Positions 1 through 64,000 of a stretch of 64,000 nt of DNA are shown one piece after another (position 1 is the stretch's first letter; every line of letters begins with the position of its first letter). The translations under genes and the position numbers were made by a program. Source of the DNA: a bacterium (GTDB lineage Bacteria; Hinthialibacterota; Hinthialibacteria; Hinthialibacterales; Hinthialibacteraceae); the NCBI GenBank assembly GCA_963662285.2, contig CAXXMV010000008.1, positions 1,024,001-1,088,000 on the forward strand, written 5' to 3'. Below the pieces are notes generated by a model. The model did not search any database, had not been told where the DNA came from, and saw only the letters and a list, made by a program, of their open reading frames with translations.

Positions 1-402
1 TTCCCATTTCTGAATCAATCCATTAATGAAATCGATCAGCATTGTAATTAAGATGCCGCTGCTTTGGCCTTGATACTGTGGGTCTACCGCCACTTCATAG
101 GAGCCTCCATATTGCTGAACAGCGGCAATCCATTTTGCTAAGCGCCTTGGAGGAGCATTAAGCCGGTATTTCTCTTCTAGATGAACAGTAACGCTAGCAA
201 ATTCTTCCCGAAGGGAGGCTGATAATAATTGTTCAAATTCAGGCGTATTCTGAAAGTCAATCTCTTCCTGGCCAGTGATCGAAGAGCCTGAATAATCTAT
301 GCTTCCACCCGGTACTCTAGGGAGTGTAGAGATGCACCCAACCAAAAGAATAGAGGATGATAATAGAAGAACCATCACAAATACCAACATAGTTCGCTTC
401 AT
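1..402 (-). CDS. Putative lipoprotein, partial (runs off the left edge)
   Basis: Not in the ORF track; translated by hand: MKRTMLVFVMVLLLSSSILLVGCISTLPRV...IQKWE, open to base 1. Lipobox LVGC; AAGGAG RBS upstream of the ATG at 402. Confidence 0.8.
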   Translation of the reverse strand, partial: MKRTMLVFVMVLLLSSSILLVGCISTLPRVPGGSIDYSGSSITGQEEIDFQNTPEFEQLLSASLREEFASVTVHLEEKYRLNAPPRRLAKWIAAVQQYGGSYEVAVDPQYQGQSSGILITMLIDFINGLIQKWE

Positions 403-797
403 TATTTTTACTCCTTTAGATATTTTTTAGAAAAATAAAACATTTCCCTCATAATGTCTAGTGCACCTGTAGATGTAATGTAATGATGCACTATAGGAAA
501 TGATTTTTCTCCCCTTGCGCTATTTGGGGTATCTATTTTTGGTATATTTCGTCTGTTTTTATATTATCATGTCATTTGGATATTGTTAATTAATTGCAAA
601 TATTCTAATAGACGCTTATGTAAAATTTTATTGCATATTAAAAGATATATTAAAATAAAGAAATTAAATAATTTTAGAAAAAATACATTTTAAATGGCAT
701 AATTTGATTTTATGAATTGTGTTTGACGAAGTAGATGGGTTATAATTGGAAACCTGAATTTTTTATCTAAATTTATCTAAATGACAGGAAAAGATAA

Positions 798-3110
798 ATG
801 TCCTCTCGTTATCATATCTCTCTATCCGTACTTCACTTTTTGATAATTTCTCTTTTTATAATCCCGTATTTATATGCTCAAGAAGTATCCGATCCAATAC
901 CCGATCAAGGGCCAGACTTGTATGACTTATTCATGATGGATGATACTCATGAAACAGAGAATATTGTTTCAACAAATATCAATCAAATGCACAATTTCGA
1001 TTCTTCCGGGGATGTTGATTGGATTCATTTCACCGTCTTAAACGCAACCGATGAATTGAAGATCACTGTCACCAATATAGGCGCCTTATGTGATCCTAGT
1101 ATGACATTCTATGAAAAAGCAGAAAATGAAGATGCTCCGGGACATCTGTTTGATATTCTTGATAATCCACGCAATAATGCTGGCGCTGGCGTTGGAAAAG
1201 AAGAGGTAATATTAAGTGCGCAAGTAAGTGGTTTGAATGATTATTATTTAAAGATAGAAAACGATGCTCCTTATGACAATGCCTTATTTGCAGATATGGT
1301 TTATAGTGTTGAAATCAAATCCAATTTAGCCGGTTCGGTACCGGCAATTTTGTTTCTTTCACCTGATCCACAAACTGTATATCCCGGTTCAACGCCTAAT
1401 GAAATATATTTTACAATTAAAAATATTGGAGAGATAAAGACTAGTATCGATACTCAAGCAACGCTTATTCCCATTTCTCCTATTGAAATCATTGATAACT
1501 CCAGCATTCAACAATTTGGTAACATAGAACCCTCTGCTACGGCCAATAATGAACAACCTTTCAAATTTATTATACCCGATAGCATGATCGGTGAAGAACA
1601 TCTTATATTCAAACTTATATTCAAATATAAGATTCAGATTTCCTATACGAGTATTGGATTAAAATTTGGTCATAACGAAGTGAATATATCCATGCCGATT
1701 GGTGAAGCGCCGGAACCATCTCCTACCAATACGCCAAGCAATACTCCGACTAATACGCCGATTCCGACCAATACGCCAAGCAATACTCCGACTAACACGC
1801 CGATTCCGACCAATACGCCAAGCAATACTCCAACTAACACGCCGATTCCTACCAATACGCCAAGCAATACTCCGACTAACACTCCGATTCCGACCAATAC
1901 GCCAAGCAATACTCCGACTAATACGCCGATTCCGACCAATACGCCAAGCAATACTCCGACTAACACGCCGATTCCGACCAATACGCCAAGCAATACTCCG
2001 ACTAACACGCCGATTCCGACCAATACGCCAAGCAATACTCCGACTAACACGCCGATTCCGACCAATACGCCAAGCAATACTCCAACTAATACGCCGATTC
2101 CGACCAATACGCCAAGCAATACACCGACTAACACGCCGATTCCGACCAATACGCCAAGCAATACTCCGACTAATACGCCGATTCCGACCAATACGCCAAG
2201 CAATACTCCAACTAACACGCCAACGCCGGATATTTCATTTAATGTGGATATTCAATCGACAGCAGTTGATATTGCACTACTTGATCAACCTCTACCTTTA
2301 TCTGCCGATATAGTAAACCGTGGTGATTCCCCGATTAGCGGCAACGTAAAGGTCTTTATAGATGATTTCTTGTTTTTCCAATTCAACGCGTTTGATTCAT
2401 TGGCGCCTAGTGAATCCCTAACATTCACAACGGAAGCAGCTTATTTTCATATTCCCAAAAATATCTCCGTGAAATGGCTTTGTGAAGTAATAGATTCTGG
2501 CGTCACTTATCCATATGAGAGAAATTTGTTTTTTAATGTTATATCTCTTCCAGAAAAAAAACCTGATTACATTTTTGAATTTAGGCCTTCAGCCAATCCA
2601 AATTCATTTACAGATGGTTGGGTAGAAATTCCAGGAGGTTTTGATAATGAAGATCCAGGAGATATTCTATCCGAAGAATTTAATGCAAACTTATTCACCG
2701 ATTCTCAAGATAATCAAGGGTTGAAATTTAATGTTGAAAACGGTCAGGTAAGTCTGATTGTTGATATGAATCCTGTTGATACTAATGGAAAGCCTGTATT
2801 GATTCGAGCTTCTATACGTTCGGATGGAGACGGTGCGCAGATTGCTCTTGGCTCTTTGACCGGTGATCTTTTACATCACACTTATAATGGTTCTCTTGCA
2901 ACAATCATTGTTGCTACATCGACTGATTATCAAGAAATAGCCAAACAAGTTATTATGCTTTACCAACCTGATGAGAGAAATTTAATTACGCCAGTTTTTC
3001 AAGTTTCATCAAATAAAATGGAACCAACTAATGTTTTTTTGGATCGTATAGAGATATACATCCTAGATGATCAAACAAAAGTAACGGGTTCGTTATTTGA
3101 AAGTGGATAA
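798..3110 (+). CDS. Secreted modular protein: PPC-like beta-sandwich N-terminus, Ig-like domain, long Pro/Thr/Asn repeat, Ig-like domain, unnamed C-terminal GW-x-x-IPGGF domain
   Basis: Signal peptide; [14 protein letters not shown] motif; 12 x [14 protein letters not shown]; C-terminal domain shared with four other proteins in the window; paralog of 5852..7774. Confidence 0.85.
1722..2225 (+). repeat. Coding tandem repeat, 42 bp x 12 ([14 protein letters not shown])
   Basis: Unit CCGACCAATACGCCAAGCAATACTCCGACTAAYACGCCGATT repeated head to tail with almost only synonymous changes. Confidence 0.95.
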
Positions 3111-3177
3111 AAAATAAGACATATCTTTTTGGCCTTATTTTTAAATTTTAGACTTATTAAAATCATAGGAGGAAGTT

Positions 3178-4449
3178 ATGAGTATTAGCAAGTTGGGTAT
3201 TTTGAGTATTGCTTTGTTATTACTGTTTTCGCCGAATGTAATGGCTCAGCAGGTTTCAGATCCATTTCAAGAAAGCATAAACACCGTCTTTCTTGATTCC
3301 TTAAGCGGTTATAGCCCTCTCGGATTGCACTCCGCACGCACTTTGGGCATGGGTGGAGCAGGAATCGGTATAGCCGATGATGCTTCGGCGCTTCGTTATA
3401 ATCCATCTGGTCTTGGAAATATAGATCGCTGGCAGATTTTTGGATCGGGTTGGTATGATACTAGCCGGGGTTTCCAAAAAGATACTCGTCATAACGAATG
3501 GGATGATTTTGGATTTTCACAGGGAGGGGTTGTCGCTCCCATTACTGAAGGTTTGACAGCTGCTTTTCTCTATCAAGTTATGCAGTTTTATGAAGCGCAA
3601 TACCGGGGCGTAGACCGTTGGGGCGACTATCGTTTGGATTTAGATCAGGAAGGTCAACTCAATTCATATAATATAGGTTTGGGATGGCGAATGATGGATG
3701 ATATTAATATCGGTCTATCTCTCTCATACCTTAATGGAAACCGCGATCAATCTCTATACTCTGAAGGATGGGCTTTGCTGAATCAACCTGGCGAATTCAA
3801 TCTTCAGGGACAAGTAGATCGGGATATTGAAGGATTCGGATTAACCATGGGCGCCCAGTTCTTCCCTGGTCCTGAGAATCTTATTTCCGCCGGCGTCACG
3901 CTTATATCATTCTTTGATGTGGAAGAAGAGTCAAACTTCCACAATGCATTTTATAATCCAGGCAATATTGCTGAAAATAGTTATAAAAGTACAACAGATG
4001 TCGATATTCCTTTCACGCTAGGCGGCGGTGTTGCCTGGCGCCCCTACGAGAATGAAGAAGGCTATCGCCCGTTGACTCTTGGTCTTGATGTCATTTATTC
4101 TCTTTGGGATTCCGGGGATTATCCGGACGATATTCTGGTAATCTTTGGCGACACGAAATACGATTATAGCCTGGATGTCATGATTGGAGGCGAGTATCAG
4201 TATTTCATCACTGATTCAATCAGCCTCACTCCAAGAATTGGCTATAAGTTTGAAAAACTGCCTAATGAACTCGAAACAGGTGAAACCCTATATTGGCATA
4301 ATGTGACGGGTGGTTTAGGCGTTGTTTTCGGCGTAAATCTTCAGTTCGACGTTGCTTACCAACGCGGGTGGTTGTATATCCAGGATAAACGATTCAATGA
4401 AGAACTCGAACGTGATCGGCTTGTTTTCAGCATGACCTATGCCTTTTAA
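3178..4449 (+). CDS. Outer-membrane beta-barrel, FadL/OmpP1/PorV-like family
   Basis: Signal peptide; SARTLGMGGAGIGIADDASALRYNPSGL matches the N-terminal motif of this superfamily; amphipathic strands; terminal Phe (MTYAF); GGAGG RBS. Confidence 0.8.
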   Translation: MSISKLGILSIALLLLFSPNVMAQQVSDPFQESINTVFLDSLSGYSPLGLHSARTLGMGGAGIGIADDASALRYNPSGLGNIDRWQIFGSGWYDTSRGFQKDTRHNEWDDFGFSQGGVVAPITEGLTAAFLYQVMQFYEAQYRGVDRWGDYRLDLDQEGQLNSYNIGLGWRMMDDINIGLSLSYLNGNRDQSLYSEGWALLNQPGEFNLQGQVDRDIEGFGLTMGAQFFPGPENLISAGVTLISFFDVEEESNFHNAFYNPGNIAENSYKSTTDVDIPFTLGGGVAWRPYENEEGYRPLTLGLDVIYSLWDSGDYPDDILVIFGDTKYDYSLDVMIGGEYQYFITDSISLTPRIGYKFEKLPNELETGETLYWHNVTGGLGVVFGVNLQFDVAYQRGWLYIQDKRFNEELERDRLVFSMTYAF

Positions 4450-4522
4450 ATATTATCATTATATTATTTTTACGATATAATGATAAAATAGGAAAAACAA
4501 TTCTAGTTACACGAGGGATATC

Positions 4523-5155
4523 ATGAAATATTTTGCAAAACTATCCGTTTTTTTATTGATCGTATTTACGGTCAGTTGCGTCAGTCTCACATTGAATATC
4601 TATTTCCCCGCTACAGAGATTAAAGAAGCTGCGGAAGAGATTGAGCAGCGGATTCGAACAGGACAGGGAGCAGAAGGGCTTGATAGCACCAGCTTCGGAA
4701 CAGATATTGCCCCACATAAGTTTTATGTGAGCATCTCGTTTGATGGACGTGAGGCGTATGCTGCTGAAAAGTTGAATATTGATATAAAAACTCCTTTGAT
4801 TCTCAAGATTGTTAAATCAAGAACAGACCGTTATAAAAAAGATATTGCCCCTCTTATGGATAATGGCGTCTTGGGAGAAGGCGCCACGGGTTTCCTGGCT
4901 GTCCGTGACAATAAAGGTCTCGATCTCAAAGCATCAGTAGCCCTGAAAAAAATAATTGATGCAGAAAATAAAGATCGAAAAAGTTTGTATGAAGAAATTC
5001 TTCGTGCAAATAAACTTGAAGTGTCAAAAGAGAATATGGAGAAAGTCCAACAACTTTTTTTCGAAGCAATTCAAAAAAAATTGAAGGTTGGTCAGTATTA
5101 TGAAGTGATTAAGGGGAAAAAGTCTACTTGGATTCAGAAGCAGAAGAAAAAATAA
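4523..5155 (+). CDS. YdbL/DUF1318-family lipoprotein with a YnbE-like N-terminus
   Basis: Lipobox VSC followed by LTLNIYFPATEIKEAAEEI; DUF1318-like core GVLGEGATGFL...IDAENKDRKSLYEEI. Confidence 0.7.
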   Translation: MKYFAKLSVFLLIVFTVSCVSLTLNIYFPATEIKEAAEEIEQRIRTGQGAEGLDSTSFGTDIAPHKFYVSISFDGREAYAAEKLNIDIKTPLILKIVKSRTDRYKKDIAPLMDNGVLGEGATGFLAVRDNKGLDLKASVALKKIIDAENKDRKSLYEEILRANKLEVSKENMEKVQQLFFEAIQKKLKVGQYYEVIKGKKSTWIQKQKKK

Positions 5156-5183
5156 TTCCCCAAGTTCCATATTTACTTAAAAT

Positions 5184-5228
5184 AAAAACGTCTCTCATGA
5201 AATTTTGAGAGACGTTTTTTTCTTTTTT
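5184..5228. terminator. Bidirectional intrinsic terminator
   Basis: AAAAACGTCTCTCA-tgaaattt-TGAGAGACGTTTTT followed by a T run, between convergent genes. Confidence 0.85.
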
Positions 5229-5394
5229 AATCGATTCTGTGATTCAAATAAACAACAATCTGTTTAACCTTGTTGTAACTAACGCGCTATTACAAAACAA
5301 GAAGAGATATTCTTCTTATAGTAGAACTACCCAAAATGAGTTAGTTGGCCAATTTGCCAATACAGGGCACACCAGAGACATAGTATATGGAAAT

Positions 5395-5787
5395 TTAACG
5401 CGACTGGTTTAGAAATTTACGTCTTTCTTCCCTCTCGCGGAGTTTATCTTTTTGAATTTTGTGGTAGGTGAATGTACCATAAATACCACTCAAAAAACAA
5501 TATGTAAAAATCACAATCCATAACAAACCTCGAGCTTCTCTACTTTCCAATAACGGTAATAAATTGATAAAAAGAAAATATGAAAACAACAGCAGAGAAC
5601 ATATCCGGCTTTTAAGAGCCAGTCCAATAAGAAAGATTATCAATATGACCAAATCAATCATTATATATATATTCAAGGTACCTGATATCAGGTGATATAT
5701 AATCCCTAAAAATATATATAAAATTCCTCCAACAACACCCAGGTTAATTTTCTTTTCTGCAAATTGTAGGTTCATACATGTCTCCAT
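5395..5787 (-). CDS. Small integral membrane protein (about 4 TM helices), function unknown
   Basis: 130 aa with four hydrophobic segments and a basic C-terminal tail. Confidence 0.65.
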   Translation of the reverse strand: METCMNLQFAEKKINLGVVGGILYIFLGIIYHLISGTLNIYIMIDLVILIIFLIGLALKSRICSLLLFSYFLFINLLPLLESREARGLLWIVIFTYCFLSGIYGTFTYHKIQKDKLREREERRKFLNQSR

Positions 5788-5851
5788 TAATATTAGTCAA
5801 TATTATTTGCATAGAGGCGTTCTAACTGAGCAGTTAACTTGTTCAATTCCA

Positions 5852-7774
5852 TTATTCCTGTTTTATTTCATGATCAAAGAATAATCCTTCCAGGTTTTGT
5901 TGAGGAGAAAGAAGATAGACTTCAATTCGATCCAGATTCACCTCCACAGGATATTCCGTATAAGAAGCAACTTGAAAAACAGGCGTGATGATAGAAGCCT
6001 GATCGGGATCATAAGCAACGACCATTATATTATCTTGTTCGATAAATCTCTTTGCGGAAGATGGTATAAGAGTAGCGATTGATCTATCGCTAGATTCACC
6101 GCTAAGCAAATTTCCCTTATAGGCGCCCAAAGCAATCTCGGCTTGATATCCTTTAGCTCGCAGATACGCTTTTAATAAAACAGGATACCCATATGTCTGG
6201 ATTGGTTTAATGGCATAGATGAAATGGACTTGATTGTTTTGGACGTTTATTTTAATTCCTTTTTGATCAAGTGAATTGGAAAATAAATCTACCGGAAAAT
6301 TCGTTATAACAGCGGCGCCTCCCGGTGAATTGACAAAACCTCCGGGAATATCGCCCCAGCCATTCAGTAATAATTCATCTTCATCGAAGTCGTAAACAAC
6401 ATCAGGCGCCGGGTAGGAGTGTTGAGGAATCATCCCGTTGAACGTCTCATCTTGCACCTGAATGACTTTACTATCTTCAATGAATTCACTTCCGTCCGAA
6501 TAAGTGATTTTCCATTTAATTTGATGCGATCCAGCGATATAGAGTCTTATGGGTTCTGTGCGAATTTGTTGGGGATCCGTCGTATCTTTTAGATTGAGGC
6601 TTCCAGGAGATTGAAATAACAAAGACTCGTCAACATATACTTCATACTCAACAGGCATTGTTTTCAAACTTTGGTTGATGACCAATGCTGTAAAGCGTAT
6701 CGGTTCACCTCGTTTAGGTTCGTTGCTGCGCACATCATCTTCTAGAATCCCACCACCATCATCTGTTACGACATAAATTTCTTCGATTTTGGGATCTGAT
6801 ATGGGTACCGGAGTCGGTTCGACGCTAGCTCCTGTGACTGGTAAAGATACCTGTACAATTGATACTCCGCGTAAATCATCATTATCTTCTTCGTTCAGAA
6901 TGAACGATACTTTCATAAGCATTTGAATAAATGTTCCGGCTGGAAAATCTGGAGGAACTTTCAACCTGAATGATTCATGGTTAGTTTGAATCGCATCTGA
7001 CTCGATATTACCGTATTCCCGACTTTGAGTTGATTCTTCAAGAGTAATTCCGGGAGTGTAAATGAATAAATCTCCTTTAGTATGATATCCAGTGATAGGG
7101 CCGATATTTTTTATACCGATTGTAATGTCTGAAGTAGATCCAGTTTCTATAAGATTTGGTTCAATAGAAGAAAATACCATCAGAGGTAAATTAAGTCCTG
7201 ACGCTTCGGACCATTCGATTTTTAATTCATATGCCATTCTAGAAGGGATGATTTCAACATTGGCAGGATCATAATCTGCAGGCTTATAGTTTTCTATTTT
7301 CAAATAATAGGTTCCTATATGGTCTGGATAAAATTCTATATATTCTTTTCGATCTATTCCTTTTCCAGCATTATCTCTAGGATTGTTCAAAATATCAACT
7401 TTTTCACCTAACTCACCATTTTTTGATGTAAAAAGCGTTAAAACAGTATCGCAATCTTCACCCAAATTAGTTACCGTAATCGCAATTACTCTCGTGGCTT
7501 GAATGATGGCAATTTTACACCAATCAACATCGAGCGGAGAATGAAAATTATGATATTGAATCACCCCTGCTGAAATTGTGTTGCGCGTGGCAGAGGTATC
7601 GTCCATATATATAGAATTGAAAAAATCATATTCATCCGGCCCGTTGGGATCAATATCCACACCCAAAAGAGTATTTCCATTTTCGGATGATTGAGAATAT
7701 GCGTTATTTCCCGCTGTTGGAACGGAAAAAGCGAGTATTAATAATAAGAAGATAATGCTACTTTGAATTTTCAT
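5852..7774 (-). CDS. Secreted modular protein, paralog of 798..3110 without the long repeat
   Basis: HNFHSPLDVDWCKI and DILNNPRDNAGKG align with the 770-aa protein; C-terminal GWGDIPGGF domain. Start moved to the ATG at 7774 (MKIQ), which has GGAG upstream; the ORF track gives 7789. Confidence 0.85.
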   Translation of the reverse strand: MKIQSSIIFLLLILAFSVPTAGNNAYSQSSENGNTLLGVDIDPNGPDEYDFFNSIYMDDTSATRNTISAGVIQYHNFHSPLDVDWCKIAIIQATRVIAITVTNLGEDCDTVLTLFTSKNGELGEKVDILNNPRDNAGKGIDRKEYIEFYPDHIGTYYLKIENYKPADYDPANVEIIPSRMAYELKIEWSEASGLNLPLMVFSSIEPNLIETGSTSDITIGIKNIGPITGYHTKGDLFIYTPGITLEESTQSREYGNIESDAIQTNHESFRLKVPPDFPAGTFIQMLMKVSFILNEEDNDDLRGVSIVQVSLPVTGASVEPTPVPISDPKIEEIYVVTDDGGGILEDDVRSNEPKRGEPIRFTALVINQSLKTMPVEYEVYVDESLLFQSPGSLNLKDTTDPQQIRTEPIRLYIAGSHQIKWKITYSDGSEFIEDSKVIQVQDETFNGMIPQHSYPAPDVVYDFDEDELLLNGWGDIPGGFVNSPGGAAVITNFPVDLFSNSLDQKGIKINVQNNQVHFIYAIKPIQTYGYPVLLKAYLRAKGYQAEIALGAYKGNLLSGESSDRSIATLIPSSAKRFIEQDNIMVVAYDPDQASIITPVFQVASYTEYPVEVNLDRIEVYLLSPQQNLEGLFFDHEIKQE

Positions 7775-7873
7775 CGAATAATTCTCCAATCAATTTTTTG
7801 AGTTTCTATCAAATTACCAATATTTATAATATATATAAAATTAAATACTTATTGATAAGACATTAGTGTATTG

Positions 7874-10800
7874 TTATTCGTATTGATTCCAATTTTCAAC
7901 TACTGTATTTTCACTGCCTTGATATGACAATATCGCTGCTTCGGGTTTTGCATGTTGTCCCTTATAATATTCTGCTTGATATAACAGTAAGTAGTCGCCA
8001 TTTTTATGTAAAGCGTCTTTACCAATTTCACTTGACCAAATCCAACTATCATTTTCGCGGAATAATTCAATTTCTAATTTTTGAACAGAAGAAATTTTTT
8101 CAGATAAATAAGGTATAATAGTAATCCATACTTTTTGAGGCGCTATCGATTGAACCAATTTTACCTGGACTCTAAATGTTGGAGACGTCACAGGTTCAGG
8201 AAAGTCCGATACAGATATTATTGCAGGAAGAGCTTCATCATCTTCTCCTGCAAAGACGCCTTTCTTACCGAAATACCAAGTCCTCGATTTATTATCATCT
8301 TTATCATATTTCCCATCTCCATTTTCATCTAATATGGGTACAGTTGATTTGTATGTGTCTGTATATTTTGCTTTACAATAATCATAACTATTATATAAAT
8401 TATCCCCTTGTCTTGCTATGTGAAATAAATTCCAACTAAACAAATGATAGAGTTCTCGATAATTCATGAAGCATTCCTTTGAGGGCTCGGTGCTAGAAAT
8501 TACAATTCGACGATCTGATGAATCCAGACGATTAGCATATGCAAACAGACCTGAATAATCAGATTCTACTACCAGCAAGACTTCAAGATTTGAATTATTT
8601 GATTGAATATCATTGAGTTTTAAAATAACATTTGTAGCCGACAGTATATTCCCCGGTGAAAGTTCGAGCGTTCCATCTTGTTCGCCTTTACCAATAAGGT
8701 ATAAAAAAAGTCTCATTGGATTAGATGTATCTTCAACTTGAACAATATCATCCAATCTCTTGTAGAATTCATCCGTGGTTATTGAAAAGTCACGGCCAAT
8801 AATATTAATATTATTATCGAGAAAACCTCGATCTACGCAGGTTTCTTCAATATTAGTTATTACTTCTGAAACAAAATTGCTGTATTCCGGCCATCCTCCA
8901 CCAACCAGTAATGCCCGGTTGATGCGCTTATCATCTTCCGATATTTCACTTCCAATTTGAATTGTAGTCGTACGTGGACGGGAACGCCATCCGTGATCTA
9001 AATGTGCGGTAAAACTGACAGAATAAATTCCTTTTTCTTTTAATTCTCCTGATGGAGCTGACCATAATCTAGTATTATCGTCGTCTTGTTTTAGTGAAAT
9101 TATACTAATCTCGGGGTTTTCTGTCTCATTAACTGTGGCCGCAGAAGGAGGACGTATAATTGCTTGAACTTCTTTTGGTTTTATCCCCGGGATCATAGTT
9201 GCAATTAATTCTACTTTATTATTATCCGGATCAGTAACAGGAGGTAGAACGCTCTCTATCGCAATAAGATTGCCTTGAGAGTGTCCGGCATATATCCAAC
9301 TACGACCGAAGAAATTTCTCCCCATATTATTTCCATCAACACCCATAGTCATGATGCCATCAGAATTATCGTCAATTTGCGGTTCCTGCATTACATCTTT
9401 ATTTAATATTAACGAACTTGTTAAATATGAACTAGCAATATTGAACGATTCCTTTATGCTGGCGCCCATATATGCTGCATCCCAAAATAGTGAACTAAAC
9501 GAAGTGAGTGAAGGAGGGCCAAGTATTATAGATGGTTGTACTGCCGAACTACTGGCAATCACCATACGCTTTGATTGATTTTGAGGCGTACATTTCTGAA
9601 CGAATCCTCCAGAATAACAAGTCTCTACGATCAAGGTGACATCATTATCAACCGTTGATGCATCCAGCCATGAATCAAGTTCTGTTGCAGACAACCTTTC
9701 TTCATCAATCAGAAAAAAATATTCTATTACATTCTTTTCATCACTGGTATCCTGTTCTGAGCCATGATCGATCAGATATATCAGAAAACGCCGTCCTGGA
9801 GAGATTAAGTCTTTATCTCCCCAATTAATGGCATTTTTAATTGTATCTTCACTCGCAATATCAGATACATCAGATTTTCCATCGCTGTCTGCATCTTGAT
9901 TAAAATATTCATGTTTAAAATCACTATATTCAATTACTGGAGGAATTGCAGATAACCATTGAACATCCTCTTTTTGATATCCGCGTTTCATACACATCCA
10001 ATATAAAGTTTTTGCGAGAGCATGTGTTTGAGGAATTATACTATCTTTTAGATCATGTTTTCTTCCAGAAACAATCAGTACTCTTGGTTCATCGATTTCC
10101 CATAGCCAGATTGTTCCATTATGGCTGCCTATAATATTTCGATAATCATTGGAGAATGTTACATTTATACTGCCTTCCGCCTTTGTCCCGAAAGTCCGCA
10201 GTACAGTTTGTGTTTCTATATCCCAAATGCGGGCTATTCCATCTTCACAACCAGTCAAAACTCTCTTGCCGTCTAATGAGATAGAGGATGATGTAACAAA
10301 ATCCGGATGTTCGAAAGTTACAACCGTTTCTGTTTTGACTTTGTTATTTTCTAAATCCCATAATTTTGTAGTTGCATCCCAACTTCCCGACAGAATCCGG
10401 TTCATCTCCCGGTTCATGGATAATGATTTAACAAAAAACGAGTGACCGTTCCAAGAGTCTATATATTCACCAGTTTCGACATCCCATAATGTGATATCGC
10501 CCCATTCCGTTCCTGTTAAAAGCATCTTGTTATCTGGAGAGAACGCTACTGCGGTGACTGCAGAATCATGCACTACATTGAATTTCTCTGATTGATTCGT
10601 CAAATCCCATAACCGTGCAGTCATGTCATAACCACCGGTAATAAGACGAGTCCCATCTGTATTTATCGCAAAAGATTCAGCGTTATGACCGGTGTTGGCG
10701 CTCCATTGGAAAGTGAAAATTTCTTCAAAAGTAATCTCTTCTTCATTTGTTTGCAGTTTCCATTTAGTTAATTCTTCGCTGGTTCCTGCGAGTAAGTGAT

Positions 10801-12184
10801 TATCATTTGTAAAGAAAATAAATTGCGCTACAGGTTGTCTCCATGAGTTGGTAAGTATACGTTGGCGAATTTCACCACTCTTGGGATCGCGGATTTGTAT
10901 CTCTTTACTATCTGCAATCGCCAGCAACATCCCGTCTGGAGAGACATCAAAAACCAGGTTTTCTCCTAAATGACCATGAAAAATAAGTTGTTCGGTTCCA
11001 CTATTCACTTCCCAGGATTTTATCTTCATATCGGTGCTCCAAGTCAGGCATTCATTACCATTCTTGGAAAAACCTGCCGGGATTACAATATATCCTGTAT
11101 GACCAATATATTGCTGTTCAATATTCCGGGTTTGAATATCAAGCAAATAGGCTGTTTCGTTCTTGCTTCCAACGAGTAGTTTTGTTCCATCCGGCGTGAA
11201 CCGAACCGCATATGGATATTGAGTGGAATCTCTCTGTAGTCGGTTTCTAGATGAATCCCTATCTTCTGATATTTTCGCACTGACAGTTATGGAATTCGGT
11301 GAATTATTAAAATGACCGGAAGGGATAATAGTGTCTGATTGATATGTTTCCAGGTTCCAAAGAACGATGCGTCCGCTCTCTTCAAGCGTAAGGAGAGTGC
11401 TTCCATCAGGAGAGAAGGTTACGAAATTAACTTTATCCGTAAATTCATTAAATTGATGAATAAGATCACCTGTACTGGCATTCCAAACATTAGCTACTCC
11501 GGAAACATAAGAACCTTTAGGATCTGTAAACGACGCATACCCGATACTACATGTAGCGATCATGCTGCCGTCAGTTGAATAATCAACTGCATTAACCGAA
11601 CCGGTATGTTGTTCTAATACATGAAGTAATTCTCCTGATGATACATTCCAAATTTTGGCAGTCCCTTGAATAACTTCTCCCGTATCCAGATATAGATCAG
11701 TAAAGGATTCACCCGATACGATGAACTCTCCATCAGGTGAAATGTCAACGGCGTTAACTTCTTTTAAATGTTCACCGAAAGTGTTGATTAACTGCCCGGT
11801 TGCAACATCCCATACTTTGGCTGTTTTATCCCAACTTCCGGTTACGAGTTTGTTCCCATCTTCAGAGAAAGCCAGAGTTTCCACTGAATTCGTATGTCCG
11901 GTGAAACGGCGTAAGATTATTCCGGTCTCAGTGTTCCACAGCGTCGCCCATCCGCTTTTACTTCCTGTCGCAAGATATTTCCCATTAGATGAAACCGCGG
12001 CGCAGCGTATGGCGCCTTCTGAAAAAACCTGTAATGGCGGGTATATTTCTGCGCTTGTTGTAAGAGAGAACCAAACGCTCATGACTACCAAAGGTAGAAG
12101 GAAATAGAATATTCGTAAACTCGCTGTTGATGAATTATTTTGGCTTCTATAATACACTAAATACGAAAATCCAAGAGAATGCAT
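7874..12184 (-). CDS. Secreted WD40 propeller protein with tandem clan-CD (C13/caspase-like) peptidase domains, the first intact and the second degenerate
   Basis: Many GH...WD repeats in the first ~700 aa. Domain 1 has IYLIDHG and LIVETCYSGGF (His-Gly and Cys dyad); domain 2 has LYLIGKG and VVESDYSGLF. DxDxDG Ca-binding loops are present. Confidence 0.85.
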   Translation of the reverse strand: MHSLGFSYLVYYRSQNNSSTASLRIFYFLLPLVVMSVWFSLTTSAEIYPPLQVFSEGAIRCAAVSSNGKYLATGSKSGWATLWNTETGIILRRFTGHTNSVETLAFSEDGNKLVTGSWDKTAKVWDVATGQLINTFGEHLKEVNAVDISPDGEFIVSGESFTDLYLDTGEVIQGTAKIWNVSSGELLHVLEQHTGSVNAVDYSTDGSMIATCSIGYASFTDPKGSYVSGVANVWNASTGDLIHQFNEFTDKVNFVTFSPDGSTLLTLEESGRIVLWNLETYQSDTIIPSGHFNNSPNSITVSAKISEDRDSSRNRLQRDSTQYPYAVRFTPDGTKLLVGSKNETAYLLDIQTRNIEQQYIGHTGYIVIPAGFSKNGNECLTWSTDMKIKSWEVNSGTEQLIFHGHLGENLVFDVSPDGMLLAIADSKEIQIRDPKSGEIRQRILTNSWRQPVAQFIFFTNDNHLLAGTSEELTKWKLQTNEEEITFEEIFTFQWSANTGHNAESFAINTDGTRLITGGYDMTARLWDLTNQSEKFNVVHDSAVTAVAFSPDNKMLLTGTEWGDITLWDVETGEYIDSWNGHSFFVKSLSMNREMNRILSGSWDATTKLWDLENNKVKTETVVTFEHPDFVTSSSISLDGKRVLTGCEDGIARIWDIETQTVLRTFGTKAEGSINVTFSNDYRNIIGSHNGTIWLWEIDEPRVLIVSGRKHDLKDSIIPQTHALAKTLYWMCMKRGYQKEDVQWLSAIPPVIEYSDFKHEYFNQDADSDGKSDVSDIASEDTIKNAINWGDKDLISPGRRFLIYLIDHGSEQDTSDEKNVIEYFFLIDEERLSATELDSWLDASTVDNDVTLIVETCYSGGFVQKCTPQNQSKRMVIASSSAVQPSIILGPPSLTSFSSLFWDAAYMGASIKESFNIASSYLTSSLILNKDVMQEPQIDDNSDGIMTMGVDGNNMGRNFFGRSWIYAGHSQGNLIAIESVLPPVTDPDNNKVELIATMIPGIKPKEVQAIIRPPSAATVNETENPEISIISLKQDDDNTRLWSAPSGELKEKGIYSVSFTAHLDHGWRSRPRTTTIQIGSEISEDDKRINRALLVGGGWPEYSNFVSEVITNIEETCVDRGFLDNNINIIGRDFSITTDEFYKRLDDIVQVEDTSNPMRLFLYLIGKGEQDGTLELSPGNILSATNVILKLNDIQSNNSNLEVLLVVESDYSGLFAYANRLDSSDRRIVISSTEPSKECFMNYRELYHLFSWNLFHIARQGDNLYNSYDYCKAKYTDTYKSTVPILDENGDGKYDKDDNKSRTWYFGKKGVFAGEDDEALPAIISVSDFPEPVTSPTFRVQVKLVQSIAPQKVWITIIPYLSEKISSVQKLEIELFRENDSWIWSSEIGKDALHKNGDYLLLYQAEYYKGQHAKPEAAILSYQGSENTVVENWNQYE

Positions 12185-12263
12185 TTTTCTTCTCCCAGTT
12201 ACTATTTGATTGTCTCAACATGCAAAATTATAGGGACTGAATATTTACATCTTTTATTCTGAT

Positions 12264-15200
12264 TTATTCTCCATTGAATAATGAGCCGGGATAGTATAAA
12301 CCGGATTTCAGTTTGTATATTTCCATGCGATCAATATATAGAATCGCTTGTCCATTTCCTGACTTGTTCGTCGTTTGAATTCCTGGAGTAATCAACGTTC
12401 CCGAATCTGGCTCATAAAGAAGAATAATCGTCTTCTCTGAATTCGAATAATCATAGGATTGAGATAGGTAATTATAACCCTTCGATCCATCAACATTTTC
12501 GCCTGTAGCAACATTCCCTTTGAGGCCAATCAACCAGTTAGAGACATTTGAAGAACTGGCCTGAACCTTCATACGCATTAAAACTGGTTCGTTCTCAACC
12601 GATATAGGCAATGCGGAGAATATCAGCGCCAGTTCATCTTTATCCATAGAAACTGCAAGTCCTTTACGGTCTAAGCTTGAAGGCAAAATATTGTAATTAT
12701 TACCAAAGTCGACTAAATCAATAGAACCGGGATTAGCGCCTTCAAAGCCTCCTGGAATTTCTAACCATTGTGACGCGCCATCGAATTCATAAACCGCATC
12801 CGGCTGAAAACTTGTTTGCGCTGTTTGGCTGTTAGGCTGGGTCTCAATCATCGTGAACAGTTCGCTTGGATATGATTTGGTTGGATCGATTTCATATATT
12901 TCAACTCGGTCGATCCAGACAGTGGTTGCGCTATCTCCATTTCCTTGAACTTGAATTACCGGAGTTACTGGTTCTTCGCCGATGGGATTATACAAAAGAA
13001 TATTGCGCTTCTCTTGAGCGAGAAAAGCGCTGGCCGTCATGGCGTTAGTTAAAGTCAACGAACCGTCTACCTGTTCAGTTTTACTCAAATCGCCTTTCAA
13101 TCCGACGCACCAAATGGCGGCATTTTGCGAGGTGGAACGCATCATGGCTCGGAGCAATATTGGACTACCGTTGGTCTGAATTGGAGTTGTGGCGTAAACG
13201 AAAGCCACTTGTCCCGGTTCAACCTGGATGGCCATTCCTTTTTGATCCTGGCTGGAAGGTATGATGCTTGGATTGTTAAAACCTTGCATCGATATCCTTC
13301 CCGGGATCGCTCCGGAAAAACCACCTGGAATTTCCGCCCAACCGGATTCAGCCAAACCGCTTTCACCGAACTCATAAGTTTGCATCGGCGCAATTACATC
13401 AATCGAGGTTATCGCTGGCGCCGTTGAGTTATCAGTATTGTCTTGTACGAGCATGCTCAATGTATATTGTCCATTAGAAGCATTTTCTCCGAATGGCTCG
13501 ATGGGGAAATTCTCAACATGTATATCCAACTCGTCGCTATCAGGTAGATACGTCGCTGGAATTTCATAACTAATGGATGTTCCAAATTCTGTGATTCGAA
13601 CTGATAGAATCACATCTTCACCGCTGCTGTCTTTATCCTCTTCCTCTTCATCCCTAATTTTAACCTTGAGATGCAACGTTCCACCGCGTAATATTTTCAT
13701 CGAATCGGGGACTTCTTCGATTCGTGGAGGCAGGTTGTCCGCCATCGGTTCGTTTTCCGGCGTATATGCCGTACCAAGCACTAGCGAGGCGAACGGTTCG
13801 GAAAGGTCGTTTTCCAATGGAACGGGGATTTGTTGAATATTCGGTTCCTGAATTCTTCGCAAATGCTTGCGGGAATAGGCAAGTGAATCCCGGATGGTTT
13901 TTCCTCTCATCAATCCATCAAAGAAAAGATCGGAAAATGAGAATGGCTGCCCTTCATCCGATACGCTGAAGATGGCAATGCTGTCTTCGCTCGAACCGGT
14001 GCTGGCGATAACTTCCAAATTCGCTTGCGTGGTAAAATTCTCTTTTATTACGCCTGCTTGATGAGTATCAATAATCAGTAGAGTATGTTTTGTCGCATCC
14101 TGGAGGCGTTCGTCGAGAAGACTTCTCAAAGAATCGCCTGTGAGGCTTTCGTTTGACGATAAGTCGAAAAATCCATTATCACCGTCGCCAACCAGATAGA
14201 GAAGAAGATAATCGGCCATACTGGCATTGGAGATAGCGGCCGCCAGCGACTGATTACTTGCTCTTTGCCCGATGGAAGGATCAACGGGAACGGGGGCCAG
14301 GTATTGAACGGATTCTATATCAAAACGCCGTTCGAAGATCAGATTTTCATACAGCGATGAAGTCAGATTATAGATGGCATTTGTGCTGATGGTTTTGCCT
14401 TGCGCCCCACCAACAATAATAACTTGCCCACAAAAGATTTTAGATTGATCGCCATCAGTAGATGCAATCATATTCAATTGACGACTGCTTCGTTTTCCAG
14501 CAATTGGATTCGAGGCGCCGACGCGCAAATAAAGCGGCTCACTGACGGCGTTGAACGGATTATCACGAGTTCCGCTTTTATAAAAGGCTTCGATTTTCCA
14601 TGGCGCGTCATTTGAATCAAGAACTAACTGATCTGAATGGCGAATCTCAAATTCCGTATCGAAATATCCCCCGCGTTTAGAGACTTCGACATTCGGATGA
14701 ATCTCAGGCGCAAACTCCCCCGGTCGTAAAGCGCTGACTGTGATATATCGAATTGCGGGATTATTATAAATCTGGCCTTTGATTTTAACTGTTTGACCGA
14801 CGGTTTCTTCTCCTTTAGAAGTGGAACGTAGATCTATTTGATAAGGTTCCCTTGGAACGGGATCTTTTAAGATCATTGCTCCCCGAGGAAGGATATTGAT
14901 ATAAGCTGTTTCTTCTACGGATTTGCTCTTGGGAGTGAGCGCTTGGATAACAAGTTCTTCGACGCTATATCCATCAGCGTTATCAAATATTCCAGCATCC
15001 GATTTTGGAGTCAGGATAAGCGTGGCGCGGCTGGGCGGCACGACGGAATTGGGGAAGATTCGGGCGTCAAAATCGCTAGGGATTTCCTTAAGTTGCAGAC
15101 GAACTTTATCATTAAATCCATTGAGTCCCTCCACTATAACCTGGAACGATACGCTTTTTCCGCTGCACCTACGTAAGATTTCTTTGGTTGTTATGTGAAC

Positions 15201-18200
15201 GCCTGGCTCGTTTGATGTAACCTCTGGCGTTGGAGTCGGTAATGGTTCCGGCGTTTTTGTTGGCGTTGGAGTAGGCCAGTCTTCAATAGTCGGAGTCTGA
15301 GTCGGCTTTGGCTGTGATTCATCAACAAGTCCACTGCCCTGCGCTATATAAGGAAGAGCATAATTAGAACCGTAAATAGTACCTTGATCAGGCGACAACG
15401 TTCGGGAAAAAGCAAGATGGAAATCATCTTCCGAATCACTATTGATTCGATAAAAGCCCTCGATAGTTAATCCGTTATTTGATACTTTGCATCGGGTATC
15501 AATTATAACGGTATCTGGATTGTAACCTTCCAGAAGATCGGGATTATTATCATCTTCCAGCAATTCCCAATAATACTTATTAACGCCTGACTCATAATTG
15601 TTATCGAGCGTCGCATTGAGCCTCAATGCGTTATGATAGGCTTTTCCGTTCATCAATCCACTGAACCAGGAGATGCGGAAACTGCTTGTAAAGAATCCCA
15701 ATTGACTGCTACTGCAACCTACTCCAAAACCATAGTAATACTGTTGTTGATTCATGTTTTTGAAATTTGAAAATCGGGCAGTCATTTCCCATTCTTTTGA
15801 ACCATTGGGTGTAGAACTTGTACTAAATAAATAAGCGGTGCCCAGTGTAACTGCATCATCTTCCGCTTGTGGAGTCCAGACGCGATATGCCCCATCAATC
15901 AGTCCAGCCCTGAGATCACGCTGTGGATTATAAAGCCAAGAGTAAACAGAATCTGATTCAGTACTCGGAGCGGAGCGAATAGATTCTGAGGGAAGAATAA
16001 CTTGTCCATTATCATTCATTTGCCCTGAAGAGAAATCATAATAGATGTCTCGTCCAACATTATCTTCATATTTGATCCAATCAACATCGCATATAAATGA
16101 ATCTTGAGGAATTTCAATCGAGAGCGTAGGTATTGGCGTTGGTTCTATCCCATCAGTCCTGGACACACGAAATCCATTGATGTTGCCCGTGTAGATAGGG
16201 CTGTCGCTGTTACGATACGCCGAACGACAGTCCCCGGCGTAGTTGCTCCAGATACCGCCACGAATAACCCTATAATTACCTGAGTTAGTAACTATGGGGT
16301 CGGTTATAGGCGTAGAAGGATAGTCACTATACCAATCCTGACACCACTCCCACACATTACCGCTCATGTCAAACAGGCCCCAAGGATTAGATAATTTCGT
16401 AGCTACTTCTTTGGCGCCATTGACGATGTTGTTACCGCTATACCAGGCGTAATCTTCGATTTGCGTATAGTTAGGATCATCTCCCCAATAAAAGCGTTCT
16501 GTCGTTCCCGCACGGCAGGCGTATTCCCACTCTGCCTCTGTGGGTAAACGAAACGTTCCCAGGCCCATCTGGTTCAGTTTAGTAATGAACTCCTGGCAAT
16601 CATTCCATGAGACATAATAAACCGGATAGTTTGGACCCACTCCATAATTTCTGGCAGGATTGTTTCCCATCACCGCTTCCCATTGGGCTTGAGTGATTTC
16701 ATACTTCCCAATGTAGAAATCATGCGTAAGAGTGACTTGATGCTGCGTCTCGTCAGAACCACGATTCCTCTCACTTGAAGGCGATCCCATCATAAACGTC
16801 CCCGCCGGGATCAAAACCATCTCCAGCGGTTTGGCGCCTTCGGGGAGGTTGGGGATGTTAACTGTGATACTTTCAATAACCAGCTTTGGTGTGGGCGTCG
16901 GTGGAACCGGAGTATTGGTGAAAGTCGGCGTAGTGGTATTGGTCGGCTTTGGTTCATTCTCATAAGTCCTGCACAAACGAAACCCACTTCCACTGTACGT
17001 GCTGACAGGGTTCTCGTAGTCGTTACGAACCGCCGAACGACAGTACCTAGCCATGTTGTACCAGCTGCCGCCCCGAAGAACCCTATAATTACCTGAGTTA
17101 GTAATAATGGGATCGATCTTAGGCGTGGAGGAATAGCCGCTATACGTATCTTGACACCACTCATATACGTTGCCGATCATGTCAAACAAACCCCAGGGAT
17201 TTGGCAATTTAGTAGCTACTTCTTTGGAGCCATTGACGCTGTTGTTACCGGTATACCAGGCGTAATCTTCGATTTGCGTATAGTTAGGATCATCTCCCCA
17301 ATAAAAGCGTTCTGTAGTTCCCGCACGGCAGGCGTATTCCCACTCTGCCTCTGTGGGTAGACGAAATGTTCCTTGGCTCATCTGGTTCAGTTTAGTAATG
17401 AACTTCTGACAATCGTTCCATAAGACTTGTTCAACTGGATTATTTGGCTTTCCACTAAAATATGAGGGATTGTTTCCCATCACCGCTTCCCATTGCGCTT
17501 GAGTCACTTCATATTTCCCAATGTAGAAATCCTGCGTAAGAGTGACTTGATGCTGCGTCTCGTCAGAATTACGATCCTGCTCACTTGAAGGCGATCCCAT
17601 CATAAACGTCCCTGCTGGTATCAACACCATCTCCAGCGGTTTGGCGCCTTCGGGGAGATTGGGGATGTCAACGGTGATGATTTCTATATCTATCGTAGGA
17701 GTGGGCGTCGGTGGAACCTGGGTGTTGGTAGGCATCGGCGTGGGGGTTTTGGTCGGAGTTGGCATTGGCGTATTAGTAGGTACAACAGGCGTTGGCGTTG
17801 GTTCTATCTCAGCAGTTCTGGAGATACGAAACCCAACGTAGTAGTACGTGTAGTCAGGGTAGACGTTGATACGATCCGCCGAACGACATTGCCAGGCGTC
17901 GTTGCACCAGCTGCCGCCGCGAAGAACCCTAAAGTTACCTGAGTTAGTGACAACAGGATCGATCTCAGGCGTGGAGGAATAGCCGCTATACGTATCCTGA
18001 CACCACTCATTCACGTTTCCGCTCATGTCAAACAAACCCCAGGGATTTGGCAATTTCGTACCAACCTCTTTGGTTCCAGATGGACTGTTGTTGCCGGAAT
18101 ACCAAGCGTAGTCATTGATCTGTGAATAATAGAGATCATCTCCCCAATAAAAGCGTTCTGTAGTTCCCGCACGGCAGGCGTACTCCCACTCTGCCTCTGT

Positions 18201-18596
18201 GGGAAGGTGGAACGTTCCCAGATCCATCTGGTTCAGTTTAGCAATGAATTCCAGGCAATCGTTCCATGGGACTTGTTCAACCGGATTGTTTGGTTTTCCA
18301 CTATAATATGAAGGATTGTTTCCCATCACCGCTTCCCATTGTGCTTGAGTCACTTCATATTTCCCCATATAAAAGGATTTGCTGATTGTTACCTGGTGCT
18401 GTGGGCCTTCATCGGAATATCGATCTTGTTCGCTATCCGGGCTTCCCATAGTAAAACTCCCCGCCGGGATCAAAACCATCTCCAGCGGTTTGGCGCCTTC
18501 GGGGAGGTTGGGGAGATCGATGGTGATGGTATCTTGAGCAATTGCTCCACAAATAAATTGGCAAAATATCAAAACGGTCAATAATATTGCTCGCAT
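12264..18596 (-). CDS. Giant secreted protein: 3 FGE-sulfatase/CLec-fold domains, unique domain, Ig-like domains, inactive clan-CD domain, 2 C-terminal IPGGF domains
   Basis: Three copies of LEMVLIPAGxFxMGS...LPTEAEWEYACRAG...GLFDMxGNVxEW...RGG...GFR separated by PT linkers. Start at ATG 18596 (MRAIL, GGAG RBS); the ORF track gives 18611. Confidence 0.9.
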   Translation of the reverse strand: MRAILLTVLIFCQFICGAIAQDTITIDLPNLPEGAKPLEMVLIPAGSFTMGSPDSEQDRYSDEGPQHQVTISKSFYMGKYEVTQAQWEAVMGNNPSYYSGKPNNPVEQVPWNDCLEFIAKLNQMDLGTFHLPTEAEWEYACRAGTTERFYWGDDLYYSQINDYAWYSGNNSPSGTKEVGTKLPNPWGLFDMSGNVNEWCQDTYSGYSSTPEIDPVVTNSGNFRVLRGGSWCNDAWQCRSADRINVYPDYTYYYVGFRISRTAEIEPTPTPVVPTNTPMPTPTKTPTPMPTNTQVPPTPTPTIDIEIITVDIPNLPEGAKPLEMVLIPAGTFMMGSPSSEQDRNSDETQHQVTLTQDFYIGKYEVTQAQWEAVMGNNPSYFSGKPNNPVEQVLWNDCQKFITKLNQMSQGTFRLPTEAEWEYACRAGTTERFYWGDDPNYTQIEDYAWYTGNNSVNGSKEVATKLPNPWGLFDMIGNVYEWCQDTYSGYSSTPKIDPIITNSGNYRVLRGGSWYNMARYCRSAVRNDYENPVSTYSGSGFRLCRTYENEPKPTNTTTPTFTNTPVPPTPTPKLVIESITVNIPNLPEGAKPLEMVLIPAGTFMMGSPSSERNRGSDETQHQVTLTHDFYIGKYEITQAQWEAVMGNNPARNYGVGPNYPVYYVSWNDCQEFITKLNQMGLGTFRLPTEAEWEYACRAGTTERFYWGDDPNYTQIEDYAWYSGNNIVNGAKEVATKLSNPWGLFDMSGNVWEWCQDWYSDYPSTPITDPIVTNSGNYRVIRGGIWSNYAGDCRSAYRNSDSPIYTGNINGFRVSRTDGIEPTPIPTLSIEIPQDSFICDVDWIKYEDNVGRDIYYDFSSGQMNDNGQVILPSESIRSAPSTESDSVYSWLYNPQRDLRAGLIDGAYRVWTPQAEDDAVTLGTAYLFSTSSTPNGSKEWEMTARFSNFKNMNQQQYYYGFGVGCSSSQLGFFTSSFRISWFSGLMNGKAYHNALRLNATLDNNYESGVNKYYWELLEDDNNPDLLEGYNPDTVIIDTRCKVSNNGLTIEGFYRINSDSEDDFHLAFSRTLSPDQGTIYGSNYALPYIAQGSGLVDESQPKPTQTPTIEDWPTPTPTKTPEPLPTPTPEVTSNEPGVHITTKEILRRCSGKSVSFQVIVEGLNGFNDKVRLQLKEIPSDFDARIFPNSVVPPSRATLILTPKSDAGIFDNADGYSVEELVIQALTPKSKSVEETAYINILPRGAMILKDPVPREPYQIDLRSTSKGEETVGQTVKIKGQIYNNPAIRYITVSALRPGEFAPEIHPNVEVSKRGGYFDTEFEIRHSDQLVLDSNDAPWKIEAFYKSGTRDNPFNAVSEPLYLRVGASNPIAGKRSSRQLNMIASTDGDQSKIFCGQVIIVGGAQGKTISTNAIYNLTSSLYENLIFERRFDIESVQYLAPVPVDPSIGQRASNQSLAAAISNASMADYLLLYLVGDGDNGFFDLSSNESLTGDSLRSLLDERLQDATKHTLLIIDTHQAGVIKENFTTQANLEVIASTGSSEDSIAIFSVSDEGQPFSFSDLFFDGLMRGKTIRDSLAYSRKHLRRIQEPNIQQIPVPLENDLSEPFASLVLGTAYTPENEPMADNLPPRIEEVPDSMKILRGGTLHLKVKIRDEEEEDKDSSGEDVILSVRITEFGTSISYEIPATYLPDSDELDIHVENFPIEPFGENASNGQYTLSMLVQDNTDNSTAPAITSIDVIAPMQTYEFGESGLAESGWAEIPGGFSGAIPGRISMQGFNNPSIIPSSQDQKGMAIQVEPGQVAFVYATTPIQTNGSPILLRAMMRSTSQNAAIWCVGLKGDLSKTEQVDGSLTLTNAMTASAFLAQEKRNILLYNPIGEEPVTPVIQVQGNGDSATTVWIDRVEIYEIDPTKSYPSELFTMIETQPNSQTAQTSFQPDAVYEFDGASQWLEIPGGFEGANPGSIDLVDFGNNYNILPSSLDRKGLAVSMDKDELALIFSALPISVENEPVLMRMKVQASSSNVSNWLIGLKGNVATGENVDGSKGYNYLSQSYDYSNSEKTIILLYEPDSGTLITPGIQTTNKSGNGQAILYIDRMEIYKLKSGLYYPGSLFNGE
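16167..16262 (-). repeat. DGR variable-region-like segment (third FGE domain of 12264..18596)
   Basis: ATC TGG AGC AAC TAC GCC GGG GAC TGT CGT TCG GCG TAT CGT AAC AGC GAC AGC CCT ATC TAC ACG GGC AAC ATC AAT GGA TTT CGT; the variable codons are NNC, NNT or NGG. Confidence 0.7.
16977..17075 (-). repeat. DGR variable-region-like segment (second FGE domain of 12264..18596)
   Basis: RGGSWYNMARYCRSAVRNDYENPVSTYSGSGFR; same fixed codons as its siblings, one codon longer, and more exceptions to the NNC pattern. Confidence 0.6.
17826..17921 (-). repeat. DGR variable-region-like segment (first FGE domain of 12264..18596)
   Basis: TGG TGC AAC GAC GCC TGG CAA TGT CGT TCG GCG GAT CGT ATC AAC GTC TAC CCT GAC TAC ACG TAC TAC TAC GTT GGG TTT CGT. 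Confidence 0.7.
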
Positions 18597-18636
18597 ATTT
18601 ATTCTCCACAATTAATTCAAAAATTATTTTCAATGT

Positions 18637-21600
18637 CTAATTTGAAAACAGTTCACCGGCAAATGCTTTGCCCGGTTCTAAGGAATAGATTTCCATCTTA
18701 TCAATATAAATAGAATTCTTCAGGGCGTTTATCGGGCTTGCGACTTGAATGGCTGGCGTCATCCATTCTCCTTCGTCGGGTTCGTATAACAAAATGATTG
18801 TTTTTTCCCGTCCAGCGCTGTTTGAGACGTTGGCCCATTGCCGGAATCCCAGCGAGCCATCTATCCCGGCGCCCGTTATGAGGTTCCCTTTTAAGCCAAC
18901 CAACCATAATGAAGCATCCGGCGTAACTGACTGAACTCTTACCTTAATCAGATAAGGATAGCCAGTGTATTGCAATGATTGCTCCGAGAAGGCGAAAGCA
19001 ACCTGCCCGGATTGCACGGTGAAAGCCAATCCCCGACGATCATCGCTGGAAAAAAGCAGGTTGTCTTCATAGGGAAAATCAACTGGCGTAATAGAACCTT
19101 CCGGCGCTCCGGTAAAATCGCTCTGCGCTTTGCGCCAATTCATGTCCTGAAGAGTCTTTTGGGAGAAATCGTATTTGATGAAAGGTTCAGGATCGTTAAT
19201 CATCAACTGGCTTTCCGCTACATTCATGTATGAAGAGAATAATTCGGAGGGATAAGAAAGATTGTCATCAATTTCGTATAGCTCCACCCGATCAATAAGA
19301 ACAGTGGTCACTCCATCCATATCCAATCCGGCTACCTGAATTAAAGGCGTAATGGATTCGTTTTCAACGGGGTGATATAAAGCAATTAATTTTCGCTCCC
19401 CGCTGGATAGCACGGAAGAATGTGAATTAGTGATTAAAGACTGAGATTCGTCTACATCAATCAATGTATTAAAATCTCCTTTCAATGCTGTCAGCCATAC
19501 AGCCGCATGTGGAGAGTTGGAGCGCATGGTCGCTCGAATCAAAACAGTTTTCCCTTTGGTCGGGAAAGATTGCATTGCATGAACAAGAACCACCTGATTT
19601 CGTTTAACGCTTATCGCCAGACCTTTCTTATCATGGCTGGATGGAATGAGAGAATCATCAGTTTTAAAATCAATACAATAGGCGGCGCCGGGCTGCGCTC
19701 CTCCAAATCCTCCATTGATAATATTCCATCCGGAATCATTAGGATTATCCTGCTCGAATTCATCCTTCCTAGCAGGTCCAACCACTTCTATAGAAGTAAT
19801 CGCCGGCGCCGTTGAATTACCGGTATTGTCCTGAACCAACATGTTTAATGTATACTGCCCATTTGAGGCATTAGGTCCGAAAAGTTTTTCGGGGAAATTT
19901 TCTTCTAAGATTTCAAATTCGTCATCTTTAATAAACCGGGCGCTTACATCATGGTTTATCGATGTTCCATGCTGAGTAATGCGAACGTTGAGAAGAACGT
20001 CTTCGCCATTACTGACATCTTCATCATCACGTTCTTCATCACGTATTCGTGCTTTTAATTTCAAGGTTTCACCGCGGACAATTTGAATGGTCGACGGGAT
20101 ATCGATAATGCGCGGGGGAAGATTGTCTTCCAAGGGCTTGCCCTGGGGGACATAGGCGGAGCCAAGCACTAGTGAAGCAAAAGGCTCTTTGAGTTCGCCT
20201 TCTAACGGAACGGGAATCTGAAATATGTTAGGTTCTTGAATACGGCGCAAATGAATACGGGCGTATTTAAGGGATTCTTTAACATTTTCCCCTCTTAAAA
20301 GTGCATCAAAAAAGAGATCCGAAAAAGAAAACGGTTGCCCCTCATCGGTTCTGCCAAAAATTGCTTTACTGTCTTGGGTGGAACCGGTACTCGCAATCAT
20401 TTCAAAGTTGAGTTCATCAGGCATGCTTTCACGCATTATACCCGCTTGAGGAGCATCAAGAATTACGAGCGTATATTTACTTTTATCCTGGATTCGTGAA
20501 CGCAACAAATTCTTAAGTATTCCACCATTAATAAAATCAGCTTTTGAAGCAAATTGAAAGAAACCTCCATCTTCAGATCCAACAAGATATAGAATTAAAT
20601 AGTTAGCATCTTGTGAATCTGAAATTGCTTGCTCTAAAGCTTCATATGATGATATTACACCAACGGAAGGATCAACATCACTAGTAGGCGCCAGATAATG
20701 AATCGATTCTTCATCAAAACGCCTTTCATCAATTAAATTGTGATAGAGAGGAGTTGTAAGCATCTCAATAGATTTCGTATTAACTTCCAATCCACCAACT
20801 CCGCCAACAATGATAACATGACCCGAAAAAATATGGGATCCATCGCCCGTAGAAGTAACAACATTCAAATATCGATTCCGCTGTTTTGCTGATAGAGCAG
20901 GATTTTCCGAGCCGACTTTTAAGTACAACGGATTACTCGCCGCGCGAAAAGGATTATCCCAAGTTGTCCCTTTGTAAAAAGCTTCAATCTTCCAGGGTGT
21001 ATCGTTGTTATTGAGCACTAAATGACTATCTTTTTCAACAAGAAATTCCGTAACGAAATTGCCTCCACGCTTAGAAATTTCTACTTCATCATCGATAATG
21101 GGAACAGATTCTCCCGGTCGTAATGCAGAAACAGTCAACCAACGAATTCCGGGATTATCGTGAATCTCTCCTCGGATAACGACTTTATCTCCAATCCTTT
21201 CCCTATTTCTGGATTCTGTTCGTAAATCGATAAAAAACGGTTCACGCGGAACGGGAGAATTATAAAGAGGCGCCCCATAAGGCAATAGATGTAAATAAGC
21301 AATTATTTCTTCAACTTTATCGCTGCCTGATAGAGCTTGAATTAGAAAGGAATCAACGAGAGGGATATCTCCGCTAATTCCATTAAAAATAGTCTTGTCT
21401 CGTGGAGAGATAATTAAGGTAGATTGATTATTTGGAACAAACTTTTGATGCGAAAACTGTGCATCAAAACCATCGGGCAAATCCCTAACCTGGAGACGAA
21501 CCTCTTCGTTAAATCCATTAAATCCCTCAACGATGACCTGAAAAGTGACGGTTCCTCCATTCGTCCGCTGAAGAATTTCTCTAGTCGTTATTCTTATTCC

Positions 21601-24600
21601 AGGTTCCTTCGAGGTCTCATCCGGCGTAGGTTCGAAAATCGGATCATCAGGTTCTTCAGGAGTAGGCGTTGGCATATCCGGTGTTGGTATATCCGGCGGT
21701 GGGGTATCTATCGGAGTAGGCATATCTATCGGCGTTGGCTTAAAAGTAAAATCGCGCACAATTCGAAATGAGATTGTTTCAATGCCAATTTTGGGATTGG
21801 CGCTATCTCTTGCCGCAGACCGGCAACCGCCAATACTATCGAAAAAGCCGCCTCTTACAACACGGTTTTCTCCTTCATTTGGTCCTTGAGGATCAATTAC
21901 TGAAGATGAATTATATTCTGTATACCAATCGGCGCACCATTCATTCTGGTTGCCGCTCATATCATATAATCCCCAGTCGTTAGGTGATTTCCCACCTACC
22001 GTTTGAGGTGAATGACGAGAGTTAAACCAATTCCATGCATAATTATTAATTTCGGTATTGCTTTCATCTTCTCCCCAATAAAACCGTTCTGTGGAATCTG
22101 CCCGACAAGCATATTCCCATTCGGCCTCTGTAGGTAGACGGAAATTTCCGATATTCAATTTATTCAATTCTTCAATGAAATGATTGCAGTCTTCCCATGA
22201 AACAGCATCCACCGGATAATTAGAACCACCATAAACAGATGGCTTAACATTCATTACAGCAAACCACTGTTCTTGAGTGATTTCATATTTCGACATATAA
22301 AAGGGCCTTGAAATAGTCACTTCATGTTGAGGTCCTTCATTGGGATCTCTACCTTTCTCATAGGAGGGACTTCCCATCAGAAAGGTTCCGCTAGGAATAT
22401 AAACTAATTCAAGTGGTTTTGATCCTTCATAAAGATTTAACGGGACATCAATAAGCATGATTGGAGTGGGAGAAGGTATGGGTGTATGCGTCGGCGTATT
22501 TGTCGGCCTTGGGGTATCTGTCGGCGTCAGAGTATTGGTCGGCGTAGGTGAGTTCGTTGACGTCGGAGTATGCGTGAAAGTATTTGTTGGAGTTGGCGGA
22601 TATGGAGTTAATGTCGGAGGAAGAGACTCATGATCTCCCATTATTCTCAAAGAAACATCATCGTACCATAATATAGAATCTACGCTTTCGGTTGATCCCA
22701 TAAATCTACCGAAATATAATTTAACATATTTTGCGCTCTCCGGCATACTGTTTTTTGGAATAATAAATTGGGCGTATCGCCAATCTCCTGCCAGTCCATT
22801 GGGATAATAGGTTGTCAAACCTATATCATCCCCTTCATCGTTATATGCTCTTATCCCAATTTCCGCAACATCTCCACTAAGGGCGGGCTTATCCCATAGA
22901 TACCAAAATGTAAGTAGATACTGTTTTGATCGATCAAACTCAATCAAATCGATAGTGCTCCAATGTAATGAATAGTTTTGAACTGATGAACCTGCAATTT
23001 TTACAGAAGATGAAAATGAATGAGCAATAATACGATCCCAGATCAGGTTTCCACCAGAACCGGGATTCTCCCATCCCATAGGTAAAGAACCACTGGCAAT
23101 ATTAAATGATGGATTAGGTATCAAATTAACAGCAATAAAAGGCGTACTCGTCGCTGTTGGTGGATTTGGAGTATCAGTCGGAGTTGGTTTCGGCGTATCG
23201 GTTGGCGTCGGTTTCGGCGTATTGGTTGGCGTCGGTTTCGGCGTATTGGTTGGAGTAGGTTTTGGCGCGTCGGTTGGAGTCGGTCTAGGCGTATCAGTAG
23301 GTTTCGGAGTTGTCGTATAAGTTGGCGTCGGCAGTATTTCGTTGGCATCCCAAAACAATACAGGATCAAGAGAGGTTAATAGATATGCTCCATCAGAAGT
23401 TATGGCATAGACTAAGAATTTGTATAATTTTTTATACTGCGGACCATCAACAAATGAATCTGTAAGAAAAGGATTTCCTATCCGCCATTCAAAGTAGTAT
23501 ACAGATCCAGATTTTGTTTGTCCTAAAAATTGAGGAAATCCATTATCAATCTTAACATAAATATGGAAATTAGCAGCGTCTGATTTGCTATAATTCCATC
23601 GAACCGCAAGAGCTCTATCGTGGGCGACGTCGATATCGTAGCCACCATTTAGTTTCTCTGTTGATTGCAGATGATCGGTAACAACCACAGTATCTACAGG
23701 AATATTAAGCGGCACAGGTGGAATAGTATTGGTTGGCGTCAATGTTGGAGTATAGGTAGGCGTAGGGATGGGAGTATTTGTAAAAGTAGGAGTAGGTGTA
23801 GGGATATCGGAAAAATCAATTACGCCGGAACTGAAAGAACTGGTACTTCCAATAGTTAGATTAACAATCACGGTAAAACGGTAAGATTTATTGAATTGTG
23901 GTCCACCCTTAACGCTCTCATCGAAAATAAGAGGATTTCCTTCTCTCCACTCAAAGGATGTGGTGAGTGGATCAAGGTTGGCCGCCAGACGAACTTGACC
24001 TGTTCCCGTTCCAGCGACATTTAATTGAATCGCTTTGGGTTGAGATAGAAAGCCGCCAATGTTCCAATGAATCATCAACGCCCGATCTGATGGGGCGTCA
24101 TAATCCGTCTTGTCCATAAGATTCTCAGTGGATTGCCCATCATCTGTGACATAAATCATTTTCGGAGGAACCTCAATAGAAATGTAAGGCCTCCAGGGAG
24201 TTGGAGTAGTTATAACCGTCGGCGTATTAGTGGGAACAGGCGTCTCAGTGTAGGTAAAAGTAGGCGTCGGCGGTTTGTGCGTCGGTACTGGAGTGTAGGT
24301 ATTTGTAGGATTTGGGGTATTAGTAAATGTGGCCGTTGGTGGATATGGAGTATTCGTTGGCGTAGGCGTCGGGTTGGTCGAGGTATTTTTCCAACCATTT
24401 AAAATAACCTGTCCGACTGAAGAATCATCACGGCTATCATATATCTTGGTTAAATTTGAGATTTCTTGATTCAATTCAGTTGTAGTAGGTTCACCCCAAT
24501 AATTTACATTCGCTATGATTGCAGCCGCTCCGTTGTTTTTGAGTTCGTACGAGTGATTATCAAAAACATCATTAAAATATATCCAACTATATGTATCCGT

Positions 24601-25803
24601 AGAGATTGATGTTTGGATGCCTATATTGTTGTTCTGAATAATATTATTAATTAATTCACCACTTGATGTGGTAATATTAATGCCAATTTTCCCATTGTAA
24701 CTAATTATACTGCCATTGGAACTCAGGGCATTTGATATTCCATTATTTGTATTATAAGTAATCTCACTACTGGTTAATTCGGCAATAAAAGCGGAAGCAA
24801 TTCCATTCCACTTGTTTCCACTAATAATACTATTTTCGATAATCGCTGATGAGTTTGATCCATAATAGGAACCAATCCCGTCAGCGTCATTATCAAGTAT
24901 TCTGGAATTATTTTTTACAATAACATATCCGCCGCCATACTCAGAGCAATCGCATATTCCATGCCCGGGAAAGGCGCCTCCATTAATCGTGTTGCTTATT
25001 ACACAATTATCCACTGTTATTTTTGTTGCATAAATTCCATACCACCCATTGCCCGCTATCTGACAATTTCTGGCATTGACAGTACTCCTCCATCCATTTA
25101 TTCCTGCTCTACCATCCGTGGAATTATTAAGAATTTGACAATTCTCGATAGTCAAGACGCCTTCCCATAGATAAATGCCATCTTTCGTATTTTTTTCAAT
25201 CAGGCTATCTTTGATATCCAGATTAAGGCTCTTTTCTAATTGAATTCCAGTTTGGTTATTGGAAATAATAAGATCAGACAAGGTAGAATTAACCTTCAAA
25301 TGCAATCCAAACTCTTTATTTTCATTTATAGTCAGATTGCTGAATGAAGGATTCCCGCTATTAACAGTTATACCATTAATACCATAATAAATCTGACAAT
25401 TTTTCAAGGAAATATTTTCACCGTAAAAAATCAATCCATACCAATCCCCTTTTACCGGTGACGTGGAAGAAGAAGTAAATACAATTGGCGAGGTTTCCGT
25501 ACCTTGCGCTATCAGCGATCCATTATCGACGATTATTTCTATGCGCGAGGTATGTACACCGCCGATTTGAGCATCTACATTCGCATCGCATTCTATTCGC
25601 GTTCCCGGAAGAATAGTCAATTCGCCCGAACTGGTGACAGTCACATCACCCTTCAATTGCACAACGCCCGACCAGGTTTCCTCACCGGAAATTTCACCAT
25701 AGGTTGTAAGTGAATATGAAGTTTGAGAAAAGGAAAAGGAAAAATAACACATTAGAAGAAAAATATATTTATTACGAGTGTAATAGATATTGATATACTT
25801 CAT
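18637..25803 (-). CDS. Giant secreted protein: right-handed beta-helix, PT linkers, two VTD[DH] repeat domains, CBM-like domain, divergent FGE domain, Ig-like domains, inactive clan-CD domain, 2 C-terminal domains
   Basis: Asn/Gly/Ile-rich parallel beta-helix repeats ending in ANVNYWG; NLIPNPSF start typical of CBM4/9-like domains; FRLPTEAEWEYACRA; C-terminal ~990 aa homologous to the neighbouring giants. Confidence 0.88.
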   Translation of the reverse strand: MKYINIYYTRNKYIFLLMCYFSFSFSQTSYSLTTYGEISGEETWSGVVQLKGDVTVTSSGELTILPGTRIECDANVDAQIGGVHTSRIEIIVDNGSLIAQGTETSPIVFTSSSTSPVKGDWYGLIFYGENISLKNCQIYYGINGITVNSGNPSFSNLTINENKEFGLHLKVNSTLSDLIISNNQTGIQLEKSLNLDIKDSLIEKNTKDGIYLWEGVLTIENCQILNNSTDGRAGINGWRSTVNARNCQIAGNGWYGIYATKITVDNCVISNTINGGAFPGHGICDCSEYGGGYVIVKNNSRILDNDADGIGSYYGSNSSAIIENSIISGNKWNGIASAFIAELTSSEITYNTNNGISNALSSNGSIISYNGKIGINITTSSGELINNIIQNNNIGIQTSISTDTYSWIYFNDVFDNHSYELKNNGAAAIIANVNYWGEPTTTELNQEISNLTKIYDSRDDSSVGQVILNGWKNTSTNPTPTPTNTPYPPTATFTNTPNPTNTYTPVPTHKPPTPTFTYTETPVPTNTPTVITTPTPWRPYISIEVPPKMIYVTDDGQSTENLMDKTDYDAPSDRALMIHWNIGGFLSQPKAIQLNVAGTGTGQVRLAANLDPLTTSFEWREGNPLIFDESVKGGPQFNKSYRFTVIVNLTIGSTSSFSSGVIDFSDIPTPTPTFTNTPIPTPTYTPTLTPTNTIPPVPLNIPVDTVVVTDHLQSTEKLNGGYDIDVAHDRALAVRWNYSKSDAANFHIYVKIDNGFPQFLGQTKSGSVYYFEWRIGNPFLTDSFVDGPQYKKLYKFLVYAITSDGAYLLTSLDPVLFWDANEILPTPTYTTTPKPTDTPRPTPTDAPKPTPTNTPKPTPTNTPKPTPTDTPKPTPTDTPNPPTATSTPFIAVNLIPNPSFNIASGSLPMGWENPGSGGNLIWDRIIAHSFSSSVKIAGSSVQNYSLHWSTIDLIEFDRSKQYLLTFWYLWDKPALSGDVAEIGIRAYNDEGDDIGLTTYYPNGLAGDWRYAQFIIPKNSMPESAKYVKLYFGRFMGSTESVDSILWYDDVSLRIMGDHESLPPTLTPYPPTPTNTFTHTPTSTNSPTPTNTLTPTDTPRPTNTPTHTPIPSPTPIMLIDVPLNLYEGSKPLELVYIPSGTFLMGSPSYEKGRDPNEGPQHEVTISRPFYMSKYEITQEQWFAVMNVKPSVYGGSNYPVDAVSWEDCNHFIEELNKLNIGNFRLPTEAEWEYACRADSTERFYWGEDESNTEINNYAWNWFNSRHSPQTVGGKSPNDWGLYDMSGNQNEWCADWYTEYNSSSVIDPQGPNEGENRVVRGGFFDSIGGCRSAARDSANPKIGIETISFRIVRDFTFKPTPIDMPTPIDTPPPDIPTPDMPTPTPEEPDDPIFEPTPDETSKEPGIRITTREILQRTNGGTVTFQVIVEGFNGFNEEVRLQVRDLPDGFDAQFSHQKFVPNNQSTLIISPRDKTIFNGISGDIPLVDSFLIQALSGSDKVEEIIAYLHLLPYGAPLYNSPVPREPFFIDLRTESRNRERIGDKVVIRGEIHDNPGIRWLTVSALRPGESVPIIDDEVEISKRGGNFVTEFLVEKDSHLVLNNNDTPWKIEAFYKGTTWDNPFRAASNPLYLKVGSENPALSAKQRNRYLNVVTSTGDGSHIFSGHVIIVGGVGGLEVNTKSIEMLTTPLYHNLIDERRFDEESIHYLAPTSDVDPSVGVISSYEALEQAISDSQDANYLILYLVGSEDGGFFQFASKADFINGGILKNLLRSRIQDKSKYTLVILDAPQAGIMRESMPDELNFEMIASTGSTQDSKAIFGRTDEGQPFSFSDLFFDALLRGENVKESLKYARIHLRRIQEPNIFQIPVPLEGELKEPFASLVLGSAYVPQGKPLEDNLPPRIIDIPSTIQIVRGETLKLKARIRDEERDDEDVSNGEDVLLNVRITQHGTSINHDVSARFIKDDEFEILEENFPEKLFGPNASNGQYTLNMLVQDNTGNSTAPAITSIEVVGPARKDEFEQDNPNDSGWNIINGGFGGAQPGAAYCIDFKTDDSLIPSSHDKKGLAISVKRNQVVLVHAMQSFPTKGKTVLIRATMRSNSPHAAVWLTALKGDFNTLIDVDESQSLITNSHSSVLSSGERKLIALYHPVENESITPLIQVAGLDMDGVTTVLIDRVELYEIDDNLSYPSELFSSYMNVAESQLMINDPEPFIKYDFSQKTLQDMNWRKAQSDFTGAPEGSITPVDFPYEDNLLFSSDDRRGLAFTVQSGQVAFAFSEQSLQYTGYPYLIKVRVQSVTPDASLWLVGLKGNLITGAGIDGSLGFRQWANVSNSAGREKTIILLYEPDEGEWMTPAIQVASPINALKNSIYIDKMEIYSLEPGKAFAGELFSN
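23165..23310 (-). repeat. Coding tandem repeat, 24 bp x about 6 (PT[DN]TPKPT)
   Basis: PTDTPRPTPTDAPKPTPTNTPKPTPTNTPKPTPTDTPKPTPTDTPNP. Confidence 0.8.
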
Positions 25804-25828
25804 TTTTTGGCTCCCAATTCATAGATGA

Positions 25829-28800
25829 TTATTTCTTCGACATAAAAATAGTTCCAGGATATGCTTGCCCAGGTTCTAAGGAATATATTTGTAAACTATC
25901 GATTCGTATAATATTTTGAGATGCTTCTGATTTACTGGCAACCTGTAGAGCGGGGGTCATCCAGGAACTGGAATCCGGTTCATATAAAAGAAACATGGTT
26001 TGTTCTTTTCCCGTACAATTCGCGACGTTAGCCCATTGCCGGAATCCCAGCGATCCATCAACACCCTCGTTTAAATTGAGGTTTCCTTTGAGTCCCACTA
26101 ACCATAGTGAAGCATCCGGCGCGTCTGACTGTACTTGCATTTTAAATAGATAGGGATAGCCCGTATAAGGGAGAGATTCCTTTGAATAAGTAAAAGCAAC
26201 CTGCCCGGATTGCACAGAGAATGCCAGCCCCCTGCGATCATTGCTTGAAGGCAGCAGGTTAGCGTCATGACTGAAATCACTCGCGAAAACCATGCCTGGA
26301 GATTCTTCAGTAAATCCTCCTGGAATTTCCTGCCATTTCATCGCTTGAAGATTCGGTTTAGAAAATTCATACTCAACAATCGGATTAAGATCGTTTACAA
26401 CTTGTGTAGAACCTGAATCTCCCGGAAGAGTCGAGAATAACTCTGAGGGATATACGCTATCTTGATCGATTTGATAAGCCTCAATCCGGTCAATCAGAAC
26501 TGTAGTAACGCCTTCTGCATCCAACCCAGCAACTTGAACAACTGGAGTTACTAATTCCTCTCCTACGGGATGATATAGGACGACTAGATTTTGTTCCATA
26601 GTGGATATCACAGATGAGTTTGACGATGTTATTAGAGATTGAGAGTTATCCACATTCACCCCGGAACTCAAGTTCCCTTTTAAGGCCGTCAACCATACGC
26701 CGGCATTAGGGGAATTGGCGCGCATAGAGGCGCGAATGAGCAAAGGCTTCCCTTCTGTCGCTATCGGTTCCAAAGCAAAGAACATGGTGATCTGTTTTTT
26801 CTGGATGGTGACAGCCAGCGCTTTTTTATCTTCACTGGAAGGAACCAAGGAAGGATCGAAACTAAAATCAAGGAATGATACTGTTCCGGGAGCATTACCT
26901 GAGAAGCCGCCCGGGATTTCCGCCCAACCATTAGCGCCGATATCATTTTGATCAAACTCGTAAGTTTTGATTGGATCGGGTTTCAAAACTGGATCAGCAG
27001 ACGATGGAACGACATCGATTGAAGTTATCGCCGGAGCGGTTGAATTATCAGAGTTATCCTGTACCAGTAGACTTAATGAATATTGCCCGTTCGGCGCATA
27101 ATCTCCAAACAATGAATTTGGGAAATTATCAATATTAAGATGAAACTTATCAGTACTGCTATCATAAGTAATATATTCTAATTCAGATATCTCTTTACTG
27201 ACATTAGTTTCAAGTTGAGAAATGCGAACAGATAGAACCACATCTTCGCCGCTGCTGTCTTTATCATGAGTCTCTTCATCTCGAATAGCGGCTTCCAGGA
27301 CAAGTGGTTCTCCACGAACATGCTCAATAGATGCAGGAACGCCTTCTATAGCTGGAGGAAGGTTGTCGTTTATACTTTCATCTTCTTCAACAAAGGCGGA
27401 ACCGATAATCAACGAAGCGAATTCTTCCTTCAAATCTGATTCCAACGGTTCCGGGACTTGCGCAATGTTCGGTTCCTGAATGCGCCTTAATTGATTCCGG
27501 GCATAAGCCAGAGATTTATAAACTGTTTTGCCTGATAAAATTGCATCGAAAAATAAATCTGAGAACGAGAAGGGTTGCCCCTGGCTGTCAGAGAAAATCG
27601 CAGGATGCTGATCTCCCGTGCTGGCGATTATTTCCAGTCCCTTGTGGGTAGGCAATCGATCACGAAGGAATCCCGCCTGTTGTATATCGATAATGACCAG
27701 CGTACGCTTATTGGCGTCTCTACAGCGAGGAGATAGAATTTCGGCTAATGTTGGACCATTAAGCGGCGTACCTGAAGCGAAATAGAACACGCCTCTTTCT
27801 CCCGAACCGATTAAATACAGGAGGAGAAACTCCGCTTCAGACGCCTGGTCAACTGCATCGATTAATCCTTGCTCGCTGGATTCAACATCCAACTGTGGAT
27901 TAGAACTATGAGACAGGAGAGTAACCGAGTCATCAGTCAGGCGTCTTTCGGAAACCAGGCTTTTGTAAATCGAGCCAGTCAGTTTTTCTATTTGACCTGC
28001 ACTGATGTCATCCCCGTCTTTGCCGCCCACAATAATTACATGTCCTGTATAATTTTCCAGACTTTGAGATTGCACCACCGAACGGTATTTCACTTTTCCA
28101 GGGAGATTAGCCCTGATAGAACCTACGGGAATGAACAATGGTTCGCTCTGTCCTCTCAGAGGAAGATAGTTTAATCCGATATCAAAGGAGGCGTCGATCC
28201 GCCACTGGACGTCATCAGGATCATTTATCAATTGATCAGAGTTTTCCACCAGAAATTCCGCTTCAAAATATCCACCACGATCAGAGACAGTTACTTTCTC
28301 AGTCACAGGATTGCTATCTCCCGGTCGGAGAGCACGGACGAATACATCAGATATCCCCGTATAGCTGCGAATCTGGCCTTTTACTACTACCGTTGACCCA
28401 GCAGTTTCATCCAGTTTGGATGGAGAAGCCAGATAGATGGGAATCGGTTCTCGATAGACGACATCGCCGTCAAGCGTCGTGTAACCGCGGGTAAGAATTT
28501 CGATTGACGCTTCCTCGGAATCACTCTTTGAGGGAGAACTGCCTTTGATAGAGAATTTTTCCACCAATCCTCTTGATGTAATGGAATCGAAAATATTATT
28601 GTCACTATTGGGCGTAAGGATCAACCGGGATACCGCGGGAGGAACCACTGGGTTCGGAACAAATCTCACGTCGAAACCATTTGGAGCATTAGGCGTGTAT
28701 AAATCCACTTTCTCATTAAATCCATTAACACCCTCAACATTGACGGTAAAAACAACGCTTTTGCCATTGCAACGGCGTAATAATTCAAGAGTTGTTATTT

Positions 28801-30745
28801 CCAATCCAGGTTCATTGGATATCTCCGTTGGCGTTGGAGTAGGCAATACAGGCGTTGGCGTCGGTAATGGTTCCGCTGGCGTAGGAGTTAATGTTGGCGT
28901 GGGAGTATCAGTCGGAGTTGATATAGGTGTATCAGTGGGTAAAACAGGCGTTGGCGTAGGTAGAATCCCATCAGTCCTACATATACGAAAACCACTGCCG
29001 TAGTACCCGAAGTCGGGATCGCTCCCGTAACGGCTCGCGGAACGACAGTACCTGGCATCGTAGCTCCAGCAGCCGCCCCGAAGAACCCTATAAATACCTG
29101 AGTTAGTAACAACGGGATCGATTACAGGAGTAGAAGGATAGTCACTATACCAATCCTGACACCACTCCCACACATTACCACTCATGTCAAACAAACCCCA
29201 GCGATTTGGCAATTTCGTAGCTACTTCTTTGGTTATATAGCCACTATTACCGTCATACCAAGCGTAGTCATTGATCTGTGAATCATTGGGATCATCTCCC
29301 CAATAAAAGCGTTCTGTCGTTCCTGCACGGCAGGCGTACTCCCACTCCGCTTCTGTGGGTAAACGAAATGTTCCTTGGCCCATCTGGTTCAGTTTAGTAA
29401 TGAACTCCTGGCAATCGTTCCATGATACTTGTTCAACTGGATTGTTTGGCATTTCACTAAAATAAGAGGGATTGTTTCCCATCACCGCTTCCCATTGGGC
29501 TTGAGTCACTTCATACTTCCCAATGTAGAAATCCTGTGTAAGAGTGACTTGATGCTGCGTCTCGTCAGAACCACGATCTTTATCACTTGACGGCGATCCC
29601 ATCATAAAGGTTCCTGCAGTGATGAACACCATCTCCAGCGGTTTGGCGCCTTCGGGGAGATCGGGAATATCGACTGTGATAGTTTCTATCTCCAGCGTCG
29701 GCGTGGGGGTTTTTGTCGGAGTTGGCATTGGCGTATTAGTAGGTGCAACAGGCTTTGTCTCATCATAAGTCCTGCACAAACGAAAACCCCTGCTGACGTT
29801 CATGTAGTAGGGGCCAAGTGCGTCACGGAACGCAGAACGGCAGTACCAGCTTTCGCTGCCCCAGCTGCCGCCCCGGTACACCCTGGTACTACCTGAATTT
29901 TCACCTTTTGGATCAACTATTGATCCCCGGTTGCTTGGTTCTTCCCACCAATCATTACACCATTCCCACACGTTGCCATGCATATCATATAGGTTCCAGG
30001 GATTGGGCTGTTTCAAGCCCACTTCTTTCGCGCCTGCTTCATTGCCGCTATAGGTATTATTTCCCTTCCACCACATATATTGATCGCCAATTTCTCTATA
30101 TGAATCTCCAAAATCAGGTATTTCCAAAGCGTTACCAAATGAAAAACGGGTTCGGGTTCCCGCCCGGCAAGCGTATTCCCACTCCGCTTCGGTTGGCAAC
30201 CGATACCCATTGGCGGTCCAATCAGTAGTCCAGTCCGATTCGTTATAAACCGGCGTTAATCCCTGTTGCTTACTAAGTTCGTTACAGAAACTCGCTGCAT
30301 TAATCCAAGTTACTTGTTCAACCGGATTGTCCGGTTTGTTTTGGAAACCGGATGGATTGTCGTCCATAACCGCTTGATATTGCGCCTGAGTAACTTCATA
30401 TCGCCCGATATAGAAATATTTTGTAAGAGTAACTTGATGAGGCGCCCACTCTAAATATTCATCTCTCCCCCGCTCATCCGCTGGCGATCCCATAGTAAAT
30501 GTCCCCGCCGGGATTAAAACCATTTCCAGCGGTTTGGCGTCTTCGGGGAGATTGGGGATATTGGGGATATCGACGATATCAGTATCTATTGTTTTTATAA
30601 TGAATGGTTTGAAATAGGCGGTGTGAGATGTAGCAGTATCTATTGTATTTATAGTGAATGGTTTATAATTGGCTGTATGAGTTGATGGATACACGCTTAG
30701 TGCGATTGTAAAAAACAGGAAAGTGGAAATAAAACAATGGCGCAT
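25829..30745 (-). CDS. Giant secreted protein: 2 FGE-sulfatase/CLec-fold domains, Ig-like domains, inactive clan-CD domain, 2 C-terminal IPGGF domains
   Basis: Two FGE motif sets and the shared C-terminal block. Start at ATG 30745 (MRHCF) with AGGAG RBS and a signal peptide; the ORF track gives 30799. Confidence 0.9.
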   Translation of the reverse strand: MRHCFISTFLFFTIALSVYPSTHTANYKPFTINTIDTATSHTAYFKPFIIKTIDTDIVDIPNIPNLPEDAKPLEMVLIPAGTFTMGSPADERGRDEYLEWAPHQVTLTKYFYIGRYEVTQAQYQAVMDDNPSGFQNKPDNPVEQVTWINAASFCNELSKQQGLTPVYNESDWTTDWTANGYRLPTEAEWEYACRAGTRTRFSFGNALEIPDFGDSYREIGDQYMWWKGNNTYSGNEAGAKEVGLKQPNPWNLYDMHGNVWEWCNDWWEEPSNRGSIVDPKGENSGSTRVYRGGSWGSESWYCRSAFRDALGPYYMNVSRGFRLCRTYDETKPVAPTNTPMPTPTKTPTPTLEIETITVDIPDLPEGAKPLEMVFITAGTFMMGSPSSDKDRGSDETQHQVTLTQDFYIGKYEVTQAQWEAVMGNNPSYFSEMPNNPVEQVSWNDCQEFITKLNQMGQGTFRLPTEAEWEYACRAGTTERFYWGDDPNDSQINDYAWYDGNSGYITKEVATKLPNRWGLFDMSGNVWEWCQDWYSDYPSTPVIDPVVTNSGIYRVLRGGCWSYDARYCRSASRYGSDPDFGYYGSGFRICRTDGILPTPTPVLPTDTPISTPTDTPTPTLTPTPAEPLPTPTPVLPTPTPTEISNEPGLEITTLELLRRCNGKSVVFTVNVEGVNGFNEKVDLYTPNAPNGFDVRFVPNPVVPPAVSRLILTPNSDNNIFDSITSRGLVEKFSIKGSSPSKSDSEEASIEILTRGYTTLDGDVVYREPIPIYLASPSKLDETAGSTVVVKGQIRSYTGISDVFVRALRPGDSNPVTEKVTVSDRGGYFEAEFLVENSDQLINDPDDVQWRIDASFDIGLNYLPLRGQSEPLFIPVGSIRANLPGKVKYRSVVQSQSLENYTGHVIIVGGKDGDDISAGQIEKLTGSIYKSLVSERRLTDDSVTLLSHSSNPQLDVESSEQGLIDAVDQASEAEFLLLYLIGSGERGVFYFASGTPLNGPTLAEILSPRCRDANKRTLVIIDIQQAGFLRDRLPTHKGLEIIASTGDQHPAIFSDSQGQPFSFSDLFFDAILSGKTVYKSLAYARNQLRRIQEPNIAQVPEPLESDLKEEFASLIIGSAFVEEDESINDNLPPAIEGVPASIEHVRGEPLVLEAAIRDEETHDKDSSGEDVVLSVRISQLETNVSKEISELEYITYDSSTDKFHLNIDNFPNSLFGDYAPNGQYSLSLLVQDNSDNSTAPAITSIDVVPSSADPVLKPDPIKTYEFDQNDIGANGWAEIPGGFSGNAPGTVSFLDFSFDPSLVPSSEDKKALAVTIQKKQITMFFALEPIATEGKPLLIRASMRANSPNAGVWLTALKGNLSSGVNVDNSQSLITSSNSSVISTMEQNLVVLYHPVGEELVTPVVQVAGLDAEGVTTVLIDRIEAYQIDQDSVYPSELFSTLPGDSGSTQVVNDLNPIVEYEFSKPNLQAMKWQEIPGGFTEESPGMVFASDFSHDANLLPSSNDRRGLAFSVQSGQVAFTYSKESLPYTGYPYLFKMQVQSDAPDASLWLVGLKGNLNLNEGVDGSLGFRQWANVANCTGKEQTMFLLYEPDSSSWMTPALQVASKSEASQNIIRIDSLQIYSLEPGQAYPGTIFMSKK
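28985..29080 (-). repeat. DGR variable-region-like segment (second FGE domain of 25829..30745)
   Basis: TGC TGG AGC TAC GAT GCC AGG TAC TGT CGT TCC GCG AGC CGT TAC GGG AGC GAT CCC GAC TTC GGG TAC TAC GGC AGT GGT TTT CGT; derivable by A-only changes from WNNNARNCRSANRNRNNPDNRNNNNGFR. Confidence 0.7.
29780..29875 (-). repeat. DGR variable-region-like segment (first FGE domain of 25829..30745)
   Basis: RGGSWGSESWYCRSAFRDALGPYYMNVSRGFR; many NNC codons at the variable sites, but more diverged than its siblings. Confidence 0.5.
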
Positions 30746-30790
30746 GATAGCGGTTCTCCTTGAAAATAATTTTCCTATAATCGTTACAAA

Positions 30791-30812
30791 AAAAATCACG
30801 GCAGTGACTTTT
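30791..30812. other. Hairpin 45 nt downstream of the C-terminal variable region; candidate DGR homing stem-loop or weak terminator
   Basis: AAAAATCAC-GGCA-GTGACTTTT on the plus strand: 9-bp stem with one mismatch and a 4-nt loop; followed by a T run on the coding strand. Confidence 0.45.
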
Positions 30813-30856
30813 GACGCAGTAAAATGGAAAAAGGCAAAGGATAAAAGCTAACAGGT

Positions 30857-31954
30857 CTACTGAGTTCTGGATAGACGAAATCCAAAGTAGTAGCTCGCGT
30901 AGTCAGGTCCGTTGCCGCCGCGATCCGCCGAACGGCAGCTATCGGCGCTGTAGTTCCATACACCGCCGCGAAGCACTCTATAGTTACCAGAGTTAGTAAC
31001 AACGGGATCGATCTCAGGCGTGGAGGAATAGCCGCTATACGTATCCTGACACCATTCATACACGTTGCCGATCATATCAAACAAGTTCCAGGGATTTGGC
31101 AATTTCGTACCTACTTCTTTGGCGCCATTGACGATGTTGTTACCGCCATACCAAGCGTAATCTTCGATTTGCGTATAGTTAGGATCATCTCCCCAATAAA
31201 AGCGTTCTGTCGTTCCTGCACGGCAGGCGTATTCCCACTCCGCCTCTGTGGGTAGACGAAACGTTCCTAGATCCATCTGGTTCAGTTTAGAAATGAATTC
31301 CAGGCAATCATTCCATGAGACTTGTTCAACCGGATTGTTTGGATTACCAATGAAATATGAGGGATTGTTTCCCATAACCGCTTCCCATTGGGCTTGAGTC
31401 ACTTCATATTTCCCCATATAAAAGGATTTGCTGATTGTTACCTGGTGCTGTGGGCCTTCATCGGAACCTCGATCTTGTTCGCTATCCGGGCTTCCCATAG
31501 TAAAACTCCCCGCCGGGATCAATACCATCTCCAGCGGTTTGGCGCCTTGGGGAAGGTTTGGTAAAGGAATCGTAAAGTCTTCTATAAAATGGTCATCCGC
31601 AGTTACCGCAACGCCAAACAGAGTATTGAATACGCCTGGCATATCCTTCCCTGCATCCCAAATAACATGCTTGTTTTCTCCTGGAACCACTAAACCAACA
31701 TCGCCCGACAAACTTTCAGGGATTATGTTATATGTCGCTCCATTGTTATCCGAGAACCTTATGGAAATCATCAATTGTGAACTGTCCGGATCATCAACAT
31801 CATAATAGACATCCAGCAACTTTGATCCATCCGTCCGCTGTTCCGCACGAACGTTGCTGACAAACGGCGGTTCAGCGGCAAAAGCGCAGAATGACACAAA
31901 AAGGAAACCTATCAATAAACTAGTTCTCAAATACATCAAGCGTGATCCGGCCAT
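30857..31954 (-). CDS. Secreted single FGE-sulfatase/CLec-fold protein with an N-terminal Ig-like domain; canonical DGR-target layout
   Basis: Start at ATG 31954 (GGAG 7 nt upstream) gives signal peptide MAGSRLMYLRTSLLIGFLFVSFCAFA; the FGE domain ends GFRLSRTQ at the stop. The ORF track gives 32107. Confidence 0.88.
   Translation of the reverse strand: MAGSRLMYLRTSLLIGFLFVSFCAFAAEPPFVSNVRAEQRTDGSKLLDVYYDVDDPDSSQLMISIRFSDNNGATYNIIPESLSGDVGLVVPGENKHVIWDAGKDMPGVFNTLFGVAVTADDHFIEDFTIPLPNLPQGAKPLEMVLIPAGSFTMGSPDSEQDRGSDEGPQHQVTISKSFYMGKYEVTQAQWEAVMGNNPSYFIGNPNNPVEQVSWNDCLEFISKLNQMDLGTFRLPTEAEWEYACRAGTTERFYWGDDPNYTQIEDYAWYGGNNIVNGAKEVGTKLPNPWNLFDMIGNVYEWCQDTYSGYSSTPEIDPVVTNSGNYRVLRGGVWNYSADSCRSADRGGNGPDYASYYFGFRLSRTQ
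30875..30970 (-). repeat. DGR variable-region-like segment at the gene 3' end
   Basis: TGG AAC TAC AGC GCC GAT AGC TGC CGT TCG GCG GAT CGC GGC GGC AAC GGA CCT GAC TAC GCG AGC TAC TAC TTT GGA TTT CGT, then five codons to the stop. Confidence 0.7.
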
Positions 31955-32048
31955 AGTCATGCTCCAAATGTGAATTAAATATATCCAACCTCTAAAAGTA
32001 TGCCTCTGATTGGAATTACCAGTCACATATTTTATCAAAATATATAAC

Positions 32049-32071
32049 ATGTTGAGAAGGCTTCTCAACAT
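32049..32071. promoter_or_regulatory. Perfect inverted repeat upstream of the giant-protein cluster, candidate operator
   Basis: ATGTTGAGAAG-G-CTTCTCAACAT, 11-bp arms with a 1-nt centre, about 95 bp upstream of the ATG at 31954. Confidence 0.4.
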
Positions 32072-32258
32072 TAATGGCAGGAAATCGAGAATCATTTCAT
32101 TACTCAAACATATGCATCTTGTAAATCATGCATTTGGCTTGCGGCGTCAATGTTTTTGTAAGGTTTTTAACATGGATGCCACACTATGGGGAGATATTTC
32201 TTATGCGGTATTAATAGAGTTTTTCTGAATACCTATGTTAATCAATTATTGATTATAA

Positions 32259-33209
32259 TCATATATCTAAAAAGGTGGATAATTGGTCGAATTGAAATTG
32301 TCGCTGAATCCAGTTAACAAACATTTGGCCATTACTGTCAGCTGAATTTTTATTATTATCATCCTGATTAATTAACAAGGCGCATGTTTTTATTAATTCA
32401 TGCTGGAGATTTTTATCGCTGTTAACCAGTTCCACGTTATTTTTATCGTTCAAGAATGCATACCACTGGTCAATCGATGCAGAGGATGATGAACTATAGA
32501 AGATGTGATTACCTATCTTTTTTTTATGATCCATTTTGTGAATCCATTTGGGGGTGATGTTGTATCTGCAATAGTGATTGGCGCCCTCCGTCGGATCTTG
32601 CCCCAATTTAGAATACGCATTCCACGCCGCCTTAAAGCACTCTTTCCAGTAACGTACTTGGGGCTTAAACAGTTTTCGATAATTCGGATCGTTCTGATTA
32701 AAGCATGAGAATTGATATGGTTTCAAGATAACTTCACGTAGCGTTTTTCCAAACCATTTCCTCTCTTTCAACCGATTCATCACAACATAGCCAATCGCCA
32801 GTTTGCCCTCATACGATTCCGACCGCGACTCACCATAAATACACATGGTTAATAGGGTCAATTCGTTCTGGCGCCATAGAGTCTGATCTACTTCAGGTAA
32901 ATGCTCTTCTACATTATTTGAGGTAAGAACCTGATCACTCTCAATTTCTTCCTCTGGAAGGAAACTAGAGGAAATTTTACCGATATTTTTAAGATTACGG
33001 TCTGATTTTTTATAAATATTTTCACCGGTTAAGAGGACTGAAGGATCGACGCCAAAGCCAATAGGTTCTATCTGATTATCAAATGCGATAACAGGCGATA
33101 GATTCGGCTCATAAGAGAAATTACCCACTGGAGTGATAATCGTCGAAGCGCATGCGGAGAAGAAAACCAATCCGATAATATACATATAAATAAACAGTTT
33201 CTGTTTCAT
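32259..33209 (-). CDS. Cell-wall hydrolase (SleB/CwlJ, Hydrolase_2 family), probable lipoprotein
   Basis: LTMCIYGESRSESYEGKLAIGYVVMNR, YQFSCFN, DPTEGANHY, KIGNHIFY; lipobox FSAC. Confidence 0.9.
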   Translation of the reverse strand: MKQKLFIYMYIIGLVFFSACASTIITPVGNFSYEPNLSPVIAFDNQIEPIGFGVDPSVLLTGENIYKKSDRNLKNIGKISSSFLPEEEIESDQVLTSNNVEEHLPEVDQTLWRQNELTLLTMCIYGESRSESYEGKLAIGYVVMNRLKERKWFGKTLREVILKPYQFSCFNQNDPNYRKLFKPQVRYWKECFKAAWNAYSKLGQDPTEGANHYCRYNITPKWIHKMDHKKKIGNHIFYSSSSSASIDQWYAFLNDKNNVELVNSDKNLQHELIKTCALLINQDDNNKNSADSNGQMFVNWIQRQFQFDQLSTFLDI

Positions 33210-33589
33210 TTTAAATAATCAACTTTGTATTTTTTAATCTTATTTTAATCAGGTTAAAATAGAAATTAAAATAAAATGCAATTTAATTTAATTCAATTTT
33301 AGTAGTTTACATAAATATATGCGTATTGACGTAATATTGAGAATCGCACTAGTTTCTCATGAAGATAGTATCTTGTCAATAATCGATAAAGAAAATGATA
33401 CTTCGTATATAACGTAACCTGGTCATAGGCTAATACTTGATTGATCATTCAAGTTCAAGACGCCATACAAAATGTACAAGTTAAGGCCAGACTGAAATGC
33501 AGTAATCCGGCCCTATTGAATAGATAATCGCAGCATAATAACCGTATCCATTTGACAGCGCTTGTGAATTTCTGTTTTTCATTATTCCT

Positions 33590-36500
33590 TTACTTGGCAG
33601 CGGAAACAGTTCCTATTTGAACCAGTAGTTCATGCCAGAAATCCAGGAAGTTGATTGTCTTGTATGAATGGGGTAAGCGAATGCCAATCTTATTACCAAA
33701 AAATCTTTTAGATGGAGAGAGAAAGAACTGATCTTCTAATGATCCCATAAGGCGTAAATTAATACCCTCAAGGAGGACATTCAACCCGATTTGCGAATAG
33801 TAGAATTTGCTAACCTTATAACGCGCCAGATTCAAGTCGGATTGCCCGCTTAATTCTATGATTCTGAGTAATGTTTCCTGACTTATTATTCCCTCCTCAT
33901 CCGATACGCTTTGGATTTTGATGTCCAACTTTTCTGGTATAGGCAATTCGTCTGAACCAAAGGGAGGAAGAATTAATTGCGTATTGTTCATGGTTCCACT
34001 CAAGACGCCGGTTATCATTCCATATTGGTAATACGCCGCAAGTTGTTCGAGATCAAATTGTTGAATCTCTGCACTGAATCCTACTATCGTATTTCCGCCG
34101 AACGATTGACGCAAAAACAGATCTCTTACGATTAACTTTCCCCCAAATATATCTAATCCAATATCACCGATAATTTCTGAGCGATCTCCGGTATAAACAA
34201 CTCTTCGAATATTTCCCGATAGAGTTCCATTAGACGGTACGATAGGTAGTAATGCAGCTATTTTTGTTAACTCGAGTTTATCAAGAGAAATCAGACCTTC
34301 TAAAATGGGTGAAGATAGCCAATCTTTGACGTGCAAATCCTTGAATCCAATATTCCCACCAAATAAGGGAAGGGTAAAATCAGAAACTAAATGAAGAGAG
34401 TCTGTCATAATAGGGATGGAAAAGGAGACATTTTCATACTTGGTTCCATCCAAATCGACGAGTTTCGCTTCAAACAAAACGGTACGGTTTTCTAAGGTCG
34501 ATTCATTTATAGGAAAAACAACAGGAATTGTAAGAACCGCATCTTTTATCATTAAAGACAAGGCTTCGTTATACAATAAATTTTCTATACGCAGAACAAG
34601 ATTCCCGTCCAGGTTCCAGTTTTCATCCACTATGCTACAGCGAATCCGACAATCAGATTTCCCGTTAATTAACAGTGGAATTTTATATTCCTCTTCACTT
34701 GCCAGGAGATATTGCTCGATAATTGGGATAAAAAATCTTTCGATATCTAAATTAGAAGCATTAAGAACAAGTTCTGAAGCAATATCGCCATCAATAGTAA
34801 TCTCTCCACCACCGGGGAGATTAATTAATACATTGATTATCTGATTATTCTCAATTCCGGTTTGCATAACCAGCGTTTCGTTCTTCCATTCATAATCGTT
34901 TACGCCGAATGAGATATAAGGCGTCGCCATCTTGAGCGCTAAAGAACAATGTTGCGTTGAACCGTTTTGCCAGTTACCGTTGTAACCAAAATCACGTAAT
35001 TGCACTCCGAATGTCAAATCATCTGATAAAGAGTACAAGGTAAGATCAGAACAAGAGCCTTCAAAATTAACATGTTTAAAGTCACCCCATCCATGAAAAG
35101 TGATATCACCCATTCCTTCGATTTCATTTCCCCAATAAGGCAGAATCGACCGGACATGAGCCACACTATCTTCAAGAGGAATCACGCCTTCAATAGACCA
35201 TTTGTTATATGTATCAATCCAACCGGATATGGACTTAGTAATCTCAGTATCAGCTTTGAGAATATTAACTTTCCCCTTGCCGGTTTTCCTCGAATAAGCG
35301 CCTTCTAACTGTATTTCAGGCGTTAACATCAATTCTTGAGTACCATTTACCGGCATGGCGGCATGTATGACGCTATCCGCCTTAAATATATCGGCTTTAA
35401 TGGAGCCATTAATGGAAAAGTCCATACGGGCGTCATCAATCCGTATATTACCAAAACCTCCTTTTAGATTTGAAAGATTTAATTTTCCATCGTAATTCTC
35501 AATCTCATTTAAGTTCCCGGAAACATTGCCATTTGCAGATATCACGCCCGTAATAGAATCAAAACCTTCCAGCAAATCACCAGGTATAAAAGAAATAAAA
35601 TTATCTATAGATTTAGGATTGATTTTTCCAGAAGCATCCCATGCTAATGTTGCTGATTTCAGTGGATCATTAAATGTAACAGAATATTGGTCAAGAATCT
35701 CCATCGAGCCATTAATCAACAAAGGCAATGTGTTTTCAGTACTTGGATGATATGTAATGTCCATTGTCCCTGAAGGGACTGGGAAGGCGCCCCAAAAACC
35801 GTCATGATATTGACCGGAGGAGTGTACCAAGGAAAGAGTAGCTCCCCTTATATATTTTGCCTCATCAAAAGAAACTAAAGATTGAATGGCGGCGTCCTGC
35901 ATAAATGCTGATGAAGATTCGACTATATCAGCACTGATATTCCGTAACGACATCTGTGATTCGGCGAGTAATCCGTTTTGATCATCTACATGAATACTAG
36001 AAGTTCCATTCAAAACAAGGGACAAAGCAATGGGAGATGACAATGAAAGTGGAACATGATTCAGATTGATTGCCGCTTCTTTAAGATCGTATCTGATTAG
36101 ATCAATCGTAGCATGTGCTTGCGCCCGGTAATCATCCTTATGATTCCAGGGATACAAAGTAATCTCTGATTCAGCAAAATTACCTGTCGGTTCAATCCGT
36201 ATATTTCCATCATAAAGATAATCATTTTCAATCCAGGGAATTTCAAGGCTTGCATTTGAAAAGCGAATGGATTCGATAATGGACATACTTGATTGAATTG
36301 CATCGGATGCAATAACTGGCGACTGAGAGGCGGCTGGTATAATTGAAGAATCTGATATTGATAAGAGAGATAGAGGATATACGAGTAGTTGATCAAAAGA
36401 TATCTGCAACCGTTGTTGATTATCAGTTTCGCGCCAAAGCCCACTGAAATCTGATACAAAAGCGATCATGTCCGTCCCCGATAAAACCGATATACCAGAC

Positions 36501-36817
36501 GCAGAGAGGTTGGGATAAAGTCTCAATATGCGGGAAATGGTAGTTTTTTTAGCATTGATATGATAAGGAATGTCAGGTAATATATTGTGGATGGAAAGAT
36601 CGGATATCATAATATAATCGGGAACAAACCAACTTAATGATCGCCATTCTGCGTCAATGCCTGCGACCTCCCGTATTTTGTTTTGTAGAAAAGCATGCGA
36701 TTTCGGATGATTGATCAGAAGGTAAAAGAGAATAAAACAAATCAAAAAAAGCCCAAATAGAATCAGAGTAATTCTAATAAGGATTTTTGATATTCTATTG
36801 AATCTGGTAATCTTCAT
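33590..36817 (-). CDS. YdbH/AsmA-like intermembrane bridge protein
   Basis: N-terminal TM anchor, long beta-rich body, LPLFGGNI and LDIFGGKL repeats, FDLEQLAAYYQYGMITGVLSG and FYYSQIGL C-terminal motifs. Confidence 0.65.
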   Translation of the reverse strand: MKITRFNRISKILIRITLILFGLFLICFILFYLLINHPKSHAFLQNKIREVAGIDAEWRSLSWFVPDYIMISDLSIHNILPDIPYHINAKKTTISRILRLYPNLSASGISVLSGTDMIAFVSDFSGLWRETDNQQRLQISFDQLLVYPLSLLSISDSSIIPAASQSPVIASDAIQSSMSIIESIRFSNASLEIPWIENDYLYDGNIRIEPTGNFAESEITLYPWNHKDDYRAQAHATIDLIRYDLKEAAINLNHVPLSLSSPIALSLVLNGTSSIHVDDQNGLLAESQMSLRNISADIVESSSAFMQDAAIQSLVSFDEAKYIRGATLSLVHSSGQYHDGFWGAFPVPSGTMDITYHPSTENTLPLLINGSMEILDQYSVTFNDPLKSATLAWDASGKINPKSIDNFISFIPGDLLEGFDSITGVISANGNVSGNLNEIENYDGKLNLSNLKGGFGNIRIDDARMDFSINGSIKADIFKADSVIHAAMPVNGTQELMLTPEIQLEGAYSRKTGKGKVNILKADTEITKSISGWIDTYNKWSIEGVIPLEDSVAHVRSILPYWGNEIEGMGDITFHGWGDFKHVNFEGSCSDLTLYSLSDDLTFGVQLRDFGYNGNWQNGSTQHCSLALKMATPYISFGVNDYEWKNETLVMQTGIENNQIINVLINLPGGGEITIDGDIASELVLNASNLDIERFFIPIIEQYLLASEEEYKIPLLINGKSDCRIRCSIVDENWNLDGNLVLRIENLLYNEALSLMIKDAVLTIPVVFPINESTLENRTVLFEAKLVDLDGTKYENVSFSIPIMTDSLHLVSDFTLPLFGGNIGFKDLHVKDWLSSPILEGLISLDKLELTKIAALLPIVPSNGTLSGNIRRVVYTGDRSEIIGDIGLDIFGGKLIVRDLFLRQSFGGNTIVGFSAEIQQFDLEQLAAYYQYGMITGVLSGTMNNTQLILPPFGSDELPIPEKLDIKIQSVSDEEGIISQETLLRIIELSGQSDLNLARYKVSKFYYSQIGLNVLLEGINLRLMGSLEDQFFLSPSKRFFGNKIGIRLPHSYKTINFLDFWHELLVQIGTVSAAK

Positions 36818-37119
36818 TGAAATATATCATCATTTTCTCGATAAAAATATTGAACAATATATCTAATAACATATTTCCTAAGATAATTTAAGTTGATAAA
36901 TATCTTATTGAGCACTTTTATTAATACTCACTCTTCTATCATTACTCTCTGCGGTTATTCAAAAGACGTTATGAAAAGAAATCGAACGATGGGGGGAAGA
37001 GGATACAGATACAAGGATTTTACCGGGATTCAGAATAGTCGTGAACGAATAAGCAATACAATTCTGGCACGTTTTGACACAGTGTACATGTAAACTAATT
37101 TCTGCCATTGCTCCAAGAC

Positions 37120-37147
37120 AAAAAAAAACCCTGATTTCTCAGGGGTT
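37120..37147 (-). terminator. Intrinsic terminator after tRNA-Pro
   Basis: Minus strand AACCCCTGA-GAAA-TCAGGG followed by a T9 run. Confidence 0.75.
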
Positions 37148-37156
37148 AAATTTTAA

Positions 37157-37230
37157 TCGGGGCGAATGGATTCGAACCATCGACCTTCTACTCCCGAAGC
37201 AGACACGCTACCAGGCTGCGCTACGCCCCG
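37157..37230 (-). tRNA. tRNA-Pro (anticodon CGG); CCA not encoded
   Basis: CGGGGCGTAGCGCAGCCTGGTAGCGTGTCTGCTTCGGGAGTAGAAGGTCGATGGTTCGAATCCATTCGCCCCGA folds into a cloverleaf with a GTTCGAATC T-loop. Confidence 0.97.
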
Positions 37231-37585
37231 AATATATTTATTATTTCTTATAGCGGATAATCCTAATTTCAAACCGTATTTTCATCAAGAGGCTTGAGGA
37301 CTATTAAACATATCCTTCAGACATTTTATCAGAGAATTGATGGTTATTAGAGAGATTCGCAGAGTTATATCCGTTCACAATTGCCTTTGGCCATGATAAA
37401 ACGCAATATTAAAGATTATTTGATCCAATTATTATTCAGATTAATCAAGTTTTAATGTACTATCTTGTTACAAATACTTATTGCCCTGTCGAGTAATGCC
37501 TTTTAAGAATATTATTCTTAAACGTTTTATTACTATTTACTGGAATCTCTTAAATAAATTAGCTCATATTATTGGTGGTTAAATC

Positions 37586-38782
37586 ATGGCCCAGAAGAAA
37601 CAGAAGCACAAAATCGATGTGGATGAAGTTCTTAGAACTCTACATATAAAAAATGAGAAATTTGCATCTTTATTAGATGATGAATTAATGGAACTGATGA
37701 CCGCTGATGCAGAGGTTAAAGAATATTTAACCGGAGAACCGCTGGTAAAACAACACGAGCCATCGGACGCTCTTTTTATTCTGCTTAAAGGGCGTTGCGC
37801 CATTATCGTCAACGATAAACCGATCAGCCATCTGGTAGCGGGCGACATGGTTGGCGAGATGGGGTTGCTGCAAAACACGCCCCGCACCGCCACCGTCACC
37901 CCGGTTGAACCTTCCAGCGCCATGCGCATCCCCAAAGACGCTTTCATAAAAATGACCAAGAATCCTCAGTTATCATCCTGGTTGATAGGCATGTTGACCG
38001 AACGCTTAAAGCGGAGTTCTCATAATACGGCTCACGCCTTAAAAGAGATGGAAGAGATCATGGAAGACCACATGGAACTGGGTCGCGTCCAACGCTCTCT
38101 GCTGCCCAAAGAGATGCCCCAGGATCCACGCTTCCGCATTCATGTGCTCTATGAGCCTTGCGCTTATGTGGGCGGCGACTATTACGACGCCATTATGGTC
38201 GACGATGATCATCTGGTTTTTATCGTGGCCGACGTGACCGGTCATGGAGCGCAAGCTTCTATCTCTATGGCCATCGTGCGTTCGTTCATCCACCAGGGCA
38301 ATCTGAGCAAATCACCCGGCGCCATACTAAAAAAGTTAAACCGGCATCTGTTTGAATATGGCCCGTCCCAACATTTCGTCACATCACAAGTGGCTATACT
38401 CAATCTCAAAAAAGGCCAACTGCATTACGCATACGCCGGTCACCCGCCTATAATGCACCTGCGCGATGGAGTCTGTAAAGCGCTCAAAGGATCGCGCTCT
38501 TTCTTTCTACGCTTTAAGTTAGACGCGGAATTCAAATCTTCTACGATTACGCTGAAACCCGGCGACAGGGTGGCGTTTTACACGGATGGTCCAATAGAAA
38601 TGTTTGACGCCGAAGGCACAATGTTTAATATTGAAGGTTTGCAAAAATTTATGGTCGACTCGAAGGATAAGCAGATTGCCAGCCTACCCGGTGAATTAGA
38701 AACTACCCTGCACCGTTTTAGAGAAGGCAGCCCGGTTGAAGATGACATGACCTTTATGGTGCTCGAAACGACTAAAGAGTGA
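37586..38782 (+). CDS. Cyclic-nucleotide-binding domain fused to a PP2C/SpoIIE (RsbU-like) phosphatase
   Basis: GDMVGEMGLLQNTPRTATV (cNMP domain); VGGDYYD, ADVTGHG, YAGHPP, YTDG, DDMT (SpoIIE domain). Confidence 0.93.
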   Translation: MAQKKQKHKIDVDEVLRTLHIKNEKFASLLDDELMELMTADAEVKEYLTGEPLVKQHEPSDALFILLKGRCAIIVNDKPISHLVAGDMVGEMGLLQNTPRTATVTPVEPSSAMRIPKDAFIKMTKNPQLSSWLIGMLTERLKRSSHNTAHALKEMEEIMEDHMELGRVQRSLLPKEMPQDPRFRIHVLYEPCAYVGGDYYDAIMVDDDHLVFIVADVTGHGAQASISMAIVRSFIHQGNLSKSPGAILKKLNRHLFEYGPSQHFVTSQVAILNLKKGQLHYAYAGHPPIMHLRDGVCKALKGSRSFFLRFKLDAEFKSSTITLKPGDRVAFYTDGPIEMFDAEGTMFNIEGLQKFMVDSKDKQIASLPGELETTLHRFREGSPVEDDMTFMVLETTKE

Positions 38783-40389
38783 AATCTATTTCATCTTTAC
38801 CCATAGTTCATTCAATCCCCCGATGGTGGAGGAGACCGGACTATGTCTACCCGTTATTGCTTTTATTAGTAATTATCGCTTACTACGGCGTATTGGCCGG
38901 ACCTCATTGGATCACCTACCGATTCACCACATGGGATTCCCTGCGCGACGCCATAAATTCCCGTCACCTTCTAGAGGGAGGCGGCCTGTTATCCGATCCT
39001 GTATTGAGTGGATATTATAGTTGGTATCCACCAACCCATGCAGCATTAATGGCGGGTTACTCCAGCCTGTTTAACGCCGACCTGATTAAGGTTTACGCCG
39101 TATTTACCGCAACATTCAATTGGAGCGCCATACTGGCTTTCTATTTTCTCAGTTACCGTTTAACCAATCGTAATCCGCATGCCTCATTTGCTGCTACGCT
39201 CACTTTATGCGCTTTACCCTGGTATGTCACTTACGTCATGGCGTCCCCGACCGTGATGGCTCATGGCAGCGCTTTGTCGCTAATACTATTAGCCGCATTC
39301 GTTTTTCATGCTGATTCATTATCGTGGAAGACGATTTGCATTTTCGCATTATGCTGCGGGATTATGGGATTATTTCATCCCCCGACTTTTCTGATTATTC
39401 TGAGCGCCTTCTCTTTATTCTGGTTTATCCGCATCCGGCACAGTTTCTTTGCTTGGGAGACCATTCTGCAAGCGGCGCTCTTCACATCCATTGCATTAGC
39501 CGCAGCCTCGCCCTATTGGCTGAGCCAGATTCTTCAACCAGTTCGCAATCCAGACCCTATTGGTTATATCGCCCCGGCGCTTTATCATCTCGAATTCATC
39601 CTGCCCGGCAAAAGTCAGCTTCGCTGCATCCCGATTATGGTTCTGGCATTGGCTGGTTTGATTCTTACCCTGAAACGAAGACATCAACCAGTCTATGAAT
39701 TTTTATTAGCCATATTAGGAATATCAATCCTCGGACAAATCCCGCCCTATCTTCTTAAGTATCTGCAAAACACCAATACTGAATCGTATAACTCCATGCT
39801 GGAAAAACTCCCAGTCTTAGTCCCGCATGAATTTCAACTTTACGCCCAACTGACAGTAGCTCTATTCGCAGGACTTGGATTATCCTGGTTCCTTGGTTTG
39901 AAAATCTCACTAAAAATTCGCTCTATTATTTGCAGCATTTTAATCATTGCTTTATCCGCCAGCCTCTTCTTATGCATCACAGAAATCCCCCAACACAGCA
40001 AACTCTTTCTGTGGCCCTACCGGGAAAAAGGCGAATGGGATGGAGTCACGCAATTCATCCGTCAAAACACTGATGTTGATGACGTCATTTGCGCTCCTGA
40101 CGACCACTCCAGTTTCTTCGTCATAGGAGTGCGAACCGGACGCAAGACGCTTCACTCTTACCCTTCGCATTGCAATCCACGGGCTGATATGGAATCACGG
40201 CGCCAAGCGCGGGATGATATCTATTACACCGCAGAGAAAGACTCTATTCGTCAATACGCCCTAACATACAATATCCGTTATCTACTAGTCAGTCGAAAAC
40301 TAGTCGATCCCAACCGAATAAAACTCTTTCAGAAATGGTTTAAAGTATTGTATGATGATGACATCGTTGCTTTGATGGAGTTGATATAA
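38779..40389 (+). CDS. Multi-pass membrane protein, probable GT-C fold glycosyltransferase
   Basis: About 12 TM segments, periplasmic loop DPVLSGYYSWYPP, C-terminal soluble domain FIRQNTDVDDVI...YNIRYLLV; GTGA overlap with the upstream gene. Confidence 0.65.
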   Translation: MKSISSLPIVHSIPRWWRRPDYVYPLLLLLVIIAYYGVLAGPHWITYRFTTWDSLRDAINSRHLLEGGGLLSDPVLSGYYSWYPPTHAALMAGYSSLFNADLIKVYAVFTATFNWSAILAFYFLSYRLTNRNPHASFAATLTLCALPWYVTYVMASPTVMAHGSALSLILLAAFVFHADSLSWKTICIFALCCGIMGLFHPPTFLIILSAFSLFWFIRIRHSFFAWETILQAALFTSIALAAASPYWLSQILQPVRNPDPIGYIAPALYHLEFILPGKSQLRCIPIMVLALAGLILTLKRRHQPVYEFLLAILGISILGQIPPYLLKYLQNTNTESYNSMLEKLPVLVPHEFQLYAQLTVALFAGLGLSWFLGLKISLKIRSIICSILIIALSASLFLCITEIPQHSKLFLWPYREKGEWDGVTQFIRQNTDVDDVICAPDDHSSFFVIGVRTGRKTLHSYPSHCNPRADMESRRQARDDIYYTAEKDSIRQYALTYNIRYLLVSRKLVDPNRIKLFQKWFKVLYDDDIVALMELI

Positions 40390-40433
40390 AAATAACGCTT
40401 TATGACACAGTGATTTATCCGGGATCGACTATT

Positions 40434-41747
40434 ATGAAAAAAATTTTAACCTGCATACTATTTTTCACCACTATCCATATCCAAGCCGCCAATCGATATG
40501 ACAATCTGGGCGGATTAATGAGTGTGTCATCTGAACCGCGCAGTTTCTTTTATATTGAGCAGATCAATGACGTCTGGTGGTTTATAGATCCCGGCGGCAA
40601 AGCCTTTATCTCCAAGGGCGTAAACCATATTTCTTACACTGCTGATTTCTCTCCAGCGCTGAAATACAGCCCCTACGCTAAAACCACTCAAGAGAAATAT
40701 GGAACCCAAAAAGAATGGGCTACAGAAACGGCGCAACGTTTACGCGCATGGGGATTCAATACTATCGGCGCATGGTCCAACGAGATCATGCGCAACCAAC
40801 AGATTCCCTACACCGTGATTCTGAACATCGCCTCACGCGCTGGAGGAGATTGGGAAAAGGGCGTATTCCCGGATGTCTATTCTTCAAAATTCCGGCAAGC
40901 CGCCCGCCATTTAGCCCAAACCCAATGCCAGAAACGACGGGATGATATCTACCTTCTCGGTTATTTCACCGATAACGAACTGCGTTGGGGACCCGATTGG
41001 CGCTCTCAGGAATCGCTATTGATTTCCTATCTCAAATTCAAACCCAAAACGGACGGAAATGAGAAAGCTATTGAATTCCTCAATGAACGCTATCCCGATA
41101 TCAAAGCCTTTAATCAAGCTTGGGGTATTGATGTCGAATCCTATGATCAAGTCACCCAATTGAAAGAAATCCCCAAAAGTCAGAAACGCCAAGATGATGA
41201 AGACGCCTTTCAAGAGCAAATCGCCCGGCAATACTTTATTATTTGCCGGGACGCTATCAAGAAATACGATCCCAATCACCTGATCCTGGGCTGCCGCTTT
41301 GCTGGATACGCTCCCAAACCAGTTCTGCTGGGTATGAAGGATTCAGTTGACGCAATATCATATAATTCATATAGTTATAGACCACCGGATAATCTGCTTA
41401 AGCGAATTTACGATATTACCGGAAAACCGATTCTAATCGGAGAATTCTCTTTTAAAGCGATGGATTCGGGTTTACCCAACACCAAGGGCGCGGGTAAAGC
41501 AGTAAAAACCCAAAAAGACCGCGCCGCAGGATTCACGGGATACGTCAGCGACCTGATGAAATTGCCGTATATGATAGGTTATCACTGGTTCGAATATACC
41601 GACGAACCGGCTGAAGGACGCTTCGATGGAGAAAACAGCAACTACGGCGTGGTTAATATCAAAGATGAACCTTGGGAAATTCTAACTGAAGAGATGACCC
41701 GTACTAATAATACTATTGAAAATATTCATCTTAAAAACGACCAATAA
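40434..41747 (+). CDS. Secreted glycoside hydrolase, GH50/agarase-like TIM barrel
   Basis: WWFIDPGG, RLRAWGFNTIGAWS, GYFTDNELRW, DPNHLILGCRF, KPILIGEFSF, GRFDGENSNYG; signal peptide from ATG 40434. Confidence 0.8.
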   Translation: MKKILTCILFFTTIHIQAANRYDNLGGLMSVSSEPRSFFYIEQINDVWWFIDPGGKAFISKGVNHISYTADFSPALKYSPYAKTTQEKYGTQKEWATETAQRLRAWGFNTIGAWSNEIMRNQQIPYTVILNIASRAGGDWEKGVFPDVYSSKFRQAARHLAQTQCQKRRDDIYLLGYFTDNELRWGPDWRSQESLLISYLKFKPKTDGNEKAIEFLNERYPDIKAFNQAWGIDVESYDQVTQLKEIPKSQKRQDDEDAFQEQIARQYFIICRDAIKKYDPNHLILGCRFAGYAPKPVLLGMKDSVDAISYNSYSYRPPDNLLKRIYDITGKPILIGEFSFKAMDSGLPNTKGAGKAVKTQKDRAAGFTGYVSDLMKLPYMIGYHWFEYTDEPAEGRFDGENSNYGVVNIKDEPWEILTEEMTRTNNTIENIHLKNDQ

Positions 41748-41823
41748 CCTGATGCCCGACTGACTACCAGTTATCTTGTTTGACGGAATGCCTTTTTTTA
41801 TATGATTCGAGAGGGAGAATTAC

Positions 41824-44259
41824 ATGATGTCATGCTATAAGCGATTGGCTATTATTCTGTTAATGGGCTGGTTTATTCAACTAAATACTATTCAAGCGCA
41901 ACAGTTGAATCGACCTCAACCAGTGGGTTTTGATCCCTCAACTTCAGCTGTTCAACCAGCCCAAAACCAACCGGCAGCCTACCCGCAAACAACTACTAAT
42001 AAATCCAGCTCACCATCATCAGCGACTAGCGTCAGCCTTGCTCCTATGACGCAGCCTGCTGCAAAAACGCTCTACATTTTTGATACGGAAAAATATTTGC
42101 TTAAACAACCAGAGAATAAGAGTTGGCAATATGACGTCATCAATCTGGTCACCACATTACAAGGTTTGGTTAATCGACAACAGCCCCAACTTTATCAATT
42201 ATACGTACGTGAACGCCTCTCAACCAATAATATGAATGTCGACCAATATTGGTTGCAGATTTTACGGGGATCAGACGGCTACCTTTCCGATTACACACTG
42301 GTTCATATAGCTACCATTGAAGAATTACTTGATATTTTCCGCGACTATTACTCGGCTGTTGTTCTATGGGATCAGGAACTTCCAGCGACGGGCAATTTAG
42401 CTCTGACCATCTGCGGCGCCGATGGTTGGCTGCCAGTGCGATACGATCCCTCGCCCGATTCACTTTATACCCAAGTTGTTGCAGGAGGGCCGGAATTACC
42501 CCCGCAATTAAACTTATCCGGTCGTTTCACGGGCGTAGGATTCATTCCCAATACCAACGAAACGCAAAAGAGTACTGAAACCGCCAAAACCGACGCCTAT
42601 CTGTGGTTAAAACAAATGTACCTGGAAAGTGGGCTGTGTGCGCCGAATTATCTGGCTTTCTATCTTGATCCACACGATTGGGATCCCAAAGCGCCGGGTT
42701 ATCAATACCCCGATTTGGACAACTGCTCTATCGTCAATCATGATTACTATATTGGCAAGAAGGCTTTTTTCCTGGATATGGATCCATTTTTCGATGAGTT
42801 CGCTACTGATATATTCGTAGACAATCCATTCAACAAAGGCAAAGACCGTTCCATCCTTGATAGCATTCTACTATCCGCCTATCAAAATACTCCCGGCGAT
42901 GACCGTTTACTCCGGATTGGCGGTTTTATACCATGGTGGATCAAATACAGTTCCGAATATTTACATCCCGGCGGTCGAACCAGTCTTCATACCCGCTCCG
43001 AAGCATCCGAGTTATTTATCAGCCTTATGTCGAGATACAATGGCATCATCGATGCTGATCGAACGCCATTCGCTTCAATCGCCAACTCCTCCGTTTTTCA
43101 GCATATCCCACTAAAAAACAGGTATTTCCAGAATCCCGTGCCCCATACAGGAATACTCGAACCGAATACCAATTATATTTTGTTCTCTATCGGAGATTTC
43201 AATTCATCCGCCCAGCTATATCAAACAATCCCCAGTTTATGGCAGGATTCAATGCGCGGTGAATTACCAATCACCTGGTCTATTGCTCCAATCTTAAGTG
43301 AACGGGTTCCTCATATATTTGATTTTCTTTACAAAACCCGAACGGATAACGATTATTTCGTTTCTGGAACGCCGGGAGCAGGGCTTTGTTACATCAACAA
43401 TTTCATCCCTCAAAATCGGCCTGAAGGATTAGAAAATGGTCTATATTTCTGGGAAAAAATATCAAAAATGCTATATCGTAAATTTGATTTACGAACCACT
43501 CTGGCGGGCGATTTATCAACCGATGTTCGCACCGTGACTTTTTCTGAAGACCTGCAACGCGCTTTCAAATCTTTCTCTCCCCACGGCGTAGGGGTTCTTA
43601 AACGCTATCAGACGCCTCTGATAGATAATATATTGCCTTTCACCCTCGAAAACGCGAATTATCTTTCTAAAATGCCCGATTTCGAGATTGTCATACAACG
43701 CATTCTATCTGTAAGCAAAAAAGATGAACCGAGTTTCCAGATTTACCGTTTTAACAACGCAAATCCAACTACTCTATTTTTGCTATACAAAGAACTAGTC
43801 CAGAATTATTCGGATGAGTACAGATTTAAAATTGTCGATCCATTCACCTTCTTCTACCTGCTTCGTCAATCATACAGCGGCAACGATCCCTCCTCTAATT
43901 TCCTCATCCCTGAGTTTCTTTCCCATACTATTCCTATGGAAATGGAACAGGGAAAAACCTATCAAACTACAGTAACTTTGAGAAATGATGGCTGGGACAT
44001 CTGGAATCCTGCCAATATTAATCCCAATCAACGTTACCGTCTTACCTATAAATGGTTTGAAGAAAGTCAAGAAATTTCTACTATTGGAACCCATGACGCC
44101 TATGTCAACGGGCCAGTCCTGCCCAACGACCAGACAACCCTGGTGCTCAATATTCAAAGCCCCGAAAAAAGCGGATTATACCGCCTGGTTCTGATATATG
44201 GCCAGGAAAATGTCCGTGAATCATATTTGGATAAAGAACTACTAATATTTATCAACTAA
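41824..44259 (+). CDS. GxGYxYP-family putative glycoside hydrolase with a C-terminal Ig-like domain
   Basis: TTLQGLVNRQQPQLY, VDQYWL, GDFNS, WQDSMRGELPITW, TDNDYFVSGTPGAGLCY; C-terminal VTLRNDGWDIW...YRLTYKW. Confidence 0.7.
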   Translation: MMSCYKRLAIILLMGWFIQLNTIQAQQLNRPQPVGFDPSTSAVQPAQNQPAAYPQTTTNKSSSPSSATSVSLAPMTQPAAKTLYIFDTEKYLLKQPENKSWQYDVINLVTTLQGLVNRQQPQLYQLYVRERLSTNNMNVDQYWLQILRGSDGYLSDYTLVHIATIEELLDIFRDYYSAVVLWDQELPATGNLALTICGADGWLPVRYDPSPDSLYTQVVAGGPELPPQLNLSGRFTGVGFIPNTNETQKSTETAKTDAYLWLKQMYLESGLCAPNYLAFYLDPHDWDPKAPGYQYPDLDNCSIVNHDYYIGKKAFFLDMDPFFDEFATDIFVDNPFNKGKDRSILDSILLSAYQNTPGDDRLLRIGGFIPWWIKYSSEYLHPGGRTSLHTRSEASELFISLMSRYNGIIDADRTPFASIANSSVFQHIPLKNRYFQNPVPHTGILEPNTNYILFSIGDFNSSAQLYQTIPSLWQDSMRGELPITWSIAPILSERVPHIFDFLYKTRTDNDYFVSGTPGAGLCYINNFIPQNRPEGLENGLYFWEKISKMLYRKFDLRTTLAGDLSTDVRTVTFSEDLQRAFKSFSPHGVGVLKRYQTPLIDNILPFTLENANYLSKMPDFEIVIQRILSVSKKDEPSFQIYRFNNANPTTLFLLYKELVQNYSDEYRFKIVDPFTFFYLLRQSYSGNDPSSNFLIPEFLSHTIPMEMEQGKTYQTTVTLRNDGWDIWNPANINPNQRYRLTYKWFEESQEISTIGTHDAYVNGPVLPNDQTTLVLNIQSPEKSGLYRLVLIYGQENVRESYLDKELLIFIN

Positions 44260-44522
44260 GTCTATAATGAATCATTGTGAACATGAATCAAACAATTTTC
44301 AAAACGATTTTGAATGATATTTTCTATATCTTTAATTAAGTTAAATTCCTAATAAACGATACTTATCCATTGAATTATCTGGTTATTAGTGAAAAAATCT
44401 CGTTAGAAAATAATAGAAAGAACGCAACCGATTTAATAAGCAATATTTTTCACATAAAATAATAAACTGTTGCGCTGTTTCTCAAAAATACAAAAATAAA
44501 AAAGAATCGAGTTAATAATAGA

Positions 44523-44972
44523 ATGGATTTTGAATTCATTGAACGCGTTGTTAGATTAGTCGAAGAGGCTGAGATTGGCGAGTTAGAACTCAAGTCAGAA
44601 GAAGGTCTGCATCTGATTGTAAAAAAACAATCCGATCTTCATTTTGCCGCCCCGGTCATGCCTCAAATGATGGCTGGCGCCATGCCTGCTCCCACAGCGC
44701 CAGCTGCGCCTGCCGCTGCTCCGGAAGATGATTCTATAGAATTAATCAAGTCGCCCATGGTAGGAACCTTCTACTGTGCGCCAGCTCCAGATGCTCCGCC
44801 ATTCGTTGAACCGGGTAATGTGGTTCAGACCAGCACCGTGGTCTGCATTCTCGAAGCCATGAAAGTCATGAACGAAATTAAAGCCGGTATATCAGGAACC
44901 ATTCAGGAAGTCATGGTGGAAAACGGTCAACCAGTCGAATTCGGCCAGGCCCTTTTCAAAATCAAGAAATAA
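44523..44972 (+). CDS. accB: Biotin carboxyl carrier protein of acetyl-CoA carboxylase
   Basis: [19 protein letters not shown] biotinylation motif, Ala/Pro linker. Confidence 0.97.
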
Positions 44973-45204
44973 CTCTTTGTTTCATGCCGTTATGATTTGC
45001 ATCTTCCATAGTTCCACCAGATTCAATTTTATATTTGGCATTCAATATATAGATGAGTCAACGGTTGGGCGGGATATTCATAAGAACAGTTCTCAAAAAT
45101 ATATTTGCATTCAATTATGTTATATCTTCCCGAAAGTCGATAACCGGCTTTTGGGAGATGCTTAAATAAACTTAATTGATCAAATCACTCTAAAGAGACT
45201 AAGA

Positions 45205-46566
45205 ATGTTTAAAAAAATTCTAATCGCCAATCGCGGCGAAATAGCTTTACGCATAATTCGCGCTTGCAAGGAACTGGGTATTTCAACCGTTGCGGTTTAT
45301 TCCATAGCAGACCGGGATTCGCTCCATGTCCGCTTTGCTGATGAAGCTGTCTGCATCGGACCTCCGGCGCCGGCAGACTCATACCTTAACATTGCCCGTA
45401 TTATTTCCGCCGCCGAAATCACCGACTCAGAAGCAATCCATCCCGGTTACGGCTTCCTGGCCGAAAATCCCGGATTCGCTGAAATTTGTAATTCCTGTAA
45501 AATTGTCTTCATCGGACCTTCTCCCGAGGCCATCAATATGATGGGTGATAAATCCATCGCCCGCTCTACTATGGCCAAAGAGGGCATTCCAACCATTCCC
45601 GGCTCTAAGGGTATTATTGAATGCGCCGAGGAAGCGGTTAATCTGGCTAATAAAATCGGATACCCCGTCATGGTCAAAGCCGCTTCCGGCGGAGGGGGAC
45701 GCGGCATGCGCACGGCTCATACCGACGTCAGCCTGGTGCAGTCTTTTATCACTGCTCAAGCTGAAGCCGAAAAAGCCTTTGGCGACCAACGGCTCTATCT
45801 CGAAAAGATGATCGTTGATCCACACCACGTCGAAATCCAGATTCTGGCCGATCAGCAAGGCAATATTATTCATTTAGGCGAACGCGACTGTTCTTTGCAG
45901 CGACGCCATCAAAAAGTCGTTGAAGAATCTCCTTCTCCCGCAGTGGATGACGATCTAAGAAAACGCATGGGTGACATGGCTATCCAATGCGCTAAAGCCG
46001 TTAACTATTACAGCGCCGGCACTATAGAGTTTCTGCTGGATAAAGACAATAATTTCTATTTCATGGAAATGAACACCCGCGTCCAGGTCGAACATCCGGT
46101 AACCGAAATGGTCTCTGGCGTGGATGTTATTAAAGAGCAGATTCGCATTGCGGCAGGCGAACCGCTCACCCTTAAGCAGGAAGAGATCATCCTTCGTGGA
46201 CATGCCATCGAATGCCGCATAAATGCGGAAGACCCGGCCAATCAGTATCTTCCCTGCCCCGGCAAGATCACCGCTTTCCATATGCCCGGCGGTCCCGGCA
46301 TCAGAGTTGATTCTCACGCTTATGCTGAATATGTCGTCCCCCCGTTTTATGATTCTTTGATTGCCAAATTATGCGCTTACGGCAAGGATCGTGAAGAGGC
46401 CATTATTAAAATGCGCCGCGCACTGGACGAATTCATCGTTGAAGGCATCCCCACTACCATCCCCCTGCATCAAAAGATAATGCAGGATTCCGGTTTCACC
46501 TCTGGTAAATTCAACACCGGACACCTGGATTCAATCCACAAACGCTTTGAGAAGGATCATTCATAA
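45205..46566 (+). CDS. accC: Biotin carboxylase
   Basis: [65 protein letters not shown]. Confidence 0.98.
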
Positions 46567-46605
46567 TATCAAAGCATCTCCAATTGCTCAAATCAAACAT
46601 TATAC

Positions 46606-46637
46606 AAAACCGCGTCTCTTCCAGACGCGGTTTTTTT
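46606..46637 (+). terminator. Intrinsic terminator after accC
   Basis: AAAACCGCGTCT-cttcc-AGACGCGGTTTTTTT. Confidence 0.88.
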
Positions 46638-46749
46638 ATCATTGTAATGAAAAAAACCAAGACCTTTAGTATTGCGGTATGATCCGCAATAATAGTACAA
46701 AGCATCTAGATATATTGAAACGAATCTTTCTTGCTAAAGGATAAAAACA

Positions 46750-48222
46750 ATGGCTTCTTTAACCAGACGTAATTTCCTGAAACGTGGTTTAGCGGTTGGA
46801 GCAACTACGGCATTACCATCAACCTTCTTTATCGGCAATTCATTTAGCGCGAATGATACTATCGGTATCGGAATCATGGGCATGGGATGGCGCGGCGGCC
46901 AACTATCTGATAGTTTCATAAAACAACAAGGCTGCCGTATTGTCGCTATTGCTGATCCAGACAAGACGCTGGCAGCTAAAGCCTCAAATTTCGAAGGCGC
47001 CAAAGGTTATAACGACTTCCGCAAAATGCTCGACGACCCAAGAGTTGACGTCGTAGTGGTATCTACCTGCAACCACTGGCATTGCCTGGCTTCGATAATG
47101 GCCATGCAGGCTGGCAAAGATGTATACGTGGAAAAACCTCTTTCTCACACCCAATGGGAAGGACGCCAGGTTGTCAATGCAGCGCGTAAATATAAAAAAG
47201 TTGTGCAACTGGGCACCCAGCACCGTTCCGACCTTCAACTCCAGTTAGCAGCCAAAAAATTTCTGCATGAAGACAAAAAACTGGGCAAGATTCTTTATGT
47301 GCAAGCCAACCGCCTTGGCGTACGTGAACCGATTGGCAAGCGTCAGACTCCGTTAGAGATTTCTAAAGACATCGATTATAACTTATGGCTTGGACCGGCG
47401 GCGGATCAACCCATTTTCCGCGATAAACTGCACTATGACTGGCATTGGGATTTCAATACCGGTAATGGTGAGATGGGCAACTGGGGCGTGCACATTATGG
47501 ATGACGTACGTAATGTATGCTACCAGGATTCGGTAATACTCCCCAAACGAATTCTTGCTGTAGGTGGACGCGCCGCATGGGGTGACGCAGGAAACACGCC
47601 GAACGTTCATTTCGTCTGCTTCGATACCGGGACATTCCCGACTATTCTGGCGCTTTCCAATATGACCCAGGTTCCCAACAAAAAAGACTCGTGGAGCGTT
47701 AAAGCTGATCGTGATTTTTCCGGACCGGAAAGTGGATATGTGGTTGCCTGTGAAGGGGGATATTATCTCGGTCAACGCGGATCGGGCAAAGCTATTGATC
47801 TACAGGGAAAAGAAATTGCGAAGTTCAGAGGCGGCGACCGGGTATTCCTTCACACCGGGAATTTTCTCAAAGCAGTTCGCAAGCAGGACAACAGCATGCT
47901 TAATGCAGAAGTCGAAGTCGGCCATGCCTCTACGGGATGGTGCAACCTGGCCAACGTGGCTTTCCAGGTTGGTGAAACCTATTCGCGCGATATAGCTGAA
48001 TCGATTCTACCCAAGTCGGATGTATGGGGTAAAATACTGGATAACATGGAAGAACAACTCGGTAATTTCAAGGTTTCCATGAAAGACCCTTGCATCAAAA
48101 TGAGCCAGATACTGACCCATGATCCTCAAACCGAACGCTTTGTCGGAGAACATGCCGCCGAAGCCAATAAACACCTGAAACGCGCCTATCGCGATCCATT
48201 TGTTGTACCTGAGATTAGCTGA
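46750..48222 (+). CDS. Tat-exported Gfo/Idh/MocA-family oxidoreductase
   Basis: TRRNFLK twin-arginine signal; IGIGIMGMGWRG; AGKDVYVEKP; DYNLWLGPA; GEMGNWGVHIMD. Confidence 0.93.
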   Translation: MASLTRRNFLKRGLAVGATTALPSTFFIGNSFSANDTIGIGIMGMGWRGGQLSDSFIKQQGCRIVAIADPDKTLAAKASNFEGAKGYNDFRKMLDDPRVDVVVVSTCNHWHCLASIMAMQAGKDVYVEKPLSHTQWEGRQVVNAARKYKKVVQLGTQHRSDLQLQLAAKKFLHEDKKLGKILYVQANRLGVREPIGKRQTPLEISKDIDYNLWLGPAADQPIFRDKLHYDWHWDFNTGNGEMGNWGVHIMDDVRNVCYQDSVILPKRILAVGGRAAWGDAGNTPNVHFVCFDTGTFPTILALSNMTQVPNKKDSWSVKADRDFSGPESGYVVACEGGYYLGQRGSGKAIDLQGKEIAKFRGGDRVFLHTGNFLKAVRKQDNSMLNAEVEVGHASTGWCNLANVAFQVGETYSRDIAESILPKSDVWGKILDNMEEQLGNFKVSMKDPCIKMSQILTHDPQTERFVGEHAAEANKHLKRAYRDPFVVPEIS

Positions 48223-48247
48223 TATCAAAATCATATTTAGATATATT

Positions 48248-48279
48248 AAAGCCACCGCATTTCCCGCGGTGGCTTTTTT
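48248..48279 (+). terminator. Intrinsic terminator
   Basis: AAAGCCACCGC-atttccc-GCGGTGGCTTTTTT. Confidence 0.88.
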
Positions 48280-48340
48280 CGTATCATGAATTGTATTATA
48301 TTATTTTCGTCCCCTATTATGATTCCGAGGAGTCCTAATC

Positions 48341-50479
48341 ATGAACCAGCCGCGTATTATATCAGTCTTTTATCTCTTGACGTTTATCCTGTTTTTTTTA
48401 CCCACATGCTCCGCATATTATTATATAGCCCCCGATGGTAACGATGCATGGAGCGGGAATCTTCCTAAACCAAATCAGGATAAAACAGATGGACCACTCG
48501 CGTCTATCCAAGGCGCTCGTGATGCAATACGCAATACCAAAAGCATAATGTCATGGCCTCAATCATATACAGTTGTGCTTGCGGATGGTACTTATCATAT
48601 AGATAAGCCGATTTTGTTCACTCCACAAGACAGCGGCGCTGATAAACTTCCCATCATCTTTACCGCCGCCAAAGACACTAAACCGATCATCAGCGGTGGC
48701 CGCGCCATAACCGGATGGAAGCGCGGCGATGATGGCGTCTGGTCGGCTCAGGTTCCAGCGGTTGCCAGAGGAGAATGGTATTTTGAACAACTGTGGATTA
48801 ACGGTAGACGCGCAATGCGGGCGAGAACGCCCGATACGTTCTTCAACTACATGATTGATGTAGATGAAGAGGTTCTGGTTGCAGGCAGTAGTCCCCGCAG
48901 GGCCAAAAAAGCGCGGCAAACCATTAAGGTATGGCCCGAAGATTTGCAACTGCTTAGAGGCTTAAGCCATCAAGAGCAGCAAGACGTTAATTTACTGGCC
49001 TATCATAAATGGGATAACACCCGCCGCTTTCTGGAATCGATTGACGTGGATGAAGGTTTGATGGTGACCAGCGGCACAGGGATGAAGGAATGGAATCCAT
49101 TAACCAAAAATACCGGCTATGTGTTAGAGAATTTCCGGGCGGCGTTGGATCAACCGGGTGAATGGTTTTTATCGCGTGACGGAATTATTTATTATAAACC
49201 TCTGCCCGATGAAAATATGTATACCGCCAAAGTCATTGCTCCAGTGGCGGATAAATTTCTTGTTTTCGAGGGCGACTACGCCAACTCAAAATATGTAAGT
49301 CATATCACATTCCAAAATCTTTCTTTTCAATATACCCAATGGATAACTCCGCCTAGCGGTTTTGAAGCGGCGCAGGCGGCGGCGCCCATTGATGCAGTAG
49401 TGCAGTTGGACGGAGCGCAAAATATCACCTTCGATAATTGCGAGTTCGCCCATACTGGAACTTATGCAATGTGGTTCAGAAAAGGCTGCCGGGGTTGTTG
49501 GGTCAAGCATTGCCATTTCCATGATATGGGCGCCGGAGGCGTCCGCATCGGCGACAGCGCCGTACCAACCAACGAGAATGAACAGACCAGCCATAATGTA
49601 GTCGACAACTCGATTATCCGGCATGGCGGCCGCGTCTTTCCCTGCGCAGTTGGAGTATGGATCGGACAAAGCGGCTATAACCAGATTACCCATAACGAAA
49701 TCGCCGATTTATATTACAGCGGCGTTTCGGTAGGCTGGCGTTGGGGATACGGAGACAGCATGGCGCAACGCAACCAGATCGATTACAACCATATCCACCA
49801 TCTAGGCTGGGGCTGGTTAAGCGATATGGGCGCGGTTTATACGCTGGGACCATCAGAAGGAACTACCGTCAATAATAATGTCATCCACGATATATATTCC
49901 TGGAGTTATGGCGGGTGGGGTCTATACAACGATGAAGGCAGCACCGGAATTGAGATGGCCAACAACCTGGTCTACAACACCAAGACAGGTGGATACCATC
50001 AGCATTACGGTAAGCAAAACCACATCCACAATAATATCCTGGCTTTCAGTAAAGATCATCAGGTGCAGTTGACCCGCGTCGAGGATCATCTCTTGTTCAC
50101 TTTTGAAAACAATATCGTCTATTGGAAAACCGGGCCATTGTTTAAGGGACCTTGGATCAAAGCCAATGTGGAACTGGATCATAATCTATACTGGAACGCC
50201 TCTGGTGATGAAATCACTTTCTTAAAAAAGAGTTTCAGCGAATGGCGGGAAAACGGTTATGATCAGAACTCTATAATCGCCGATCCCGGTTTTGTTAATC
50301 CAGATAAGTATGATTTCCGCTTAAAACCAGATTCTCCGGCAATTAAGATTGACTTTGTTCCATTTGATCCAAGTAAAGCTGGCGTGTATGGGGATGATGC
50401 ATGGACTGCGCTGGCGCAGAGCGTCACCTATCCAGCATGGCGGACGCCCCCGAAGCCGCGTACGGTTCCACCGAAATAA
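48341..50479 (+). CDS. Secreted right-handed beta-helix protein (GH141-like or polysaccharide-lyase-like)
   Basis: [52 protein letters not shown]. Confidence 0.85.
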
Positions 50480-50504
50480 TACCAAAACTTATAATGATAG
50501 GTCG

Positions 50505-50543
50505 GGCGCCAAGGGCAAGACCGCAATGCGGTCAGCCCTTGAT
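50505..50543. repeat. REP-like palindromic repeat, copy 1
   Basis: GGCGCCAAGGGCAAGACCGC-AAT-GCGGTCAGCCCTTGAT; related copy at 56183..56222. Confidence 0.6.
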
Positions 50544-50581
50544 GCGATTACTGATGATTTTGCGTACTGCTCATGCAATTC

Positions 50582-50896
50582 TCATAATAAGCGCTCTCTG
50601 AGTTTGGCTAGCATATCCATTCGTTCATGCAAAACGGCAATGATAATGGGCTTTTCACCTTTGGTATGCAGGAAAAAAAGATAATGATGTTCACAATGAG
50701 TGGATTTCAAATGGAGGTGAATATGCAGAAAAGATTTGCAAATGGCTTCACCTGAAGCAATCTTTTCACATCCAATTTCTAAAGCATTAAGATAGCGTCC
50801 AGCCTGTTTTGCGCCCCATGTTTTACAGGTATAGCGACCAATTTCAAGCAAATCCTTCTCTGCTGCTTCTGATAGGATGAAAGAAGGCATATTCAA
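50582..50896 (-). CDS. parE: Type II toxin, ParE/RelE family
   Basis: FILSEAAEKDLLEIGRYTCKTWGAKQAGRY...HHYLFF...IIAVLHERMD. Confidence 0.9.
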   Translation of the reverse strand: MNMPSFILSEAAEKDLLEIGRYTCKTWGAKQAGRYLNALEIGCEKIASGEAICKSFLHIHLHLKSTHCEHHYLFFLHTKGEKPIIIAVLHERMDMLAKLRERLL

Positions 50897-51162
50897 GACT
50901 CAGCGCTGGTAATGGCTTCCTGCTTGATCTGGGCGAATGTCTTATGGGAAAGTTCTCCACGCTCCGCCGCTTCTATACGCGGTTTCAATAAAGCGTCCAA
51001 TTGCTGAAGCGCTGCAATCTCGGTTAACGATGTTTCATTCGACTGAGAAGAAAGAGTTCGTTCCAATACATATTCCTTGATGCTTTGTCCACGCAAAGCG
51101 GCCAATTCTTCTAAACGCTTATGTTGTTCCTGCGTCATATCAATGGAAAGTCTTGGCATCAT
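50893..51162 (-). CDS. Cognate antitoxin (ribbon-helix-helix type)
   Basis: RLSIDMTQEQHKRLEELAALRGQSIKEYVLER; upstream of the toxin with a 4-bp overlap. Confidence 0.85.
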   Translation of the reverse strand: MMPRLSIDMTQEQHKRLEELAALRGQSIKEYVLERTLSSQSNETSLTEIAALQQLDALLKPRIEAAERGELSHKTFAQIKQEAITSAES

Positions 51163-51260
51163 TGCCTCTCCCTTGCTTGTAATCTGATAATATTATTATA
51201 ACCTATAAAACAACATTGGTTCAATAGCGTTATTTTTTCATAAATAAGCGCGATTCATCA

Positions 51261-53300
51261 TCAATACAGCATCCATCCCGGCAATTCCGTCCATTCGCTG
51301 ATATCCCAAACTGAACTATTAAGCAACAACTTGCCATTCGAAGATAAATCGATATTAATCATGGCGCCGATTTGATCGAGTGTTTTGATGTGTGTTCTGG
51401 TATGTGCGTCATATAAATTCGCTCCGAAAGCTGTAGAACCAGCCGCCATGAATCGCCCGTCCGGGGAAAAGCAGGCTTTGTGAATTCCATTAGTATGTTT
51501 ATTGAAGACGCTGATTTCTTCACCAGTAGCGGCGTCCCATACAATCGCTTCTGTTCCCAGAAATCCGGCTATGATATATCTTCCATCAGGAGAAAATTCC
51601 ACACTGAAAACAGCGCTTTTGGAAACAGGAAAATCATTAATCAAATCCCCGGTTTCGGTTTGCCATAACAAGGCTTGACCAATGCCTTTGTTAAATTCAC
51701 CGCTGCCGGAAATAACTTGCTTCCCGTCAGTAGAAAAATCAACGCAACGGGCCGGACCTTCATGTTCCAAGTATTTTAATAGGGATTCACCATTTTCAGT
51801 ATTCCAGATAACGATAGTTCCGTCTTCGCTGGCGGTGGCGATGCGGTCGCCGATAGGCGAGAATACGATATCGTTAATTTGATCAGAATGGCCTTCCAGA
51901 GTAAGCAATTCTTCTCCACTATCAAAGCGCCAGACTTTCGCCGCGCCATCGTTCGCGCCTGCGGCGACTAACTGACCGTCGGAGGAGATGTTAACGCAGA
52001 TAGCGGCGCCATTGAGTCCTGTTAGCGTACGAATATTCTTACCCGTCTCTGAGTCCCAAATCCTGATGGTTGGATCAAAGTCTTCACTTTCTCCGGAGCA
52101 ACTGACGACTTTTGTTCCATCAGGGGTAAATACGGCATCGGATAAATAACCGACGAATCCAGTGAATGAGGTTAGTAACTTTTTCTGCTTAATACTCCAG
52201 AGCAATAATGTATTATCATTATGCCGGGTGATGAAGAGGTCGCCGTCCGGTGAAAAATCAATATACCTGAATCCTTCGCATTCTCCTTCGAACGAGAATG
52301 CTTCCTCACCGGTTAGCCGATCCCAAATCCGGGGAGCGGTTCCCATAGTCGCCCCGCCGCCTGCATGAAAAATAGGCTGTGTTGCGTAGCCGCCCACTAT
52401 TACATACTGATCATCGTGTGGAAATCCTCCGTTAACATATCCTGCAATTTTGGTTGAGAATTCCGTTTGAAGCGTTTCATTTTCTAGGTCAAAAAGATAG
52501 AAAAAGTAGTTTTCGTTATCGTTAGCGCTATTAAAGCCGTATACCAGTAACGATTTTCCATCATCCGAAAAAGCAACGATATCCAGAATCTTACCCAAAT
52601 CAAGCAGGTCAAAAGTATGCGAAATTTCTCCCGTCGTGATATCTATCCATTCAACATATTGTTCTTCCATAGGATGCGAGGGATTTGGAGAGACCTTTAT
52701 AAATGATAACACGGATTTTCCATCAGAAGAGAAAACCGATTCCGATCTTCCACTATACCCTTTGGGAGTCCAGAAATTTATTACCTCTCCGGTTTCGATT
52801 TCCATTACTATTGAAGATTCTGAACCACCGAACAATGCCAGTTTTCCATCCGTCGATACATCCAGGGAGTGCAGGGGTTGTCTAAAATATGTGCTGAAAA
52901 TTTCAGGCTTATTAGGGATATCCCACAACTCCTTATTCTGGTCGAGATCAAAAAGCATGGGATATGCATTACTGTGTGCTAACAATAAATTGGTTCCCGG
53001 AACAAATTGCATAACCTTGATATAGTCTGTTTCAAAAAAACATTTGAGATAAAGTTGATCATCCTGAATATCCCAAATGGTTAATCCTCTTAATGTGGCG
53101 ACGGCAATCATTGAACCATCCGGTGAGAACGCAACGCAAAGCGGCTTACCTAATCCAAGAGTAATTTCTCCGCTCTCTCCCCTGAGAGGCAGAAAATTAT
53201 CATAATCCTGAGTATAAGATGTATGCGGGATGGTTAGAAAAATAATAGCACAAGCAGAAAGACATAAATATATACTTTTGTTTTTCGAGTAGTAATCCAT
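51261..53300 (-). CDS. Secreted WD40 beta-propeller protein
   Basis: Signal peptide; repeats such as LEGHSDQINDIVFSPIGDRIATASEDGTIVIWN; ends TELPGWMLY. Confidence 0.9.
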   Translation of the reverse strand: MDYYSKNKSIYLCLSACAIIFLTIPHTSYTQDYDNFLPLRGESGEITLGLGKPLCVAFSPDGSMIAVATLRGLTIWDIQDDQLYLKCFFETDYIKVMQFVPGTNLLLAHSNAYPMLFDLDQNKELWDIPNKPEIFSTYFRQPLHSLDVSTDGKLALFGGSESSIVMEIETGEVINFWTPKGYSGRSESVFSSDGKSVLSFIKVSPNPSHPMEEQYVEWIDITTGEISHTFDLLDLGKILDIVAFSDDGKSLLVYGFNSANDNENYFFYLFDLENETLQTEFSTKIAGYVNGGFPHDDQYVIVGGYATQPIFHAGGGATMGTAPRIWDRLTGEEAFSFEGECEGFRYIDFSPDGDLFITRHNDNTLLLWSIKQKKLLTSFTGFVGYLSDAVFTPDGTKVVSCSGESEDFDPTIRIWDSETGKNIRTLTGLNGAAICVNISSDGQLVAAGANDGAAKVWRFDSGEELLTLEGHSDQINDIVFSPIGDRIATASEDGTIVIWNTENGESLLKYLEHEGPARCVDFSTDGKQVISGSGEFNKGIGQALLWQTETGDLINDFPVSKSAVFSVEFSPDGRYIIAGFLGTEAIVWDAATGEEISVFNKHTNGIHKACFSPDGRFMAAGSTAFGANLYDAHTRTHIKTLDQIGAMINIDLSSNGKLLLNSSVWDISEWTELPGWMLY

Positions 53301-53563
53301 GACAATTCACCTCAATTACTAGTCTTTGTTATTTAATAATAAGACGGATTATATAAAGTGTCCGGTAGATTTTGTAACAAATTGTAATTGAGGTATATTT
53401 TTATAAATTAGTACAGCAGTAAGTGGAAACGGCTTTGGAGGGCGCTATGAGATGCAATCTTCCTGCATCCTGCTTGATTCCATTCATTATCTATGCAAAA
53501 TGAACAAAGGATAATGAGTAGCAATAATGCTTTACAATTAAATTTAAGTTAAGAGATCAACCA

Positions 53564-54529
53564 ATGAAAATACCTTTTTCTCCATCGGTCTACGAACATG
53601 CGGCAAAATTGGCGGGGTGTTCTCCCTGGGATGCTTCACGCAATCCTGACTTACTTTTTGCAGGACATAAAGCCGCTTATCTGGCCTATCATCACACGCC
53701 TATCGTAGTGGGCATCGATATATATAACCTTGAAACTGAGGCGTACGGCGCTGAAATTTCCGTGCCCAGCGGCAACGGCATCCCGGCGATTCACAATCCG
53801 CCCTGCACATCGCTAGACGAGGCTCTGGCTCTCAAACCTTTTGATCCAACCACCGATGGCCGGTTGGCCATGGTCATTGGAGTAGGCCGACGTCTAGCCG
53901 ATGAGTTACCCGATGCTGATGTCCGCATCCCTGTCAGCGGCCCGTTTTCAATGGCGTTCAACCTGCGGGGAATTTCCAAACTATGCGAAGAGGTCGCTTT
54001 GCGTCCTGATGACGTGGCGCGGTTATTGATGATGCTGGCCGAAAACCAGGGCGTGTTCTGTCAGGCCATCGTTGATGCAGGATTAGACATAGCCTTCTTC
54101 GAATCAGCCGCCGCGCCGCCGATGCTCTCACCCAAGTATTTTCGAGAGATAGAGTTGCCCGCCTTGAAAAGGGTGATTGCGGTTGCTGAATCGATTGTCG
54201 GCCATCCAGTGCCTTGCATCATGGGCGGCAATACCATCAGCATACTTGACGATATTCTATCCACCGGAACCGGATATGTGGTTTGCAATGTGGAGACCGA
54301 CCAGAAAGCCTTTATCGAAAAGACCTGCCAGAATCATTCACATGTCAAAGTGCGGGTAAATATGGACCCGGTCATCGTGGCCTGCAATGATCCACAGGCC
54401 ATCTATAAAGAAATTGACCGCATACTATCCATTACCGCCGGACATGATAATTGCATGATGGGAACCGGATGCCTGCCCTATGAAACGCCGCCCGAAAATG
54501 TTAAGTTAATCAAGGATTATCTTGCATAA
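53564..54529 (+). CDS. Uroporphyrinogen decarboxylase / MtaA-CmuA family protein
   Basis: ETEAYGAEI, GPFSMAFNLRG, MLSPKYFREIELP, NMDP, GTGCLPYETPPENV. Confidence 0.85.
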   Translation: MKIPFSPSVYEHAAKLAGCSPWDASRNPDLLFAGHKAAYLAYHHTPIVVGIDIYNLETEAYGAEISVPSGNGIPAIHNPPCTSLDEALALKPFDPTTDGRLAMVIGVGRRLADELPDADVRIPVSGPFSMAFNLRGISKLCEEVALRPDDVARLLMMLAENQGVFCQAIVDAGLDIAFFESAAAPPMLSPKYFREIELPALKRVIAVAESIVGHPVPCIMGGNTISILDDILSTGTGYVVCNVETDQKAFIEKTCQNHSHVKVRVNMDPVIVACNDPQAIYKEIDRILSITAGHDNCMMGTGCLPYETPPENVKLIKDYLA

Positions 54530-54594
54530 AGTTATGAAAACATGGATTTTGGATTCTGTTCTGATCATCAAATGGAAAGTAAAGGGAAAACGAC

Positions 54595-55869
54595 ATGAAA
54601 TGTATGTATCGAATGATCGTAGTGATGATGATAGTGAATTTGATGATTGCCCCTTCTCAGGGAGAGGAAGCCGCGAAAAGTACTATTCAATATGTGACTA
54701 AATATATCAATCCGGATATCAAAGAATTGGAAGCCATAAACCACCAGGCCCAGAAGAAACGCGATGCAGAAACCCAACGAATTATCGATGAACAAAATGT
54801 CCGCAAAGACAAAATAATTCTCCGATGTGATTTCCGGAACATCAAAAAACCCGCCAATCCGAATGTTTTCCAAAGTGCATTTCATTACGATCCAATCGAT
54901 CAATTTAATACAGGAACCTGCTGGAGTTTCAGTACAACTTCGTTCTTTGAATCCGAGATTTATCGCCTGACCGACAGAAAAATCAAACTGTCCGAAATGT
55001 ATACGGCATATTATGAGTACGTGGAAAAAGCCCGTCATTATCTCCAGGTACGGGGGAATTCATTTTTTGGTGAAGGCTCTGAGGGAAATGCCGTCATGTT
55101 GGTATGGGATAAATATGGCATAGTGCCTGCTGAAGCCTACAAAGGTGAACTGGATACAGACGGGCGTTTTGACCATAGTGAAATGGCCGCCGAAATGCAA
55201 AAATACTTAGATTATGTCAAATTAAATAATTTCTGGAATGAGGAGGAATTAGTTCTATCTTCGCTAAAACTGATCATGGACAAATATATGGGTCGGCCTC
55301 CAGAAAGATTTCTTTACAAAGGCGTGGAAATGACGCCGCTACAATTTCTCGAAGATGTAGTGAATCTGAATCTGGACGATTATGTCAGTATTATGTCCAC
55401 ACTATCGAAACCTTTTTATGCCTATGGAGAATACGAAGTTGAAGCCAACTGGTGGAATAGTAAGGACTATTATAATGTACCCCTGAGTCAATTTTATCAA
55501 ATCATCAAATATGCTATTCAAAATGGATATACAATCAAACTGAATGGAGATGTCAGAGAACCGGGTTTCCACCGTGAAAAAGACGCCGCGATAATACCTG
55601 ATTTTGACATTCCTAGAAAAAATATTGATCAGGATGCGCGTGAATTCCGATTTAATAATGGGTCAACTTCCGATGATCATGATATTCATCTGGTTGGATA
55701 TACGCGACAGGACAACAACGACTGGTTCCTCATCAAGGATTCCAGTGACGAAACTCCGGGAAAATTCCATGGATATATGTTTTATCGGGAAGACTATATT
55801 AAATTGAAGATGTTAACTTATATTGTCCATAAAGATTCGTTAAAAACCATAGGGGAAAATTTTCAATAA
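54595..55869 (+). CDS. Secreted papain-fold cysteine peptidase (C1, aminopeptidase-C-like)
   Basis: DQFNTGTCWSFSTTSFFESE (catalytic Cys), SDDHDIHLVGY (His), WFLIKDS. Confidence 0.9.
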   Translation: MKCMYRMIVVMMIVNLMIAPSQGEEAAKSTIQYVTKYINPDIKELEAINHQAQKKRDAETQRIIDEQNVRKDKIILRCDFRNIKKPANPNVFQSAFHYDPIDQFNTGTCWSFSTTSFFESEIYRLTDRKIKLSEMYTAYYEYVEKARHYLQVRGNSFFGEGSEGNAVMLVWDKYGIVPAEAYKGELDTDGRFDHSEMAAEMQKYLDYVKLNNFWNEEELVLSSLKLIMDKYMGRPPERFLYKGVEMTPLQFLEDVVNLNLDDYVSIMSTLSKPFYAYGEYEVEANWWNSKDYYNVPLSQFYQIIKYAIQNGYTIKLNGDVREPGFHREKDAAIIPDFDIPRKNIDQDAREFRFNNGSTSDDHDIHLVGYTRQDNNDWFLIKDSSDETPGKFHGYMFYREDYIKLKMLTYIVHKDSLKTIGENFQ

Positions 55870-55887
55870 ATCAGAATATCCATTGGT

Positions 55888-56008
55888 GATGAGTCGGCAA
55901 AAAGTGGATGAAAGACGAAACTCACACAATATCTTGTATGCTTAATGCTTGGAAATCTACCAAGTATTGTGGTCATGAAAACAAGTTTGGACTTTTTACC
56001 GTTTCGTC
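55888..56008. mobile_element. 121-bp MITE-like element with 18-bp imperfect terminal inverted repeats and a 6-bp target-site duplication
   Basis: Left end GATGAGTCGGCAAAAAGT; right end reverse complement GACGAAACGGTAAAAAGT (14/18 match); ATTGGT flanks both sides (55882-55887 and 56009-56014). Confidence 0.7.
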
Positions 56009-56182
56009 ATTGGTGCCCGGATTATCCTCTATCCAATTAGAACTATAAATCCAATTCTCCCAATCCCCTCCCCCTCTCACCATCGGATATGAACATAGTT
56101 TTTTTATAGTTAATTGAAACATTTGTACACCGCCTATATATTCCCCGCGTTATTATATATAGACGCTCATGACAATCCGATA

Positions 56183-56222
56183 GGCGCCAAGGGGCAAAAC
56201 CGTATTGTGTCCAGCCCTTGAT
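56183..56222. repeat. REP-like palindromic repeat, copy 2 (degenerate)
   Basis: GGCGCCAAGGGGCAAAACCGTATTGTGTCCAGCCCTTGAT aligns with 50505..50543. Confidence 0.55.
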
Positions 56223-56332
56223 CAAACCACCCTCTTTGACATTATGTAACAATAATAAGAAGATAACTATGTTAAAAAAATAAATCTTTTCCTTTCTTAA
56301 ATGGAAAACACAGGAAAACACAGGAAAAATCA

Positions 56333-57424
56333 ATGAAGAAATTCACAATTTTCTGCATATATTTACTCGCAATAATTCAATTTATTACCATAAGCGTTGA
56401 CGCCATACCTGTGCGGTTGGCAATCGTCGGGCTGGTGCATGGGCATGTCGGCGGTTTCTTTAATGGAGCGCTCAATAATGAAAACATCGAACTAGTCGGA
56501 GTATACGATCCACGGGAAGATTTGTTCGAGCATTATCAGAAACAGTTTTCGCTGAATCAATCGCTCTATTATTCCGACCTAAAAGATTTGCTTGAGAAAG
56601 CCAAACCCCAAGCTGTTGCAGTGAATACCAGTACTTACGACCACCTGCGCATAATCGAAATTTGCGCCCAATACGGCGTGCATGTAATGGTAGAGAAGCC
56701 ATTAGCCGTGAGTCTCGATCATGGCGCCAAAATAGCAAGCGCCGCTAAACAAGGAAATATTCATGTGCTGGTGAATTATGAAACCACCTGGTATCCCAGC
56801 CATCATACGCTTTATAAAATGATTCAAGATCAAAAAATCGGTGAGATACGAAAAGTAGTCGTGCGTGATGGTCATCGAGGACCGCAAGAGATCGGTTGTT
56901 CCTCTGAATTCTTGGATTGGCTGACCGACCCCGTATTAAACGGCGCCGGAGCGCTTTACGATTTCGGCTGCTACGGGGCAAACCTGGCAACCTGGTTAAT
57001 GAATAACCAACGTCCCATATCGGTCAGCTGCATCACCCAGCAAATCAAACCGGACATTTATCCCAAAGTCGATGATGAAGCGACCATTCTACTGACCTAC
57101 CCCAAGGCGCAAGCCATCATCCAGGCATCATGGAACTGGCCATATAACCGCAAGGATATGGATGTATACGGCAAAACAGGCTATATAAATGCAGTCAACA
57201 ACACTGACATGCGCTATATGATCGAAGAGGGAAAACATGAAGCCAGAGAAGGCGAAAAACTCGAAGCGCCTTATGATAGTTCACTGAATTATCTCGCTGC
57301 CGTAGTTCGAGGAGAGATCAAAGCGGAGGGATTATCGAGTCTGGAAAATAATTTAATTGTTACAGAAATCCTGAATGCGGCGCGTCAAGCGGCGCTGACG
57401 GGTAAAACAGTTTATTTGCAATAG
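56333..57424 (+). CDS. Gfo/Idh/MocA-family oxidoreductase with a Sec-type signal peptide
   Basis: VRLAIVGLVHGH, HVMVEKPLA, NGAGALYDFGCYG, QASWNWP. Confidence 0.92.
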   Translation: MKKFTIFCIYLLAIIQFITISVDAIPVRLAIVGLVHGHVGGFFNGALNNENIELVGVYDPREDLFEHYQKQFSLNQSLYYSDLKDLLEKAKPQAVAVNTSTYDHLRIIEICAQYGVHVMVEKPLAVSLDHGAKIASAAKQGNIHVLVNYETTWYPSHHTLYKMIQDQKIGEIRKVVVRDGHRGPQEIGCSSEFLDWLTDPVLNGAGALYDFGCYGANLATWLMNNQRPISVSCITQQIKPDIYPKVDDEATILLTYPKAQAIIQASWNWPYNRKDMDVYGKTGYINAVNNTDMRYMIEEGKHEAREGEKLEAPYDSSLNYLAAVVRGEIKAEGLSSLENNLIVTEILNAARQAALTGKTVYLQ

Positions 57425-57436
57425 GAAGATAATCTT

Positions 57437-58651
57437 ATGAGAAATTATATAGCGCTGATTCTTGTAGTTTGCTGCACCAGCCCGGTTTATGCGAATGATA
57501 ACGAAGACCTGCGGGATAAACTCAAGCCACAACGGCTTACTATAGCCATGTGGGATTACTCATGGCTCAATGGTCATTATCCCGGCGGCGACTTTGAGGA
57601 TTACGACAAAGTCACCGATGAACTCATGGAACGCGGCTTCAACACGGTTCGCATTGATGCTTTTCCCATGGTGATTGACCAGTTGATTTCTGACAAGCAG
57701 GAGATGTTCAAAGTTCCTGCTGATCCATTACTCAATTGGGGCCTCAGTAAAAAAGATTGGGAACATAATCTCGTTGCTGAATTAATCGATTTCATGACCA
57801 TAACCAGGAAGAAAGACATCAGCGTAATTCTATCTTCCTGGGGCAAGGGTGATCACCAACGCTATTCTGATGCCAAACAATTCTGGAAGGCATGGGAGAC
57901 AGTGCTGGATATCCTGCAAGAAAAAGGATTACTGGATCATGTGGTGTATGTTGATTTCGATCAGGAATTCCCATATTTCAGCCCATTCACCCCGGAACTA
58001 AACCGGTTAAGCAAGGAAGCCTCCAAACCAGCCGCAGGCCAGGCGGATGCGATGGAACAAGCCGGAACTGTCACCGGCGCCTGGAATCATGCCCAAAGAG
58101 CATTCGTGAAAGAGTATTTTGAAAGCACGCTGGCCCATTTCCATAAGAAATACCCGGATATGCGATTCACCTTTTCTCTAACATCTTTCTGGGATGAAGT
58201 TAGGTCTATTAAACCAGTAGGCTTAGACGTCCTGGAGTTGCATATATGGATCAAAGGACAACTAAATGAGTACACCGGATTCAACAAGATAAAAAAAGAC
58301 CGTAATCCAGCCAATGATTACAAAGCCTATATGGCCGGAATACGCGAGGCCATGAAGCACCAAGACGCTCTAAAGCAAAACATGCAACAACAGTTGACGA
58401 AAGCCAAGTCGTGGGCCGATGAGTTAAAGGTTCCACTTACAACCACCGAAGCCTGGGGGCCTTGGTGGCACATGGATCACCCCGATTTGGAATGGCAATG
58501 GCTTTATGATTGGTGCGACTACTGCATGGGGCTATCGAGCGAATACGGCTTTTGGGGCGTAACGCCTTGGAATTACAGTCATCCCTACTGGGAAAACTGG
58601 AGCAATATCAAGTGGTATCGCAAAGTAAATCTTCGTTTCCTGTCACGATAG
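57437..58651 (+). CDS. Cellulase-like (GH5-related) TIM-barrel protein
   Basis: LTIAMWDYSWL, DELMERGFNTVRIDAFP, ISVILSSW, LELHIW, TTTEAWGP. Confidence 0.75.
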   Translation: MRNYIALILVVCCTSPVYANDNEDLRDKLKPQRLTIAMWDYSWLNGHYPGGDFEDYDKVTDELMERGFNTVRIDAFPMVIDQLISDKQEMFKVPADPLLNWGLSKKDWEHNLVAELIDFMTITRKKDISVILSSWGKGDHQRYSDAKQFWKAWETVLDILQEKGLLDHVVYVDFDQEFPYFSPFTPELNRLSKEASKPAAGQADAMEQAGTVTGAWNHAQRAFVKEYFESTLAHFHKKYPDMRFTFSLTSFWDEVRSIKPVGLDVLELHIWIKGQLNEYTGFNKIKKDRNPANDYKAYMAGIREAMKHQDALKQNMQQQLTKAKSWADELKVPLTTTEAWGPWWHMDHPDLEWQWLYDWCDYCMGLSSEYGFWGVTPWNYSHPYWENWSNIKWYRKVNLRFLSR

Positions 58652-58782
58652 TCTTATTTGATGTATCAGCAAGACGTGATTCGTCCCCATAAATAAGGAC
58701 AATCATTGAAAAAAACAGTATTTTATATTTACATTTTGCACGAAACCACTATAGTATTAATTAGTACATTATATTTATTGGG

Positions 58783-59382
58783 ATGATAATTATGGTTGAG
58801 CAGACTCTTTCCTTAGGTAACTCTAGTTTTTCAGGTGATATGGCTAAATGCGCGGTTTGCAATAAGCCAATCGACGCCAGATGGTTGCGGCAAAATAGCC
58901 AAGTAGCCGCCATGAAAATCCGTTACGCCCTATGCGAGGAACATCATGCAAGAGAAGGCCGTTTAATGACGGCGGTTTTTCAGTGTATGCGTCTTATGGA
59001 GCGGGCCTGCAAAATCAGTAAAATTATCAACTTTTTTTCTGATGAAGCAAGCGCTAAGGAGATGTTTGAATCACCGCAAAGCGAAGTGAGAAAAGTTCAT
59101 CGCGGCGCCAAAGATCCGTTCAAAGAAGTCCGCTTACTCTATAAAGGCAAGGAAGTTCTGAATATAGACGATCTTGAGCGATGGGTGGAAAACGGCCTGC
59201 TCTTCATTAATGACGAAGGCGCGGTAGTTTCGCCAGAGCAACACTTATTACGGGAACTGAAATTTAAAGAAGAATACGTGCATGCTCCAAATGAAGCGGC
59301 TAACAAAACCAGAGCTAGAAATCTGAACCAAGGCTCTTCCAGGAATTATTCTCTTTCTAAACTGCGCAACAAAAGAGATTAA
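58783..59382 (+). CDS. Hypothetical cytoplasmic protein with a possible Zn site
   Basis: 199-aa ORF; CAVC...CEEH spacing; basic C-terminal tail. Confidence 0.6.
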   Translation: MIIMVEQTLSLGNSSFSGDMAKCAVCNKPIDARWLRQNSQVAAMKIRYALCEEHHAREGRLMTAVFQCMRLMERACKISKIINFFSDEASAKEMFESPQSEVRKVHRGAKDPFKEVRLLYKGKEVLNIDDLERWVENGLLFINDEGAVVSPEQHLLRELKFKEEYVHAPNEAANKTRARNLNQGSSRNYSLSKLRNKRD

Positions 59383-59409
59383 AATTATTTTATTAGTAAT
59401 GCTCTATCA

Positions 59410-61062
59410 TCACTTTACGCTTGTTTCCAAAATTCGTACGCGTGCTTTGGCTTTGTGAAATGTTCTCTCAAATACCTGATGATATTTCTCTAGTTTAGGG
59501 ATTAGTTTGATATATTCCTGAACTCCTGCAAAAACAGTGGGAAATATGGCAATCCCCGATGGTTCAGTAGATTCAATAATAACGATTTTATTTGATTTAT
59601 TGAGATAGAGTTCATAGTTTAGATGACGAAGCCGTTCTTCTTCGCTTAAAGCTAATACGGTTTCATGCGGTTGAAATAGGAAAAGATAATTCCAATGGCT
59701 TTGATTAGTGTATAAATCTCTCTGCAGAGTGTCTTTGCCAGTCATCAAATAGAAAGTCGCTGCCGGAGGACAATCCTGTTCGTGAGTTATAAATATGGCC
59801 ATGCTATCCGCATCAGCCATATTATCAGCCACTGCCATCAAAGGAGCGATATATACGTTTTGTTGATGCAGTTGAGGTTGCCTGAACTTGGTAGTCTGAT
59901 AATTAATAATAAAAGCCAATAAGCAGACCACTCCAACTAAACTCAGTCGTTTCCATAATAGCTTCCGTTTCTGCAAAAACAGAGTGCATAGCACTACAAC
60001 GGCTTCCCCAGCCATAATAAAGAACAGCCCCATGGTAATAAATTGAAACCGCTCTATCTTCATAGGATGCAATGTTACCGCCGCGAAATGAACCAGGCAG
60101 CAGGCCGTCACCGGACTTGATAATGTCAATTTACGCCCGAATGGAAGAGCGAGAAATACTAACGCCAGGCACAAAACGCACAACCAGGGGATAACGAAAA
60201 ACGAACCGGGAATAACCTGGGGATAATAAAACAGAGTGGAAAATCCCCAGGGATGATGAGCTGCGGGATTGTTAACCACAAAATACATCAGATTTTCCCA
60301 CTTGGTTTTACTATCCACCAGAAACCATAAAACCATCAGCAAGACCGGCAAACCAAACAGCAACAGGTTGTTGATTCTTATCATTCTACGCAGCGAACAC
60401 TTAGCCTGAAAATATTGCGCAACCAGGATTCCTGAGTATGTCAAAAACGCATAGTTGTATTTATATAAAAAGAACGATCCCAGGATCAATCCACTCCATG
60501 CCCAGCGTGACGCCTTGGCGTCATCATTTTGGGGCAGACTGAATAGAACCAGTAGAGTGAAGAACAATCCCACTCCCTCGCTCATGATGCCTACCGCCTG
60601 CTGAATCACGATTGGAGCGGTGGCGAACAATGCCCATGCAATAGTCCCGCCAATCCATGAATAAACATCACGCCGCCTTAGAAACCAGCAGAAGGTCATA
60701 ATTCCCGAAGCAAAAAAAGCCATCAGGGAAATGACTCTGGCCGCAGCTAATGATGGTCCGAAAAATGAGAAGGATAATCCGATCAGCCATGAATGAAGAG
60801 GAGGCCAGACAACTTGCGCATTGCTATGCACCCATAGATGATAAAAATCCAAGTGCTGTATATCCCGCCAGATATGAGCCCCCCAGGCGCAGCGCTCAAA
60901 TCCATCCCAACAGGGGATGCCGCCATGACGCACGGAATAAAGATATAACCAGAGAGACAGGACAATTGTCCAAATTGCCAAAAACCAACCCAAAACTTGA
61001 ACGAAATATGCATTCTTATTCTGAGCAGCCCGGTCAAACAGTGCAATAGGTTTATCATTCAT
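59410..61062 (-). CDS. GT39/ArnT-like (PMT_2) membrane glycosyltransferase
   Basis: Loop PCWDGFE...VVWPPLHSWL, GPSLAAARVISL, MSEG, FLYKYNY; many TM helices. Confidence 0.8.
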   Translation of the reverse strand: MNDKPIALFDRAAQNKNAYFVQVLGWFLAIWTIVLSLWLYLYSVRHGGIPCWDGFERCAWGAHIWRDIQHLDFYHLWVHSNAQVVWPPLHSWLIGLSFSFFGPSLAAARVISLMAFFASGIMTFCWFLRRRDVYSWIGGTIAWALFATAPIVIQQAVGIMSEGVGLFFTLLVLFSLPQNDDAKASRWAWSGLILGSFFLYKYNYAFLTYSGILVAQYFQAKCSLRRMIRINNLLLFGLPVLLMVLWFLVDSKTKWENLMYFVVNNPAAHHPWGFSTLFYYPQVIPGSFFVIPWLCVLCLALVFLALPFGRKLTLSSPVTACCLVHFAAVTLHPMKIERFQFITMGLFFIMAGEAVVVLCTLFLQKRKLLWKRLSLVGVVCLLAFIINYQTTKFRQPQLHQQNVYIAPLMAVADNMADADSMAIFITHEQDCPPAATFYLMTGKDTLQRDLYTNQSHWNYLFLFQPHETVLALSEEERLRHLNYELYLNKSNKIVIIESTEPSGIAIFPTVFAGVQEYIKLIPKLEKYHQVFERTFHKAKARVRILETSVK

Positions 61063-61255
61063 TTATATATATCATCCGTTGAAGTTATTCTGATGATCTA
61101 TTTAACCTGCGGTTTGCTTTGATGTATAGATGATGAGCCAACCAAAAGTGGATGAACTTTTTGAAAACTTTTTTATTCGTGATATTATTAAGCAGGGCAA
61201 TGGATGGATGCAGATGCTCGGGGAGTAAAATTTCCCCTTATTGGAGGATATTGTT

Positions 61256-62248
61256 ATGCAATATTGTAGAATTTTTCTAACCGTTTCTTTTTTAGTATTA
61301 CACGCCAGCATTGGATTGGTTTACGCGCAGGATATCGAACCAACCGATGAAGAGCAGTATATGCTAGAACTGATCAATCGCGCCCGTATGAATCCACCAG
61401 CCGAGGGTCAGTGGCTGGCTAACCATCCCAGTCAGAATATTCAATTCGCTTACGATTATTTTAATGTTGACCGTCAGACCATCATTGATGATTTCGCCTC
61501 TTATCCGTCTGTCCCGCCATTGGCGTTTAATGATAGCCTGATCCGCGCCGCCCGTCGTCATACCAAAGACATGAAAGACAACAACTTTCAAGATCATCCC
61601 GGCACAGATGGTTCAACCCCCGGAGACCGGATTGAAGAAGCCGGGTATGATTGGTGGACCTATGGAGAGAATGTGTACGCTTACGCCGAAAGCATAGATC
61701 ACGCTCATGCCGGTTTTGTGGTTGACTGGGGAGTCGCCAGTTTAGGCCATCGCAAGAACACCCTGGAATATGAAGGTGAGCCGCGTTGGCAAGAAATCGG
61801 CATAGGCATTTTGCGTACAGCTTCAGCCAAACTGCTGGCCGCTAAACGGCTGCGGCGCGATATCCATATTTCCGCTGGCAATACGACCACCGCCGATCAG
61901 GTCGGCCCCATACTGGTTACGGTTGATTTTGCCGCGCCATTTCAATATTCCCCGCAGGTTTTAGGAGTGGTGTATCAAGACCTGAACGAAAATCTGACTT
62001 ATGACATCGGTGAGGGGCTGGGCGGCGTTACCATTAGCGTGGAAAATTCCAACAAATCCACCGTAACTTACAGCAGCGGGGGATACTCGATTCCCTTCGC
62101 TTTGGGTGGAGAGTATAAATTGACCGCCAGCGGCGGTTTGTTAGAAGAAACCATCGAAAAAACATTCACTATAGGACTGGATAATGTAAAGGTTGATTTT
62201 CGCCTGGGCGAAGGAACCGGCGTATCCGACTGGGCCTTATTCGATTAG
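61256..62248 (+). CDS. Secreted CAP/SCP-domain protein with a C-terminal beta-sandwich
   Basis: EQYMLELINRARMNP, AARRHTKDM, GENV, LGHRKN, EIGIG; GVVYQDLNENLTYDIGEGLGGVTI. Start at ATG 61256 after GGAGG; ends TGVSDWALFD. Confidence 0.9.
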   Translation: MQYCRIFLTVSFLVLHASIGLVYAQDIEPTDEEQYMLELINRARMNPPAEGQWLANHPSQNIQFAYDYFNVDRQTIIDDFASYPSVPPLAFNDSLIRAARRHTKDMKDNNFQDHPGTDGSTPGDRIEEAGYDWWTYGENVYAYAESIDHAHAGFVVDWGVASLGHRKNTLEYEGEPRWQEIGIGILRTASAKLLAAKRLRRDIHISAGNTTTADQVGPILVTVDFAAPFQYSPQVLGVVYQDLNENLTYDIGEGLGGVTISVENSNKSTVTYSSGGYSIPFALGGEYKLTASGGLLEETIEKTFTIGLDNVKVDFRLGEGTGVSDWALFD

Positions 62249-62324
62249 TCCTATGCATTTCTTCTTGAATTATTGTAATGATTTGGTAATCACAAACGAT
62301 AAGATATTAAGAAAGTATTGATAA

Positions 62325-62362
62325 TCTGAATCCTTTCCCCAAGCCCGGGGAAAGGATTCAGA
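62325..62362. other. Perfect 16-bp stem hairpin without a U-tract
   Basis: TCTGAATCCTTTCCCC-aagccc-GGGGAAAGGATTCAGA. Confidence 0.7.
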
Positions 62363-62406
62363 CGCTTCGACTATATACGCTATGTTGATTAAAGAACTTT
62401 TATATT

Positions 62407-63576
62407 ATGGCTATGAGACGAAAAACACGAAAAAAAATACAATTTGCGTTATTGATTGTGGTCTATATTGTACTTGCGTTGGTAATGGTTCATTTGTATT
62501 TGGAACATCGGAATATAAATACACCTGAGAATTTCCCTGATCCCAATTTCCGTATAGCTGTAGAAAAATATTTACAGATTGAAACAGGAGCAAAATTCAG
62601 CACTGCGAAAGCACGAAAAAGGCAGTCATCATTGATATGCGAAGGTCGTGGTATTGGTGATTTAACTGGTATAGAATTTTTCACCCAAATAAAAAAATTG
62701 AATTGCAACAATAACCAATTAAAAACAATAGACCTTTCAAAAAATATCGGCCTGAAATTTCTTTATTGTTCGGGCAATCAATTAACCGAACTTGATTTGT
62801 CTAATCAGAAAAAATTAATGCATCTCTCATGTGAGAATAATTTGTTAAACAAATTAAACTTAACCAATCAAACAAATTTACTGCATCTCTCATGTGAGAA
62901 AAATTCGTTAAGCGAATTAAACATATCCAATCTAACGAATTTAGAATACCTTGTATGCAGTGGTAACCAGTTAACCAGTTTGGATTCTTCCCGCAATGTA
63001 CAGATTGAGTATTTAGATTGCAGCGGTAACCAGTTAACTAGTTTTGATTCTTCCCATAATGTTAAGATGGATAATTTCAATTGCAACAGTAATAAAATCT
63101 CCTCCCTTAAATTATGCGCCGGTCCCGCATTAAAAAGATTAGATTGCTGTAATAACCAATTAAGCAGTATTGATACAACTGGAATTCTAAATTTACTCAT
63201 CTTAAAATGCAGCGATAATCCATTGACACTTTTAGACTTTAGCAAAAATCCTAATTTAACAAGGTTGATATGCAGAAACACAGATATGCAAAGTTTGAAT
63301 CTAGAAGGGAATTCAGGTCTAAACCTATTGGATCTCTATAATAATAAACTCACCTCAATACCCGACTTATCAAAAAATCTTATGATTGATGCAGTAGATA
63401 TAAGGATGAATCTGCTAGGCGATGATGATAAAGAAGATATTATTGCCCTAAAAAAGATGATTCCCAAGCAAATTGGAGAAGACAAAATAAGGGATTATTA
63501 CCATTCACTCAATCAATTATATAGTGGCTTTCTTTATTCCCCCCAAATCAATCATGATCCTTATCTTGTGGATTGA
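62407..63576 (+). CDS. Membrane-anchored leucine-rich-repeat protein
   Basis: Basic N-terminus and a TM helix; FPDPNFR cap; 21-aa repeats LxxLxCxxNQLTxLDLSxN. Confidence 0.92.
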   Translation: MAMRRKTRKKIQFALLIVVYIVLALVMVHLYLEHRNINTPENFPDPNFRIAVEKYLQIETGAKFSTAKARKRQSSLICEGRGIGDLTGIEFFTQIKKLNCNNNQLKTIDLSKNIGLKFLYCSGNQLTELDLSNQKKLMHLSCENNLLNKLNLTNQTNLLHLSCEKNSLSELNISNLTNLEYLVCSGNQLTSLDSSRNVQIEYLDCSGNQLTSFDSSHNVKMDNFNCNSNKISSLKLCAGPALKRLDCCNNQLSSIDTTGILNLLILKCSDNPLTLLDFSKNPNLTRLICRNTDMQSLNLEGNSGLNLLDLYNNKLTSIPDLSKNLMIDAVDIRMNLLGDDDKEDIIALKKMIPKQIGEDKIRDYYHSLNQLYSGFLYSPQINHDPYLVD

Positions 63577-63933
63577 TAATTTTATCCATCATTTAACAAA
63601 TCCAAAGTTTTCAATGCGCATATATTCTTGTTAACCGCTATAAATAGATTTTATAAAAAAGGGCTTGCGCTCAAATCCCTTTTGCGTTAAAATTCGTATA
63701 TTGAATTTTGTATTATAGAATTAAATCTCTTGATTAGACTATATTATAAAAAGATACGGGCGTATGAACAATTCAAAGCAATGAAGAATGGATAAGTGAT
63801 ATAACCATAGCGGTTAGAGGCGTTGCAGCTACGTTTCAAAAATCTCTATTCCGGTATATATTGAATTACATTAAGTAATCAGACCAATTTACCTGGTCGC
63901 CGCAAATCTACTAAGGAAAAGCGATAGAGTCTA

Positions 63934-64000
63934 ATGTTGAACGGAAAAACTATACTAATTACAGGTGGAACAGGTTCTTTTGGTAAAAAGTTCACGAAGA
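63934..64000 (+). CDS. pseB: UDP-N-acetylglucosamine 4,6-dehydratase (PseB/CapD family), partial
   Basis: MLNGKTILITGGTGSFGKKFTK, a Rossmann-fold start typical of PseB; only 22 codons are visible. Confidence 0.65.
   Translation, partial: MLNGKTILITGGTGSFGKKFTK

What the first reader, a model, noticed from the sequence alone, without database searches (positions are those of the whole stretch)
16167..30970. Array of six DGR-like variable regions, five inside giant multidomain proteins, with no RT or template in the window
Seen: six FGE/CLec domains have conserved scaffolds (five are nearly identical) but differ heavily in a 96-99 nt segment from RGG to GFR (16167-16262, 16977-17075, 17826-17921, 28985-29080, 29780-29875, 30875-30970). 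The W, C-R-S-A, R, P and G-F-R positions stay fixed. Variable codons are mostly NNC (TAC, AGC, GAC, GGC, ATC, GTC, TGC), NNT or NGG despite the AT-rich surroundings. From the W codon to GFR, the 16167 copy is fully explained, and the 17826 copy explained bar one base, by A-to-N changes from a single hypothetical template: TGG AAC AAC AAC GCC AGG AAC TGT CGT TCG GCG AAT CGT AAC AAC AAC AAC CCT AAC AAC ACG AAC AAC AAC AAT GGA TTT CGT. Known: DGRs mutate template adenines specifically, and CLec/FGE-type folds are common targets, usually with the variable region at the gene 3' end. Inference: these are remote targets, or frozen products, of a DGR elsewhere in the genome. Unusually, up to three diversified binding sites sit in one 2100-aa polypeptide, which would give a multivalent, multi-specificity surface protein. 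The 28985 copy fits a slightly different template, so more than one template may be involved.
Basis: partly seen in the sequence, partly recalled or inferred. Interest (0 to 1): 0.92.

Follow-up and report, generated by a model that had tools for sequence, protein, structure and literature searches.

The report
Relic DGR variable regions in giant proteins
Six lectin-like binding modules in a cluster of giant secreted proteins carry the codon footprint of a mutagenic retroelement, but the retroelement found elsewhere in the genome no longer matches them, so they look like frozen leftovers of a known diversification system.

Summary
Six FGE-sulfatase/C-type-lectin domains sit on the minus strand: three in a 2115-aa protein, two in a 1656-aa protein, one ending a 416-aa protein. 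They diverge mainly in a 96-99 nt segment, at codon positions 1 and 2. Third positions stay C: TAC:TAT is 22:1 there against 52:213 in the rest of the four genes. A seventh FGE domain in the 2388-aa neighbour lacks this pattern and serves as an internal control.

The genome does hold a DGR, on another contig (C1): target gene, Avd, RT and template TR1. Its own VR differs from TR1 at 24 of 34 adenines and 0 of 62 other bases. An orphan second template (TR2) is also present.

Neither template fits the window VRs, which carry 6-15 non-adenine mismatches of 62 to TR1. I found no third template, template-associated hairpin, RT or Avd in the assembly, and no matching template in relatives or in one genome per species. 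Assembled contigs of the likely source sample show no variation at the five VRs they cover.

Best reading: relic targets written by at least two related templates and now frozen. Targets with three tandem VR-bearing lectin domains are already published, so novelty is modest.

The parts
12264..18611 (-). P0001, 2115-aa secreted giant protein. It has three N-terminal FGE/CLec domains, PT-rich linkers and a ~1000-aa C-terminal chassis with a weak C13-peptidase-like region.
17814..18488 (-). FGE/CLec domain 1 of P0001. VR-like segment at 17826-17921 (internal).
16965..17639 (-). FGE/CLec domain 2 of P0001. VR-like segment at 16977-17075 (internal, one extra codon). Its 5' 24 nt and its 3' end TTTCGTTTGTGCAG are identical to TR1.
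16155..16829 (-). FGE/CLec domain 3 of P0001. VR-like segment at 16167-16262 (internal). Its best PDB match is the Treponema DGR variable protein TvpA.
18637..25803 (-). P0004, 2388-aa paralogue (beta-helix, one FGE domain at 21751-22416, same chassis). This FGE domain has no NNC footprint and serves as the internal negative control.
25829..30799 (-). P0002, 1656-aa paralogue with two N-terminal FGE/CLec domains and the same chassis.
29768..30532 (-). FGE/CLec domain 1 of P0002 (divergent scaffold). VR-like segment at 29780-29875 (internal). Against TR1 it has 21/34 A and 7/62 non-A mismatches, and it shares TR1's 3' end over 21 nt.
28973..29641 (-). FGE/CLec domain 2 of P0002. VR-like segment at 28985-29080 (internal). 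Against TR1 it has 21/34 A and 6/62 non-A mismatches, the closest of the six.
30857..32107 (-). P0003, 416-aa protein with a single C-terminal FGE/CLec domain (30863-31537). VR-like segment at 30875-30970, four codons before the stop.

Best explanation
The six segments are genuine DGR-type variable regions. They sit at the ligand-binding end of TvpA-like FGE/C-type-lectin modules at the N-termini of a cluster of giant secreted proteins. In the past they were rewritten by mutagenic retrohoming from AAC-rich templates, which left NNC codons.

At least two related templates were involved. One was TR1-like and served the two VRs of P0002. Another, closest in codon layout to the template of a family relative, served the three VRs of P0001 and the one of P0003. 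At least one rewriting happened after the domains had duplicated.

Today the only DGR machinery in the assembly (RT, Avd and TR1, plus an orphan TR2, all on contig C1) serves one perfect VR next to it. It does not match the window VRs. These are therefore relics: fixed, drifting binding-site variants that give the proteins a hard-wired set of different lectin specificities, not a renewable one.

Shown: the footprint, the DGR elsewhere, the mismatch to every template found, and the absence of other template units in the assembly.
Inferred: past rewriting, the number of templates, secretion, and binding function.
For: 1. DGR footprint independent of any template. Third codon positions in the variable codons are C in 73 of 108. 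TAC:TAT is 22:1 against 52:213 elsewhere in the same genes. Positions 1/2 are more diverged than position 3 in the VR only. The P0004 domain lacks the pattern.

2. Fold and family. Pfam FGE-sulfatase. The best solved relative is Treponema denticola variable protein 1, 2y3c, E 1.5e-26, with the VR aligned to its C-terminal end.

3. DGR in the genome. Avd scores 126 bits against an NCBIfam cut-off of 80. The RT is 377 aa. TR1 against its own VR gives 24/34 A and 0/62 non-A mismatches.

4. Mismatch to the templates. Window VRs against TR1 show 6, 7, 11, 11, 13 and 15 non-A mismatches of 62. A genome-wide regex finds only the cognate VR with 0 non-A substitutions, next best w28985 with 6, and nothing within 6 for TR2.

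5. No further template unit.
- Only 2 of 35 FGE-like segments are AAY-rich.
- Only 2 copies of the conserved hairpin downstream of the template exist.
- There is 1 Avd.
- There are 2 RTs, and the other is a group II intron with a GIIM domain.

6. Staggered ages. Over the 10 pairs of similar domains, pooled position-3 identity is 0.745 in the VRs against 0.709 in the scaffolds. The pair w16167/w17826 has 27/29 against 117/188 (Fisher 0.0006).

7. Two template lineages. Backbone-site distances put w28985 and w29780 at 6-7 from TR1. The other four are 5-15 from each other and 9-13 from TR1. The template of relative G011 has the ACG and AAT codons that those four imply.

8. Contigs of two runs cover five of the six VRs with 0 differences. 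This is weak evidence, because the runs are one sample and probably the source of the assembly.
Against: - The assembly is estimated 92.5% complete, so a third template could be unassembled.
- The read evidence comes from contigs at depth about 6-12 from one sample, probably the source. Contigs drop minor variants, 37 listed differences were not shown, and no listed piece covered VR 17826-17921.
- w28985 and w29780 reach 78% and 75% of mismatches at template adenines against TR1. That meets the 75% threshold used for secondary targets in Roux et al. (PMC8144416, passage read).
- w29780 and w16977 keep TR1's 3' end and the VR-type junction GGACT, so they might still accept cDNA.
- The pair w16167/w17826 differs at only 5 of 60 backbone sites, so their last rewriting need not be ancient.
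- No same-genus genome was available for comparison.
Confidence: 0.68

Rival explanations
1. The VRs are still active remote targets. A third template matching them exists but is missing from the assembly, either in the unassembled part or on a mobile element. The C1 RT/Avd uses it in trans, as it may use the orphan TR2.
For: - Completeness is 92.5%.
- The genome already holds a template without its own RT. TR2 carries the conserved downstream hairpin. Trans use of templates is published (PMC10907252, passages read).
- w16167 and w17826 agree at 27/29 third positions.
- 0 and 1 bases of these two are left unexplained by a common backbone.
Against: - No third AAY-rich segment, hairpin, RT or Avd was found in 7.29 Mb in 8 large contigs.
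- The 3' ends after TTTCGT differ among the six VRs, whereas co-targeted VRs normally share the template's 3' end.
- The other VRs differ from each other at 7-18 of 60 backbone sites.
- Contigs show no VR variation.
- No such template was found in 25 genomes of the order or in one genome per species.
Confidence: 0.13
2. TR1 itself still rewrites some of the window VRs, rarely or partially, chiefly the two in P0002. The non-adenine mismatches would then be drift between rare events, or the result of partial 3'-biased conversion.
For: - w28985 and w29780 have 78% and 75% of mismatches at TR1 adenines.
- w29780 shares 21 nt of TR1's 3' end plus the VR-type junction.
Against: - The 6-7 non-A mismatches lie in both halves of the segment (4/2 and 3/4).
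- The cognate VR has none, so this RT is strictly adenine-specific here.
- Another former target, C8:271, shares the cognate VR's downstream flank yet has 12 non-A mismatches. Decay of old targets is therefore common in this genome.
Confidence: 0.08
3. No retroelement was ever involved. The segments are ordinary fast-evolving binding loops of duplicated lectin domains under positive selection for Tyr/Ser/Asp/Gly/Asn-rich surfaces.
For: - The amino-acid composition resembles that of binding sites in general.
- No matching template exists.
- Overall, third positions in the VRs are about as diverged as those in the scaffolds (0.745 against 0.709).
Against: - Selection on amino acids does not explain synonymous codon choice: TAC:TAT is 22:1 against 52:213, and AAC:AAT is 11:1 against 130:283.
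- The constant and variable positions coincide with those of real templates in this genome and in a relative.
- The P0004 domain in the same cluster has no such bias.
Confidence: 0.04

Closest known systems
Treponema denticola TvpA (DGR variable protein with FGE-type C-type lectin fold, PDB 2y3c)
   Same: It is the best solved sequence relative of the window domain (E 1.5e-26). The VR aligns to the same C-terminal stretch of the fold. That DGR is also reported to have remote targets (PMC5758913, passage read).
   Different: TvpA is a small protein with one terminal VR and a matching template. Here five of six VRs are internal, in N-terminal modules of 1656-2115-aa proteins, and no template matches them.
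[quoted passage not shown] 2024, PMC10907252, passages read)
   Same: - One polypeptide carries three tandem CLec domains, each with a VR.
- The RT and template are encoded elsewhere in the genome.
- The same genome holds degenerate DGR loci and transposon-linked remodelling. Here an IS transposase lies beside TR2.
   Different: - Their VRs match a template at all non-adenine sites and vary in natural populations. Here they do not match, and no variation was seen.
- Their targets belong to putative conflict systems (vWA/MoxR/STAND). Here the modules head secreted giant proteins with no PADLOC match.
CLec1 target gene with three VRs, two internal (Wu et al. 2018, PMC5758913, passage read; the gene is named only in Supplementary Table S1, which I could not see)
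   Same: Multiple VRs, including internal ones, lie in one CLec-type target.
   Different: All three are reported to appear subject to mutagenesis from a cognate template. Domain context could not be compared without the supplement.
The cognate DGR of this genome (C1: FGE target, Avd, RT, TR1)
   Same: - The FGE domain is about 60% identical in protein.
- The VR layout is the same.
- TR1's 5' 24 nt is identical in w16977, and its 3' end is identical in w16977 and w29780.
   Different: The cognate VR is terminal and has 0/62 non-A mismatches. The window VRs have 6-15/62.

Membership tests
DGR target variable region (CLec/FGE type) | VR lies in the C-terminal part of a C-type-lectin/FGE-sulfatase fold with conserved scaffold residues | tested here: met
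   Pfam PF03781 on all six domains. Best PDB relative is TvpA 2y3c. W, CRSA, R, P and GFR are invariant.
DGR target variable region (CLec/FGE type) | A template repeat in the genome that differs from the VR only (or almost only) at template adenines | tested here: not met
   There are 6-15 of 62 non-A mismatches to TR1 and 11-18 of 66 to TR2. The cognate VR has 0 of 62. No third template is in the assembly.
DGR target variable region (CLec/FGE type) | Adenine bias of mismatches to the nearest template (75% or more at A, the threshold quoted from PMC8144416) | tested here: inconclusive
   The figures are 78% and 75% for w28985 and w29780, and 57-63% for the other four. All six are enriched at A against non-A (Fisher 1e-7 to 8e-3).
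DGR target variable region (CLec/FGE type) | DGR reverse transcriptase and accessory protein (Avd) in the same genome | tested here: met
   The RT is 377 aa with RVT_1. Avd matches NF033474 at 126 bits (cut-off 80) and PF22296. Both lie on contig C1, not in the window. The IGxxxSQ motif in the RT (IGNLTSQ) as a DGR mark is recalled, not tested.
DGR target variable region (CLec/FGE type) | 3' end of the VR identical to the 3' end of the template (IMH region) | tested here: inconclusive
   w29780 shares 21 nt and w16977 shares 14 nt with TR1's 3' end, plus the VR-type GGACT junction. The other four differ straight after TTTCGT. No clear downstream hairpin is seen even at the cognate VR.
DGR target variable region (CLec/FGE type) | Population-level hypervariability confined to template-adenine positions | tested here: inconclusive
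   Only assembled contigs of two runs of one sample were available. Five of six VRs are covered with 0 differences at depth about 6-12.
Catalytic formylglycine-generating enzyme | Active-site residues and sulfatase-maturing activity | not tested
   Only the fold family (PF03781) was scored. The tandem, secreted, VR-bearing context argues for a binding role, by inference.

The most novel reading that the evidence does not exclude
The internal, N-terminal tandem VRs are still being rewritten in trans by the single RT/Avd on another contig, using a third template that is not in the assembly. One retroelement would then keep six binding sites in three secreted giant proteins variable, alongside its own cognate target.
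Probability: 0.13. Interest if true: 0.6.

Novelty: new member of a known kind. Interest (0 to 1): 0.33.

Why it matters
The locus is a clean natural example of what happens to DGR targets once their template is gone. The AAC-to-NNC codon footprint outlives the template, so former targets can be recognised from codon usage alone.

It also shows DGR-written lectin modules being duplicated and shuffled onto a common giant-protein chassis, which yields a fixed multi-specificity repertoire.

For annotation, the practical lesson is that NNC-rich FGE/CLec ends should be called DGR targets only when a template matches at non-adenine sites.

The biology itself (tandem VR-bearing CLec domains, trans-acting and degenerate DGR loci) is already described, so the finding extends known ground.

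Tried and rejected
Searches for a third template all came back empty:
- Relaxed blastn of the six VRs and of both template regions against the whole genome found only TR1, TR2, the cognate VR and other FGE ends.
- An AAC/AAT-rich window scan at 8 or more of 30 codons was too permissive. It gave 456 hits and the output was cut. I replaced it with a scan of all 35 FGE-like segments.
- A 24-nt backbone pattern with up to 2 mismatches, run on 26 genomes of the order, hit only the window's own VR.
- The same pattern run exactly against genome contigs gave 0 hits.
- A looser IUPAC form gave 9 hits. Eight are templates of unrelated organisms, with 12-19 non-A mismatches to w16167 and w17826.

Read-level variation: only Logan contigs of two runs of one sample were on offer. 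The listed differences lie in 12374-14850 and fit a paralogue or a second strain. Many joints reflect the repeated domains. I could draw no conclusion on minor variants.

Downstream hairpin at the VRs: nothing convincing, not even at the cognate VR.

Strain comparison: the metagenome scan with P0003 gave 573 relatives. The best 80 kept are at most 68% identical, so no close strain was found. Four of those 80 loci (L019 and L021 identical, L020, L085) show an internal plus a terminal VR-like segment in one frame.

The PADLOC scan of the giant proteins gave no family for the three FGE-bearing ones.

The relative G011 has one perfect remote VR, which is terminal and not tandem.

I considered the second RT on C8 as a DGR RT and rejected it. 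It has a GIIM maturase domain and is a group II intron.

Wu et al.'s Supplementary Table S1, which names the three-VR target, could not be consulted.
Full report
**What is there**

The window is G000:C8:1024001-1088000. Four adjacent minus-strand genes encode large proteins:
- P0001, 12264-18611, 2115 aa
- P0004, 18637-25803, 2388 aa
- P0002, 25829-30799, 1656 aa
- P0003, 30857-32107, 416 aa

. Each begins with a hydrophobic, signal-peptide-like N-terminus. That reading comes from the sequence and is an inference.

Pfam finds FGE-sulfatase domains in all four: three in P0001, two in P0002, one in P0003 and one in P0004. Five are internal, in N-terminal modules followed by PT-rich linkers. One ends four codons before the stop of P0003.

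**Is the pattern real?**

Yes.
- The five similar scaffolds are 77-89% identical in DNA, not nearly identical. The VR segments are 51-73% identical.
- In the scaffolds, pairwise identity is 0.81-0.94 at codon positions 1/2 and 0.62-0.80 at position 3, the usual picture under purifying selection. In the VR it is inverted: 0.48-0.72 at positions 1/2 and 0.62-0.93 at position 3.
- The 108 variable codons end in C 73 times, T 15, G 15 and A 5. In the rest of the four genes T-ending codons dominate. NNC:NNT is 73:15 against 1230:2286 (Fisher 8e-20), TAC:TAT is 22:1 against 52:213, and AAC:AAT is 11:1 against 130:283.
- Synonymous codon choice cannot be explained by selection on amino acids. It is what AAC-to-NNC rewriting leaves behind.
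- The seventh FGE domain (P0004, 21751-22416) has none of this and serves as an internal control.
- The closest solved structure by sequence is the Treponema DGR variable protein TvpA (2y3c, E 1.5e-26). The VR aligns to its C-terminal end.

**Is there a DGR?**

Yes, but not in the window. The genome has two RVT_1 matches.
- The one on C8 (about 204 kb from the window) carries a GIIM maturase domain and is a group II intron.
- The one on C1 is a 377-aa RT. It is preceded by a 115-aa Avd (NCBIfam DGR Avd, 126 bits, cut-off 80) and by an FGE-domain target gene. It is followed by, and partly overlaps, an AAC-rich template, TR1.
- Over the 96-nt RGG-to-GFR stretch, the adjacent VR differs from TR1 at 24 of 34 adenines and 0 of 62 other bases. 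This is a textbook DGR.
- A second AAC-rich template, TR2 (C1:279247-279897 region), lies in an FGE pseudogene with one TGA, near an IS transposase.
- TR1, TR2 and the templates of four relatives are followed by a conserved hairpin. In 8 of its 23 predicted pairs both sides change and the pair is kept. At TR1 there is a sub-threshold Rfam match to RT-14 RNA (39.3 bits against 48.1).
- The genome holds exactly two copies of this hairpin, one Avd and two AAY-rich FGE ends among 35 FGE-like segments.

**Do the templates fit the window VRs?**

No.
- Against TR1 the six VRs have 15-21 of 34 adenine mismatches but also 6 (w28985), 7 (w29780), 11 (w16167), 11 (w17826), 13 (w16977) and 15 (w30875) of 62 non-adenine mismatches. 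TR2 and the template of relative G011 fit worse or no better.
- A genome-wide search with every template A set to N finds only the cognate VR at 0 non-A substitutions. The next best is w28985 at 6, and nothing lies within 6 for TR2.
- The adenine excess is significant for all six (Fisher 1e-7 to 8e-3), so they descend from templates of this family. Only the two VRs of P0002 reach 75-78% of mismatches at adenines.
- At 60 sites that are non-A in all three real templates, P0002's VRs are 6-7 from TR1. The three VRs of P0001 and that of P0003 are 5-15 from each other and 9-13 from TR1.
- The backbone those four share (TGT CGT TCG GCG, CCT, ACG, AAT) resembles in codon layout the real template of G011, a family relative whose RT is 63% identical.
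- So at least two template lineages wrote this array. The second is not in the assembly. It was also not found in 25 genomes of the order or in one genome per species.

**How old?**

- Pooled over the ten pairs of similar domains, third-position identity in the VRs (0.745) is about that of the scaffolds (0.709). Most VRs have therefore drifted about as long as the duplicated domains.
- One pair, w16167/w17826, agrees at 27 of 29 third positions against 117 of 188 in their scaffolds (Fisher 0.0006). These two internal VRs were rewritten from a common template after the domains had duplicated. Internal VRs were thus real DGR targets at some time.
- The 3' ends after TTTCGT differ among the six, unlike co-targeted VRs. 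However, w29780 and w16977 keep TR1's 3' end and the VR-type junction.
- Other FGE genes in the genome look like further decayed targets. One example is C8:271, which shares the cognate VR's downstream flank yet has 12 non-A mismatches.

**Population evidence**

Two runs of one sample hold the stretch, but only as assembled contigs, at depth about 6-12. This sample is probably the source of the assembly. Contigs span five of the six VRs with no difference, and breaks fall in the repeated scaffolds, not at the VRs. This agrees with frozen VRs but cannot exclude minor variants.

**Context**

- The ~1000-aa C-terminal chassis is shared by P0001, P0002, P0004 and a fourth paralogue just upstream of the window (C8:1017935-1023796). 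That paralogue is 92% identical over 979 aa and has a different N-terminus without an FGE domain.
- The full chassis was found only in this genome. Its last two ~180-aa repeats occur in many proteins of all 19 family relatives searched.
- A weak C13-peptidase-like stretch is present. By my recalled reading of the legumain motifs the catalytic His and Cys are replaced. This was not tested.
- The picture is one of domain shuffling: different binding heads on one secreted chassis.

**Comparison with the literature**

- Wu et al. 2018 (PMC5758913, passages read) state that most VRs are C-terminal. They also report internal ones, a CLec1 target with three VRs and remote targets more than 100 kb away.
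- Dore et al. 2024 (PMC10907252, passages read) describe targets with three tandem VR-bearing CLec domains, diversification in trans, unequal activity of VRs within a target, and degenerate loci lacking machinery.
- Roux et al. 2021 (PMC8144416, passages read) use 75% or more of mismatches at A for secondary targets.
- The architecture and the trans arrangement are therefore known. What this locus adds is an orphaned, partly decayed array at the N-termini of very large secreted proteins.
- My two literature searches were narrow. I make no claim that relic arrays of this kind are unpublished.

**Verdict**

- Novelty: new member of a known kind.
- Interest is modest.

Noticed in passing
G000:C1:279054-279897 (L003 about 7050-7900, minus strand): An orphan second DGR template (TR2, 12 AAY codons) sits inside an FGE pseudogene with one TGA. 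The same conserved hairpin follows it as follows TR1. It has no RT or Avd nearby, no VR within 6 non-A mismatches, and an IS-type transposase about 2.4 kb away.
   Followed up: partly
L002:1000-1170 (minus), with equivalents in L003, L007, L008, L011, L012: A conserved structured element lies downstream of the template repeats of six DGRs. The hairpin shows compensatory changes in 8 of 23 pairs. At TR1 there is a sub-threshold match to Rfam RT-14 RNA (39.3 bits against 48.1). Only two copies exist in this genome.
   Followed up: partly
G000:C8:1017935-1023796 (+), just upstream of the window: A fourth paralogue of the giant-protein chassis (P0006, 1954 aa) is 92% identical to P0001 over the last 979 aa. 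Its N-terminus is unrelated and has no FGE domain. This points to recent duplication or gene conversion of the chassis with head swapping.
   Followed up: partly
window 12264-13400 and matches listed: The last two ~180-aa repeats of the giant proteins form a domain found at or near the ends of many large proteins in all 19 family relatives searched. It has no Pfam match. It may be a lineage-specific sorting, anchoring or carbohydrate-binding module.
   Followed up: no
G000:C3:413493-414406 and many dispersed sites: A ~106-nt repeat lies downstream of TR1. It occurs as five tandem copies on C3 and as dozens of partial, often inverted copies across all contigs. It looks REP- or MITE-like.
   Followed up: no
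window 7874-12184 (-): A 1436-aa protein made largely of WD40 beta-propeller repeats lies directly downstream of the giant-protein cluster. It has a weak PADLOC match to HEAT-ARM_XIII (E 1.6e-15).
   Followed up: no
window 13900-14300 (P0001 residues about 1463-1570, with the equivalent regions in P0002 and P0004): There is a weak Peptidase_C13 / GPI-transamidase-like region (Pfam E 0.0011, PDB 7w72_K E 0.0019). By my recalled reading of the legumain motifs the catalytic His and Cys positions look substituted, so it is probably a pseudo-protease fold.
   Followed up: no
G000:C8:1292124-1293044 (L004 3798-5060, minus): A group II intron RT/maturase (420 aa, RVT_1 plus GIIM). It is the only other reverse transcriptase in the genome.
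   Followed up: yes
G000: C1:443985, C6:788120, C8:271107, C4:98520, C2:466189, C2:1590973, C1:134916: Further FGE-domain ends, mostly terminal, have raised third-position C (0.50-0.62) and no matching template. They are probably more decayed DGR targets. C8:271 shares the cognate VR's downstream flank.
   Followed up: partly
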